Origin: Eutreptiella sp. 'Long Island Sound 2002'
Taxonomy: Eukaryota > Protista > Euglenida
Reading direction: 5' to 3'
Assembly: GCA_964036045.1 (NCBI GenBank)
Contig: OZ038379.1
Location: forward strand, 52,452,001-52,516,000
DNA length: 64,000 nucleotides
The position numbers were made by a program, and so were the translations under genes. The notes below the pieces were generated by a model, which searched no databases, was not told where the DNA came from, and saw nothing but the letters and a program-made list of their open reading frames with translations. The stretch's first letter is position 1. Every line of letters begins with the position of its first letter. This document shows positions 1 to 64,000 of the stretch, in pieces.

Positions 1-556
1 GGCTTGGGTTCACAGGGGGGGTTAGGAGGCAGCAAAGATGGCTTCCAGGACCACTATTGTGTGCTCCTCGTCCCTGCCGAGGAAATGCGAACAGCTAATC
101 CGCATTCCCTCTTGCCACACCACCACGGGGTTTTTGTTGAATCGCAAACCGATATGTAACCTTTGTGAACGGGGGTTACGTGGCCGTTTGAATGGGGGAT
201 GAATATTCGCGCGAATTTACCCAAATTTTGAGGTTTTTGAGGAAAACGCCTTTTTTTTTTGGTTGCTTTTGAGGGATTTGAGGGGGTAAAATTCTTGCCC
301 CAGCTTCATTGCGCATCATCCAGTGAAAGTCCCGCCCCAAAAGCGTCCACCATGCCCAACGGCCCCCAAAACGAAAAGTGCCAAAACCCGGCAAGCCTGT
401 AGCCGATTCATAGGCGTGAATTCACGTGAATTCATACAAATTTCACCCTTGTCCAACCCCTCATTTGTCCTAACACCCGGGGTACCCCCCCCCCCCAATG
501 CACCTCTGCATGCACCCTGGCCACAAGCAACAATGGTTTAGGGACGTGTTGTATTC

Positions 557-739
557 TCATATCCGCTTCTTGCGACATCGGAACCGCCAGTCTAGGGTCT
601 GAAGGTGCTGCATGTCGGTTAGAAGCCGTCTTCTTGTACGGCTTGCGTACCTTTGTACACAGATGGACCCTTGCCCATTTTGTGCCCTTTTGGTCGCATC
701 CCAACCATGCGCCGCCAGGCTATCATCAATGGTGTGGTT
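557..739 (-). pseudogene. 3' part of RAG1/Transib-like DDE transposase (family 2), split off by the giant hAT insertion
   Basis: Frame reads NHTIDDSLAAHGWDATKRAQ...RKKRI*. It joins in frame to ...GVQVVVD at 33481 when one copy of the 8-bp TSD is removed. Confidence 0.8.
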
Positions 740-776
740 CGGGATTGTGTATAAAGTCTGATGTCTGATGTCTGAT
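740..776. repeat. Left TIR plus TCTGATG subterminal repeats of giant hAT
   Basis: TIR 740-753, then AAAGTCTGATGTCTGATGTCT (753-773), which recurs in the same orientation at 33420-33440. Confidence 0.9.
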
Positions 777-1199
777 ATGGCATGTTGTGTGCGCAGTGTA
801 TCCAAGAAGATGTCTGCTTGTTGGAGGTGGGTCTGGGGGTCCAATGCTTGGAGGAACTTGGGTTCCTAGGGAGGGGGGGGGGGACTGTGCCCAAATCAAA
901 TCTGCCCCCCCCCCCTACTGAAAAAACAAAACCCAAGGGGAAAAAGGGAGGCCTTGACACAATTGAAAAACCATTGATCATTGGGGAACCACCTCGGAAA
1001 ATCAGAAACATAGTAGTTACAAAAACAAAAAAAAAGACATTGAAAACCAAAAGGGGAAAATGGGGAAAATGTGGGAGCAAGAAAAATGAGGAAATTGAAT
1101 AAACACCAAAAATGAATGGCGACACCTTGGAAAACAACATAGCAAAAAACAACAAATAGGCACATGCAAATATGTGGGCACCATCATTTTATTGATCGA

Positions 1200-1677
1200 T
1201 GAGTCAATCCATGTCATCCACCGGTTGGGAACAGCAGGGTTGGGAGCTGCTTGGCGGTGCTGCACAACCGGTAACACGGTCTGTATCCGGCACAAAGGCA
1301 TCCCACTGTGCCAACAAGGCAACGCAAGCTGCATAGCAGTGTCCCGTATTTGTCGACGAGTGCTACCACTTGGTACCTTCACACCAAGCACATCGAGACA
1401 ATGCGACAACGCCCCCCTTGTCGGGTCGCGCAGCTTGCCATTTCGCGTTGCCATCACTAACTTTGCTTGCATCCCGGCGACACGACGCCCCTTGTCTGGC
1501 TTACGTGGTGTTGCGAATTCGTCTACACTGCTGTTCTCACCTTTGTCATAGACATCATCTGCAACATTCACCACCTCTGTACAAGGATGTGGACCTGCAA
1601 AAAAGCATGCATGGCACACCAGACATGTGTTGCACCGGATGCGAACCACCTGCTTGCATGTGGCACACTGCATACCT
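1200..1677 (-). pseudogene. Cys-rich zinc-finger C-terminal extension of the hAT transposase frame
   Basis: Removing the nested 1678-8286 element joins LACWQSCFITFRRG (8291 upward) to MQCATCKQVVRIRCNTCLVCHAC in frame. Confidence 0.6.
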
Positions 1678-2357
1678 CTTAGGAGGCCTTAATTGCCCGG
1701 GGGGGGGGGGGTCTGCGAAATGAAGGCCATTCATGGGGTGAAAAAAATGGTGAATTGCTACCCCCTAATTGCACACAGCGCACAACGTGTGAAGTTTTCG
1801 ATTGAAATCATGCCCTATATTGTCCACTTGGACCTTTTTGCCTGCAATTGAGGACACTGGCAAACCATCCAAAACAGGCATTCAAATTCAAAGAAACAGC
1901 ACTCAAGGACAAATTGCATTGTCCACTGAAGGGTTTGTGTCGTGTACAGACGACACTCTGTGAAACAATACACTGATGCATAGTGAAACAGACCCCCATT
2001 TTCAGGGAATTTCAATGAGACGCGAAACTTCGCCACATTTGGCAAAATGCAGTATAATGAGGTATGAAATACTGTCAGTGCATTGCCTGCTTGCCACAGT
2101 ACAAGATTGATACACAATATCACAGACACACGATTCGAACCATAAGGAACCCTTTGTAATCAATCAATACACAAACATACATCACAGAAACTACCAAATG
2201 TTGCCTACAAAAGGCAATTCCATGTGCCAACACCCACAAAGGGTGAGTCAGAATAACAAATCAAATAAAGTGGGACACAAATTGAAATTCAAGTCAACTG
2301 CTCAGAGGATGGTGGTTCTGCAGTCACCAATGTCTCATCATAGCAGTCAACACTAAA

Positions 2358-2840
2358 TCACCGTCGTGGTTTGGTCCAAAAATGCGTTCCTTTTTGAGGT
2401 TGCTGTTGTGGCTGGGCTGCTGGTGCAGTCCCACCACTCACCAAATTCGCAAAGTTCTCCAATCCCTCTGGTGACGGTGACTGTCCTTTCGGCTCAAACA
2501 GTGGATGTGTAGTGCCTTTGTGTGGTGTGACCAACTGCTGACTCTGCTGTTGTGTCTGCTCCTCATCATCTTGCGCTGCTGGAGCCTCAACAGAGGGTGA
2601 TCGAGCCCTTTTCGTAGGCGTTGCTTGGGGCTCGGCACTGCCACCTGCATCGACACCGGGGGGATTGCTGGCGGTCCCCTTCTTAGGCTTTGGCTTAGAT
2701 GCCTTCGGCTTTGGGGTTCCCTTGGGCTTGGCATCCACGTCCGGCATACTATCCATGCAGTCCTGTTGATTAGGGTCATGAGGTACATAAGCCATTCCAG
2801 TCCTGTCGACAGGCACACCCTTATCCAGTTGTGGCAACAC
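2358..2840 (-). pseudogene. Accessory ORF3 of nested element; Lys/Pro/Gln-rich, unknown function
   Basis: 160-aa low-complexity ORF, same strand as the element transposase, downstream of a GCGAAATTTCGC motif. Confidence 0.35.
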
Positions 2841-3574
2841 AAACTCCTAGTAGATTGGGGCCATAGAGTCAGTCTCTCTTAAAGTACCAGTTGTGAGCTC
2901 AGCAGTTTCTTTAGGTAGTTAATCAACCGCAGCTTTGAGGAAACCAAATACAACCGAAATTTCCGACTTGAGACGAATGTGAAGCTGAACAGCCAGATTT
3001 GGAGAGCAAGACCCCACCAGCACCAAGTTTGTAAGATTCATCGGGAATTTCAGAACCTCCAGCACCCATTGAACAGCCTCAAGACACAGGATACTAGGTA
3101 ATGGGCCTTCACTAAAGATAACGTACCTCGGCAGCTAAACATATGGTGCAAATTGGACAAAATGACGGGAGTGGCGAAATTTCGCTCGATTGTGAGATTT
3201 TGTTGTTTTGGGGGTTCAATTCACAGGGGGCAATGTACCTTCCTTGGAATTGGAGTCAACGTGACAATTGTCATCAGTGATTGCATCATAGTGAAATTCG
3301 GACTGCGGCTGCCAGTGTTGTACACCATGACACTCACCTGATTCACCCCCTCCTCAGCTAGGTCAGTCTGCAGTTGGCTCATGATGATTCGAACTCCGCC
3401 AATTCACCAGCAACCACCATTGGTTTCCCCATTGAAACATGTTGCACAGCAAGAGGTGGTAGACCCATGGACCAGCCCTTTGGAACCTCAATGACAGCCA
3501 GTATGAACGGCAACCCAACGACAGTAGCATTCAAAATGGTAGTAGGATTCAGAAGACAAAGCTGAAAGGGGGAC

Positions 3575-5185
3575 TCACCGCCAGTAGCATGCACCAGAAC
3601 CAGAAACTGTATTCAAGTGAACCACATTCCCTTCGGAGCTGGCAACGTCAAAGGAATTACGAGGTCTGGCCAAGCGGCTCTTGAAGTCCACATATTTTGA
3701 GGATGTCCAGAACTCGGCCTTGCACACAGAGTCCCAGGGAGGCATAGGCAAGTCATCAGTGTACGCCCAGTCTGCACGGCGGAACTTCAATGGACCAATC
3801 TCCTTGATATGACGTTGTAGCATAGCAATCTCGGATCTATTTCCTGTTATAGAGAAAAATTGGGTGTCCAGACCATGTTTCCACCTGAGACGCGAAATTT
3901 CGCCACTATCAGCAAAATTCGATGATTTGATAGTGCATTTCATGATGCATGCACAACATACTGCGGGATGGGTGAACCAACTCCTCTGGATAGTCAGGAT
4001 GCATAACAATCCAACCCCATCGCATTTCCCTTTGGCATTCACGTGCCACTTTGGCCAGTCCTGCAACAGTAGCTCGTGGAGTCTGCATGTATCTGGCACA
4101 CTGTGCAAGGTATGGTCCAATGAGCCCCTCCAATGGTTTGAATCGTCGAAGTGCCAAGGGGATCCTCCTGTTCTCGAAATTGCGTATTCAATCAATTGCT
4201 GTGTAGCCAGTTGCCTCGATCATTCTAGCCAAAGGTAGCCAGCGTCGGGCCACAAAATCCTATAGTGTATACAACCAAAGTTTTTCGGGCCCAGGACAGT
4301 AATGCGCATCAGAGCAACAGTCACACACCGGGCTTCCTTCATCAGTTGTCACCCTAGCCTCCTCCAACATCTGGCGGCACACGTCAGTGAGACTAAGATC
4401 AGCATTCTCCGGCTCCTCCAAGTTCTCCATCACCAGCACTGCCCTCTCACTCATGCATGCTCCTGTGCCTGACAGCCGTGCTGTCTACTGGTGGGCGGCC
4501 AGGCGTCTCCTCTGGCGCAAGGGAGTATCCCACTTCAGAACCATACACTCAAACTCCAGTTGCCATCTCAAAGGTTCCAGATTCTTTTTCTCACGTTGAT
4601 TGGCCAGTCTCCTTGCCGCACAAAAGACATGCTGACCACCAATGATCCAGAAGCTGCCCACTCAGGCAATAACAAAAGAAAATTCGTCCCCAGGACCGTA
4701 CACAAACGACAGACGTGTAGGTGCACGTGCAGCAACATACAATTGTCAGGCCAGACCAGTAATCCCTTGATGATCCCCACGGGAGGTACCCTTGCCAAAT
4801 CCTCCAACCGCAGCTTCAGTCTGGTCTCGCTGACCTTCCGGATTTGCCCATGCTCACGGTTGACATCCATCCGCACGACCTTGTGGGATAACACCACTGT
4901 CTTCTGGACGGCATCTGCTAGAGTGACTGTTTTCGATGTTGCCTTCTTGTTCCCCCGGTTGTGCGGATTCCGTTGACTGGGGCCCTCGGAGCACCCCAGC
5001 GAGGGTTGTGATAAAGAGGGTGGCTCAGGGGCCACAGGCACATTGGTATTTGATTTTGGGGGTACAAATGACATGACAGCGGGGGCCTGGAGGAAATCAG
5101 GGTGCTCTGGGCATGGATCACATTGATAGACAGCGGTGATTTGGTTGTTTCCGGACCAGTTATTCCTAAATGGTAGCCTTTGCAA
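3575..5185 (-). pseudogene. Accessory ORF2 of nested element (frameshifted fragments), unknown function
   Basis: Successive minus-strand fragments 4568-5185, 4260-4454, 3909-4157 and 3575-4195 with protein-like composition. Confidence 0.4.
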
Positions 5186-5442
5186 GGGGAAATCCAGGAA
5201 TACTGCAGAGAGCAGCTGAAATCACACATCATGACATTCTCAGCAAAATGTAATACGTAAAATCATGACACTTGGGAGCACACACAAAAATGAATAGCAC
5301 ATTAGTGGCACAAGTGGCAGCAGTGTAACAGTACCCTGTGGGACACAGGCTCAAAACACACAAAACCCAAAAGCAAGCGAAATCTCGCATCTCAAACGAA
5401 AATATGCTAAAAACAGTATTGGAAACATTAAATATGTCAGAT

Positions 5443-5460
5443 GTGGCGAAATTTCGCCAC
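5443..5460. repeat. Perfect 18-bp palindrome GTGGCGAAATTTCGCCAC, one of 7 related copies in the nested element
   Basis: Variants at 2022-2036, 3171-3185, 3892-3906, ~5377-5390, 7993-8007 and 8066-8080. Confidence 0.85.
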
Positions 5461-5889
5461 TCCATGCAAAAACACCACAATCAAGGGACAATATCTGGTA
5501 CATTGTGAAGACAATAGGTGTGTCAGTCCCATTGTGAGGTATCCTGTCCAAAAACCTCCTCTTCATCCGGAATAGCTACTATGTCGTCATCATCCGACAC
5601 ACTACTGTCATCACTGTCACTGTGGACTGCAAACAAGGGCACCTTGGGGCCATCGTCCTCGTCATCGCTCACATTGTCCAAACCTGGCCCGCCCCCCCCA
5701 TTTCGGATGCTGCACCCTATTCTCCAGTACTGGTTGTTGTTGGCCAGATTTGGCTGGCGGTTTTGGATTCCTTGGGGCAGGTTTGGCGATGGGTGCACCA
5801 TGTCTGGGGGGGGGCAGCTGGTTTTGCAACGGGTTTCCGCGGTTTGGGTTTGGGTTTGGGTTTGGGCTTAGGCGGGCAGGTAATTTGCA

Positions 5890-7869
5890 TCACTCTCTGG
5901 ATATCCACATTCCGTTGCCCTGCAATCGTTGATGGAGGCACTGTTTGCTGTGGAACCGTAAGAAGGTCATCGCTTGGGGAGTTCTTACGAAGAATGGTCC
6001 TAATTTATTTGTGGAAGACACTGAAGAGATGCTACGTGGTGGAACGGCAGCAAATGTTTGAGGAAAACGAACGTCATCTGCACTACGCAACACACTTGCT
6101 TCTACTACCCGAAGGGGTGGCGGCTTCCATTGTACAATGAACAAGGATGCAACAAACACACTCGGAATAAACTTTCTCAGATTGGACCCATACCGCTTCA
6201 CACACTTCTCTGTCAGTGAGAACCGCAGGTTCTTCCTCCTGGTCAGGGTCTGAGTCAACGTTACAAAAATTTCGGAGGTGCCACTTAGGGATGTGATGGT
6301 AGTCCATATCTGGCACTGTGCACACAACCTGCTCAACATTGCCCCCCCATATTCCTCACTGTGAATAAAACCGGGCGTTCGAGAGTGCCAACGCTACCAT
6401 GTGACCAAACCAGCCACCAATGTCTTGATGTACTCCACGTTCTCCCATTGATCCCACACCAAAGAAAGCATAACCAGCAAATAGGAGTCCAGCACTGCCA
6501 AGGCATTTTTCCCACTTCCGGGATCTCTACCAGCCCAAATGCAGTCTCTCACAAGGACACCAATCCTAAATGGAGCACCCCAATACTCCTTCAACAACAC
6601 CTTCAACCCGAAAACAAGCTCCTTGGTTTTAGACTGCATGTCCGTCAATGGTCCATTCTGCGCCGCCACGGCAAATGCATCAAGTTTTGCCTAAACTCTT
6701 GGTAGGTAAGTGGCAGCATTCAGACAAAGCGCCAGTATTGTCTTGTCCATATGAAGGAGGTTCACCTTTGTTGGTACTGCGTCCCCTTCCTTGAAATCGG
6801 TGTGTACTCTCTCGATCAGACAGATAATGGGCATAAAATTGCGGTAAAGCATGGTGATCATATGCTTGTACGGGTGCCAAACCCCGTATATGAGGGGGGC
6901 GCTTGACTAGTGCAACTGGAAGATCCATGAAGTGTAACTTTGCCCATACAGGTATTTCAAGAGCTCATAGTGAATCTTCATATCCACACACAGAGGTAAA
7001 TCATGAGGAGTTGCCTGCTGCACATGCCGAATTGTATTTAGCAGTTTCAAGTGATCCAGTTTGGTTCCACGCCGTAGTTGAGACAGCATCATTGGTTGCC
7101 AACGGAGAGATAGCACATTTTGCCGCACAATGTCCAGGAGGACTCTAACAAAGGTACGCTGAATCAGGTCACGAAGAGCATAAACCCGCCGAAACAAATC
7201 CGCATGACGAAGTTGTAAAGCATCAACATGTGCCCCAATTGTCTGGACGGCATGAATTAGTGAGACATGACCCGGAAATGGTGGTAGGGCTGGCAAATGC
7301 AACACGGCCACAACTGTGCAATTTATGGAGTGGTCAGGATGCAGCGGGTCCACCCCATAATTCTTTTTCACCCAGTTGTCATACTAGAGCGCCATCTGGT
7401 GGTTCTGCATGATTTGCCAAAGCCAAGTTGCTTGTTGTCGTGCATTGGCAGTAAGTGAGGGCATAGCTGCATGCACAAGTCCTGTGGGAGCCAACAATCG
7501 GTGTGTCCTCCGGCTCAACGAAATAGGCATTGGTACATCCTAGGACTATGCATGAGGGGCTGCCATCTTTCTCAGAAGTCGCCACAAGCATATCAATTGA
7601 TTTGAGAAAACAGTGTACCAACGGGGCTTCTTCCGTATTCCATGGGCAAACAGCAACCGTGTAAGATCCTTCCGTGAGCGTCGATTTGTTCGCATTGCCA
7701 GGTCCCACGCAGCCAATAACCTTGCAGAGCCCCCATTGGCAACATCCGTCATGAGGTCATCAACGTTCTGAAACTCAAGAATGGCACAACCAGCCTTAGC
7801 AGTGCCGGATCCATGTCCTGTGGTCACCTCACAGCAAATATTTACCTCAGAACAGGCAACATACCGCAT
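5890..7869 (-). pseudogene. Decayed DDE transposase of nested element
   Basis: One frame from ~7385 to ~6340 with in-frame stops: YDNWVKKNY ... LCVDMKIHY ... PLIYGVWHPYKH ... FIHSEEYG, a D / D / xxH / E order typical of RNase-H-fold transposases. Confidence 0.6.
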
Positions 7870-8329
7870 GCCAAGATTGTCGGATTGTTCATAAAATTCA
7901 TCAAAGGCACAAATTTCGGTACAAACAAAATCAAATTAGCCCACAAATATACAAATACACAAAAAGGGCATCAAATCATCAAAAATGAAGGAGTGGCGAA
8001 ATTTCGCATCTCATGAGTGAAAAAATGTATGAAAAAAGGATATGATATCGGCCAATTTCAAAGGAGTGGCGAAATTTCGCTTCAGTTTTGGAATTTGGCT
8101 GATTTGGGGTTTGAAATTGACTATTTAGAATTGGAACATTGGTATGGTTCAAAAAATGGCTTTTAAAACATAACCTTAAACACTGACCCCCCCCCCTACA
8201 TTTCATACCCTAAAAAACACCCCAGTTCGGCGTAACAAATTCGACTTCTTGAGGGTCACCAGGGCGGGCAATTAAGGCCTCCTAAGTACCTCTACGAAAG
8301 GTGATGAAGCATGATTGCCAGCATGCGAG

Positions 8330-10397
8330 TCAGGGGTACCATCTGGTGCAACAACGGTGACCACATCTGCCCTGTGCCGTTCTGTACCCTTTCTTGAGGG
8401 TGCCAGTGGGGTCAATGGTAGCCGGCCCTCCAAAGAAGGGCAGGATGTCACTATCATCAGCCACTGTTTCATTACCTTGCAGACATTGAAGCATCGTAGC
8501 TTCTACAGATTCTAGTGCATTTACCTGCCGTGAAACCCTCCGTCTTGGGCACAGATCAAAACGTGCACGGGCAGCCAGGTGGCGTGTCATTGCAACGCCT
8601 TGACCCTTTGCCCATTGCTGTAAAGGGGGCAAGTTGTAATGCATTGCCATGCACATGCAAAGAACATGTGTCTCCACAATGTCCTACAAACTATCGCTGA
8701 ACCTCCCACGCAACGAGATGGCACACTGTACAGCAACTTCAACAGGGAAATATGCTCGCAACATAGCGAGAAGACACCACACATTCACCCACTGTGCATG
8801 TGCCTTTTAAGGGGCCAAGGCCCCCGAATCTTGGACATTTGCACATTTGCAAAGTGCTGTACCATGTGCTCGTTAAGGCCCGCTCACTCTTCCAAGGCAC
8901 GGTTGCAGCTCACATGCGCTGCACGCAACTCATCTTGGTGTGAAGCCATGAATCAACGCAATTGCTGTATGCCATATGTGGCACGCTCACTGACCGGCAG
9001 GGCCAGCAAACGGCCATGGTCCAACAACAATGCACACTCAAGCACCCCCCTGGGGTCAATTATTGCCCGCCCCTCCTTGATGCTTGCAAGCAACACATCA
9101 GTTACCGCACGTACCTAAACGCTTGGAAAAGGGGGGGATGTTGTACACTTTTGCCCACGTGAATCAAACTTGACCAACTGCACACCATGCCATGCACCTG
9201 CCACAGTTTGCTCCTTGAACTGCAACCAACCTGGACCCTCCTCCCGAGCCACCTTGTGCAACCGTGCCTGTGGCATATTTGTGGCAGTGGCTGAATGTGC
9301 ACCAGTGGGCGTGCGCAGTTGTGCCACATTGTCAAAACACCAAATGCCATGCAGGATGTCCCCATAAACCACCCCCCATGCAAGCAAACTGGCATCATGG
9401 CAGTCCTCCCACACATCCGCCTCTTTGGTGGAATGTTGCACCTTCAAATCCAAGTGCCTTGCCACCCAGGGGACCTTAGCCAAAAAAGCAGTGTTCCGCC
9501 GTGCATTTGCCTGTGACCACCTGATGCGATGACTTGTGGGGATGAGTTGGAAACCACTACATTTATCATGCACATGGTCTTGCACACACTTTTGCAACTC
9601 CTTCCATTGCCGTGCCCCATTGTACAAGGCCCGTTGGCGATCCACAGCTGCCATGTAATCGGCATGGGTTGGGCCAGCAGCCTCCAATGCATGACCTAGC
9701 TTGCGCTGCAACACATGCAGGGCGCACCCAAGGGGGGTCACCAGGACCAACCACGTCCCAATCAGGGCAAACACATTGTTCTTAATGGTAGAGACATCAA
9801 CAACTTGCCGTGCACTGGCACCCCGCACACCAAGGTTAGAAGCCCCGTCCACTGCAAAAGTCACCATCCTCTTCGCCCATCAATCGCGGTCCGGATTCCA
9901 TGACAGCAAGACACATTCCAGCTACTTTGTATTCTCCTGTGCATCACCACACGCCACATCAACCATACCAAGGAACACTTCACACATGCCTCCTGGGCCA
10001 GTCCCAGGGACACAAGCAGAGGGGCATACTCATTGATGCGATGCCTTTGCCTGTCCGAGCCGTCAAGCAACAGTGCAATGAAGGTTGCCAGGTATAGGAT
10101 GTGTGTTACATCGTCTTGCATGGCATCATGCATTGCTGCAATAGCCTTCTCAACTATCCATTGCCGTGAAGCATGGTGCCCATAGGTAGATGTCAAAGAG
10201 CAATGAAGAAGAATCCGCTCACTTATGGCACGGATGGAAGTGCACATGCGTAACCCAATATAAACCTCAACCAACCGTGACAAAATGGCTGCCTCAACAT
10301 CAGTCAATGACACACCAATGTCCATTGCCTGCCCCCTGATGAATACAATGTTCCATCCCACCACTTTAGCTTCGTCTGTGGCAGTAGTGGGGCACAA
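8330..10397 (-). pseudogene. hAT-family transposase (ZNF862-like), frameshifted
   Basis: ATFIALLLDGSD (first D), VTFAVDGASNLG (second D), GCALH (CxxH), RIRW, and a C-terminal dimerisation-like segment ...MAMHYNLP. The catalytic E region is degenerate. Confidence 0.88.
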
Positions 10398-10433
10398 TGC
10401 ACAATATCGTCCTGCACAATGCTGCCTGAAACT

Positions 10434-10940
10434 CTACTCGGCCAGTTGGTGGTGGTGCCCTGGCGTGTGCAGATTCCTTGGTGATGATGTTGTGCCACGT
10501 GACAACCCCAAGTGGCTTTCCAACACTTCCTTGGGCCATGTTTTTGGGCTAGAGGTCTTCATGCGCATTCCTTGACCGTGTGTTCCCAGTACCATGGCAT
10601 TACTGGCCCGAGGGGGACGTGCCACCCCAGGAATGCCACACGCATTAGCCCATGCACAACATACACACTCAACATCCCCGCATGTTGTAAACCGACACTG
10701 CCAATGAGCGTCCACGAATGCTTGTAGTGTCTTCGTACCACTATCCGGTTGCATGGGAGGAGCCTGCATCAACATGCACAACACATCCCTCCATGCTGCA
10801 GCCAATGCAATGGAGCGCATCTTGTCTTGCTCCACCGACTGTGCCACTGACGTTTGTGACATACCATGCTCCGCATGCCGCCCAGCCCACTCTTTTGCAT
10901 ACCGTGCTCTAAGTTGTATCTGGTGTGCCCAAACACGCAC
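10434..10940 (-). pseudogene. Region N-terminal to hAT transposase with Cys/Trp zinc-finger-like motif
   Basis: HWQCRFTTCGDVECVCCAWA, positioned where BED/TTF fingers precede hAT catalytic domains. Confidence 0.4.
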
Positions 10941-11099
10941 TTACAAATGCCTCGCCACTCGCACCTGGCGCTTCTGCAACAACTGTGCCACTGCCTCAAC
11001 AAAATCTGATGAGGGCTGATTCGCACCAACGGACGTGATGTCCTGCTGGTTACTACAAACATGAGGTAGCGGCACCAAGGCAGCTACAGACATGTCAAG

Positions 11100-11360
11100 A
11101 GGCATGTTGTGGGCATGCGTATTCATGTTCCTGTCCCCAACCCTTGATGCACCCTGTGTTGCATGTGGGGGGGGGGGGGGGCAATGCACCTTGTGACAGC
11201 GCCATGGCTGACAAAGAGGTGTCAGCAGGCATGCTCCGAGGATGTGTATTCATGTTCCTGTCTCCAACCCTTGATGCACCCTGTGTTGCATGTGGGGGGG
11301 GGGGGGGACAATGCACCTAGTGACAGCGCCATGGCTGAGAGAGAGGTGGCAGTAGGCATG
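11100..11360. repeat. Tandem duplication, ~127-bp period, 2 copies
   Basis: ATTCATGTTCCTGTC...TGCACCCTGTGTTGCATGTG(G)n...GACAGCGCCATGGCTGA at 11121 and 11248. Confidence 0.85.
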
Positions 11361-11459
11361 CTCTGGGCATCCCCTTTGTTGCCAAGGGCTGAAGCCCTTG
11401 TTCGTTGGGAGGCAGACTGTGACATGTCTGGTACCAACGGATTGGTTGGCTTGCGCTTG

Positions 11460-12330
11460 TAGAACAAGCCTGTTGCTTTCCCCGGAATGGCAGGTGGGCT
11501 CGTGCCCTTCACTGTGGTATCATCACACAGCCACCACTTGTCCTCAAAAACAATATACACCACAAAGTGACCCTCATTCTTGCTCACTCCAATGTGCGGT
11601 ACCATGGCATGCAAAGACCATTGCCATCCCAAAATATACACAAACTCATGGTCCACAACAAATTTGTAGCCTTGTTGGTTGTGGATATGTAACCCCACGA
11701 CTTCATTGAACACAGAGGATGTCACCAGCGGTGCCTCTGCCAGATCACCCCCACAAGCAGAAGGGGGGGGGGGTGTTGGCCAGGCCAACACCCCGACCCC
11801 TCATTCCCTCATTCACACGGTTTTGCACACTTTGCCCTGGATTCGTCACATGCAGCACCTGTGGTGTCATGCCCGTCTCCCCCCCCTCCCGTAGAACCTT
11901 CACACTACACTCCCCACAGCATGGGCATATTTGCTCATAAGACAGGCAACATGACAAATCCACTACCCCAGCGGCCGTCAGCTTGGCCACGATGTGTTTC
12001 CGACATTCTGGCATCTCTGCTAGCTGCTTCTACTGGAAAATTGGTGTAGGGGCTTTGCACTTGCAATGCCCACTGCACCAGCACACGGTGACACACATAC
12101 CACCCTATCGGGCCAACCTTTCAGCAATGGCCTGCGGATTGTACACACCGCTTCCCACATGCGCCAGAACATCCTGCCACAATATCCCCCATACACCCCC
12201 ATCATCAAGGCATTGTGGGTGTTGTCCTCCATGTCCACCGGACACAACTAGTAGGCATTGCAGTGTTGTACCAAGCCAACACCAGTTGTAGCCTGGTGGA
12301 TTCTCTATGCCCCATGACCGCCGCGGTGCT
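11460..12330 (-). pseudogene. Ubiquitin-specific protease (peptidase C19/USP)-like domain
   Basis: Cys box GIENPPGYNWCWLGTTLQCL (~12250-12312), internal CPCC, and His box WSLHAMVPHIGVSKNEGHFVVYIVFEDKWWLCDDTTV. Confidence 0.8.
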
Positions 12331-12399
12331 CCTCCAAGTGGCCCACTATGCACCTGCATGTGAGCGGGCTGCAGCCTCGTGGAGGAATGCATGGTCCCA

Positions 12400-12800
12400 T
12401 GATGGGAGTGTCCGCCAGTCACCACGACAGTATAACACCCCAAGCCGCCTCTTCCCATGCCATGAACAAGTGGCATGCAATGCACCCAGACGTACCACAA
12501 CCGGTTGCTGTGATACATCATATGTTGCACCATCCCGTGTAACGCCATCCAAACATTGAATATTGCATCTCCGTCCACCTTGACCACTACACACACCACC
12601 TCCCTCCACCCATATGTGCCCCCGTGTGTGCTGTCCTGTGGAGAACACTGCCGCCCAAGGGGATGAGTCATGCAAGTGGTGATGCGGTTTGTAAGCACAT
12701 TGCAAGAGAACTGCATGGTAGTCCATGTGAACCATTTGGGCAACAACCCCCTTGCAATTTGGTTCACCAAGGTCACCAGTGGCTTGTAGTTCCGCGTTTG
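12400..12800 (-). pseudogene. 2OG-Fe(II) dioxygenase-like domain (TET/JBP/AlkB-type double-stranded beta helix)
   Basis: WFTWTTMQFSCNV..KPHHHLHDSSPWAAVFSTGQHTRGHIWVEGG ... GALHATCSWHGKRRLGVLY, across a frameshift. Confidence 0.6.
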
Positions 12801-12826
12801 TTGCACTAGACTAGTGTGACCGAAGT

Positions 12827-14107
12827 CTATTGCAGAAGCCACACCCTAAACCCCCCAATTGGCCCAGTCCTGTATGGGAACATGCTCATCATCCGATGCA
12901 ATGTGCAAAAGGGGGCTACCTGCAGTGAGTGATTGAAGAATGCTCCCCGGAAATGGCCACCGCTCTCATAACCATCACGTTCCGCCTGAGCAATAACCAC
13001 CACAGTCGCCCTTTTGCAATGCTCCTCCATACCTCCACGCCCATGGACACACAGTGGAGCCTCACGTCTAGGCACCCAAACACTAGCTGACGTGAACGCA
13101 CTGCCCATCCCAAATGATGATGCCACAATGTTGTATGTGTTTGTTCGCAATGGCACCACACCACCACTCACATGCTTTGCCAAACTAGCAAAGAGCTCGG
13201 GTAGACAGCCTTGGGGTCGGGCACCCCATAGCCCCCTCTCAGGATCCCTGTTCACTGTTAGTGCAGACTCCTCATCTAAAAGGCCACACATTTCACGATA
13301 TACCACAATGACTTTTGCCCGGAGCGATGTGTCTGCCAAGGGGCCGTCACTACCAATTGCATGCATGCTTTGGGCCACGGAATAGAAGAAACAAGGTGCT
13401 GCAACAAACTGGTCTGGTAAAAGGCGTAACTTCAAAGACCTGACGGTTGACAGGTCCTGGTTTTGATTCTGCTTGATGGGCTTCCGTTGCACAGTGGCCA
13501 ATGGAGCATCACAATCCACAGGGCCTGTCTTTGTGCCTGGTTCTATCGTGGCACATTTCAAGGGAGGAGTTGCCCCTGCATTACTCGGAGGTGTAATCCC
13601 TGGCCGCTTTCTCCTCATGGGGCTCTGTTCCAAGCAAGTTGGGTTCTCAACTTGCGCAGTGACAGAATCACTACTGGAGTGACTACATGCCCTCACCGTT
13701 GCCACAGTGCCTGTGCGGCAAGGACTACAGTCCATAGCAATTTGCTCCTTAGGTCGCTTTGCAAGTGGTACAGGGCAGTCCTCCAAGCAACTTGCCACCT
13801 GTCCATCACTGGCTGCTGGTGTCAGACGTGCAGTGTCCACCACTGCAGGGGGGGCAAGGGACTGTGGCGTGAGAACCCCTGTTGGGCTGACCATAGATGC
13901 AATGCACAGTGACTCACCTGTGGGGCAATCCTGGGGCCTGTGGACTGCTGCTCCATGCCCTTGCGTTGTGGCAGAGGCCGTGGAGTCATTTAGAGAACCT
14001 CTGGGGGGGCCTTGTGGACTGAGCACCCCGCCAGGGGCCAGCACACCATGGCTACCCATACTACGTACACCTGCTGAGGGAACATGCCCCTGTGTGGAGG
14101 AAGACAA
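12827..14107 (-). pseudogene. 426-aa ORF: low-complexity N-part plus OTU-like cysteine protease domain
   Basis: APCFFYSVAQSM...LRAKV (Cys motif) and ESGGHFRGAF (His motif) in the last ~190 aa. Confidence 0.55.
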
Positions 14108-14161
14108 GGTGGGGTCGTTGGACTCACCGCTTGGGTGGTCATGTGCGTTGAGGACTGGTGC

Positions 14162-15702
14162 TCAATGCCCCTGCGCTACGGCAGAGGATGTGGAGTCATT
14201 GGGGTCACCTCTTGGGTGCCTTTGTGGAGTTAGGTGTTGTGTGTATGCTCGACGCACACCGGCCTCCTCCATGAGAGCCACCAATTCATTCAGCATCACG
14301 AGACCCCCATCATCCCTCCATGGATTGTCAATAACCCGCACTGCTGCATGCAGACGTCCAGGGGGATTTTTTGGTACCTTTGGGCCGAAAGGGGTGGAAC
14401 GCATCAACAGGTCAGTGCAATCCTACATGGGTACCGCAGGCTATTTGCGAAGTGGTGCCCTAGTGTGTACACTGCCACTAGGCTGTCCTCACTCAATGGT
14501 TCGTTGTGTTGCTCTTGTCGCCCTTGGAATGCAATAATTAGACGACATGCAACCCCATGGGCGGCCTGCATCAAAGCTTGGTCGAAGCGTTGTTGCCGTG
14601 TCAAGGCGACATGGTCTTGTGGCACAAGTTGCACATGCGCTGGTGGGGCCCGTGGGACCCGGCAACAGGTCACTGACAAGTGGTTTGGGCCCACTTGTTG
14701 CTTGCGGCCACACAAATGGGCCCAATGGGTGCCCAACTCTCCTAACCAAGAGCTCATAGAAAAGCCCCATTAAGGGGTGGGTCACGCCCTGTCCAGAACA
14801 GCCACTCTTCCACTAAAGGTAGTGCACGCACCAATGAGCACCACACTGCCTTTTGGTCTGCCGGCTTCACACTGCTTGGCCACCCCCCGAGTGCTGCCTC
14901 GCGGCCACCAGCCTTACCGGTCTGCCATAGCCTCAGCCGCTCCCACATTGCTGTAGCAACCGCACGATCGTACACAGAGTTGCCCCCATCATGCAAGGGG
15001 TGTATGGAAAACCCATACTTGGTGTACATGAACCGACACAGTGCCCTGGCACCATTGTGATCCACCATATCCAGATCAGATGCTCCCATGCGGCTCCTCA
15101 ACCGCCTCCAGAGGTCCGCTGCCACATGATGTGTGGATTCCCATCCCAATTGTCCACTGGCCAAAAGTAGGCCATATTTCATTCTTCCGGGCTCCAATAA
15201 GTTTTCCGGCGGCCACTCACCAGGCAGGTCCATTGCAGGGCTTGTGCACCACCACCGTTAGTGGTCTTGGTGCCTGTCGTGGCTTGCAAGGTCCGCAACC
15301 TTGACCACTATGGGGCTCCCACAACCTAGGCGGGCAATCAAGCGCACGGCCCTGGTACTCAAAGTGCCAGACCACCTTTGCCTCAGGCTAAGCAACTGGT
15401 CCAGGGGTTGCCACTGCTGATGAGTTTTTGTAAGTGGCGCTATGGCTCTGACCACAAACAGAATTCTACAATTCAGTGGAACGCAGTGGTTGGGACAAGG
15501 TTCGGTCGCTTAGCGCAAGGGCTTGGAACAAAACCAACTGTTGTGGCTCAGTGGCACACAATAATGACTCGAGTTGCAAGGGGACTGTAGCGGGTGGGAC
15601 AACGTTCGGTCGCCCAGCGCAAGGGCTTGGACGAGAACCAGCTGTTGCGGCTCGGTGACATACAGTAATGTACGTAGTGGCAATGAGGCCAGCTGACTTC
15701 AT
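14162..15702 (-). pseudogene. Frameshifted coding fragments of giant hAT body, unknown domains
   Basis: Minus ORFs 15466-15702, 15258-15455, 14754-15233, 14404-14785 and 14162-14407. Internal ~105-bp (15490-15670) and ~210-bp (13950-14230) duplications. Confidence 0.4.
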
Positions 15703-15830
15703 AGGCCTACAACACTAGGGTTGAGGCCACACAACGCAGACCTACATCTCAAAGGGTGTAGTGAGGCAAAAGAATTTGCAAGGAGGAATGGCATAGATGC
15801 ATCAATAAAATGGGCAAACACGTTCTACAC

Positions 15831-18800
15831 TTGTCTAGAGGGCACGCGATTATTCCTAACGGGGTGGAGACCCTCCTATGAATCATCGCGTGGGCACGCG
15901 GTGATTCCTAAGGGGGTGTAGACCCCCCTATGAAGAATCGCGCGGGATCGCCGTGCTTCACACAGGGGTGTGGACCCCCCTATGAATCATCGCGTGGGCA
16001 CACGATGATTCCCCAGGGGGTGTAGACCCTCATAGGAATCATGCCGCGGGCACGCGATGATTACTGCGGGGGTGTAGACCCCCCTATAATTCATTGTGTG
16101 GGCCCTATACTAGCCTGGAGGGCACGCGATGATTCCTAACAGGGTGTAGACCCCCCTATGAATCATCGCGTCGGTACGCGATGATTCCTACGGGGGTGTA
16201 AAGCCCGCTATGTATCATCGCGTGGGCACGCGATGATTCCTCAGGGGGTGAATACCCTCCTAGGAATCATCGCCTGGGCACGGGATGATTCCTAAGGGAG
16301 CGGAGACCCTCCTATGAATCATCGCGTGGGCACGCGATGATTCCTAAGGGGCTTTCGACCCTCCTATGAGCCATCGCGTGGGGACATTCCTAAGAAGGTG
16401 TAGACCCACGTAAGAATCATCGTGGGGGCACGTGATGATTCATAGAGGGGTGTAGACCCCCCTATGAGTAATCGCGTGGACCCAATACTAGTCTAGAGTG
16501 CACGCGATGATGCCTAACAGGGTGTAAACCCCCCTAAGAATTATCGCATGGGCACGCGATGATTCTTAAGGGGTGAAGACCCTCCTGGGGATCATTCAAT
16601 GGGGAGGTGATGACTCCTACGGGGGTGTAGACCCTCCTAGGAAACATCGCCTGGGCACGCGAGGGGGTGTAGAACCTCCTAGGTATCATGGCGTGGGCAC
16701 GCGATGATTGCTAAGGGGGTGAAGACCCTCCTATGAACATCGCGTGGGCACGCGGTTATTCCTAAGGGGGTGTAGACCCTCCTATGAATCACGCGTGGGC
16801 ACCCGATGATTCCTAAGGGGGTGTAGACACCCGTAAGAATCGTCGTGTGGGCAGGCGGTGATTCGTCGAGGGGTGTAGACCCCCGTAAGAATCATCCCGT
16901 GGGCACGTGATGACTTCTAAGGGGGTAAAGACCCTCCTAGGAATCATCGCATGAGCACGCGGTGATTCCTGAAGGGGTGTAGACCCTCCTAGGAATCATC
17001 GCCCGGGCACGCGATGAGTCCTAAAGGGGTGTAGATCATCCTAGGAATCATCGCGTGGGCACGCGATGATTCATAAGGGGGTGTAGACCATCCTATGAGT
17101 CATCGTGTGGGCCCTGAACTGGTATAGAGGGCACGCGATGATTCCTAACAGGGTGTACAGCCGCCTATGAATCATCAGACGGGCACGCGATGAGTCCTAA
17201 GGGGGTGTAGACCCCGCTATGAATGATCGTGTGGGCAAGCGATGATTCCTAAGGGGGTGAAACCCCTCCTAGGAATCATCGCCTGGGCACGGGATGATTC
17301 CTAAGGGGGTGTAGACCCTCCTATGAATCATCGCGTGGGCACGCGATGATTCCTAAGGGGCTTTTGACCCTCCTATGAACCATCGCGTGGGGACATTCCT
17401 AAGAAGGTGTAGACCCATGTAAGAATCATCGTGGGGGCACGTGATGATTCATAGAGGGGTGTAGACCCCCCTATGAGTAATCGCGTGGACCCTATACTAG
17501 TCTAGAGTGCACGCGATGATGCCTAACAGGGTGTAAGCCCCCCTAAGAATTATCGCATGGGCACGCGATGATTCTTAAGGGGTGAAGACCCTCCTGGGAA
17601 TCATCGCATGGGGAGGTGATGACTCCTACGGGGGTGTAGACCCTCCTAGGAAACATCGCCTGGGCACGCGAGGGGGTGTAGAACCTCCTAGGTATCATGG
17701 CGTGGGCACGCGATGATTGCTAAGGGGGTGAAGACCCTCCTATGAACATCGCGTGGGCACGCGGTGATTCCTAAGGGGGTGTAGACCCTCCTATGAATCA
17801 CGCGTGGGCATCCGATGATTCCTAAGGGGGTGTAGACACCCGTAAGAATCGTCGTGTGGGCAGGCGGTGATTCGTAGAGGGGTGTAGACCCCCGTAAGAA
17901 TCATCCCGTGGGCACGTGATGACTTCTAAGGGGGTAAAGACCCTCCTAGGAATCATCGCATGAGCACGCGGTGATTCCTGAAAGGGGTGTAGACCCTCCT
18001 AGGAATCATCGCCCGGGCACGCGATGAGTCCTAAAGGGGTGTAGATCATCCTAGGAATCATTGCGTGGGCACGCGATGATTCATAAGGGGGTGTAGACCA
18101 TCCTATGAGTCATCGTGTGGGCCCTGAACTGGTATAGAGGGCACGCGATGATTCCTAACAGGGTGTAGACCCGCCTATGAATCATCACGCGGGCACGGGA
18201 TGAGTCCTAAGGGGGTGTAGACCCCGCTATGAATGATCGTGTGGGCAAGCGATGATTCCTAAGGGGGTGAAACCCCTCCTAGGAATCATCGCGTGGGCAC
18301 GCGATGATTCCTAAGGGGGTGTAGACCCTCCTAGAAATCATCGTGTGGGCACGTGACAATTCAAGGAGGGGTGTAGACCCTCCTAGAAATCGTTGCGTGG
18401 GCACGCGATGATTCCTAAGGGCGTGTAGACCCCCTACGAATCATCGTGCGGGCACGCGATGATTCCTAAGGGGGTGTGGACCCTCCGGTGAATCATAACG
18501 GGGGCACTTGATGGTCCCTAAGAGCGTGTAGACCCTCCAATTATTCATCACGGGGCGCGGGATGATTCTAACAGGGCTGGAGATCCCCCTAAGAATCTTC
18601 CCGTGGGCACGCGATGATTCGTAGAGGGGTGTAGCCCCTCCTAGGAATCGTCGCGTGGGCACGCGATGATTCACAAAGGGGTGTAGACCCGCCTACGAAT
18701 CATCACGGGGGCACGCCATTGTTCCTAAAGGGCCATAGACCCTCCTATGAATCATCGCGTGGGCATACAACGATTCCTAAGGGGGTGTAGACCCTCCTAG

Positions 18801-21800
18801 GAATTATAGTGTGGAAACTGGATGATTCATAGAGGGGTGTAGACCCTCCTAGGAATCATCGCGTGGGCACGCGATGATTCCCAAGGGGGTAGACCCTCAA
18901 ATGAATCATCACGGGGGAACGGGCTGATTCATAGAGGGATGTAGACCCTCCTGGCAATCATCCCGTGGGCACGCCATGTTTCCTAAGCGGGTGTAGACCC
19001 TCCTAAGAATCATCACGTGGGCACGCCATGTTTCCTAAGGGGCTGTAGACCCCCCTATGAGTCATCGCGTGGGCACGCGATGATTCCTAAGGGGGTGTAG
19101 ACCCTCCTAGGAATCATCGCGGGGGCACGGGACAATTCATAGTGGGCTGTAGATCCCCCTAGGAATCTTCCCGTGGGCACACGGTGATTCATAGAGGGGT
19201 GTAGACCCTCCTGGGAATCATCGCCTAGGCACGCGATGATTCACACAAGGGTGTAGACCCTCCTAGGAATCATCACGTGGGCAGGCCATAGTTCCTAAGG
19301 GGATGTAGACCCTCCTAGGAATCATCGGGTGGGCGCACGATGATTCGTAAGGGGGTGTAGACCCTCCTAGGAATCATCGTGTGGGCACGCGATGATTCCT
19401 AAGGGGGTGTAGACCCTGCAATTATTTATCCCGGGGCACGCGATGATGCATAGAGGGGTGTAGACCCTCCTAGGAATCATCATGTGGGCACGCGATGATT
19501 CACAAAGGGGTGTAGACCGTCCTAGGAATCATCACGTGGGCACGCCATAGTTCCTAAGGGGCAATAGGCCCTCCTATGAATCATCGCGTGGGCACACAAC
19601 GATTCCTAACGGGGTGTGGAACCTCCTAGGAATCATCGTGTGGGCACCGGATGGTTCACAGAGGGCTGTAGACCCTCCTAGGAATGATGGCGTGGGCACG
19701 CCATGATTCCCAAGGGGGTGTAGACCCTCAAATGAATCATCACGGGGGCACCGGATGATTCATAGAGGGATGTAGACCCTCCTGGGGAGCATCGCGTGGG
19801 CACGCCATGTTTCCTAAGGGGGTATAGACTCTCCGAGGAATCATCACGTGGGCACGCCACGTTTCGTAAGGGGTTGTAGACCCCCCTATGAGTCATTGTG
19901 TGGGCACGCGATGATTCCTAAGGGGGTGTAGACCCTCCTAGGAATCATCACGTGGGCACGCCATGTTTCCTAAGGGTGTGCAGACCCTCCAATGTATCAT
20001 CGCGCTGCACGGGATGATTCATAGAGGGCTGTAGATTCCCCTCAGAATTTTCCGGTGGGCACGTGATGATTCACAGAGGGTTGTAGACCCTCCTAGGAAT
20101 CAACGTGAGGGCACGCGATGATTCACATAGGGATGTAGACACTCCTAGGAATCATCACGTGGGAACGCCATAGCTCCTAAGGGGGTGTAGACCCTCCTAG
20201 GAATTATAGTGTGGAAACTGGATGATTCATATAGGGGTGTAGACCCTCCAAGGAATCATCGCGTGGGCACGCGATGATTCCCAAGGGGGTAGACCCTCAA
20301 ATGAATCATCACGGGGAACGGGCTGATTCATAGAGGGATGTAGACCCTCCTGGCAATCATTCCGTGGGCACGCCATGTTTGCTAAGGGGGTGTAGACCCT
20401 CCTAGGAATCATCACGTGGGCACGCCATGTTTCCTAAGGGGCTGTAGACCCCCCTATGAGTCATCGCGTGGGCACGCGATGATTCCTAAGGGGGTGTAGA
20501 CCGTCCAATGAATCATCGCGGGGGCACGGGACGATTCATAGAGGGCTGTAGATCCCCCTAGGAATCTTCCCGTGGGCACGCGGTGATTCATTGAGGGGTT
20601 TAGACCCTCCTGGGAATCATCGCCTAGGCACGTGATGATTCACACAGGGGTGTAGACCCTCCTAGGAATCATCACGTGGGCACGCCATAGTTCCTAAGGG
20701 GATGTAGACTCTCCTAGGAATCATTGGGTGGGCGCACGATGATTCGTAAGGGGCTGTAGACCCTCCTAGGAATCATCACGTGGGCACGCGATGATTCCTA
20801 AGGGGGTGTAGACCCTCCAATTATTTATCCCGGGGCACGGGATGATTCATAGAGGGCTGCAGATCCCCCCAGGAATCTTCCCGTGGGCACGCGATGATTC
20901 ATAGAGGGGTGTAGACCCTCCTGGGAATCATCGGGTGGGCACGCGATGATTCACAAAGGGGTGTAGACCGTCCTAGGAATCATCACGTGGGCACGCCATA
21001 GTTCCTAAGGGGCAATAGACCCTCCTATGAATCATCGCGTGGGCACACAACGATTCCTAACGGGGTGTAGAACCTCCTAGGAATCATCGCGTGGGCACGG
21101 GATGATTAATAGAGGGGTGTAGACCCTCCTAGGAATGATGGCGTTGGCACGCCATGATTCCCAAGGGGGTGTAGACCCTCAAATGAATCATCACGGGGGC
21201 ACGGGATGATTCATAGAGGGATGTAGCACCTCCTAGGGAGCATCGTATGGGCACGCCATGTTTCCTAAGGGGCTGTAGACTCTCCTAGGAATCATCACGT
21301 GGGCACGCCATGTTTCGTAAGGGGCTGTAGACCCCCCTATGAGTCATCGCATGGGCACGCGATGATTCCTAAGGGGGTGTAGACCCGCCTAGCAATCATC
21401 ACGTGGGCACGCGATGTTTCCGAAGGGGGTGTAGACCCTCCAATGAATCATCCGGTGGGCGCGCGATGGTTCCTAAGGTGCCGTAGACCCTCATAGGAAT
21501 CATCGCGTGGGCACGCGATGATTCCCAAGGGGGTGTAGACCCTCCTATGAATCATCGCGTGGGCACGCGATGATTCCTAAGGGGGTGTAGACCCTCCGAT
21601 GAATCATAACGGGGGCACGCATTGATTCCTAAGGGGGTGTAGACCCTCCAATGTATCATCGCGCGGCACAGGATGATTCATAGAGGGCTGTAGATCCTTG
21701 TAGGAATCTTCCGGTGGACACCCGATGATTCATAGAGGGCTGTAGACCCTCCTAGGAATCATCGCATGGGCACGCGATGATTCACATAGGGGTGTAGACC

Positions 21801-24800
21801 CTCCTAGGAATCATTGCGTGGGCAAGCGGTGATACACACAGGGGTGTAGACCCTCCTAGGAATCATTGCGTGGGCACGCGATGATTCCTAAGGGGTCATA
21901 GACCCTCGAATGAATCATCGCGGGGGCACTGGATGATTCATAGAGGGATGTAGACCCTTCTAGGGATCATCGCGTGGGCACGCCATGTTTCCTACGGGGG
22001 TGTAGAACCTCCTAGGAATCATCACGTGGGCACGCCATGTTTCCTAAGGGTGTGTAGACCCTCCAATGAATCATCGCGGGGGCACCGAATGATTCATAGA
22101 GGGATGTAGACCCTTCTAGGGATCATCGCGTGGGCACGCCATGTTTCCTAAGGGGGTGTAGACCCTCCTAGGAATCATCATGTGGGCACACCATGTTTCC
22201 TAAGGGGGTGTAGACCCTCCCGGGGGCAGGGGATGATTCATAGAGGGCTGTATATCCCCCTAGGATTCTTGCCGTGCGCACGCGATGATTCATAGAGGGG
22301 TGTAGACCCTCCTAGGAATCATCACATGGGCACGTCAAAGTTCCTCGGGGGATGTAGACCCTCCTATGAATCATCGTGTGGGCACACCATGATTCCTAAG
22401 GTGGTGTAGACCCTCCTGGGAATCAACGTGTGGACACGCGATGATTCACATAGGGGTGTAGACCCTCCTAGGAATCATCGCGTGGGCAAGCGATGATACA
22501 CACAGGGGTGTAGACCCTCCTAGGAATCATTGCGTGGGCACGCGATGATTCCTAAGGGGGTATAGACCCTCGAATGAAGCATCGCGGGGGCAACGGATGA
22601 TTCATAGAGGGATGTAGACCCTTCTAGGGATCATTGCGTGGGCACGCCATGTTTCCTAAGGGGGTGTAGACCCTCCTAGGAATCATCACGTGGGCACGCC
22701 ATGTTTCCTAAGGGTGTGTAGACCCACCAATGAATCATCGCGGGGGCACCGGATGATTCATAGAGGGATGTAGACCCTTCTAGGGATCATCGCGTGGGCA
22801 CGCCATGTTTCCTAAGGGGGTGTAGACCCTCCTAGGAATCATCACGTGGGCACACCATGTTTCCTAAGGGGGTGTAGACCCTCCCGGGGGCAGGGGATGA
22901 TTCATAGAGGGCTGTATATCCCCCTAGGATTCTTGCCGTGCGCACGCGATGATTCATAGAGGGGTGTAGACCCTCCTAGGAATCATCACATGGGCACGCC
23001 AAAGTTCCTCAGGGGATGTAGACCCTCCTATGAATCATCGTGTGGGCACACAATGATTCCTAAGGGGGTGTAGAGCCTCCTGGGAATCAACGTGTGGACA
23101 CGCGATGATTCCTAGAGCGGTGTAGACCCTCCTATGAATCTTCAGGTGGGCACGCGATGATTCACACAGGGGTGTAGACCCTCCTAGGAATCATTGCGTG
23201 GGCACACGATGATTCCTAAAGGGGTATAGACCCTCAAACGAATCATCGCGGGGGCACGGGATGGTTCATAGAGGGATGTAGACCCTTCTAGGGATCATCG
23301 CGTGGGCACGCCATGTTTCCTAAGGGGGTGTAGACCCTCCTAGGAATCATCACGTGGGCACGCCATGTTTCCTAAGGGTGTGTAGACCCTCCAATGAATC
23401 ATCGCGGGGGCACTGGATGATTCATAGAGGGCTGTAGATCCCCCTAGGAATCTTGCCGTGCGCACGCGATGATTCATAGAGGGGTGTAGACCCTCCTAGG
23501 AATCATCGCCTAGGCACGCGATTATTCACAAAGGGGTGTACACCATCCTAGAAATCATCACATGGGCACGCCATAGACCCTCCTATGAATCATGGGGTGG
23601 GCACACGATAATTCGGAAAGGGGTGTAGACCCTCCCAGGAATCATCGCCTAGGCACGCGATGATTCATGGAGGGGTGTGGCCCTACTAGGAACCATCGCG
23701 TGGGCACCCGATGATGCACAGAGGGGTGTAGACCCTCCTAGGAATCATCGCGTGGATGATTCCCAAGTGGGTGTAGACCCTCCTAAGAATCATCGCCTGG
23801 GCACGCGATGTTTCCTAAAGGGATGTAGACCTTCCTAGGAATCATCACGTGGGCACGCCATGTTTCCTAACGGGGTGTAGACCCCCCTCTGAGTCATCGC
23901 GTGGGCACGCATTGATTCCGAATGGGGTGTAGACCCTCCAATGAAAAATCTCGGGGGCACAGGATGACTCATAGAGGGCTGTAGATTCCCCTAGAAATCT
24001 TCCCGTGAGCACAGAGGGGTGTAGACCGTCCTAGGAATCATCACGTGGGCACGCCATAGTTCCTAAGAGGGTGTAGACCCTCCTAGGAATCATCACGTGG
24101 GCACGCAATGATTCATTGAGGGATGTACACCCTCCTACAAATCATCGAGTGGGCACTCCATGATTCCCAAGGGGGTAGACCCGCCAATGAATCATCGCGG
24201 GGGCAGTGGAGGATTCATAGAGGGATGTAGACCCTCCTAGGAATCATCGCGTGGAGACACGAGGATTGGCGGAGGGGTGTAGACCCTCCTACGAATCATC
24301 GCGTGGGCACGTGATGATTCCTAAGGGGGTTTAGACCCTCCTAGCAATCATCGCGTGGGCAAGCGATGATTCAGAGAGGGGTGTAGACCCTCCTAGGAAT
24401 CATCGCGTGGGCACCGGATGATTCATAGAGGGATGTAGACCCTTCTAGGGATCATCGCGTGGGCACGCCATGTTTCCTAAGGGTGTGCAGACCCTCCAAT
24501 GAATCATCGCGGGGGCACTGGATGATTCATAGAGGGCTGTAGATCCCCCTAGGAATCTTGCCGTGCTCACGCGATGATTCATAGAGGGGTGTAGACCCTC
24601 CTAGGAACCATCGCCTAGGCATGCGATGATTCACAAAGGGGTAGAGACCATCCTAGGAATCATCACATGGGCACGCCATAGTTCCCGAGGGGATGTAGGC
24701 CCTCCTATGAATCATGGGGTGGGCACACGATAATTCGGAAAGGGGTGTAGACCCTCGTAGGAATCATCGCCTAGGCACGCGATGATTCATGGAGGGGTGT

Positions 24801-27632
24801 GGCCCTACTAGGAATCATCGCGTGGGCACCTGATGATGCACAGAGGGGTGTAGACCCTCCTAGGAATCATCGCGTGGATGAATCCCAAGTGGGTGTAGAC
24901 CCTCCTAAGAATCATCGCCTGGGCACGCGATGTTTCCTAAAGGGATGTAGACCCTCCTAGGAATCATCACGTGGGCACGCCATATTTCCTAACGGGGTGT
25001 AGACCCCCCTATGAGTCATCGCGTGGGCACACGATGATTCCGAATGGGGTGTAGACCCTGCAATGAATAATCTCGGGGGCACAGGATGACTCATAGAGGG
25101 CTGTAGATTCCACTAGAAATCTTCCCGTGAGCACAGAGGGGTGTAGACCCTCCTGGGAATCATCACGTGGGCACGCGATGATTCTTTGAGGGGTGTAGAC
25201 CCTCCTACAAATCATCGCGTGGGCACGCGATGATTCACGGAGGGGTGTAGACCCTCCTACAAATCATCGAGTGGGCACTCCATGATTCCCAAGGGGGTAG
25301 ACCCGCCAATGAATCATCGCGGGGGCAGTGGAGGATTCATAGAGGGATGTAGACCCTCCTAGGAATCATCGCGTGGACACGCGAGGATTGCCGGAGGGGT
25401 GTAGACCCTCCTGCGAATCATCACGTGGGCACGCGATGATTCCTAAGGGGGTGTAGACCCTCCTATGAATCATCGCGGGGGCACGGGATGATTCATAGAG
25501 GGCTGTAGATCCCCCTAGGAATCTTCCCGTGGGGCACGCGATGATTCATAGAGGGGTGTAGACCCTCCTAGCAATCATCGCCTGGGCAGGCGATGATTCA
25601 GAGAGGGGTGTAGACCCTCCTAGGAATCATCACGTGGGCACCGCATGATTCATAGAGGGATGTAGACCCTTCTAGGGATCATCGCGTGGGCACGCCATGT
25701 TTCCTAAGGGGGTGTAGACCCTCCTAGGAATCATCACATGGGCACGCCATGTTTCCTAAGGGGGTGTAGACCCCCCTATGAGTCATCGCGCGGGCACGCG
25801 ATGAGTCCTAAGGGGGTGTAGACCCTCTAATGAATCATCGCGGGGGCACGGGATGATTGATAGAGGGCTGTAGATCCACCTAGGAATCTTCCCGTCGGCA
25901 CGCGATGATTCATAGAGGGGTGTAGACTCTCCTAGGAATCATCGATTGGGCAGACCATAGTTCCTGAGGGGATGTAGACCCTCCTATGAATCATCGCGTG
26001 GGCACGCGATGATTCACAGAGGGGTGTGTAGACCCTCCTAGGCATCATCGTGTGGGCACAAGATGATTCTTAGATGGGGGTAGGCCCTACTAGGAATCAT
26101 TGCGTGGGTACGCGATGATTCCCAAGGGGGTGTAGACCCTCAAATGAATCATCGCGGGGGGCACAAGACGATTCATAGAGGGATGTAGACCCTCCTAGCA
26201 ATCATCACGTGGGCACGCCATGTTTCCTGAGGGGGTGTAGAGCCCCCGATGAGTCATGGCGTGGGCACGCGATGATTCCTAAGGGGGTTTAGACCCTCCA
26301 ATGAATCATCGCGAGGGACGGGATGATTCATAGAGGGCTGTAGATCCCCCTAGGAATCTTCCCGTGGAGCACCCGATGATTCCTAGAGGGGTGTAGACCT
26401 CTCCTAGGACTCATTGCCTGGGCATGCGATGATTCAAAGAGGGGAGTAGACCGTCCTAGGAATCATCACGTGGGCACGCCATAGTTCCTAAGGGGGTGTA
26501 GACTCTCCCATGAATCATCGCGTGGGCACGCGATGATTCCTAAGGGGGTTTGGACACTCCTAGGAATCATCGTGTGGGCACGCGTGGATTCATAGAGGGG
26601 TGTAGACCCTCCTTGGACTTATCGCGGGGGCACCCGATGATTCACAAAGGGGTGTAGACCCTCCTAGGAATCATCGTGTGGGCATGCGGTGATTCCAAAG
26701 GGGGTGTATACCCTCCAATGAATCGTCGCGGGGGCACGCGAGGATTCGTATAGGGATGTAGACCCTCCTAGGAATCATCATGTGGGCACACCATGTTTCG
26801 TAAGGGGGGGTAGAACCTCCTAGGAATCATCGCGTGGGCACGCGATGATTCCGAAGGGGGTGTAGACACTCGTATCAATCATCGCGCGGGGGTTCACATG
26901 GGGGTGTGGACTGTCCTAAGAATCATCACGTGGGCACGCCATAGTTCCTAAGGGGCTGTAGACTCTCGTATGAATCATCGCGTGGGCACGCGATGATTCC
27001 TAAGGGGGTGTAGACCCTCCTAGGAATAATGGCGTGGGCACGTGATGATTCATAGAGGGGGTGTAGACCCTGCTATGGATCATCCCGTGGGCACGCGATG
27101 ATTCATAGAGGGGGTGTAGACCGTCCTATGAATCATCCCCTGGGCACGGGACGATTGCGAAGGGGGTGTCCACCCTCCTATCAATCATCGCATGGGCACG
27201 GAATGATGCATAGAGGGGTGTAGACCTCTCTAGGAATCATCGCGTGGGCACGCGATGATTCCTAAGGGGGTGTAAACCCCCCTCTGAATCGTCGCGTAGG
27301 CACGCGACGATTCATGAGGGGATGTAGACCGTCCTAGGAATCATGGCGTGGGCTAGCGGTGACTCCGAAGGGGGTGCAGACCCGCCCATGAATCATGGCG
27401 TGGGCACGCCATGATGCCTAAGGGGGTGTAGACCCTCCTAGCAATAATCGCCTGGGCACGCGATGACTCCTAAGGGGGTGTAGACCGCCCTATGAATCAT
27501 CGCGTGGGCACGCGATGATTCCTAAGGGGGTGTAGACCCTCCTAGAATCATTTCGTGCGTCATATAGTAGTCTGGGGGGGGCACGCGATGATTCCCAGGG
27601 CAGTGCAGACCAATCACGTGGGTCCTATACTA
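15831..27632. repeat. 11.8 kb tandem array of a 52-bp palindromic monomer (~225 copies) bounded by MITE-like TAG...CTA ends
   Basis: Consensus GGGCACGCGATGATTCCTAAGGGGGTGTAGACCCTCCTAGGAATCATCGCGT. Flanks TTCTACAC (15823-15830) and GTCTACAC (27633-27640) match 7/8. Confidence 0.95.
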
Positions 27633-28560
27633 GTCTACACCCCATGTGGACCAACCACGGGCTGCCACGGCTTCTTGAACTAACAAACAAAGAATGTGAT
27701 GCAAATCAGAATGATGAAGAATGGAAGGGCTGCACAAGGGCGTCTCTGACCCTTCCTCGTCCAGCTTTTCCCCAGGTGCGGTCTCAAAGGCTGCTGCATA
27801 TGTGTATCCCATCCCACATGAAAGAGCTCTCAAGGCACAGAGGCAAAGATGGAAGAGGTCACAGGTCGACAGTCACACGTTTGTACCCTTTCCAAATGGT
27901 GTTGTGCGTGGTAGTGCTGCGAGGTCATGGGGTATATAGGTCAAGGGTCCAAGGTCTTAGGTCACAAGCCATAGGTCAATGCATGATCGTGTAAAGACAG
28001 GGTTAGGCAACATGCACGCCTGGCGCCATGCCTAGGATTGCATGCAAAGCATGCCGCCTCCAAGGGTGAGCTTAGTGGCGCTCCAGAACGTAATCCTTCA
28101 CAGGACGGGGCAGCTTGCGCCACCCACAGTGGGCATCAACCCGCACATGTAGGGGCATCCATGCACACTCCCCAAGGGTCCCAAGGCACTGGTCAACCCC
28201 GTGCAGGAGGGATGCCACATACACCCCAAGAGGGGTGCAAAAGTCCCCCTTCAGGAACCCCAGGGAATCTAGATAGCTGCACGCGTCCTGCCACAGAGGC
28301 AGGTCGATGGTGCGGTACGACCCTACCGTGTCCTTATCAATGTACTTCTACTTTGCTTGTAGGGGCTTGGCCACTAGGTGGTGCACCAGTCTGACCTCCC
28401 ATTGTTGCAGACATGTTGTGTGGGCCACGCTTTCCATCCCGCACCAGCCCCCAACAACTTGTCCATCAAGCCCCATAATGGAGCAGGGCCCGGTCAGTGA
28501 AGTCAGGGAGGGTGACCCCCAAAGGGATGGGTGTAACAATGTTCCCCAGCGGATCTCTGA

Positions 28561-30629
28561 CTAGCACCGCCACTTCCGATTTCCGAGTGTTGGCCATGAT
28601 GCGCTCAAAGGCAAGCAACTGGTCAGCATAGCCGGGTGCATACCCCCAGGGGTCATATGCCCTCTTGCTCTTCTTCCAAGGCTTCCATAGCCAGTGCCCC
28701 ACCACACACACCCCAACCAGTAGATTGTGCCCTCTTTAACCCTATCAATGACTCCAGACTCCCTCAATACCCTTGCCACCTCAAAGGTGGTGCCCACAGT
28801 GGCTGAGCCTGTTTCCCACTGGACAACGCTCAGTGCAGCTATCCGTGCACCAGGGGTGGGGTGCTGAGCCCACGCCGCGAATCTCCCGAAAAGGTGGAGC
28901 TCAAACTGTGCCCTGCTGGTTAGTGTGTTTGCCCTCCCGATGTCGTTCATGATCCCTGGAGTGGGAGACACCAGGGAGGCCAAGATTGCTCGGGCTTGCA
29001 GCCCTTGGAAGCGATCCAGGGTAGCAATCGCCAAGACGATAGGGGTCGAGGTATTCGACATCTTCCTACAGACATACCGCACACACGATTTGAGGCACAC
29101 CATTTGGGCATACTGTGTAGTCACTATCACCACCGACCTATCTGGGTAAGTACCTTTCCTGACAACCACCTCGAAGAAATGGCACACCAGCAGTCCCTCC
29201 TCCATGCTCATGTTCCCACGTCCAACCAACACATTATCCATCCCCATGCTGTGCCATGCCTCCGCCACATAACTGTGCATTCTCCGTACGTCCGCGTTCC
29301 CCAAAGTTTCCCCCGTTTGGTGCCACCACTTGTCCCCATCTAGGTCCACAATGCGGATGGGGTTGTGCAAGACTGGGTCATGGAGGGGGTGGAGAGATGA
29401 GTGGTAATAACCAAGTCCCCACCCCCTGTGAACAAGGCACACATGATTGTAGCCAGTGGCATGTTCATCTAGTACTGTTGTACGAAGACGCTGGCACGGC
29501 ACCGCATGCGGTACAAAAAGAATTGCAAGGTGCAAGTGGTGCAGAACCGTTATGAATCATGGCAGTGCACATGGGGCCGGGTGATTGCATATCCACATTG
29601 TTGTATGTGAACGTCTGCTCCGTTGGGCACGGAACATCCTTGGCCTTTGGATTACCTCTACAAGCGGAAGCCAAAAGGTGGACGGGGTTGTAGGGCCGCA
29701 AGTGACCAGGCAGACATTGGCTGCCCATGGCTGGCAAGTCCCATCCCACTAGGATGTTATGCCCGGACGCCTCGTCCAAAAAGCTCAAGGCAAACCTAGT
29801 TTGTGGCCTCCCTGGTGCAGCCCCAAGAAGCAGCCTGTGCCGGTTAGCAACCATCCTAGCCGTGGCAAACACCACACGGCGGCTGATAAGCGCACATGTC
29901 ATGGTAGGCTTCCAACCTGGGGTGTTCCCCACAGTTTCCTGCCCCTTGTTCTGGTCAAGCGACTGCAGCGCAGGTATGGCTGCAGCCTGTTGGGCACGTA
30001 GTCGCAACCGGGATGCAGGATGGTCGCCAAGCACCATCTCGCGCACCACAGGTTGAGCATAACACTCGTCATGCACCTGTGACAGCAAGTTGTCCACGTG
30101 TGCATTGGTGGGTGTAGTCACCAGCACACATGACAGTGGGGAGGGCGGGGTTATCTGCCTCAAGACCACCCACGCTCCTGCCCTAATTGATGGTGCTAAG
30201 GTCAGCAGGATCTGGGTTTTGGGTAACAATGTACCCCAGCTGCCATAGCACGGCTTTGGTGCATGCCACCGGGGTCTCTAACTTCCCTATCCCAGCACCT
30301 TCAGTCAGTGCTGTGATGCATGACTTGTCCAGTATCTGACACACAGCAAACACCTGTGAGGGGTTCAAGCAGTGGCGTTTGACAAGGTGTTGAAAGATCT
30401 CTTGGTCTTGGTTTGACAAAGGAGGCGGGTCCCTTGGTTGGGCCCGAATGTTTGCCACCTTTTTGGACCATGCTAACCCTTGCCGGATCTCGTTGCGCAA
30501 GTTCCGAAAGTCAACCGTGTCAGGGATAACCTGGCACCAGTACTTGGCATTCAGATAGGCTCTTGGCTTATTTGCACTACTCATCCACACGTAGTCCCCA
30601 GAGATGCGATCACCATGCACCCTTGGCAA
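28561..30629 (-). pseudogene. Upf1/DNA2-like superfamily-1 helicase, frameshifted
   Basis: LNPSQVFAV (Q), EGAGIGK (degenerate Walker A), TTPTNAHVDNLL (Ia), FLDEAS (II), TLDRFQGLQA (V), RANTLTSRA (VI), all in correct order. Confidence 0.88.
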
Positions 30630-30849
30630 AGTCTGGTCTCAAGGTGTCCCAAGGTCGGTCAGCGACCTAGCCGTGCACCATGTCACCATCACCGAACTCA
30701 TAGTTGCCCCATACCTCCATTTCGGCGGCCCAGTGCGGCTGTTGGAGAACATTCGCATTCCCATCACCGTCATCATCAGGCAACCATTTCTCAAAGGCCA
30801 GGTGCCTGCACGCGCCGTTCTTTTGTGGCCACACCTCAGCGGCCTCCAT

Positions 30850-31668
30850 CTAATGGACAGTGTACACCTCAGATGTCTTGGCCGCGAACTCGTCGCGGTC
30901 AAGCCATCGTTTTGTAAACGCTGCCACGAGGTTGTCATCCGGCCCATATTCTAGGATGTTCAATGTGGCAGCAGGGTGCAAGGATGTTGGGTGCTGTGGG
31001 AGTTGGAAAGATGGCTGCGGCTGAGGAGCACGCGTTGGTTGTGATGAGGGTTGCCCACCTTGTGGCGCACCAGTCGGCCGGCGACAGGGCCGGGGCAGGG
31101 GTGGACTGTTGCGGCTCAGAGGCACGCATTGGTTGTGGTTTGGGTTGAGCACCATGTGGCACGCCGAGTAAGCCGGCGCTAGGCCCGGGACAAGGGTGGA
31201 CGGCTGTGGGTCAGGGGCACACAGTGGTTGTAATGAGGGTTGAGCACCCTGTGGCGCGCCCGAGTCAACCGGCGCCAGGGCCGAGATAGGGGCGGGTGGC
31301 TGCGGCTCAGGGGCACGCAGTGGTTGTGGTTGTGCAAAGGGTTGATGTAGATGTTGAGGTGGTGGGACCATGACGAAATCCACACACCCCGGTATTGGCT
31401 TGGGCATTGGCTTTGGCTTTGGATTTGGACCACCATATCTGGGGGGGTTGTCGGACCCATGGCTGGGACCACGTTCCGTCCACGGAGGGTGTAGTGGGCA
31501 AGAAACAACTGTCGAGTATAGAAAAGCATGGAAGAGTGGCATGGGGGCATGGTGGACAGCAATAGATGGTCCCTGTGCACTTCGACCTTTCCCAGCCCTT
31601 GGGGAAAACACACATGTGGGTGCCTCAAGGGTCGGCATCATAGTCAGAGAGGCAACATACGCTTGCAA
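30850..31668 (-). pseudogene. Pro/Gln-rich repetitive ORF upstream of helicase
   Basis: 272 aa with ~30-aa repeats QPQPLRAPEPQPPAPISALAPVDSGAPQGA, same strand as and abutting the helicase fragments. Confidence 0.45.
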
Positions 31669-33419
31669 AACACATCAACCAGTGCACAGCCCCTTCTCAT
31701 ATTTTATGTTGCAGCTCCAAAAAGCAAGGCCCCTGTGAGGCTTTTTGAAGAAGAGGGGCTCAGTGGAGGGTGTGGACTTTCGCATGATTCACCACATAGA
31801 TAGAGGCAACGTATAGACAGGCAGATGCTGTGTTGGACATGGAAGTCTTGATTGTGTCCAACCAGGAAAATGTGCCTTTTGAAGGGGCTTTTGGTACAAA
31901 AAAGGGCCTAAGAAAAACGTTCGTGCAGGCGTTTGTGCCTATGCACAAGCCCAACACCAGCAACCGATCCCCGCACGGTGCCTGCGCACATCCAATAAGA
32001 ATCATTGAAGGGGATGCAATTGGTGTAGTGAACGTGAACCAATTCACCTACAGACACAGTGTCACAGCTGAGACTGCAGGCAGTTATGCTTCCTCAAGAG
32101 ACAGCACCATGACCCGTGCAAATTGTATCAATGGAATTCAGATTCAGAAATTAAAAGGTTATGGGACCCATAGGAATGTCAAAGAAATGACACATATGTT
32201 CACATACATATTTTGTGGACAGACCACACGACACATTACATCCCAAAAATGGGGGCAGGCTTTTCCATACGCTTATGCATGGGCACGTGGAGGGCGGTGT
32301 TTTCCTCAGTTTATGGCTTTTTTCGAGTGATTTTCAATACTTCATGGAGAAATAGCGCAAAGGAAAGCAAAGCATGGAAACATGGAAAGCGCAGCAAACG
32401 AAGCATGCAAAGCACAAGGGGTGTGGTTTCCCTGCTTTATGGTCCTTGGCGAAGCCTTTTCCATACTTCGTGCAAATAAACAACAAAGCATGAGTGGTGG
32501 AAACGCTTCTCAGATACAATGCTGTCAGCTACAAAGGTGAGATGGAGCAAGTTGCAATCATCCTTGAAGGCTCACTAAGAGGGTTGGCAAGTGTCATTGG
32601 GTCGGGAATGAAACATCACAAAATGGCAAATTCAAATTCAAATTCATACAACCACCACTACAAGACCCCTTCTCAGATGTATGTTGGTTGCACATGACAT
32701 TGACTAACAAGGGTTTTTTCCATTTTCAAAAGCTCCGTCCACGCAAAACATGTCCTAAGAAAAAGGTCCCTGCAAGGGTCCGCACAGTGACCCACACATA
32801 ACGGAGCCTTGTGTCTTGTTGGACAATCCATAGCCGGTGAAGCTTGGTGTGGGCCACGGAGAGGCCTAGACAAAATATGTCAAGTGTCATGCATCGTCAT
32901 TGAAGCAGCTCGCAATCATGGCGTCACAGCCAACACTGCAAGGTGATTGGGCTGCCTCAAGGAACGGCATAATGACCATTCAAAAGTAAGTCACTGAAAT
33001 TCAGATGCATGAAAAAGGTCATGACCACCAGATTAGCAACGCTAACAATAATAGACATAAATATAGACATGGCATAAATATGTGCCAAGTTCATTGCCGA
33101 CATGGAGAAAAGGGGGGGGGTTCACATTTTCCATGTCAATTGTTTTCCAGGGGGCGGGGTTGCATGTTTTCCATGGCAGTTTTTTTCTTTGGGGAGGGGG
33201 GTTGTTCAAAGCACCCATGAGTGAAGGGATGGATACAAGTAGAAGGGCCAAGGGGTGGATGGGTCACAGGGGGGGGGCTAACCTATGGGGGGGGGGCTTT
33301 TTCTAGTGAAGATGTTTGGTGTGGGTCATAGACAGGGCAAGGGGGGGGGGGGTCTGATGGAGTGCCTAAACAAGGGTATTGGGGAAGGGGGGTTCATGGT
33401 TGGGTAACGGCGGTCCATA

Positions 33420-33472
33420 AAAGTCTGATGTCTGATGTCTCATAGCCGGCTAAGTGGCTATACACAATCCTG
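33420..33472. repeat. Right subterminal repeats plus TIR of giant hAT
   Basis: AAAGTCTGATGTCTGATGTCT, then TATACACAATCCTG. Confidence 0.9.
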
Positions 33473-34500
33473 GTGTGGTTGTCCACAACCACTTGCACCC
33501 CTAGTCTCCCTCGAAGGAGGCTTAGCCCCCCGTTGTTGCGCAACATACGCTTGAGCCTCCGGTGACTCCCCTCCATGGCAAAGCAGGAGATCTTTGACAA
33601 GATTCTCCACTTCTTTGCAAAAAAAAGTACAGGTGGTCGGTCCAAAGATGCGTCCACAGAAGTTTGCCCCACTGGAGCTCATTGTGGGTAGTGCCCATGG
33701 CTGTGCTATGTCTCCGGAGCCGCCCCAAGTCGGCTCCCGAGAACGGGCACGGACCCGAGAAAAATTGGAGTCAGAGGGCCGAGGACGGCTTTTGCCTAGT
33801 GCGGACAACAAAGATCGACCGCAATTGCTGGGCAGCTGGGCCGGCAGTGCGGTTGTCGGCTGCGGTGATTGTAGCCGCAATCTACGACGGCCATCTTGAC
33901 CGGCAAAAGAAGCGGTCTCGCTATTTGTCCATTGACCGCGCCCGGACCTGCCACTACACGGCTGACATGGACATTAGCCGCCTCGCCCTAGCCCCCCATA
34001 TTGACACCACCCCTCTCTCCACCACCATCTATCCGGACACCAGCACGCCCTCTTTATCCACCGATTGGAAGTCCTCCTCCCACGCCACAGCTTTCCTTGA
34101 CTCCAATCTCGGTGACCTTGAAAGCCCTGCAAGAGGCATGGATGTCCACCGCCGTGCCACCACCATCTTCCCCACGATCCCCCAAGTCTGTACCCAAAGA
34201 CCGCCCCGACCCCGGGCCCTACAGCGCCAAGACACTGCAAATGTTCCGGGACAACCACGGCGGGGGGGGTCCATATTTTGTAGATGGGGTGTTGCTACCG
34301 AGCCATGCATGTGCACCTGCGGCCAGCATGTGGGCCCTGGCCAGACTGAGAACTGGGCCTAGTGTAATGCATGTGACTGCTGGATCCATGATGGTTGCTT
34401 TGGGCTCGATTGGGGGCGTGATGGCCCCTACATGCAGCAGAGCAACAGCCGGTGGCAATTTTCTATGTGTGCGCCCAGGTCCGATGACGACTCGGATGCT
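33473..34500 (-). pseudogene. 5' part of RAG1/Transib-like DDE transposase (family 2)
   Basis: WTHLWTDHLYFF/AKKWRILSKISCFAMEGSHRRLK across an A-run frameshift: HxxxxH followed by E exactly 20 residues later, as in RAG1 H937/H942/E962. The upstream limit is approximate. Confidence 0.7.
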
Positions 34501-36497
34501 CACTCCCAGCCCGATATGGCTGGGAGTGACAACAAGTAGCAGGTCGTAGATTGGGGACGGGGGTGGGGGTTACAAGGCGGTGGAGAAGGGGAGCAGGGGA
34601 CGAAAAGAGGGAGGTTGGGGGCAAACAGGGCACCATGAACACCGTTGTGGCGACAAAAAGGTCCAGTGAGAGCATGAGCAATGCCCCAATGCGCCGAAGG
34701 TATATACTCTCCCATTCAATGTAGCACACCCCACTTGTGGTAGCATGCAGATTGCAAGTACATCTACGTGCGCGCCTCATAGTTTGAGGGAGAGCTGTCG
34801 GTTTCAAGGACACTTGGTATAATTGAGTAGGGTGGATCGTCCTCTACAAGATGACCAACTTGGTTTTGCGTAGTGAGCCAATGAACCCTCTCTCGAAGCG
34901 GGACGGTGACCGGTACTAATCACAAATCAGCAAAAAGCGCATTTGGGCACAGAACCCTTTACCAAAACCCGCTTCCTCCCTGGGGTAAATCGTGTCAAAA
35001 CAAATCAACGAAGGAATTCCCAGCTTGTAGCCTGGGCCAAGCCCTACGTGTCCATGTGTTTCGATGTTGCCATCTCATCGGTGACATCCCTCACTAAGCT
35101 TGACTGTGACCCGCACAGTTCTGGACACGTCATTTGGCAGTAGTTGGCTTAACGGCAAATCACCCTAAGGTGCCGAGTATGGTGCTAACGGAATATTTAA
35201 TCCAACGCATAAATCAGACTTGATAAATGTGATTCAACGGGCGTGCGATGACAATCTGCCCATATGTGTTCGGAAAGGTGGTGAGGGCAAAACCTTGCAT
35301 GCGGTATAAGCCCACACATTTGACATGGGAGATTTGGACTTCCTGTTGTCAATGGTGCCTGCCGGGTTGACTGCAGTCCGCACCACACGCGCTCTTAGGC
35401 ATCCACTGAAAATAGTGTTGGTTTCAACAATTGTTCTAGTAGGTGTAGCTGCCTGGTCAGGCACACATGTACCTATTGGAAATGTAGCCCACCTTGCCCA
35501 ATTGGACACTGATATAGAGAATTCCCGTGATGTAGCACGCGCTACGTGGGGTGCTAGAGGAGTTGGGGAGGGGTAGGGGGGCTGTGCAGGGAGATGGTGC
35601 TGCTAGGCTGGGCTACAATTGTAGTTTCTGCAACTACGCTTGTTGTGAACATTGTGAGTAATAGTGAAGAGCATAGGGTACCTGTCCACAGTGGCAGTGA
35701 TGTAGCATTAGACTTTCTTGAGGAGGGTGCACACCTTGGTGTACCCACACAGGAGAGGGATTAGGTGCTGCATTAGGCTAGCCTGTAAGATTCTGATGTG
35801 CTTTGCTGCGCCATTGTTTGCAATGCCTTAGTGACTGTGCAGTCTGCCAATTGAATTTTCAGTCAGAACTTATGTACCTTGAAAAGATTGCACCGTTGTT
35901 TGCGTGGATTCATCATGTATTGTGAAATGAATGCATCTCACACACTGTTAAATCGGATACAAATAGAAACGTAATACGAAGACCTTGTTCCTAGAATAGC
36001 AGAAGGAGCGTCAAAAATACCCATTTCAATGCCCGCTCAACCCAAAATATGCCGAAAAACGTCACATGGCAAGCTACAGACTTTCTTCCTTTTGATTGCT
36101 TCTTAATCCTGCCTGTTATGTGGTGCAACCGGGAAGCTGGTACCGGGCGCCCCCCCCCCCCCCCCCAAAACGGACCTCCCGGGGACCCCCCCCAATGGAG
36201 GTATAGCGGGCCCAAAACAACTTGAGGGGTTCGGGTGATGAAAACTAAGTGGGGGGGGGGGGGGCGTCCCTGGGTTTAGGGTAAAACAACATAGGGCCGG
36301 GTTTTCAAAAACCCGAGAACCCCTTCTCGGACACCTTCTCGGGACTTCTCGCCTTACCTTCCTGATCAGAAAGGGGTTCTCAAAATGACTTCTCGGGGGG
36401 ATTCATGATCACAAAGGGGTTCCCAAAATGACTTCTCGGGGGGTGTCTGATTTGGTTTGCGTGTCCATCGCTTGTCCACTTTCGTCTCCTTTGCACC

Positions 36498-38076
36498 TTG
36501 GCCGTGCCTCCTGTCATTGGTCGTTGGTTGCATGAAGCCAACGATCGCTTGAACACCCGTCTCATCGCCGCCGCCCCTACCGAGGTGGAGGAGACCATCC
36601 GTATCGACGGGCTACCCACAAGGGTCAAGTTCAATTCGGGGACTACGTTGGGGCGTGTCCAGGCGCCACAGAGTGTTCTTGGAGGGATGGAGCCCGGGCT
36701 CGTCAGTGATTTGGTGCACACCACCTTCATGCTCAATCCAACACTTCGGGCCGTTTTGATCCACCTCAATAGTGCGGACGTCACGAGCCTTCTTGCAGGG
36801 ATCTTGCCGCACGTTCCAAAGCCGAAGGACAAGGCCAAGGGAAAGGAACCCAGCGGTCGGGCCCAAGAAGATGTGGTTTATTGGATTGGAGAGGACGCGG
36901 GCGGTTGTGTGGTATTCGCAAGCACCAAGCCGAGCCCCTCGGACATGACACGTCGTGCCTTTGGAAGCGCCACAATTGGTCACAAGGAGCGCGTATTGCC
37001 GGCGTCCAAGATGGACACCTTTCTAGTTGGGAATTTGGCAACCAATTGCGGTCTTGCCTTTGCGGATCCGGTGGAGGGCATTACCACCCCATCCCACATG
37101 GCGGGGAAGATTGTGGAACTACCAAGGCGATGTCCGTTGCCATGGGTTGGGATGGGAGACCCACCCACGGTTGGTGTATCGGCCTCCGAGTTCACCTTCA
37201 ATGAAGACCCAAGCAAATTGGATGGGACGGCACACTTAGTGTGGAAAGGAGTGGTGCCCATGGAAATGCTTGACAAGGTTGTGGAACCCCTTGAAACTCG
37301 ACCATGCGACACTTGGGATCCCGTATTCAATGACTTTCCGGGGGGTTCACCGCAGTCCGGACTCCGGCAATAGAAGGATGTTTGCCCTACGACTTCCTCA
37401 TGTTGACGTAGAAGGATCGGGTGTTGGAAACCATGAATGTCAGGCCCTCATGTCCTTCACAAACCATGTTCTCGGCTTGTTCAACAACACATGGAGTGGG
37501 GACCACAAGGCGTACCAAGCGGCCGCAATAGGCGCCAAGGGGCGTGAAATGCAATCGTACCGTCGCGACATGATGAAGGTTCCCGATGGGAAGAGGGTGG
37601 TATCCGTCTTTGCGGCCTTGGACGAGGACTTGTATTCCGTTGATGGCACCGATACCGTCTTCTTGCCACATAGCCGTGATGGTTTGCCCCGTCCGTGGAA
37701 CCCTATTCCCATCCCGCTGCAACGGGGTGACTTGTTCGTCTTGTACAGCGACTTAGTCCATGCGGGTGGGTGTACACCTCTGTCCAAGCCGGCGTCATGG
37801 TGGAGACGAGTGCCGTTCTTGGGCATTGCCACGGTTCCCGTCACTTACTCGTACACGGTCGGAGTTCACGTTCCGTTTTGGGGTTCGGAGGAAAGCCGCG
37901 TTGATGGGCCAGAGCGCTGTACTATCTCGGGTTGTCGGAGGAAAGCCGCGAAGGATTGCTTCAGTTGTGGGATGCCAAGGCTCTGTGACACGCACAACGG
38001 GGAGCTGTGCCCGGCGTGGTCGCAGGTTAGTGTTGGTAAAAGACCGAGTGCGGTGGTAGTGCTCCTCAAGCGCTAG
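36498..38076 (+). pseudogene. ORF1: ~520 aa, C-terminal 2OG-Fe(II) dioxygenase (PhyH-like) plus Cys-rich finger
   Basis: Two ORFs joined by a G-run frameshift (~37340). QSYRRD (HxD with CAT>CGT?), VVSVFAALDED, GDLFVLYSDLVHAGG, RRVPFLG, then CTISGC..C.SC...LC..H. Confidence 0.65.
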
Positions 38077-38829
38077 GGTTTCCACTCGGGGTCACTTGCT
38101 TGCTTCCCGTCGTGACTTCCACACTGCACCTTGCCTTGCACGCCCTACCAGCACCCCCTCCCAACCCTTTTCGACCAGATGATCATTCTAATGTCAGGTG
38201 GGATGAGTGCCCGCTCGGGTCATGGGCACACGAGGCCGAGACATTGGAGTCAGCCAAGGACTAGAACATCACGTTGAGCAGGGGTCCTCTTGGGTACATC
38301 ATGGCACTGAGGTGCCAGTTTGGTGGCTTCGGCATGGGTCGAGACGACGAGCAGGCCTCCATCGTGCGTTGGGACATGGGACATCCAGTGCAGCCAATGC
38401 TGGACCCCCGCATGGGGCGGACGTGTGGCTGGCTGACCGAGACATCCAAGGATGGAGCCTACTGGTGCACATGCAGACAGGTATTGACTGTACTGGCCTG
38501 ATGTGGCCCCGGGTATCCTGCGGCTTCACCTTTCCACCAGCTCGAGGGTGTCTCCACGCCCATAGCCTAATAGGGCTTCGGCCCTTGGCGCCCTGGTGGA
38601 GAGGGGCAGTTGCAGGGCTCCCTCGGGCGATGCAACCAGGAAGTACACCAAGAAGGGGCTTTGAGAAGGGGTTCCTGATCAGAAAGTCCACCGACAAGTG
38701 CATCTCGGAAGGGGTTCCTGATCAGGCAGGGATTCTTGAAATGGGGTTCTCGGCAGCGTTCCTGATCAGGAAGGGGTTCTCAGTTTGGGTTCCTGATGGG
38801 GTTCCTGATCACGTCCCATAACCCCCTGC

Positions 38830-39989
38830 ACCGCCTGTCACCATGGTTTGCCCTTGTAGGTCATTGTTGACGCCTGGCCGACACTGGTGGTTGATCAGCA
38901 GGCGTTCCTGGGCGATGGGACTGCAGTAGAGGATGCACCAGAAGGGGAGCAAGTGCCCCAGATGCAGATCACACGGGTTGGACCAAGCCCCCATGTGTGC
39001 TGGGCGATACCACCGAAGGCCTCAGTGAAGATTCAGGCCGTGTCGGAGTGCACCATGTGACAGGGCAACACGAAGTGGTACAAGCAGTGCGCACTGCGTG
39101 TCAAATGGCGGATGGAGGGCAAGACACACCTTATGGAGCTCAACTGCGTGCTGCCTTTGGCATACGAGAGCACCGATGCCCCGGGACAGCTACTTGGCTC
39201 TTCACAACGTTTGCGCATGGCAAGTCTGGCAAGTATGAACACATTTGCTGAAAGGATGGGCGGCAGGTCCGCAAAGGAGCAAAGATGATCAGCTCCCTGT
39301 CTTCTATGGGTGGTGCAGAGGTGTCCGCGCCGGCATTGCGACATGCACAGCACAAGGAGCTCGAGTATAAGCAAAAGAAAGAATTGGGCTGTTTGGGCGG
39401 CCAAACGTATGTGAAGATCGAGGATGAAGAGGACGAGGAACCGCCCTGTGCAATGCCGGGACCACGCGAACGGAGCAAGCTAGAGCATGAGCAGAAGGCA
39501 GGCCAAGTGGGCTAGGTGGCTGCTGCGACCCTGGACCAGCGCACGGTTGATGACCTTTGCGCCCAAGTGTCCTCTGCTGCAAGGGCGGCTGTCTAGCAAG
39601 GCGTGAAGCCAAAGGCAGGGTCCCAAGAGGCCCGGATTGTGCGCCTCGGCAAGGAAAAAGACGGCCTCCGGCAACGGCTTGACCACTTGCAGAGCAGCGT
39701 GGATGTATTGCAGGAAGCAGCGGCTCAGGCAAAGGCGGAGACGGCGGGGCTTCAGATGGATGTGGTGCGGCTCACGGAGGAAAACACACCGCTGCGATCG
39801 GAACGTGACAATGCAGTGAAGGTGCGCGAGCGGGCTCTGGCAGACGCGACCCGGTTGAGGCAGCTGGTGGACCGTCTTGGTGGTGACCGTCCCATCAGGG
39901 GCAGCCAAGGCAATCCTGGCATGGGCAGCCCACGCGAGACGCAGAATGTGATCCCCTCACCAACCTCCAAGGGTCAGCGAAAGCATTAG
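38830..39989 (+). pseudogene. ORF2: unknown N-domain plus coiled-coil
   Basis: Fragments homologous to copy-2 ORFs 62979-63467, 62685-62969 and 62360-62605. Heptad-rich RQRLDHLQSSVDVLQEAAAQAKAE. Confidence 0.5.
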
Positions 39990-40700
39990 CGGCTTAACGT
40001 GCATGAGATCTCCTGCCCCCCCCCCCCCCCCGGTGCGCGAACACGAAAACGGTGGTGCACAGTGCAGCGGCAGTATACGCGTTTACGTGTCATGATTCAT
40101 GGAAAGGAAGTGCGCGCAAGTCACGGGGTGCGGGGACGGGAATCGCGGCTGTGCGTCACTAAGTAGGCGTTGAGCACACGGTGCGCGGCAACTAACTGCG
40201 CGCGCAAGTGCGCCCATATATACCCCCATATGGATGTTGCGTGCAATGGTGCCAGGCTCGCAGCAAGCTTGCTGCGACTGGCCTTGACTGTCTGCTGCTT
40301 TCTCTCTGTGGGGATGCTTTGCGCAAAGTGTGCCGAAAAATTGACATGAACCGAAGGTTGAGTATGACATGAAGCGGAGAATGGTTGTGCCTATTTGTGT
40401 GAGTCTGTCCTCCGGCGGGGGGGCTTTGCGGGGGATCCCCCCCCCTTGCGGGTGAGCGAGCCCCCCCCCCACCCCCTTTGTGCACCTGTCGCGCGCAAAT
40501 GTCTGCAATGAAGGCGCATGGCCTCAAATCAGAAAGGTATGCAAGAAGTCAACCTGAGAAGGGGTTCCTGATCAGAAAGTTCCCCGAGAAGTCAATCTGG
40601 AAAAGGGTTCCTGATCAGAAAGGGGTTCCTGAAATGGGGTTCCCGGTAGGGTTCCTGATCAGAAAGGGGTTCCTGAAAGGGGGTTCCCGGGCACTTGCTG

Positions 40701-40705
40701 TTTAG
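40701..40705 (+). promoter_or_regulatory. Candidate trans-splice acceptor for transposase ORF3
   Basis: CTTGCTGTTTAG 24 nt before ATG 40730. TTTAG and spacing are conserved in copy 2. Confidence 0.35.
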
Positions 40706-40729
40706 ACACAATGTGCCTGTGTTTTCTGG

Positions 40730-42404
40730 ATGGACCGCATGGAGGCCTCCTTTGAGGCTGAGGCTGGCAAAATGCTGTGGAGGCCATACTTTGACCTTGG
40801 GCCAGACCAGCAACGTGAGCGGCTGGCACTGTCGCAGCACATGGTGCGGGCAATCCTCCAAGATCCGGAGGTGTCCTTTCGTCGCGATGCCAGCGGTGTG
40901 GTTTCGGTGGCGGCTGGCAGTATGGACAATGCAGGGGAGGTGATGGCAGCGGCCGCAACCGTCAACGGATATGCCGTTGATGTGTTGCGCCGTGCTCGCG
41001 CAATGCAAGTGTCCGTGCGACAAACTTTGCGGTTGCCTCGTAGGTGCACTCGTGATGAGTTGTATGAGGCAAGGCGTATGTTACCGCCGTACGATGCCGT
41101 GGCCGTGAGTGTGCGGGGACACGGGGGCAAAAAACGTGCGGTGGCTGCGATGCCTTTGGCGGACCTGGTAGGTGAGCAAGTGCGCCTTGCATAAGAACAA
41201 GGGGTGTTCACCCCCCCCAAGGGGAACGAGCAAGATCCCCGTGTTGGTATGCGCGGACACCACGCCATTGTGGCGGGCCGCTGCCACCCGCTGCGACGTG
41301 CTTGTTGGGGTTTGGCCTGGTGGCCCAGCGAGTGCGGGAACCCAGACAATTGGGTAACGTGGTGGGTCATGGACGGAGGTGACGACCGTGGTCGTCTGTG
41401 TGCGATGGAGGCCAAGGCTGGGCTTAACGCCCAAATTGAACATTTGCAGTCGAACTGCAATGTGCCCTTGGAGGACGGCACGGTTTTGGGATATGAGGTG
41501 GGCATGACGGGCGACGGCAAGGGCCTGCAAGTCGCCAACTACTCCCCGGATGGAAAGTGTTGGTCGTATGACCATGAAAGCTTGGAACCGGTGGAGGGGC
41601 TTGATGAACAAGTAAGGTGGGGGGCGCTCCTCCAGGCCATCCCGCCCCCCGGGCGTGTTGGAAACTAGGCCCATGCAACCGCCCGTCTTTGCAATGCAAC
41701 CCAAAAGAGGTTGCAACAAGATGTCTCCTCTTGGGTGCAGGAAGAGACGGGCGGGGGTGATTGTCCGCCTAAAGGATGTGTGGGGGGACTTGATGCAAGC
41801 CTCACAAAACATCCCCCAAGCGGACCGTGTGGCATTGCGTCCAACAAAGAAGGACGCCTTCGACCTAACCTCCGCACGTGTGTTTCTAGATGACACACAA
41901 TACCAACATAGGGTGGTTGACCTCCTCAAGGAATACTACCCCGACCGTAGGGCCCCGAATGGGGCAATAAAAGTGTACACCGTAGTGCACACCATTTTGC
42001 TTGCCCAAACCAACCCTCACACGTTGTGGCGGAAAAAGGCCTACCTTTCGGATGTTGAGGTTGAGGAAGCCGAAAGGTGGGCCAGAAAGTTGGGGGAATG
42101 TTGGAAGTTGATGGGGTGGAAGACAACGGTATGGGTGCATTGGACCGTGTGCCACAGTGGGTGGTTTGTGCAGAATTACCGCACAATGAACTTTTTTAGT
42201 TTTGTGCCGACCGAGAGGAGGAACTCGGCCTATAAAGTGCACATCCAAAACAGTTATCGTGGGTGGTCGGTGAAGAATCCGCGTGTCTCCGTGAGGGGCC
42301 TGCGCCATTTGCTCAACATGTATGGATTGGACGTTGGGCTAAAACGTGTTGGGAGCCCATCCACCGGAACAGGGAGAGGACAAAAGAGGAACACGAGTGA
42401 CTAA
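40730..42404 (+). pseudogene. ORF3: RAG1-core/Transib-like DDE transposase with stop and frameshifts
   Basis: CADTT (D 41256-58), MTGDGKG (D 41513-15), CWSY/CWSC, GDYAH (DxxH, across frameshift), HWTVCH, PTERRN (E 42213-15, 20 aa after second His). Confidence 0.8.
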
Positions 42405-45400
42405 CATCGCCTGTGGGAAGTGTCTTGTGTTGCGCCACTTGTGTATGTTCAATTTCAGGAAGGGGGTCTGAGAAGTCATTTTGAGAAGGGGTTCCTCATC
42501 AGAAAGTAAAGGCCGAGAAGTCATTTTGAGAAGGGGTTCCAAATCAGAAAGTGCTTTTGGGAACCCCCCGGGAAGGTCCGAGAAGGCAAATGCAAAAACA
42601 GCCCATTTGGCCCGTTTGGCCCGGGACCGAAAATTTTTCACATGTAGGCACCCAAGAGGCTATGAAAACACCCCCCATCCAATTGGACCACCTACATGTG
42701 TTCGGTTTGGAGTCGGGGTCAACCAAATCCGATAAGGGAGGGGGGTTCCCGCTACCCCCTTCTCGGTTTCACCACATAATGGCAGAGTAGAGACGTGACG
42801 TGCACCTAGTGCAACAGCCAGCAGATGATTATACCATTCAAAACAAGGGTGATGCAGACAGTGTACCAGCTGTCACCCAGCTATCTGCCCCGTTCCAAGC
42901 GTAGACTCAAGCAGCACTTAAACCGAAGTTAAAACTAATGCGCAACTCGCTGCCCTCCTTGTCATTGTGCCGAGCAGACTATGTGCATATTAAGAAAGTG
43001 ATCGCCGGGCGTGAGAAATTGTATGGCGGGAATTCAACGTAGGATCAGATTCGACGGATTGATCCAAGGCGAGCACTGATGCGGTACAATGACTTGAAGG
43101 CTTCCCCACCGCTTGACAAATTGGCCAAGCTACTTCGGTTGCCAAATTTTAGTTTGCGCCACACCTATTTCCAATCTATTGTACGCTCCATATCTGCGGT
43201 CCCCACAAAAATTTCGGTCACGAATATTCGCAAAACCATGCTTGCTACCTACAGAGGGGGGAGTACTATGTCATTAGACTTCAACACATTTTGCAAGCTG
43301 CACCGAAGCATGGGGATGACACACATGCTACAATTATACCCAGGACGCGATGGCAAGAGACATGGGGTGCATGGCTCGTCAAAGATGGGGTCTCACTAGC
43401 GATTGGACGACGGCTTGCACGCTTAAACAAGCTGACAATAATATCATCGTGCCCACAACGGCTGCGGAGAGGATGCGGATGCTACATACCTAGCTATTGC
43501 CGGATTCTGATGACGAAACTCCATTGTTGCATTAGACCCTATTCATGGTGCACAGTGTTCGGTGTACAGGTGATGAAGGAAAGCCGGTGTCGACGCCTGG
43601 TGCCACTTTTATGTTATGGCCGTTGTGATATGCAAGTTCATGCCAGCCAACTGAATTTTCAATTAGAGATTGCTATATCTTCAACAAAGGTTAGTGAATT
43701 TCATGGGGTCTTGTTCAAGCCGTTCAAATTTTCAGTCACAGTCATAATTTGGAATTAACACGCGTGTCTGAAAACAAAAAGGATCTTTTTGAGCCAACTG
43801 AAGACTTGTGGAGTCCGTTCACCCGAAGAACAAAGAAAATGGTCCTTCATCAAGACCAGGGTGGGTCTCCTCAAGGCTGGTTTCCATGGACACCATTGGA
43901 AAAACAAAAAAAACGTAGTGAAAAGCACAAAGAACCAGCAGTGCCGAAGCCCACAAAAGAGCCCAACCAGCTAAAACTCATAGGATCCGTCCCTCCTAGC
44001 TACCCTGGGTATCTAGCTACCCGTAGAACCACAATTCACAACATTTGGTGCCATGCAGCACTCAAACAAGTCGTCACTGTGACCCGCACGGAATAAGGTC
44101 GCCATTTGGCAAATGGAGCAGCCTGCGCATCGCCACACACCGTGCTGGTGACGGCGGCAGATTTGTTGATTTTTGCCGACAAAATTTGGATTCTTTTACA
44201 TCAATCAATAGCCTGGCTCGCAATCTGCAGATCTATCCAAAAAATCCTGCAGATCCAAAAAAAAATTTTGAGAAATCGACGCGACTGTGACCCACGGGCC
44301 CAAGACGCTCGGAGTTCGGCAAATCACCCTGCTACCACCCTATTTGCTTTTTGTGGCATTGTGTCAGGTGAGCAGGAAGCTTCCAATCTTCGCTTAGCTT
44401 TTCTTGCACCGCTTTCTCCGCTTTTGCTGAATTTAATTCCTTTGCAGTTCATGAGGAAGCAGGCGCTTCACCTACTCTCCAGCAGGGCCTTGACTACCAA
44501 AATTCTGTTGTGATGCCGCCAATCTCCACGATCTCTTCTCCCGAGTGGGAGTCCGATCCCACCATTGGCATGCCCACTGGCGTGCAATGCACCTTCTTCG
44601 GTTAAGCCTTGCGCCTTTGGATCTTGAGCGGCCCCTCTGGCAACCTCATTGGCTTTGTTTCCTACAAGATTTGCGCATTTGATTTCGTTGACGCTTGTGT
44701 TGGCTTCTCTGCCTCTGTCTGCGCTAGGGTTGACCCTTTCTCTGGTTGTGATGCTGAGCCCGGGCAGATTGGGCTGGTTGGGGTTTAGACGGGGGACCCC
44801 TTGAATGTGCAGTAGGCCCATGTCGTAGCTGGGCAAATACGCACCGTGGTTCGGTGCTTGCAACATCTTGGGCCCTCCAATGTCCAATGCTACTGGCGCG
44901 GCGACATCCCTATCGTGTTCATCCCAAGACAGCACACTCCATGCATTGCATAGGAGGCCCAGCACTTTGGCTAGTGCCCACCCGGCTTTCAACGGCCCTC
45001 CAGCCGGACGCCCAGCTAGAGGACAGTGCTCATCGGCAATGGCAACGGCGAGCGCCTTGTAGGTCTCACAGCGCTACCAAAACTTACGCAGGTCCCGGAG
45101 GTCGCACAAGGTCTCGTAGGCGACCTACCCCCTGTCCTTGACCTCGTTCAGGCAGCGAGATAGCACATGGGGCCCTTGCTGCTAATGTGGCTGTTTGTCC
45201 TTGGTCTAAATGGCGGTGTTCATCCGGCTGTTCGGCATCCCTCCCCAATAGCAATTCCAACCACGGTAGACAGTGGCCGTAGCGGCCAACTACGTCGTCC
45301 CAACGACCATCAGCATGGCAATCCAGGGCAAATAGCCCTCGTCAGTCACGGAACTCCTAGGGGCTCTCATAGTTCCTCTGCATAACCAGGTACATCCACC

Positions 45401-46217
45401 GCAGCTGCTGCAAGGTGGGTGCCTACCTAGGAAGCACCCCACGACACCTGTGCTCGCTAAGGGTAATCAGAACATCAAAGTCCATCATCAATTCAGCATC
45501 TATGGAGCCATCATTATGGGGTGCCACCGGGTGAGCAAGCGAAACGTTTGCTACAACTGCTACACTAGCTGCACCCAATGTAGACGCTAGCCTAATAGCC
45601 GTTAAGCAATCCGGATGCTTGTTTACACGGATGAGCATGTTCCGTAGGGCAGCATTTGAGTGGACGCTACCCGGAAAGAACTCCGGCACAACTTTGCCCT
45701 GCCGCATCCAATGTGTATGTTGGGCACCCGAGCAGTGGATTCGAAACCCTTTGCTGTCCAAGGCTGACCGCTGGCACATGAACCGTATTTAGGAGAGCGA
45801 TGGGAACTTGCACACCTCCTTGGGAGCACTGGGACACGTGCTCAAAGAGTTGTGGTCGGTTGTGCTATTTTTTTTGGGGGGGGGGCAAGAATGCCAGCGA
45901 TATGTGCGCTCACCGGCTATCCCGGACAAAGGGGGATGCCGCTGTTGTTCCGGGGGGCGTCCCAGGAGCTGGTTGTGGGAGCCCTGGAGCACCTGAAATC
46001 GGGGGTTGTCGCCGGGACCAAGCCTTTATTTAGTGGCTTGTATACCCTTCCCCGGGGGGGGGGGGTGCCTGCCTGCCTTTTTGGAAATTCTGGGTGCCCT
46101 TAGCGGAATCACCCCCCCACCCGTGGGGGTAGGCCAAGAGTGGTTTGGTTTTCTTTGGGGAAAATATTTGTAAGCATAATTTCCATTTTATCCCTGAGTA
46201 ATGGGTTCCCAGATCCG

Positions 46218-46288
46218 GTCAGTCCCCTAGCGGTGGTACATTACTCCTGCGGTCTAGAGGACCTGGGTTTGAATCCTGGGCGTTGGCG
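46218..46288 (+). pseudogene. Degenerate tRNA-like sequence (tRNA pseudogene or SINE head)
   Basis: B-box/T-arm CTGGGTTTGAATCCTGG, A-box-like TAGCGGTGGT, weak acceptor stem GTCAGTC/GCGTTGGC. The anticodon arm does not pair cleanly. Confidence 0.45.
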
Positions 46289-49200
46289 CAATTAAGGCGC
46301 CAGCAGCAGCGGGCTGGGCCAGGCTGAGGTTTTGTGAGGGAATGGATTCAAAGTGATTTGATGCATTGCGTGTGGTTTGATATTGGGTAGGTACTGTGGA
46401 CAAGGCGGTGAGTGGGTGCTTGCCTCCTTGACTGGACCTCCCCCCCATAGGGTAGGGGTAGGACAAAAGCGGTGCCTGCCCTGAAGAAGTGCCTGCCTCC
46501 TCCAAGATTTCACCCCCCCCCTCCCCCCGTATGACAAAAAGGGCTTGGCCGGGACACGACGGCCTCCGAGCAGAGCTATACTAGACCGAGGGGGGGGGGG
46601 ATTCTCCCCAGCAGGCGAAATTTCAACCTAATGGTGGTGTGTGGGGGGGGGGGGGGTTGTGGGAAAAAAAAACAGCCAAAGTTGAAAAGCTATCCAATTT
46701 TGGTGGTATCTCCAAGACCATTGTTGGGGTTTCAAAAAATCAAGGCAGTTTAGTGGCACCAAACACACAGCTAGTGGCCCGCGAGTGACATAAGAACGAT
46801 AGGAGGTCCTAGTGTACGGTTGAGTAAATAGGGTAACTCTCTTTGAGCTTGGAAGCTCAAAGCTGCAAATGCAGTTGTGCCGTAGTCCACAAGTCCCCCT
46901 ATTTGGCCCGTCACTCCCTGTTTCAGGGCGTACTACCCAAATAGGGGCCCCTGGGGGGGCACCGTCCACACCGTGTGTCTTGCTGATACGTTGTTTGTGC
47001 ACAATGTTCGTTCTTTTTCGGAGTGGGTCTAGGTCGTTGGTTGTAGGTTATTGGGCACATAGCCTGTGTGAATCTCCCGGTCTGTGCACGCATTCATGTT
47101 ACCCCCCCTCTACTTTGGTTGTGTATCTCACATATCTTTCCCAAACTCACAAATGGCTTCGCTATCTTGTGCTGACATGGGCGCATGTGCCCCCTAGTTG
47201 GCCCCCATCAGCGTCGCATCCGGGTGGCGGGACCGCCACATCGCGAGTAAGAAGTGGCACTGGCCTTGTAGCAAGTTCCTGTCATGGCATCCTAAACACC
47301 TCTTCTTGTTGTTGTGCTTGCAGCCGCAATAATGGTTGATACACTGCCACAACACTGGGGCCCACATAACCCAACTCCCCGCCACCAAACGTTGCGGAAA
47401 GCTCTCCCGCACCAAACTTTCCAATTCTGTGCACCCTGCCATGGGATGATCATGGTGCCATCAGATCACCTCACCCCAAAGCAAGGCACGCACCTGTCCC
47501 ACGACTACACTGAAGCCACATTTGCTGAATATTCCTCCAGCAAATTCTGGAGGCGCTAGCGACTCTCTACACAATGCAGCATTTTTGGCGAAAAACCAAA
47601 ATCTGAACGAATTATTTGCATCCTGTGGAGGGCCAATCTACAGGACCACAACCTTGTGGTATGATGGTGTGGTGACCGTATAAATAGACTTGACCTTGTG
47701 CGGCACCTCAGGGGAAACGTGCACCCGAGAAATGCGACGATGCAGTGAAAGAAAGGTATAACCTCGGAGCTCAAACTCTCGCTTTTCCCCGCATAGGTGA
47801 ACCCACGCATCCCCCAGCTAGAGCTCCTTGACGATGGTGCCTTCTACCCGCTGCACTTTCACAACTGCCGGAAGCTCTGTTGGCACACGCTCCGTGTCCA
47901 CCCCCGGCATCATCACACTATTATGATGTGCTAGAACCACGAGCAGCAGAGAACGCTCCAGAGCCAGCTTCTGCTTCAGCATCTCCCACTGTGCTTGCCA
48001 CTCTCCATGAACGCACGAAAAATGACCTGTCAGCATTGGAACTTCGCCGCGCGAAATTGCACACACTTCGAAAAGCAAGAATCTTTTTACCAGCCGTACC
48101 GAACTCATATGGTCCTATCTGGAGGTCCGCCACAAGAGGGCTGACGAGCCCTTGTCAGCTAGAGGTGGCTGCAGATTGAACCGCCCAGCGAAACCCTACT
48201 TTTTGAGCCACTAGAGCCGCGAATCCACCAATTTTGGCGAATCCAAGTGGGTCTCTTGCAAACCCAAGATTCGAGACAATGCTTTTAGATCACCCACATG
48301 ACTACCATGCGCCGAGCTCCGCTTGTCGCGACTCCCACGGGCGCGTTGACGTTGAGCATATCAAACGCCGTCTGCATGGACAGCCACAAGTGGAGGAGCT
48401 GCATTGTGCATTAGGCATCACCCCTCTTGCGCTTGACCAGTTTGAGCACAATCGCGTCACTGTCGTTGACCTTCATGGGCTTGAGCTCTGACCTGCGAGC
48501 ACCTTGACCCTTGCCCTTGCCTTTGCCACCAACCCTGGTCCGGATGGAGGCCTTACGAGACGCATACTCTGCCTGCTGCTAGGCACTATCAGAATGCCTA
48601 GAATGCCCGACTATGTAGGCTGCAACACAACGGCGGACACCTTGGGGCCTGTCAGCGTCCACGCCTTGGACCAAATACCACCAAGTTGGAAGTGGCACTT
48701 GTCCAGGACGAAATCTGTCTGCCCAGTCCCTTGCGTCAGAACCACCTGTCAAAGCACAGACTCCTTCCAATATGGCGGGATGTTCGTGAAGAATACACTC
48801 TCGTGTCTCCCGTCTCCCGTGTCTTGAACGGCAAGGGGGGGTACCTCACACAACCCAGATGTGTTTCCAAAGGACACAACATCATTCCCAGCTAGCAAAC
48901 CATCTTAAACCATAGCAAATGCACTGACATGCCCTGCAAATGAGGGATGCAGCAAAAAAAAATTGATGATTCCAAAAATTGCAGAAAAAAATGTCTAGTA
49001 CCGTCTGGGCGAGGCATTGTCTGTGAAAGGGGACGATTACTCATGTTTGTAGCATACGCCCCCCTTGCATCCACCACACTGCTGGCGCTGGCGGGTCTTG
49101 GGGGCCAACTTTGCACTGAGTGGGCAGACGGGCACATTCGTCACTGGAACCCATCTTGTTATACCCATGAAAACCATGAAATCAAAAAAAAATGCTCCAA

Positions 49201-49371
49201 AACACAATTCATCATTGTCACCAACTTGTTCAGGGGCATCCTCATTTGCTCATACCCCAGGAAACTGCGTAAAAACCCAGAGCAGAGCGAGGCTTGCGAG
49301 GCTTGCTTAGGGTCTTGGCAGGCCCAACCCGCCAGTATCACATGCAGTCACAGCGCAGAGGTGAAGCACAC

Positions 49372-50031
49372 CGCAGCCTTGTTTGTCCCTGGGTCACTGA
49401 TCAGCATCGCCTGCAGTTTGTTGGGCAGAACGATGTGACGGAAATCACGTGTGTCTTTGTTTGGTTTGATGATTGCCTCCGACGCAGCCTCAGGCCCTGG
49501 GCCGCTCCCGCACTGCTCCCCTGTGATGGTGAACATGGCACAGGACGGCAGCGGCAGCAGGTGCAACTCCTCCCTCGTAGTGGAGCGCACGCCCAATCCC
49601 AGGGGTAGCTCCTCCCGACGATGCCGAGCAAGCCCCAGGAGCGCGACGACAGCAACGCAGGATGCACCGAGATATGCCAACGCTTCCCACGGACTTAGAC
49701 CCGATGAAGTCCCCATGAGCGTGTGGCGGGCCACCAAACCCCCGGCGGCAGCATCGGCGGTCCTGACGTTGTGTGCAACGCCCCACGAGTCTACAGAGGC
49801 CTGTGGAAGGGGCTGGAGTCGCCCTGTTGGACCGGACCATGCAGAGGCCAGAGGAAGGGTCCGGTCGGCTGGGAGCAGGGGCCGGACTTGAGGTTTGGAT
49901 GCAGACAACGCCCACAGCTGGGGGTGCTGGGACGGCGCAGCCGGGCCTAGCGCAGAGAGCAGCCCCCCGGCCACTGTCAGCATGCATACCGCCAGCACGG
50001 TTTGTTTTGGGTGGACCGTGAGGGCACTCAT
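49372..50031 (-). CDS. First coding exon (220 codons) of plastid-targeted M16A (insulinase/pitrilysin-like) metallopeptidase
   Basis: MSALTVHPKQ... signal-like hydrophobic segment, S/A/P-rich transit region, second TM WEALAYLGASCVAVVALLGLA followed by RHRR, AMFTITG, then IIKPNKDTRDFRHIVLPNKLQAMLISDPGTNKAA, which resembles IDE N-terminus [35 protein letters not shown]. Ends at GCG|GTGTGC donor. Confidence 0.85.
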
Positions 50032-50060
50032 GGGGGTGGGAAAGGGGGAGAAAATAAGCA

Positions 50061-50085
50061 CTGCCATAAAACAAGGAAGCGGTTG
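50061..50085 (-). promoter_or_regulatory. Candidate spliced-leader trans-splice acceptor
   Basis: Minus strand GCTTCCTTGTTTTATGGCAG ending at 50061, 29 nt before the ATG. Confidence 0.5.
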
Positions 50086-50690
50086 GAGACAACAGCAGAG
50101 CTCGTGGGTTTGTACTATGGGGCCAGGGTCTGCGACCTTCATGGATTAAAACAGAACAGCAGAGAAACTTGCAACAAGGCAACGATTATGTAGGCATTCA
50201 ACCACCACAATGTAGGGCTCGCTGACCAACACAGCCCTTGGTCACACTCGGTCACACTCCCGTTGTATTTCCATTACACCATGTTGAATTATCAGTTGCC
50301 GCGCTTATGTTACTATTGCCCTGCCATGACGATGCCTTGACACTCCGTTTAAGCTGGGGCAAGAGAAACTTTCTTCCCCCGTTCCTTCCAACACTAACAT
50401 CTAGGGTTGCCCCACAATGGTGTGAGGGTGCTGAAACGCACCGCGCGCTGCACCGCGCGTGTCAGAGGACGCAGCACTTTAGTGCAGAATACACCCTGCC
50501 AGGAAGTTGTGGATGGGGAGAAATAAACTGATTGGATTGCGTTTCAACAAACATGTCCATGTGTAGAAGTACACATGAACTGATTAGTGTCTCACACATT
50601 CATGGCAACGAAGGGAGAGAACAAACAATGAGAGTGGAGGCTGTTGATACAGCAAATGGGCCATGGCACTCACAGCCCAATGGCACGAAA

Positions 50691-51816
50691 CTACTCCTCA
50701 TCACTTTCCATGGCATCATCAGAGTAGGACGTCTCATCGTCACTGCCGGACTCATCAGAGGAAGTGGCCACCGCGTCGGAAGAATCGGTCTCGGGTGCAA
50801 CGGTGGGCTTGTCAAACATTGCCTTAGGGAAATATTTCCAAGGCCCAAATGGTTGGTAGCGGACGTTCCTCTTGTTCACATGTTGCTGAATATGGACAAC
50901 CGCATGCACCATCATGTGAAGGCGCTGAATGCGGTCGTCAAGGGCCAGGCCACGTTTCTGGAACACTTCGCAGCACCCACCCCAACTATACAATTGTGTG
51001 AAGGGGTGTTCTGCCCTGCCCCTAATGAAACTATGGCCATCATAGCTGCCGGCGGTCAGCAAGTGGTGTCCCAGGCTGCCCATATTTGTAAAATAATTCG
51101 TCTGCTGTCTGGGCATCCAGGCCTATTCTTGCGATCTGGATGCGCCGTGATGTGCTGCCGCAAAGCTCTGCCCATTTGTCTATGCCAAACTGGGTTGGTC
51201 CCAAAGGGTGTGCAAGAGTGCCGCTCACAGTAGTGGCCAACTCATCCAATGTGTCCCGTATGGACTGACTGACACGAGTTGTGTCTGCGGGTGCACTGTT
51301 GGAGCGGCGCTGGGGCCGACCGCTCTGCTCACGGAGTGCTGGTGCAGCTGCACGTACCTGCCGCTTGTTGGAGGCAATTTGTGTGGTGCCCCTCTCCTTG
51401 GCTGCCTTTTGCCTGTGCCCCTCCCGAATTTCCTCGACTTGCGCCAATGCAAGAGCAACCCTGCTGCCACGTGCCCTGGATTTGATGTATGGGCGATGGC
51501 CCTTCTGCCATCTGTACAGGTCACCAATTGCTTTGAGAGTCTCTACGCTGATTTTGTTTGGTCCATATGTGAGGTTTGTATTTTTCCAATAGTTGTAGTG
51601 TCGAATGCGAAATTGTTCTGCAAACCCAGCAGGCGTTATCGAAAATTGCGGTTTTGAAGGCGGGGCATGTTGTGGAGCAGCATTCAGCATGGCCTCAAAT
51701 GCTGCATCCTCCAATTCCTTGCACTTCTCGATGTGCGTACGAAACTGCGGACCCGGTCTACTTGGCGGTGTAGGCATTGACCTAAAATGCAAAAAATGGG
51801 ACATTGCCACCAGCAC
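50691..51816 (-). pseudogene. Frameshifted ORF, possibly transposase-derived, acidic C-tail
   Basis: 51040-51816 plus 50691-51116 overlap at FYKYGQPG. RGRAEHPFTQLY weakly resembles the IS5/Harbinger RxxxE..F motif. Confidence 0.3.
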
Positions 51817-51827
51817 AAAACAGACGA

Positions 51828-52025
51828 GGTATCCCAGCAGGACTCACATCCGTGCATCCCAGAAGTTCCCGCATCACAGAAATTTCCTGGACAAGGTATC
51901 CCAAAGCAACTCACTGTCCCTGCATTCCAGAAGTCCCTGCATCACAGAAATTTCCTAGACCAAGTATCCCAGAGCAACTGACGTCCCTACTAGAACAACT
52001 AACATCCCTGCATCCCAGAAATTTT
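51828..52025. repeat. Tandem repeat, ~67-68 bp, 3 copies
   Basis: (G/A)GTATCCC..AGCAACTCAC..TCCCTGCATCCCAGAAG..CCCGCATCACAGAAATTTCCT at 51828, 51895 and 51963. Confidence 0.8.
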
Positions 52026-52711
52026 TCTGCAACAAAAGCAAAATGCATGACACCTGGTGTGCTTGTTTGCGCCTGGCTTCGGGGCTGCGTGGGTCCCTTT
52101 CTTGAACCCGCCTTTAAACATTCTGTAACGCGTCCGCAAAACCTCTGCCACCCGCACCACAAACGCCTTGCCCTCCTTTGATGATTTCAAATCCTCAGGG
52201 GCATCCTCCAAACGCCAGCGATGAACAAAATGTTCGGAGACGTGTTGCCATCTTAGGAGGCCCATAGTGCCCCCTATCGTTTTTTCAAAAAAAAAATTCA
52301 TGTCGTGCACAGAGCCTAGCCTCTCTGCTGCATAGCCAAGTGTAATGGAGGGGTGGCTCCCAGCCAGGGTGTATGGGGAGGAGCAACGACACGCAATTTA
52401 GGGGTGCGAAGCAGCAAAACGGCACCATTTTGGGCCCCCACAGCACACGAGCGCAGCCACTGTTTTTTCCCATTTTGGAGGTCTGAAATACGGAAAATGG
52501 ACTAGCCCCGCCATAAAACTATGTTTCACAGTCTGATATCATAAATGGAGCACGTATTTGTCAACAGCACGTGTTGCGGTTCTCTTAGCAGTCGTAGTAT
52601 TGTGACGGCAATGATAACCTTACATGGACCGCCTGTGAAGAAGGTGTACCCTATAACAACAGAGAATAGCACCTGTATGAAAGGAGGGTGCAAAGTAGCA
52701 TTTCTGAAAGG

Positions 52712-53970
52712 CTGGGCTCTGCAGAGCCCAGAAACAGGAAATTCACTAAAAGTAGGGGTAATAATATAGGGTTGTACACCAACACAACAATGTACAGGCA
52801 AACAGGTAGTAACAGGGCCTGAAATAGGGAATTCCTACTGGCTAGGCTCTGCAAAGCCCAGCTCAATAGAAACAACAGAAAGCACACATGAATTATGCTA
52901 ATGATAAACAAGCCGGACCACCAGTGTGGTAATGGATACCATAAGCATCGCACTGTATGCCCCCCCCCGAAATTTCAGTCCCCACATAAGCGAGAGACCA
53001 CCAAAGCACCAGTCATAGACAAGGCATGGAAGCTGCGTACACACTAGTTGACGACTATAAAGCACAAACACACACAAAACAAAGCACAGAAATTGTAAAA
53101 ACCTTTACGTGCGCTGTAGGAGGTCCGTCAGAACTTCGGAATTGGATGCTGTACTAACTACAGACTGATGTGTCCCCACATGTGGTTCAGAAGCACGTAC
53201 TAACACCTGAACACACAATGACTGATCCCCCTTCTAAATCCCGAGCAAATGTGGAATTATCAATAAATGGTTGACACCAACCAAAACGGGTCACAAATGG
53301 CACCGAAAAATGAATCATCGCACAGTGGACAATGTCAAAGCACTGCCCAACATACACACTGTCAACCGCTGGAAAAATCAAAAAACACTGGCCATACAGA
53401 TCAATGAAATTGGGGCATACATGACAGCGCAAAATGTAATGTGGCTCAGCGAAAAAAAGCAAACCCGTGCCCAAAATACACACTGCAGATTGGACTCTGG
53501 GTATACTTGGTAAACTTAAAATGACAGACACATTCGCCTGAGCTCTGCAGAGCCCAGGAACAAGTAACAGAACATGCCAGGACCCAATCAAGGGTACATA
53601 TGGCATCTGGACTTTGCTGCGCATGGACTGGTAAAAAAAATAGCAAATAAACAGAGGATCTGGGGCTCATAGACACAAACCTGGCACCGTATATGCACCA
53701 AAATTGTGAAGAAACTCGACAGTTCATAAAATGTGTCAACGAGGGACGTACCAAAAGAAATACCATAGCACAATGTTGTGCTGATACAACCAAATTCACA
53801 CAGGGACAACACTACACTGTTGAGATGAAAGCAACACTGTGACCAACCAGGCGGCATGCAAATTGGCCTAAAACAGCATGCTGGGTTTTTGCAGAGCCCA
53901 GCGGTACAAAATTCGTCATATTCGAGGGCAAATCAAGCAAATCTGGCACGCTGCGCTCTGCACAGCCCAG
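52712..53970. repeat. Dispersed 20-bp palindrome CTGGGCTCTGCAGAGCCCAG, 5 copies
   Basis: Perfect at 52712-52731. Variants at ~52845, 53538, 53881 and 53951. Confidence 0.75.
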
Positions 53971-54288
53971 CTCAGTGTCCATTGCCAAGAATGACAGTCC
54001 AATTCAGTCACAAACACGTACAGAGACAAACAGGACACATCATTCATCGTCCCACAGCTGTTTGGGACTGCATAGGACAGGCCCAGTCACATCAAGCGCT
54101 CATAACTACAGCACAGTCACACAGTTTGTGTCCGTGGTTGTATGTCCGGTATGGTCGAGCGACAGTCATGATCCAGTGGTATGTGGGGCCTCCAGTCACT
54201 TGCCGTTGCTCTTGCCGTTGCTCTTGGATAAGCCAACCCGGACACCACGTTGCAGGGTGGCTTGGAGGCCCTCAACTGCCCTTTTTTT

Positions 54289-56399
54289 CTACGATGGGGA
54301 TGCCGCAGCGGCTGCCGTTGCAAATTTATTCTCCTCTTCTTTACTCTTGCGATTTGCTGGCTCGTCCTCTTTGGCCTTTTTCTCCTTCTCCTTCTCCTCC
54401 TTTTTACGTTGCCGCTCCCGTGCCTCCCCTTGCTTCCGCAACTCGCGCTCAGCCTTCTCCTGCTCCTTCTGCCGTTGTTTATCGGTTTTCCCCTTTGGTT
54501 TGGGAGTTTGCGGATCCGGCACCTCCTCAACTTCTGACTCACTAGTGTCCGCGTCAGCTGCCTGGTCAGGGGACTCCTGCTGCCGGAACAGCGGCTGGCT
54601 TGTGCTTGCCCAATGCATGACACTCCGCCACTCAACATCCTACTCCGTGTCCCCTTTCCGGACGCTTGTCTTCAGCAGGTTCACCACATCAGCTGCATTG
54701 TAGGGACCATCAGATAATACACCCCATGCGCAATTCAACGGGACAGGCAAGTGAATACAGCCCAGACTGATCAGGTCGGGGCGGAGGCCTTAGTATAGTG
54801 CCCACAGGCAGCGCGATGCATCAACATCCATGCGTGTGTCGTCCGAGTCGTCGTTGGGGTCCTCCAGCAAATTCACCAACCACCACAGGATAGGCAGACC
54901 CAGCCACAGACCTTCATTGAACGACTTTTGTGTGAGGACGTGCGGCACTGCAGGGCCCAGCCCATGGGTCTTCACAAGCAACAGAGTTGGCTGCTCGAAA
55001 AAATACGGCTCTTCTTGGCATCCCAGATAGTAGACAGCCATGCGCAAAGTTGTTGGGTACAAATCTTCCAATTGCTAACGTAAGTGTTGTTCCACAGCAA
55101 CCAAATCCCCATGGTATCCATGAAAGGCGCCCAGTACCGCTTGAGACGGCACACGCACGATCTGCGCACCAGGGATCCACCCTCCTGTCCGCGGGACTTC
55201 AACAATGACGAGATTGTACCTCAGCATTTTGATCTTATTGGGCACTGCGGTCACCGATCCATTGTACGCCCAAATTTCTCCAGATTCTGATCCGTTGCCG
55301 ACATCGACCTTTGCCACCTCGCCACCAGACACCTCAACAGCCGGGTTCAACACTGCTCTCACAAGAGGTCTACGATGTGTGTGTGTGTAGGCCAAAAACC
55401 CGCGGACCAGGGTGACGTTGACTAGTGCACCCGGCATGGGCACTAGGGAGGCTACCGGTAAGGCGAGGGCTACATAACTAACAAGTCTATGACTTTCTAG
55501 GACATATTGCCACTACTGATTGTTCGCCACTGGGGGTAACTTACGTACGCATTCCGTCACGGGGTTTAGCGAGCCCGGAAGCTCCTGAGGCCGACAAAAT
55601 TCGTCGCTGTCAGACGGGGTTAGGTTTGTGGGGTGGTCGCAGGACTGGGATAAGTTGCCACGGTGTTGGTTTGCCCGTTTCCCGGTGATGGAAGAAGGCT
55701 ATGCCCAAACGGGCGGGGAAGCGCCTGGTACGTGTGGGTCGGCGTGGTTGTGCCGCTGTGCGCACGGATGTAACCATAGGCCGCCGCATACTGGAAAGGG
55801 GGGGGGCGTAGGAGCGACATGGGGTTGTGCATGTACTGGTCAGTGTAGTAGGAGTCTACCCGCCGAGCCCGCCGCGGAAGTGAGGATCGGGACCGGGACC
55901 GGCGTGATCCTCCGTGGAGCCAATGTCGGCGCTGCCGTGAGGGAGAACGAGAACGGTCCCGTGCTTCGGAGCGCGGCCGCTTATTATGTTTCTGCTCCAC
56001 ACCTTCCGCACTATCGGTAGTATGTGCGGTGGCAGCGGAGGGCACTGGGGCTATAGAGCCCCCTCCACGGGCCGGCTGCAAAGCGGGCGGGCCAGAGGAT
56101 GTCCAGTGGGCAGATCCGCCTTTCCCCCTGCTCATGCAGGGGGTCCACGGCTTCATGTATGCCTTTTGCCACTGCACCCTCCAACCACTTCGCGTCACAA
56201 AATCTTGTTGCTCCATTAGAGCTCGGGCTTCCTCGCGAACCCCGAGGTTAGCAAAGGACACTACCGCACGCACATACTTATCTAACACGTTGGCCAAATA
56301 GTCGTGAAATTGAAAACGCAGGAAACCGGCTAGCACTCCGGCACACATGAGTTGGGACGGAGGGTCTGGCACCGGAGTCCACTGCACGTTGCAGCTCAC
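54289..56399 (-). pseudogene. Decayed ORF fragments (RS-rich, Lys/Glu-rich) of an unidentified repeat element
   Basis: Minus ORFs 55620-56399, 55075-55443, 54790-55071 and 54289-54618 have coherent protein-like composition but no motif I can name. Confidence 0.3.
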
Positions 56400-56653
56400 G
56401 GGGAACTAGGCGGGATCTGAGTGTGCCCACCCCCCTAAGCCCTTGCTCCACGTGGGCTCATTGGTTTTTTGTGCCGGTACTGTAGGACCTTGCCCGGGGG
56501 TAGTGGTCGAACGAGCATCCTGAGGAAGGGATATGACAAACTCAGCAGATGCCTGTGCGACCGCCGGTGCCAAAGGCAGACAAGCACAGAGCCATTCCCA
56601 TTGCACCGGTGTGCGCCGGCCAGCGCTAGACGACGGCTCCCCGCGAGCTGACA

Positions 56654-56813
56654 GGAATTATGGGAATTATGGGGATTTACGGGCAATTATGGGGAATTAC
56701 GGGCAATTATGGGGAATTATGGTGGAACTATGGGATATATTCCCCAGAATTCCCCCATAATTCCCCATAATTCCCTATAATTCCACCCAAATTTCCCCAT
56801 AATTCCCCATAAT
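56654..56813. repeat. Foldback palindrome of (GGGGAATTAT)n / (ATAATTCCCC)n decamers
   Basis: ~8 forward decamers, centre GGGATATATTCCCC (~56732-56745), ~7 reverse decamers. Confidence 0.9.
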
Positions 56814-59315
56814 GCCACCAATGTGATGGGACAGCAATGAGCCGTTGGACAAGCCCAGTATAGCCTTCAGGAAGTATGGCAAATTTCCCCCCCCACCGCC
56901 AGACGAACTTTCCGCGCCAGGGCCGCCAGCGGTTTGGCGGCCGCACACACCTGCCATTGGTGCCGTTGGGAGACGTGCGGAAAATAGGGCATCTCACATC
57001 ACGCCAATTGCATGATGAGGTGGAAGGCGCGCGCAAGGCTCCCTACCTGTTTGTCGTCAACAGTGTTCAGCCAAGTGAGGAACCCTTTCAGTACCGGGGT
57101 TGAAACCTCAGAAGCACTAGTTGCATCACGGGGGCCATAAGTCCCTCCAGCCGAAACCGGAAGGTCCGTGACACCGCACTGGGGAACTCGAGGTTCCGGA
57201 TTGTCTAGATCCATAGGCTCAAATAAAGGCGACTCCGGAAGGGGCTTGGCCACCGGGGCAGCTGCTGGCGGTGGCAGTGCTAGGGTCCAGTCAAACTGCA
57301 TAGAGAAAATTTGCAAATCTTGAAAAGAAAGGGAATCTTGCGCCACCCGTGCCGTGAGTAAGGCCGGCAGTGACGGGTACCATGCCGCATGGTGTCTGTC
57401 AATACGGGGGTACTTCGCGGGGCGGAGCTTGTCTAGAGCTGCTTGCAAGAAATTAGGCACCTCAGTGCCCTTGGGGGGGAGCTTCCGGGCAAGAGAGAGC
57501 AAAGCTTTCGCAGCCGGCTGGATACGCGTGTCAATAGCCCCATAACTGTATCTGCACTACTTTTGCAATCCAATGTCTTCACTAACCTCGTGAATTGGGT
57601 TTGTAAATCATCAATCTTGGCTTGAAGCCGCCCAACGGCATCCTCATCAAGCTTTTTTTGATGGGCCAGGTCCCGGCGTGCGGAGTGCAACGCGTCCTCA
57701 GTGGCTTGCAGTGTTTCACAAGTCTCACGGTGGCTATACGGCATGTGGTGTGGTTTGGCGTCATTCCCTCCGGGGGCTACCGCTAGGACGGCAACTTCAA
57801 ATTGCGATCACAGGTCGATGGGCACTGAATTTGCATCAACTAGTCTGTCTAGGACCTCCTTCGTGGTGCGGGATGTAGAGCTAGCCGAGGGGCGGGCGAA
57901 AGAACATCATCCGTCGCAAACCCGCCGAGTGCCTTCGAAGTGCCAGAGCCATCGGCGGGCACGTCCAAGCCACGGGCCATGGTCCATACAGCCAGACTCA
58001 CACGCGGAGAATGCGCAAGAGCTCATGTGGAGTGCGGATGGACAAAGGGTCCCACAGACCCGATGCTCCGTGTAAGGCGAGGACAAAGGCGGGCGCCCAT
58101 GGCGCCCAAAAAAGATGCATAACTTGCCCCACGACATCATCTTCGCGGAGCAACAAGCTCGAAACTTCAAGTACGCGTGCCGCCTGCTCAACGGGATGCG
58201 GCGGATCTTGACACTGGAGGGAGACCCCGCTGGGAAGATTTGTCGTGGAGTGGCAAAAAGGTCGGCGGCCCACCACTGAACGTAGGGATACATATGATGC
58301 AGGATGTCGGGTACAACATGCGGGGTGTTATGGGGGCGGGTAGCCATGCCAAAGATGACCGCCCGCTATCCCACAGCATCCTTCGTGTGCCAAACTTCCT
58401 ACGGAGCCCAGAGTTGCGACATCCGTCGTTGGGAGATAGGGTCTAGCACCAGCTTAGAAAACTTGGTGCCGCGGAATTGAGGCACTTGATGTGATTCGGA
58501 GAGGCTCTACGGCCGCCTAAGCCTCGTCCCGAACGAATTGCTGAATACTCACCGGAAGAAAGGGTTCCACCGTAGTAGAAGATCTCGGGAGGTAGTGTCA
58601 GCGGTCCGCGCAAAAGCCAGAAGCGGCAAAGATTGAGCCATGGCTACCGGGCAATGCGTAATAATGCGCAGCCCCGTGGGCATCTTAACGTCGTCCGTGA
58701 CGGTGATCAACACGCTGTTTGTGGTCATAATCGCCATCGACCAGTGACAGCGCGGAATTCGCCCTCCAAGGCCAGCAACCGCGATGTATCACAGAGAGGA
58801 GTTGGAGGCTTGTCGGCAACTTCAGCTAACGCTATAACAGCCTCGTGAAGCGCTGGTAAAGGGATATGTGTGGTGTAGTCACACAACAGTGAGTGCATGC
58901 ATGGCTCTATGCTGCACTCCAATAAACGCAAAAACTGGGCGGGAATGTGGTGAAACCGAGAAGGGGGTAGCGGGAACCCCGCCCTCCTTCTGAGATTGGG
59001 TTGACCCCGACTCCAAACCAAACAAATGTAGTTGGTCCAATTGGACGGGGGGTGTTTTCATGGCCTCTTAGGTGCCTACATGTGGAAAATTTTTGGGCCG
59101 GTCCAAACGGCCCAAATGGGCCGTTTGTGTATTTGGGTTCTCGGACCTCCCCGGGGGGTTCCCAGATGCACTTTCTTATTGGGAACCCCTTCTCAAAATG
59201 ACTTCTCGGCCAGCTTTTTGACGACGAACCCCTTCTCAAAATGACTTCTCGGACCTCCTTGCTGATTTTGAACATGCACAAGTAACACAATAAAAGACAC
59301 TTCCCCACGGCCATG

Positions 59316-60653
59316 TTATTCACTCCTGTTCCTCTTTTGCCCTATTCGTGTCCCGGTAGATGGGCTCCCAACACGTTTTAGCCCGACATACAATGCATAC
59401 ATGTTGTGCAAATGCCGCATGCCACTCACGGAGACACGTGGAGTCTTCACCGACCACCCATGGAAACTATTTTGAATGTGCACTTTATAGGCCAAGTTCC
59501 TCCTCGCGGTCGGCACCGAACTAAAGAAGTACCTTGTGCGGTACTTCCGCACAAACCATCCACTATGGCACACCGTCCAATGCACCCATACCGTTGCCTT
59601 CCACCCCATCAATTTCCAACATTCCCCCAATTTTTTGGCCCACTTTTCGGCTTCCTCGACCTCAACATCCGAAAGGTAGACCTTTTTCCTCCACAAGGTA
59701 TGAAAGTGGGTTAGCAACATGGTGTGCACTACAGTGTACACCTTTATTGCCCCATTCGGGGCCTTACGAATGGGGTAGTATTCCTTGAGCAGGTCAACTA
59801 CTCTTTGCTGGTATAGAGTGTCATCTATAAAGACGCGCGCGGGAGTTAGGTCAAAGGCGTCGTTCTTTGTTGGACACAAAGCCACACCGTCCGCTTGGGG
59901 GATGTTTTGTGAGCCTTACATCAGGTCCCCCCACACATCCTTTAGGCGGCCAATCACTCCCCGACGGTCTCCTTCGGGCACCCAAGAGGAGACATCTTGT
60001 TGCAACCTCTTTTGGGTTGCATTACAAAGACGGACAGTTGCATGGGCATAGTCCCCAACACCCCGCGGGGGCGGGATGGCCTGGAGGAGCGCCCCCCACC
60101 TCACTTCTTAATTAATCCCCTCTACCGGTTCCACGTTGTCATGGTCGTCACACGACCAACACTTTCCGTCCGGGGAGCAGTTGGCGACCTGCATGCCCTT
60201 GCCGTCGCCCGTCATGCCCACCTCATACCCCAAAACCGTGCCTTCCCCTAAGGGCACATTGCAGTTCGACTGCAAATGTTCAATTTGGGCGTTGAGCCCT
60301 GCCTCGGCGTCCATTGCACATGGACGACCACGGGTGCCCGTACGAGGGAACCGCAATGTCTGTGGCATAAACAATTGCATTGCGCGAGCACGGCGCAACA
60401 CATCAGCGGCATATGCCTTGACTCCTACAACCGCTGCCATCACCTCCCCAGCATTGTCCATACTGCCACCCACCAGAGAAACCACACCGTTGGCATCGCT
60501 CCGAAAAGGCACCTCCGGATCTTGGAGGATTGCCCGCTCCACGCGCCGCGCCAGTGCCTGCCGCTCACGCTGCTGGTCTGGCCGAAGTTCAAGGTAAGGC
60601 TTGCTCAGGATTTTGCCAGCCTCGGCCTCAAAAGAGGCCACCATGCGGTCCAT
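59316..60653 (-). pseudogene. Internally deleted RAG1/Transib-like transposase (copy 2)
   Basis: Retains MTGDGKG, CWSC, GDYAH and HWTVCH. Lacks ~350 bp spanning the first catalytic D. PTERRN has become PTARRN. Confidence 0.8.
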
Positions 60654-61323
60654 CTAGAAAACACAGGCACATGGTGTCTAAATGCCCGAGAACCCCGTTT
60701 TAGGAACCCCTTTCTGATCAGGAACCCTACCGGGAACCCCATTTCAGGAACCCCTTTCGGATCAACCCCTTCCCAGATTGACTTCTCGGGTAGCTTTCTG
60801 TTCACGAACCCCTTCTCAGATTGAATTCTCGGATAACTTTCTGATTTGCGGCCACGCGCTGTTTTTTAGGACTACTATTTCATGTTCGCGGCACGTTACC
60901 ACTGTGCATGAGACACGTGCACACCAAGGGGGGGGGGGGTTCCAACTCTGAGAATAGACTGCCTCGAACAAATAGGCACAATCATCCTTCACCTCTTTGC
61001 TTCAGGATGGTCTGAGTTCTCACACTTTTTGCCCAAAGGGAGTTGTGTACCAAACAAACAGACAGTGGAAGCCAACCGCAGAAATCTTGCTGCAAGGTGG
61101 GCAACATTGCGCACAATATCCATAGGGGTACATATATGGGCGTACTTGTGCACGCACTTAGCTGCCGCGCACCGTGTGCTCAACGGCTACCTACTGACGC
61201 ACATGCGCGATTCCCGTCACCAAAACTTGCGACTGCCGCAAACCCCCTTTCCATGAAAAATGACATGTGTCCGCATATACCACCGCTGCACTGCGCACCA
61301 CCGTTTTCGTGTTCGCACTGGGG

Positions 61324-62315
<992 letters not shown>

Positions 62316-64000
62316 GGGGGGGGGGGGGGGGGGCTGGAGACTTCATGCACGTCACACCGCTAATTCTTTCGCAAACCCTTGGACGTTGGTGAGGGGATCA
62401 GGTTCGGTTTTTCGCAGGGGCTACCCAGGCCCATGCCAAGATTGCCGCTGCCCATGCCTTGGCTGCCCCTCATGGGACTATCACCACCAAGACGGTCCAG
62501 CAGTTGCCACAGCCGGGTGGCGTCTGCCAGAGCTTGCTCTCGCACCTGGACTGCATTGTCGGGTACCGATCGCAGCCGTGAGTTTCCCTCCGCGAGACGC
62601 ACCACATCCGTCCAAAGGCCTGCTGTCTGTGCCTTTGCCTAATCCGCTACTTGCTGCAATATGTCCACGCTGCTCTCCAACTGATCAACCCGTTGCTAGA
62701 GAGTGCTTCTCCTTGCCCGGACGCGCAATCTGGGCCTCTTGGGACCCTGGCTTGGGCTTAACCCCCTGTTGGACAGCCGCCCTTGTGGCAGAGGACACCT
62801 GTGCGCAAAGGTCATCAACCGTGCGCTGGTCAAGGGTCACGGCTGCCTGACCCACCTTGTGATCATGCTCCAGTTTGCTCTGTTTGCGTGGTGCCGGCAT
62901 TGCATAGGGCGGTTCATCGTCCCCTTCATGCTCCACCTTCACATACGTGCGGCCGCCAAAACACCCCAATTCTTGCTTCTACTTATACTCGAACTCCTTG
63001 TGTTGTGCATGCCGCATTGCCAGCGCGGACACCTCTGCACCATCCACAGAAGACATGGAGGTGATCATCTTTGCACCCATGCGGACCTGCTGCCCATCCT
63101 CCCAGCAAATGTGTTCATACTTGCCAAACTTGCCATATGCAAACATTTTGCGGAGCCAAGTACCCATCCCTGGGGCATCGGTGCTCTCGTATACCACATG
63201 CAGCACACGGTTGAGCTCCACAAGGAGTGTCTTGCCGTCCATCCGCCATGTGATACGCAATGCGCACTGCTTGTACCACTTCCTGTACCCCTGTCCCATG
63301 ATGCACTCTGACACAACCTGGATCGTCACTGATGCCTTCGGCAGTATCCCCGAACACACATGGGGGCCTCGTCCAACCCCTGTGATGTGCATATGGGGCA
63401 CTTGCTGCCCTTCTGGTCCGTCCTCTGTTGCAGGCCCATCGCCCATGAGTGATTGCCGATCGACCACAAGTGTCGGCCAGATGTCAACAGTGGCCTATAG
63501 CGGCAAACCAACGTGACAGGGAATGCAAGGGGTTCTGGGATGTGATCACGAAGCCGATCACGAACCCAAATTGAGAACCCCTTCTTGATCACGTCCCGTG
63601 CCGAGAACCCCATTTCAGTAACCCCTTCCTGATCAAGAAGCCCTTGTCAGACGCACTTCTGAGCCAACTTTCTGATCAGGAACCCCTTCGCAAAGCACCT
63701 TCCTAGCAGACTTCTTGATTGCATGCCAGACCGATATTCGGCACTAAGATTAAGCATCCTACAGGCACCGAACACTCCTGCATATCATGTCAGACACAAG
63801 GCAGTACAGCAGGGCAGTACAATCAATACCTGCCTACATCTGCACCATGCCTACATTTGTAACAGTAGGCTCCATCCTTCCATGTCTCCATCAGCTAGCC
63901 ACACGTCAGCCCCATGCGGGGGTCCAGCATTGGCTGCAGTGGACGTCCCATGTCCCAGCGCACGATGGAGGCCTGCTCCTCGTCTCGGCCCATGCCGAAG

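Follow-up and report, generated by a model that had tools for sequence, protein, structure and literature searches.

Nonconventional introns of euglenids follow a published code, 5'-N3 CDG...CH'G N5-6|R (PMC12501133), with CAG at +4..+6, CTG at -8..-6 and spacers of 3 and 5-6 nt (PMC11282704, PMC12501133). 'MITE-like' elements, that is, short non-coding inverted-repeat elements, have been proposed as their source, with no superfamily or autonomous partner named (PMC3935182, PMC11282704, PMC12501133, PMC12621601), and we found no link between these introns and hAT transposons in the literature. One recent nonconventional intron is documented, namely intron 4 of gapC in E. agilis ACOI 323, a strain-specific intron absent from other strains (PMC4770533). 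Its junctions read GTCCC|aac cattaccttg...caaggtatg gtccc|AACCTC, with GTCCCAAC at both, and its authors attributed its origin to double-strand-break repair (PMC4770533). Many other nonconventional introns of E. agilis start N3-CAGGA or N3-CAGGG, as exemplified by tubB intron 15 (CAGGATGGCAC...GTGCCATCCTG). In other organisms, maize Ds is spliced as an intron. A DNA transposon with its target duplication likewise gives rise to a removable intervening sequence in the Introners and transposon-derived introns of Micromonas, dinoflagellates and Fritillaria (PMC11282704); these and Ds are spliceosomal, at GT/AG-like sites, whereas the element described here would use the circle-forming euglenid pathway.

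Our analysis of the window (the whole stretch of 64,000 nucleotides of Eutreptiella sp. DNA) identified a transposon insertion of 32,733 bp at 740-33472, flanked by GTGTGGTT (plus strand) at 732-739 and again at 33473-33480, the two copies being identical at 8/8 positions (Table 1). The ends of the insertion are inverted, with 13/14 positions matching between 740-753 (CGGGATTGTGTATA on the plus strand) and 33459-33472 (CAGGATTGTGTATA on the minus strand). Inverted ends and an 8-mer duplication in this arrangement exceed chance: when ~170 kb was scanned for inverted ends of the pattern C[AG]G...C[TC]G flanked by exact 8-mer direct repeats, two matches emerged, both real elements, and the same scan with 7-, 9- or 10-mer flanking repeats returned none. 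On the minus strand, the sequence across both junctions is GTG GAC AAC CAC AC|CAGG...CCCG|AACCACAC CATTGAT, and cuts at 33475 and 735 take out the element plus 8 nt, leaving CAG at +4..+6 and CCG at -8..-6. The sequence-only reading had proposed this minus-strand arrangement with its 8-bp duplication, which is confirmed by the sequence at both copies, and had claimed that the two cuts remove one duplication copy and restore VDNHTIDDS; ORFs of uninterrupted copies do read VVDNHTIDDS. Its placement of CAG at +4..+6 and C(C/T)G at -8..-6 agrees with CAG/CCG in the window and CTG in the family consensus, its base-pairing of the ends is borne out by 13 of 14 complementary positions, the intron signature that it quoted is that of the literature (PMC11282704, PMC12501133), and its sum, 3+5=8, holds against the published spacers.

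Table 1. Features of the insertion and its flanks (window positions).
Feature	Position	Strand	Remarks
Host repeat, downstream half; ORF continues TIDDSL...	390..731	-	ORF reading, L007 alignment
Left target-site duplication copy, GTGTGGTT on plus strand	732..739		Identical to 33473-33480; single in uninterrupted paralogues
Inverted end, element 3' side in gene orientation; TATACACAATCCCG on minus strand	740..753	-	CCG derived from CTG
Subterminal heptamers, (ATCAGAC)x3	756..776	-	Conserved in L002-L005
Cys-rich ORF, probably transposase C-terminal part	1020..1688	-	Weak similarity to P0031 C-terminus, pairwise E 0.005
Nested unrelated 6.6-kb transposon, perfect 21-bp inverted ends CTTAGGAGGCCTTAATTGCCC	1678..8286		5-bp duplication TACCT at 1673-1677 and 8287-8291
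hAT-like transposase core (predicted), broken	8956..10433	-	tblastn with P0031, E 1e-21; 58 relatives
Cargo ORF, end of ubiquitin C-terminal hydrolase (UCH) domain	11225..11800	-	Pfam PF00443, E 6e-7
Further ORFs without family match	12108..15257	-	Conserved among copies, rearranged in L002
Satellite, 52-bp palindromic units	15735..27551		Length varies among copies
Cargo helicase, superfamily 1, several ORF pieces	28564..31674	-	AAA_12 PF13087, E 1e-8; AAA_11 PF13086, weak
Subterminal repeat AGACATCAGACATCAGAC, 5' side	33423..33440	-	Identical to 756-773
Inverted end, 5' side, CAGGATTGTGTATA	33459..33472	-	Identical in L004
Right target-site duplication copy	33473..33480		Matches 732-739
Host repeat, upstream half; ORF ends ...VVVDNH	33481..33743	-	Word depth, 102 matching ORF clusters, L007 alignment

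Five 3' ends and two 5' ends of the same family were located, in contigs and flanking sequence that differ from one to the next. L004 6612-17654 is an 11-kb copy, the second complete one, with perfect ends CAGGATTGTGTATA...TATACACAATCCTG and an 8-bp duplication, TGTCCCAT (8/8), and further 3' ends lie in L002, L003 and L005; element size in the family is 11-33 kb. L003, L004 and L005 terminate in ...AATCCTG and, because L004 and two further 3' ends finish in CTG, the CCG of the window copy is a derived change, in line with the CTG>CCG change at one end noted earlier. The subterminal arrays at the two element ends have the same orientation and are thus direct, not inverted, repeats. No known hAT-type target preference was visible across the five target sites. 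The search for other copies and MITE derivatives that had been suggested for this family was productive for copies, with the ends in L002-L005; the window plus loci (~180 kb), a sample that is transposon-rich and gene-poor, yielded no short element combining CAG...CTG ends and a duplication of 8 bp.

The insertion site is also seen in its empty state. Contigs of same-strain sequencing runs that behave like genomic DNA (X1-X4) match the window from 33471 rightwards, and left of this position they are identical to window 700-729 at 23-26/30 positions. The host side is a repeat of very high copy number, and for this reason none of the contigs listed spans 33472/33473. In addition, the paralogue L007 5929-6433 aligns with the window flanks, joined with one duplication copy, at 82% identity over 507 bp, the alignment being ungapped at the junction; empty-site paralogues carry the duplicated 8-mer a single time, and the ORFs of uninterrupted copies read through the site (...VVDNHTIDDS...). 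The host repeat is a fragment of ~0.5-0.7 kb in thousands of copies, with a word depth of 22,500-102,000 vs ~6-46 on unique pieces and 102 matching ORF clusters, and it may resemble a Transib/RAG1 transposase, as suggested by an embedding lead only. The 'host transposase' of the sequence-only reading is retained as a VVDNHTIDDS ORF with this possible RAG1/Transib-like affinity, but as a fragment in thousands of copies rather than an established expressed gene. The locus is a dead transposon nested in another repeat, an ordinary locus that carries a testable hypothesis.

The transposase is predicted to be hAT-like by fold search and motifs. Its core has LLLDGSD, FAVDGASN and GCALHVLQ at the places of the first D, the second D and CxxH, but an in-frame stop at 9115-9117 and a change of frame around 9864-9879 interrupt it; the Cys-rich ORF lies directly after the core in L002 and L003, in which this site lacks the nested element. 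Using P0031, an intact relative, as the query for fold searches, the six best PDB matches in Foldseek were all Hermes (E 2.6e-4), and 20 of the 23 best Swiss-Prot models were hAT transposases or hAT-derived proteins (hobo at rank 29); the hAT-type matches included Ac, ZBED1/4, RICESLEEPER, DAYSLEEPER, FAM200, GTF2IRD2, ZMYM1, ZNF862 and KIAA1586. The closest Atlas clusters having a Pfam family carry hAT domains. The predicted secondary structure of P0031 has an RNase H-like strand/helix order, in which D61 lies on the first strand and D128 on the fourth; its structure model is weak (pLDDT 49.6, TM 0.1-0.25), and VIA-align returned only a generic RNase H-like fold (Z 6.5-8). A Pfam search with the transposase gave no match, PF05699 included, no PDB-sequence or named-protein match favoured hAT, and neither a BED finger nor a dimerisation domain was detected in the transposase. 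These gaps, together with the low-confidence structure model, are what would speak for another superfamily that makes 8-bp duplications, e.g. P, Merlin, Zisupton or MULE; we regard such an assignment as very improbable, as fold searches of two libraries rank hAT proteins first almost exclusively, and both the D..D..CxxH order and the presence of a long helical insertion behind the fifth strand agree with hAT. The proposal of a transposase-encoding hAT is supported as far as the fold matches go, but the protein has no Pfam match and is broken by a stop and a frameshift in the window copy.

The inverted ends of hAT elements have the consensus (T/C)A(A/G)NG (YARNG). The end CAGGA fits this at 4/5 positions, departing at the fifth base. 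The family shares with the hAT superfamily (Ac, hobo, Hermes; the Buster/FAM200/ZBED5-like branch) the 8-bp duplication, short inverted ends whose first bases are CAG, short repeats in subterminal position and deletion derivatives sharing ends, as well as what appears to be a DDE transposase whose RNase H-like core is interrupted by a helical insertion. It differs in a transposase too divergent for any Pfam hAT model, in being very large (11-33 kb) and carrying helicase and UCH cargo as well as a satellite inside, and in the shared direction of the heptamers at its two ends, with no target preference seen.

We consider it highly probable that 740-33472 is a degenerate copy of a large hAT-superfamily family, inserted by cut-and-paste into a Transib/RAG1-like high-copy fragment and later decayed. 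The family is marked by inverted ends of 14 bp (CAGGATTGTGTATA...TATACACAATCCTG), by ATCAGAC heptamers in subterminal position and by a target duplication of 8 bp. Cut-and-paste insertion would have placed the copy there on the minus strand, and it would afterwards have acquired the CTG>CCG change at one end, the stop codon and frameshift in the transposase and the nested 6.6-kb transposon. The satellite inside it is far longer than those of other copies. Given CAG...CTG ends and a duplication of 8 bp, removal of an element of this family plus one duplication copy from a transcript would leave CAG at +4..+6 and CTG at -8..-6, as in the published code.

The window copy itself deviates from the published intron code. 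In host sense it reads CAC CAG...CCG AACCA, in which A and C, as the middle bases, cannot form a pair, and the first base of the acceptor exon is a pyrimidine (C at position 734) where the code has a purine. The copy departs from the code on these two counts; that it may not splice had been cautioned earlier. Antisense, the junctions read GTT CGG...CTG GTGTG, with G as the first base of the acceptor exon, and CGG-CTG is a published variant shown to splice. RNA folding of a mini-construct gave a 13-bp stem in host sense (-19.5 kcal/mol) and a 14-bp stem in antisense (-22.8). The element resembles euglenid nonconventional introns in that CAG/CTG lie 3 and 5 nt inside the cuts if one duplication copy is removed, in having 11 further pairing bases beside CAG/CTG, and in the direct repeats at both junctions. 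It differs in its length (32.7 kb vs a reported dozens to several thousand nucleotides) and in its CAG/CCG with a pyrimidine acceptor, and its locus was in none of the RNA runs covered. It is very unlikely that the window copy acts as an intron, while we infer that hAT-type elements may have become nonconventional introns.

In our judgement the case is evenly balanced that hAT-type elements with 8-bp duplications are the source of these introns, N3 and N5 being the duplication halves, CAG/CTG and the pairing the inverted end, and this family a transposase-encoding representative of the source. The sum of 3 and 5 and the family consensus ends CAG...CTG argue for it, as do the CAGGA and CAGGG intron starts, which are like hAT ends, and gapC intron 4, in which an element of ~154 bp has inverted ends and is surrounded, in the register predicted, by a perfect 8-nt repeat. 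The last is likewise a recent exon insertion, with its 8-nt duplication split 5/3, and is classed as nonconventional; it is non-coding, and its ends (CATTACCTTG/CAAGGTATG) are unlike the CAGGATTGTGTATA of the window family, CAT...ATG sharing only the first two bases (CA). That 8-bp duplications are also made by other superfamilies, that the code tolerates an N6 spacer, and that ~180 kb held no short derivative of the window's family weigh on the other side. It is quite conceivable, if somewhat short of an even chance, that the element is an ordinary hAT and the likeness a coincidence, the 3/5 offsets being set by the splicing machinery and the junction repeats coming from double-strand-break repair or selection for scarless removal. 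Both CAG-type ends and duplications of 8 bp are common to hAT elements in general, a match would arise by chance for one in about eight plausible duplication lengths, repair of this kind is the origin proposed by the authors of the gapC case, and the window copy, lying within a dead repeat, does not follow the code in host sense. Coincidence accounts less readily for the perfect 8/8 repeat in the predicted register with inverted ends, which is the product of a staggered 8-bp cut, and for an intron consensus that extends to CAGG(A/G), resembling hAT ends.

Other intron data also bear on a hAT source. Junction direct repeats occur in 84% of E. agilis introns, and both ends are reported to carry the same pyrimidine|purine junction, which is expected of a duplication. 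In a hand count of older introns, which were orthologous and non-independent and whose composition was uncontrolled, N3 equalled exon +1..+3 at 70/162 and N5 equalled exon -5..-1 at 97/270, against roughly 25-30% by chance. Tentatively, and with slightly less than even confidence, we propose that nonconventional introns descend mainly from hAT-type elements, that the code is a relic of inverted ends and an 8-bp duplication, that the excision machinery takes the element, with exactly one copy of the duplication, out of the RNA, and that this family is the first transposase-encoding representative identified. The overall interpretation of the sequence-only reading is supported in part: the 8-bp duplication, the CAG-type ends, the hAT-like fold and the published signature stand, but the host gene status, an intact transposase, a match to the code and short derivatives are unsupported or on weaker ground.

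With ends of the CAGGA type and a duplication of 8 bp, a hAT family such as this one is a concrete candidate for the origin of the introns and their asymmetric 3/5 geometry. If this is true, the two spacers would be halves of one 8-bp duplication, and young introns should therefore have an 8-nt repeat in the -5/+3 register. Such a repeat (exon -5..intron +3 vs intron -5..exon +3), anticipated by the sequence-only reading, is present in one published young intron, gapC intron 4 (PMC4770533). Material for testing the prediction exists in the 649,158 introns annotated for E. agilis and in a published knock-in assay.

Finally, the interior of the insertion varies among copies. The site of the nested transposon is empty in L002 and L003, and the same 6.6-kb transposon lies elsewhere in L003 with the duplication ATGTG. 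In L004 satellite-like matches extend over ~3.4 kb, against 0.6 kb in L003. The UCH ORF adjoins the transposase in L002 too, and the helicase has relatives in 41 protein clusters other than that of the window, almost all of them from ENA assemblies.

Our analysis delimited a 32,733-bp element whose minus-strand junctions read ...GTGGACAACCACAC|CAGGATTGTGTATA... on the 5' side (33480-33459) and ...TATACACAATCCCG|AACCACAC CATTGATGAT... on the 3' side (753-732), with the 8-bp duplication GTGTGGTT on the plus strand at 732-739 and 33473-33480. Of the 14 positions in the inverted ends (740-753 and 33459-33472), 13 are identical, and an 18-nt repeat, AGACATCAGACATCAGAC, adjoins both ends in identical orientation. 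Cutting at 33475 and 735, as proposed in the sequence-only reading, indeed excises the element plus 8 nt and leaves CAG at +4 to +6 and CCG at -8 to -6 of the excised stretch. A scan of about 170 kb (window plus fetched loci) for C[AG]G...C[TC]G inverted ends with exact flanking direct repeats gave two matches with 8-mers, both real elements, and none with 7-, 9- or 10-mers. Subterminal arrays of the heptamer ATCAGAC, direct rather than inverted and kept in all copies seen, may be transposase-binding sites.

Contigs from four runs of the same strain were compared with window 28500-34499. Unique pieces of this interval showed no differences to the run contigs at 2-46x and, for this reason, the runs are taken to behave like genomic DNA. 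Word depth on the host side (33473-33700) was 22,500-102,000, and the host repeat, the fragment split by the element, is therefore present in thousands of copies. Contigs of three runs match the window from 33471 rightwards and carry different sequence to the left, identical to window 700-729 at 23-26 of 30 positions; they are uninterrupted host-repeat copies with a single GTGTGGTT. Likewise, a paralogue from the assembly (L007, 5929-6433) aligned at 82% over 507 bp, and gap-free at the junction, with a composite of the two window flanks and a single copy of the duplication. The frame that excision was said to restore, VDNHTIDDS, is found in the ORFs of uninterrupted copies (P0101, P0112, and P0113), which read ...GVQV[VI]VDNHTIDDS....

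The interrupted ORF belongs to a repeat of ~0.5-0.7 kb (ORFs up to 157 aa, 102 clusters), the two halves of which lie at window 33481-33743 and 390-731. No Pfam family was found for it, and among Atlas clusters it comes closest to the RAG1 ZnH2 region (0.93), a lead only. Its earlier description as a host transposase is plausible for a fragment in view of this lead. The split sequence itself is a dead repeat of high copy number and probably does not represent an expressed gene. Rfam gave nothing credible on either host flank, and the spliced-leader motif queried was not found.

Among 1.84 billion representatives, 58 are related to a 254-aa ORF of the element's transposase (9118-9879, minus strand). 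The majority are short pieces with 60-86% identity, and the ones that were traced belong to a single ENA assembly; the set also includes the intact P0031 (831 aa, 31% identical) and P0036 (465 aa). P0031 is encoded on a 2822-nt environmental contig (L001, ENA ERZ21835296) in which no terminal inverted repeat was found and which could represent a transcript or else an internal piece.

Sequence searches did not place this transposase. No transposase family emerged from a Pfam scan of 28 ORFs from the element and flank and of P0031 and P0036 (the matches in the element and flank ORFs were AAA_12 and UCH, otherwise weak noise), Hermes was not among the PDB sequences retrieved by phmmer or by a profile search, and a word-based protein search with P0031 returned its self-match alone. 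The transposase motifs fit hAT, with LLLDGSD (window) and IICDETS (P0031) around the first D, FAVDGASN and FGVDGAS, respectively, around the second, and a CxxH-like motif. The AlphaFold model obtained for P0031, although poor (pLDDT 49.6), shows strands and helices in RNase H order and, after them, a long helical stretch. Foldseek with this model found Hermes in all of the best six PDB matches (E 2.6e-4 to 1.9e-3), and hAT transposases or hAT-derived proteins made up 20 of the top 23 Swiss-Prot models, with hobo at rank 29. The nearest Pfam-bearing Atlas clusters carry hAT domains, at scores below 0.9, and VIA-align recovered a generic RNase H-like fold and nothing more specific. Fold matches, motifs, and the 8-bp duplication make the hAT assignment of the sequence-only reading very probably correct.

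The window copy is dead, since its transposase is broken by an in-frame stop (9115-9117) and by a shift of frame near 9864-9879, and a 6.6-kb foreign element splits the core from a probable C-terminal Cys-rich ORF. Taken as a locus, this is an ordinary copy, dead and nested, from a new, very divergent and very probably hAT family.

Further copies, which the sequence-only reading had suggested looking for, were located via the proteins of the transposase relatives and the helicase ORF. A complete copy of 11,043 bp lies in locus L004; its ends are perfect (CAGGATTGTGTATA...TATACACAATCCTG) and it has its own 8-bp duplication, TGTCCCAT. The 3' ends of the L003 and L005 copies read ...AATCCTG and that of L002 ...AATCGTG. 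Based on the ends of the copies in L002-L005, the family consensus is CAG...CTG and the CCG of the window is derived, as the CTG>CCG change noted earlier implies. The 5' ends of the L002, L003, L005, and L006 copies were not found within the fetched DNA, and two exact-pattern scans of metagenome contigs yielded no more copies of the element ends. A search for the suggested MITE derivatives found none: ~180 kb (window plus loci) contained no short derivative, only the two full elements and repeat artefacts.

The copies vary by deletions, an inversion, satellite length, and nested insertions. Clean insertions do not account for the size differences from L004 at positions 29498-29728 and 32418-33072 of the window. 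A 2-kb cargo segment (window 12545-14624) is inverted in L002 (4701-6966), where the helicase segment is likewise opposite in orientation. Among copies, the internal 52-bp palindromic satellite varies widely in extent, with ~0.6 kb of matches resembling it in L003 at the low end and 12 kb in the window at the high end, and therefore expands and contracts after transposition.

In euglenid nonconventional introns, CAG lies at +4 to +6 and CTG at -8 to -6 (PMC11282704), as quoted in the sequence-only reading. Their genetically defined splicing code is 5'-N3 CDG...CH'G N5-6|R, in which the middle bases are complementary, and CGG-CCG and CGG-CTG variants splice too (PMC12501133). The geometry of the family consensus is an exact match to this published code. 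The window copy in host sense (minus strand) reads CAC CAG...CCG AACCA|C and fails the code, because its middle bases, A and C, do not form a pair and because a pyrimidine is the first base of the acceptor exon; its antisense, GTT CGG...CTG GTGTG|G, fits. The pairing noted earlier between the element ends was recovered as a 13-14-bp stem upon folding. The locus was in none of the RNA runs searched, the four runs that contain it being of genomic character, and splicing of the window copy is unlikely.

The transposon origin that the sequence-only reading cites as proposed for these introns can be traced to a MITE-like origin put forward since 2013 (PMC3935182), and TSD-like junction repeats were pointed out in a 2024 review (PMC11282704); in the literature, junction direct repeats are given for 84% of E. 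agilis introns. The euglenid nonconventional-intron literature searched names hAT nowhere, nor does it relate the 3+5 spacing to a duplication of 8 bp. The 8-nt junction duplication expected of young introns can be seen in a published case, gapC intron 4, which in E. agilis is restricted to strain ACOI 323, is described with "eight nucleotide direct repeats" and is tabulated as GTCCC|aaccattaccttg...caaggtatggtccc|AACCTC (PMC4770533): each junction carries GTCCCAAC, placed precisely in the register expected, on either side of an inverted-end element. Its authors suggested double-strand-break repair (PMC4770533), and its ends (CAT...ATG) are unlike those of the family described here. Among older E. 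agilis introns, many published sequences begin N3-CAGGA or N3-CAGGG, and hand counts gave a weak excess of agreement (non-independent positions, uncorrected for composition) between N3 and exon +1 to +3 (70/162) and between N5 and exon -5 to -1 (97/270). The consensus geometry and the gapC case make the hypothesis of a hAT origin specific and testable.

Mobile elements and repeats in the window and in loci with further hAT copies (L003-L006)
Feature	Location	Ends, duplication, and remarks
6.6-kb transposon nested in the hAT	window 1678-8286	perfect 21-bp inverted ends (CTTAGGAGGCCTTAATTGCCC); TACCT at 1673-1677 and 8287-8291
Same 6.6-kb transposon, other site of another hAT copy	L003 3391-10002	duplication ATGTG
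Element related to the 6.6-kb transposon	L006 4166-9746	ends CTTAGGCGGCCC...; 5-bp duplication TACAA; 655-aa ORF
Large element, putative Transib-like, two copies	window 38327-42777 and 58945-64000	mutually inverted, 80-89% identity
Candidate 529-bp short element	window 46011-46555	flanked by an exact 8-bp repeat (GCCGGGAC); inverted ends begin CAAGCC and match at 10/12; not CAG...CTG type
52-bp palindromic satellite	window 15735-27551; L004 12225-15613; L003 1628-2215; L005 7833-18773	
ATCAGAC heptamer arrays	window 756-776 and 33423-33440	

No Pfam-recognisable protein was found in the 6.6-kb nested transposon, and its insertion site in the window is empty in L002 and L003. In L006, the related element has split the helicase gene belonging to a further hAT copy, and the window has the corresponding empty site near 29600.

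Follow-up and report, generated by a model that had tools for sequence, protein, structure and literature searches.

An old copy of a giant, probably hAT-like DNA transposon family with three genes in Eutreptiella sp.

Background

Members of the hAT superfamily (Ac, Hermes, Buster/Charlie and the domesticated ZBED5, FAM200 and GTF2IRD2) are typically a few kilobases long and carry a single gene, encoding only a transposase. The element described here has in common with them an 8-bp target site duplication (TSD), short terminal inverted repeats (TIRs) of the CAG/CAA...CTG type and a hAT-like order of transposase motifs. It differs in being four to six times larger, in having three genes and in having a transposase with an N-terminal USP-type domain and a C-terminal Cys-rich module; this transposase has diverged beyond the reach of the Pfam hAT models, and no BED finger was found in it.

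Three groups of cargo-bearing elements come closest. In the rust-fungus hAT7 elements (PMC12730594), too, the transposase gene is preceded by a dioxygenase-type gene that points the same way, but their TSDs are of 7 bp and a recognisable TET/JBP gene is their whole cargo; the putative dioxygenase here is motif-based and forms part of a longer protein with an OTU-like domain. DNA-1_cRei of Chlamydomonas, an 18.4 kb transposon carrying CMD1 (bioRxiv 10.1101/2022.06.16.496473), resembles the ~18 kb element here in its 8-bp TSDs, its TIRs and its several expressed genes, including one for a chromatin- or DNA-modifying enzyme; its TIRs are of 67 bp, its copies very few and its cargo a protein kinase plus TET/JBP, and the accessible part of its description mentions no deubiquitinase, helicase or internal satellite. 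Helitrons and Helentrons with OTU and VTD domains combine, as predicted here, papain-fold deubiquitinase domains with an SF1 helicase, and their deubiquitinases have been proposed to protect transposition proteins from ubiquitin-dependent degradation (PMC9741609). Those elements move by the rolling-circle route, have a Rep/Pif1-type helicase and lack both TIRs and TSDs; the present element is of the TIR/DDE type, with an Upf1-like helicase and one predicted deubiquitinase of the USP class. In the literature, no element was found that combines a USP-fused transposase with genes for a helicase and a second, protease-like protein and with an internal satellite.

Results and discussion

Limits and copies of the element

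The window, that is, the whole 64,000-nucleotide stretch of Eutreptiella sp. 'Long Island Sound 2002' that was analysed (GCA_964036045.1 OZ038379.1:52452001-52516000), contains a minus-strand element extending from 740 to 33472, with TIRs and a TSD at both ends. The 5' TIR (33459-33472) reads CAGGATTGTGTATA on the minus strand and the 3' TIR (740-753, minus strand) corresponds to CGGGATTGTGTATA on the plus strand; the two 14-bp repeats match at 13 of 14 bases. The 3' endpoint is homologous in the related copies L002, L003 and L004, with flanks that diverge beyond it. Directly outside both TIRs lies a perfect 8-bp TSD (732-739 and 33473-33480), GTGTGGTT on the plus strand and AACCACAC on the minus strand. 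Next to the 3' TIR, a non-coding subterminal stretch containing ATCAGAC repeats (754-1191, minus strand) is homologous to the 3' parts of L002, L003 and L004; the 5' subterminal region (31675-33458, minus strand), with its many C/G homopolymer runs, shows patchy homology to L002 (666-2083). The initial annotation had put the ends of the element at 8330 and 31668; these are ORF ends, and that interval leaves out the Cys-rich C-terminus at 1192-1679, which lies past a nested insert.

A second complete copy in the same assembly (ctg9783; 17,840 bp) is younger, has matching 14-bp TIRs and a perfect 8-bp TSD (GGCGGCAC), and agrees with the window copy in its domains and their order. The refuting condition named at the first inspection, TIR-bounded copies without these domains, is therefore not borne out. 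TIR sequences of the family (CAGGATTGTGTATA, CAAGTATGTGTATA and CAGCTATGTGTATA, each 14 bp) follow the pattern CAG/CAA.. TGTGTATA. The window, L002, L003, L004/L006 and L005 share a colinear arrangement of genes, which is also that of the L001 locus, representing a divergent subfamily (synonymous divergence, dS, > 1.4); wherever a fetched copy spans these parts, they follow one another as helicase, satellite, ORF1 and ORF2. Related sequences are numerous: 307 transposase-related paralogous ORF fragments were recovered at E ≤ 0.01 and the ORF1 sequence cluster has 173 members at ≥ 90% identity. Intact ORFs exist in the genome for ORF1 (P0237, 1048 aa) and ORF2 (P0259, 1314 aa), and junctions that are frameshifted in some copies are bridged by other paralogous ORFs.

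Removal of the two blocks originally regarded as nested inserts leaves 14,414 bp, in line with the ~14.3 kb first estimated. Only one of the blocks is an insert, and it is the only nested insert in this copy: an unrelated 6.6 kb hAT-type element (1680-8285) with a perfect 20-bp TIR (TAGGAGGCCTTAATTGCCCG) and an 8-bp TSD (ATACCTCT/GTACCTCT), which interrupts ORF2. L002, L003 and L004 are uninterrupted at the matching point, and a Pfam search with the ORFs of the nested element gave no match. The other block is a 52-bp palindromic satellite detected by TRF (15838-27551; 11.7 kb), rejected as an insert since arrays stand at the same place in L001 to L005. They measure 0.3 kb in L002, 1.7 kb in L004, 2.8 kb in L003, at least 9.2 kb in L005 and, with a 41-bp period, 3.7 kb in L001. 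Each unit folds into two hairpins, and the hairpin-forming array is always between the helicase gene and ORF1. The satellite is thus a component of the family that has expanded in the window copy.

Overall, 740-33472 probably represents (at a rough probability of 0.8) an old copy, now inactivated, from a family of giant, autonomous cut-and-paste DNA transposons with hundreds of copies, a near-intact length of ~17.8 kb, three genes and a hAT-like transposase. Of the giant hAT lineage proposed from the first inspection, the great size, the TIR boundaries and the 8-bp TSDs are borne out; its hAT membership is probable, although no profile search gave a match, and the first interpretation as a whole is partly supported.

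Coding capacity

The coding remnants stand on the minus strand in the order first described, although the window copy is decayed, with frameshifts and stops in every gene, ORF2 split by the nested element and the satellite grown to 11.7 kb. Some of the frameshifts coincide with homopolymer runs, where assembly errors are a possible cause. Sequencing runs containing the sequence behave like DNA, and one RNA run gave no match.

The helicase gene begins with Pro-rich tandem repeats on its N-terminal side (30853-31674, minus strand), recognised by translation of a 95-bp tandem repeat and homologous to repeats in L002 and L004. The decayed helicase region itself (28537-30638, minus strand; Pfam AAA_12 and tblastn) contains at least three frame changes and four stops. 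AAA_12 was matched in the window at 28564-29556 (E = 1.3e-8, 35 bits); AAA_11 is faint there and reaches 57 bits in the homologous L004 ORF, and an L001 ORF carries both. A PDB sequence search gave matches to the Aquarius helicase. With both AAA_11 and AAA_12 of the core recognised, the gene is predicted to encode an Upf1-like SF1 helicase.

Upstream of ORF1, a region of short tandem repeats (15183-15837, minus strand; direct repeat 15485-15670) is homologous to L003 (4062-4444), L004 and L005 and may be a promoter. ORF1 comprises an N-terminal domain and Ser/Pro-rich repeat linker (13502-15182; tblastn of P0237 residues 1-690; dN/dS about 0.4), an OTU-like cysteine-protease domain (12830-13501; dN/dS 0.42) and a C-terminal domain that is 2OG-dioxygenase-like by motifs only (12349-12854; tblastn of P0237 residues 880-1048; dN/dS 0.28), all on the minus strand. 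In the OTU-like domain the putative catalytic Cys lies in ..PCFFYSVAQSMHA.. and the His in ..GGHFRGAFF..; both positions (AGAC[FL][FY]YA and GGH[FY]RGA) are kept in the divergent L001 subfamily. Among Atlas language-model neighbours of this piece, 45 of 100 carry OTU (score 0.86); no Pfam or PDB-sequence match was obtained for it from the window, relatives or intact ORFs. The same sources gave no Pfam, PDB-sequence or profile match for the 2OG-like domain, in which the candidate metal motif lacks the canonical HxD and reads PHQHVHD or PHQHRFD (H-x-x-D or HD); it is accompanied by a distal H and an RRLVVLY-type motif. The AlphaFold model of the OTU/2OG part (pLDDT 30.2) was too low for a fold search. 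OTU-like and 2OG-like are accordingly candidate labels, given at the motif level only.

ORF2 (~1500 aa) encodes a predicted USP-type deubiquitinase joined in frame to a divergent DDE transposase of hAT-like character, which is followed by a Cys-rich module; in one copy (P0259) the fusion of USP and transposase is contained in a 1314-aa open frame. The USP-type deubiquitinase occupies 11225-12359 (minus strand), with an ATG at 12359-12357, a Cys-box-like motif ~17 codons later and a His-box at 11225-11800. The His-box matches Pfam UCH (29.6 bits, E = 6.6e-7; curated cut-off 23.9) over profile positions 197-254, and matches above the cut-off were also obtained in L003 and P0259. The Cys-box-like NWCWLGTTLQCL, upstream of the His-box in the window, was read by eye (NWCWLxTTLQCL), and Pfam gave no match on this piece. 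Then come a linker with a 127-bp tandem duplication (10941-11224, array 11115-11363; tblastn of P0259), the decayed transposase core (8288-10940; tblastn of P0259 residues 98-1152; at least three frame changes and at least 11 stops) and, beyond the nested element, the zinc-finger-like Cys-rich module (1192-1679; CATCKQVVRIRCNTCLVCHACF; tblastn of P0259 residues 1151-1314), all on the minus strand. The Cys pattern of this module is kept in the distant relative P0317. Of the Pfam families expected from the initial annotation, then, AAA_11/AAA_12 and UCH were recovered and the OTU, 2OG and hAT models were not.

Alternative readings

That the domains might form one polyprotein, as first suggested, has some appeal, as ORF1 and ORF2 adjoin on the same strand and overlap, and the reading frame of ORF2 has no stop in the ~60 codons that precede the ATG. 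A single product, from OTU (or helicase) through transposase, could then arise by programmed +1 frameshifting, stop read-through or splicing, the last being conceivable given the unconventional introns of euglenids. This is very unlikely. All five copies containing the junction (the window, L003, L004, L005 and the copy encoding P0136) have the ORF1 stop (..HAGA*), and the ORF2 ATG overlaps it in the +1 frame, 11 nt before the stop, inside a 15-mer (CATGCAGGTGCATAG; 12346-12360, minus strand) that is identical in the window, L003, L004 and L005. Neither a slippery sequence nor an intron signal was identified, and helicase and ORF1 are separated by 0.3 to 11.7 kb of satellite. The predicted co-occurrence of the domains holds in other copies, but as three separate genes (helicase, ORF1 and ORF2), in which only USP and transposase are truly fused.

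The affinity of the transposase bears on a different possibility, namely that it belongs to another DDE superfamily with 8-bp TSDs (Zisupton/KDZ-like or P-like) or to an undescribed one, its motifs being convergent or those of a deeper clade. Pfam at E ≤ 1 on P0016, P0009, P0259, P0198 and P0317 gave no hAT RNase-H or Dimer_Tnp_hAT (PF05699) match, a PDB search with family profiles recovered no hAT chain, Hermes included, and of the hAT TIR consensus 5'-YARNG only the first three bases fit, the fifth being A or T rather than G; KDZ elements are, moreover, the classic carriers of TET/JBP genes (PMC12730594). The AlphaFold model of the transposase (pLDDT 48.6) was too low for a fold search. Such an origin is nevertheless unlikely, given that the named Atlas neighbours of two different query pieces are essentially all hAT-derived (FAM200/ZBED5, ZBED1, DUF4371, DUF659 and Dimer_Tnp_hAT; best score 0.90), that 8-bp TSDs (in the two complete copies) and CAG...CTG termini are compatible with hAT, and that the motifs D / VDGASNLG / CH / HRIRWSQA / ER, conserved across relatives at 25 to 30% identity, stand in the order D, D(G)AS(N), C-H, R-W-S, C-terminal E-R, which we take to be that of hAT blocks. 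By TSD, termini, motif order and language-model features the transposase is probably hAT-like. Gene capture is common in DNA transposons, and L002, which has no TSD, keeps both element ends with ORF1 and half of the USP missing; the additional genes could accordingly be host genes captured once and carried without a role in transposition. It is quite improbable that they are such passengers, as ORF1, USP and helicase are kept in subfamilies at dS > 1.4 with dN/dS of 0.15 to 0.4, like the transposase core; USP and transposase form a single in-frame fusion; and no non-transposon paralogs of ORF1 were among the matches. Between subfamilies every coding part has a dN/dS of 0.15 to 0.42, computed from tblastn HSPs, which favour conserved stretches, and bootstrap upper limits are < 0.7 except for one short linker. 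The helicase, the OTU-like/2OG-like ORF and the USP appear to be under purifying selection, travelling with the transposase in every fetched copy spanning them.

Conclusions

In the proposed three-gene transposon, the DDE domain would excise and reinsert the element as hAT enzymes do, and the expression of ORF1 and ORF2 may rely on a single transcript with reinitiation or on mRNAs that are processed separately. Ubiquitin may be removed by the fused USP and the OTU-like protease, either from the transposase or from its partners, which would then be shielded from degradation, or from chromatin at the element; the helicase may help to handle hairpin-prone DNA or the element's RNA. A tentative, rather doubtful extension is that the element carries a kit for anti-silencing and self-protection. 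Its components would be a USP attached to the transposase, an OTU-type protease linked to an oxygenase that modifies nucleic acids or chromatin, and an RNA/DNA helicase; acting jointly, they would clear ubiquitin marks and other repressive signals from the element or safeguard its proteins. On this view the satellite, with its conserved hairpin structure, would not be junk but would have a function in cis, for instance as an array for protein loading or replication pausing.

Ends and size of the element

The transposon copy on the minus strand of the window extends well beyond the limits of 8330-31668 placed on it in the initial annotation. In alignments to paralogous loci fetched from the same assembly (L001-L006), homology continues past 8287, resuming at 1679 and reaching approximately 746, while on the right it extends to approximately 33466. 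The 5' terminal inverted repeat (TIR), which reads CAGGATTGTGTATA on the minus strand, lies at 33472-33459 and its inverted partner, matching in 13 of 14 bases, forms the 3' end at 753-740. These are flanked by a perfect 8-bp target-site duplication (TSD; AACCACAC on the minus strand, 732-739 and 33473-33480 in plus coordinates), and the element is therefore 32,733 bp long. It was comparison with paralogous loci that revealed the true ends, as an 11-mer seed search for TIRs around the former limits (6000-9500 against 30500-34500) gave only chance pairs. The 3' termini of L002, L003 and L004 fall at the homologous base (...TATACACATAGCTG), beyond which the flanking DNA differs. L004 and L006, when joined, make up a complete young copy of 17,840 bp (ctg9783:36405-54244), whose TIRs are CAAGTATGTGTATA and CAGCTATGTGTATA and whose 8-bp duplication (GGCGGCAC) is again perfect. 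That two independent copies should both be bounded precisely by such duplications cannot be due to chance.

Just outside the element, window positions 1-139 and 33980-34307 match elsewhere in L001 and L002 (76-80% and 67-69% identity) and probably represent further interspersed repeat families.

One nested element and a satellite array

Two blocks within the element had been annotated as nested inserts, of which only that at 1680-8285 is genuine. It is an unrelated hAT-type element of 6.6 kb inside ORF2, with a perfect 20-bp TIR (TAGGAGGCCTTAATTGCCCG); the two 8-bp TSD copies differ by one mismatch (ATACCTCT/GTACCTCT), and other copies are uninterrupted at this site. None of its ORFs matched Pfam, so it cannot serve as a canonical hAT reference, and it probably either lacks autonomy or has diverged very far.

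The other block, a satellite of 11.7 kb and 52-bp period at 15838-27551, divides the broken coding remnants found at 8330-31668 on the minus strand. Every copy spanning the interval between helicase and ORF1 carries an array there, which rules out a nested insertion. Arrays of the same period occupy 0.3 kb in L002, 1.7 kb in L004 (4034-5693), 2.8 kb in L003 (939-3775) and at least 9.2 kb in L005 (162-9320); in the divergent L001 the array has a 41-bp period and spans 3.7 kb (766-4440). In three copies the array ends 275-293 bp from the start of homology on the ORF1 side. The satellite is an integral part of the family and has grown longer in the window copy. Subtraction of both blocks leaves 14,414 bp, in agreement with the earlier estimate of about 14.3 kb.

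Units of the window and L003 types share the 52-bp period and a G-run/C-run core, and their arm sequences are unrelated. Each nevertheless forms one small hairpin and one perfect hairpin of 15 bp, at matching positions. Position and two-hairpin architecture are kept across copies, with the long-arm sequence wholly different between subfamilies. It looks as if structure rather than sequence has been preserved, or as if the array has repeatedly been replaced by different palindromic units.

Three coding units rather than one polyprotein

When single pieces of the window were searched against Pfam (E up to 10 allowed), there were just three matches. UCH was recognised by its C-terminal, His-box part at 11225-11800, with a score above the curated cut-off (E 6.6e-7); at 28564-29556 an SF1 helicase was represented by its AAA_12 half (E 1.3e-8), adjoined by a faint AAA_11 match. 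Pro-rich repeats at 30853-31674 were confirmed by repeat finding and translation. The supposed hAT, OTU and dioxygenase pieces gave nothing in Pfam or PDB-sequence searches.

The layout is clearer in paralogs. ORF1 of an intact copy encodes a complete protein of 1048 aa (P0237), ending in HAGA followed by a stop. Its unassigned N-terminal domain is followed by Ser/Pro-rich repeats, then by an OTU-like region (residues 690-885) with conserved Cys (AGACFYYAVAQSLH) and His (GGGHFRGAVF), and finally by a C-terminal 2OG-like part (residues 886-1048) with PHQHVHD, a distal His and RRLVVLY. P0259 (1314 aa) represents ORF2 without its first ~190 residues and contains, in order, the USP His-box (Pfam UCH), a linker, a Cys-rich patch, the transposase (residues 520-1085) and a C-terminal CxxC...CxxCxxC module. 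The linker of the window copy contains a 127-bp tandem duplication (11115-11363; two copies, 93% identical), and related repeats occur in L002-L005.

A single polyprotein of cargo and transposase, as initially suggested, finds no support at the junction between ORF1 and ORF2. The ORF1 stop overlaps the ORF2 ATG in a 15-mer, CATGCAGGTGCATAG, which is identical in the window (12346-12360), L003, L004 and L005. This ATG lies approximately 17 codons upstream of a USP Cys-box-like motif, NWCWLGTTLQCL. Within the USP region, frameshifts occur at G or C homopolymer runs at a different place in each copy (window 11700-12100, L003 8000-8100, L005 13600-13700), and long-read assembly may have introduced some of them in error. 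Because other paralog ORFs run through junctions at which L003 or the window is frameshifted, and because the frameshift sites differ between copies, the ancestral ORF2 was continuous from the ATG preceding the Cys-box-like motif. Helicase, ORF1 and ORF2 are thus separate coding units, with fusion limited to USP and transposase; that frameshifting or splicing joins ORF1 to ORF2 at their junction is conceivable but less likely. Independent insertion of the domains is ruled out by colinear gene order across subfamilies.

The OTU-like and 2OG-like regions had no profile or PDB match. The divergent L001 subfamily retains the Cys and His of the OTU-like region, and the ESM Atlas gave an OTU lead. 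The metal motif of the 2OG-like part departs from the canonical HxD. Both labels are hypotheses, that of a dioxygenase being the weaker.

Selection on the cargo and decay of the window copy

In codon alignments built from tblastn HSPs, intact ORFs served as references for comparison with the window copy and with L001 (dS up to 2.8). All domains of ORF1 and ORF2 had dN/dS of 0.15-0.42, and the helicase 0.16-0.49; the choice of HSPs pushes these ratios downward. Bootstrap intervals were well below 1. Even with that bias, the cargo has clearly been kept together with the transposase through old splits between subfamilies.

Judged from its sequence, the window copy itself is dead, because all of its genes carry frame changes and stops: at least three and five, respectively, in ORF1, at least five and 12 in ORF2 (which also holds the nested insertion), and at least three and four in the helicase. 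Sequencing runs containing the window sequence behave like genomic DNA, and one small RNA run had no match to the window.

Affiliation of the transposase

The 8-bp duplications fit hAT, and the termini are of the form CAG...CTG. Within the transposase, LLDGSD, VDGASNLG, PCHV, SHRIRWSQA and LLRTYCP..VERA are conserved in hAT order, and are retained even in relatives of just 25-30% identity, such as P0317. We take these blocks to be the hAT D, D, CxxH, RW and E. In the ESM Atlas, two different transposase pieces had only hAT-derived families as named neighbours (best score 0.90). On the other side, Pfam hAT models matched no family member even at E ≤ 1, family profiles reached no PDB hAT chain, and phmmer and profile searches of PDB sequences returned nothing meaningful for the transposase, OTU-like or 2OG-like parts. 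AlphaFold2 models, from alignments mostly of paralogs, had a pLDDT of 48.6 for the transposase and 30.2 for OTU/2OG, too low for a fold search. Taken together, the transposase is hAT-like and is probably a divergent hAT member (probability about 0.7).

Abundance and divergent copies

A 254-aa piece at 9118-9879 has at least 120 paralogs of 55-89% identity in one ENA assembly, and the DNA around several was retrieved as L001-L006. A profile search with alignment A5 gave 307 matches, all paralogs among the 120 listed, and 173 ORF1 sequences fall into one cluster at ≥ 90% identity. Exhaustive HMMER searching with the transposase-family member P0016 found mostly fragments from the same genome and three distant unannotated relatives, which had no Pfam match. 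A distant transposase relative (P0317/P0198/P0318; 25% identity over ~690 aa) lies on ENA contigs of 2.8-3.5 kb. It has the C-terminal Cys-rich module and lacks the USP part; its ORF nearly fills the short contig, and these contigs are possibly transcripts of another organism.

L002 is an internal-deletion derivative (noted at 7628-8193): ORF1 and the USP N-terminus are missing, whereas the two ends are still present, as are the helicase, a short satellite and USP(His-box)-transposase. No TSD flanks it, and (TA)n microsatellite lies on its flanks. In L003 the transposase ORF is disrupted in its C-terminal part by an inversion of ~250 bp (10917-11164) followed by an insertion of ~8.3 kb (11165-19438). 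In L001 (14000-21269), the transposase of the first copy is followed ~6 kb downstream by a second helicase ORF (583 aa, AAA_11 plus AAA_12) and then by the same 41-bp satellite, a layout suggestive of two neighbouring elements that share an orientation.

Cargo-bearing transposons

Cut-and-paste transposons are usually minimal, and those in which selection retains additional enzymes reveal ways in which mobile DNA counters host control or turns it to its own use. There are precedents for deubiquitinases in Helitrons, which carry OTU and VTD domains (PMC9741609), and for dioxygenases in several fungal and algal DNA transposons. hAT7 elements of rust fungi have TET/JBP genes upstream of the transposase (PMC12730594), and Chlamydomonas DNA-1_cRei is an 18.4-kb element with 8-bp TSDs and four genes including the TET/JBP gene CMD1 (bioRxiv 10.1101/2022.06.16.496473). 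Full-text literature searches returned nothing relevant on hAT elements with USP, OTU or helicase cargo, or on Euglena hAT elements. Within the literature searched, no description turned up of a DDE transposase joined to a USP and accompanied by a second protease-like gene, a Upf1-like helicase and a structure-conserved satellite.

Much of the repeat and satellite DNA of this genome can be assigned to one element family. As the family is abundant and some copies have long open frames, the role of ubiquitin removal in transposition is directly testable.
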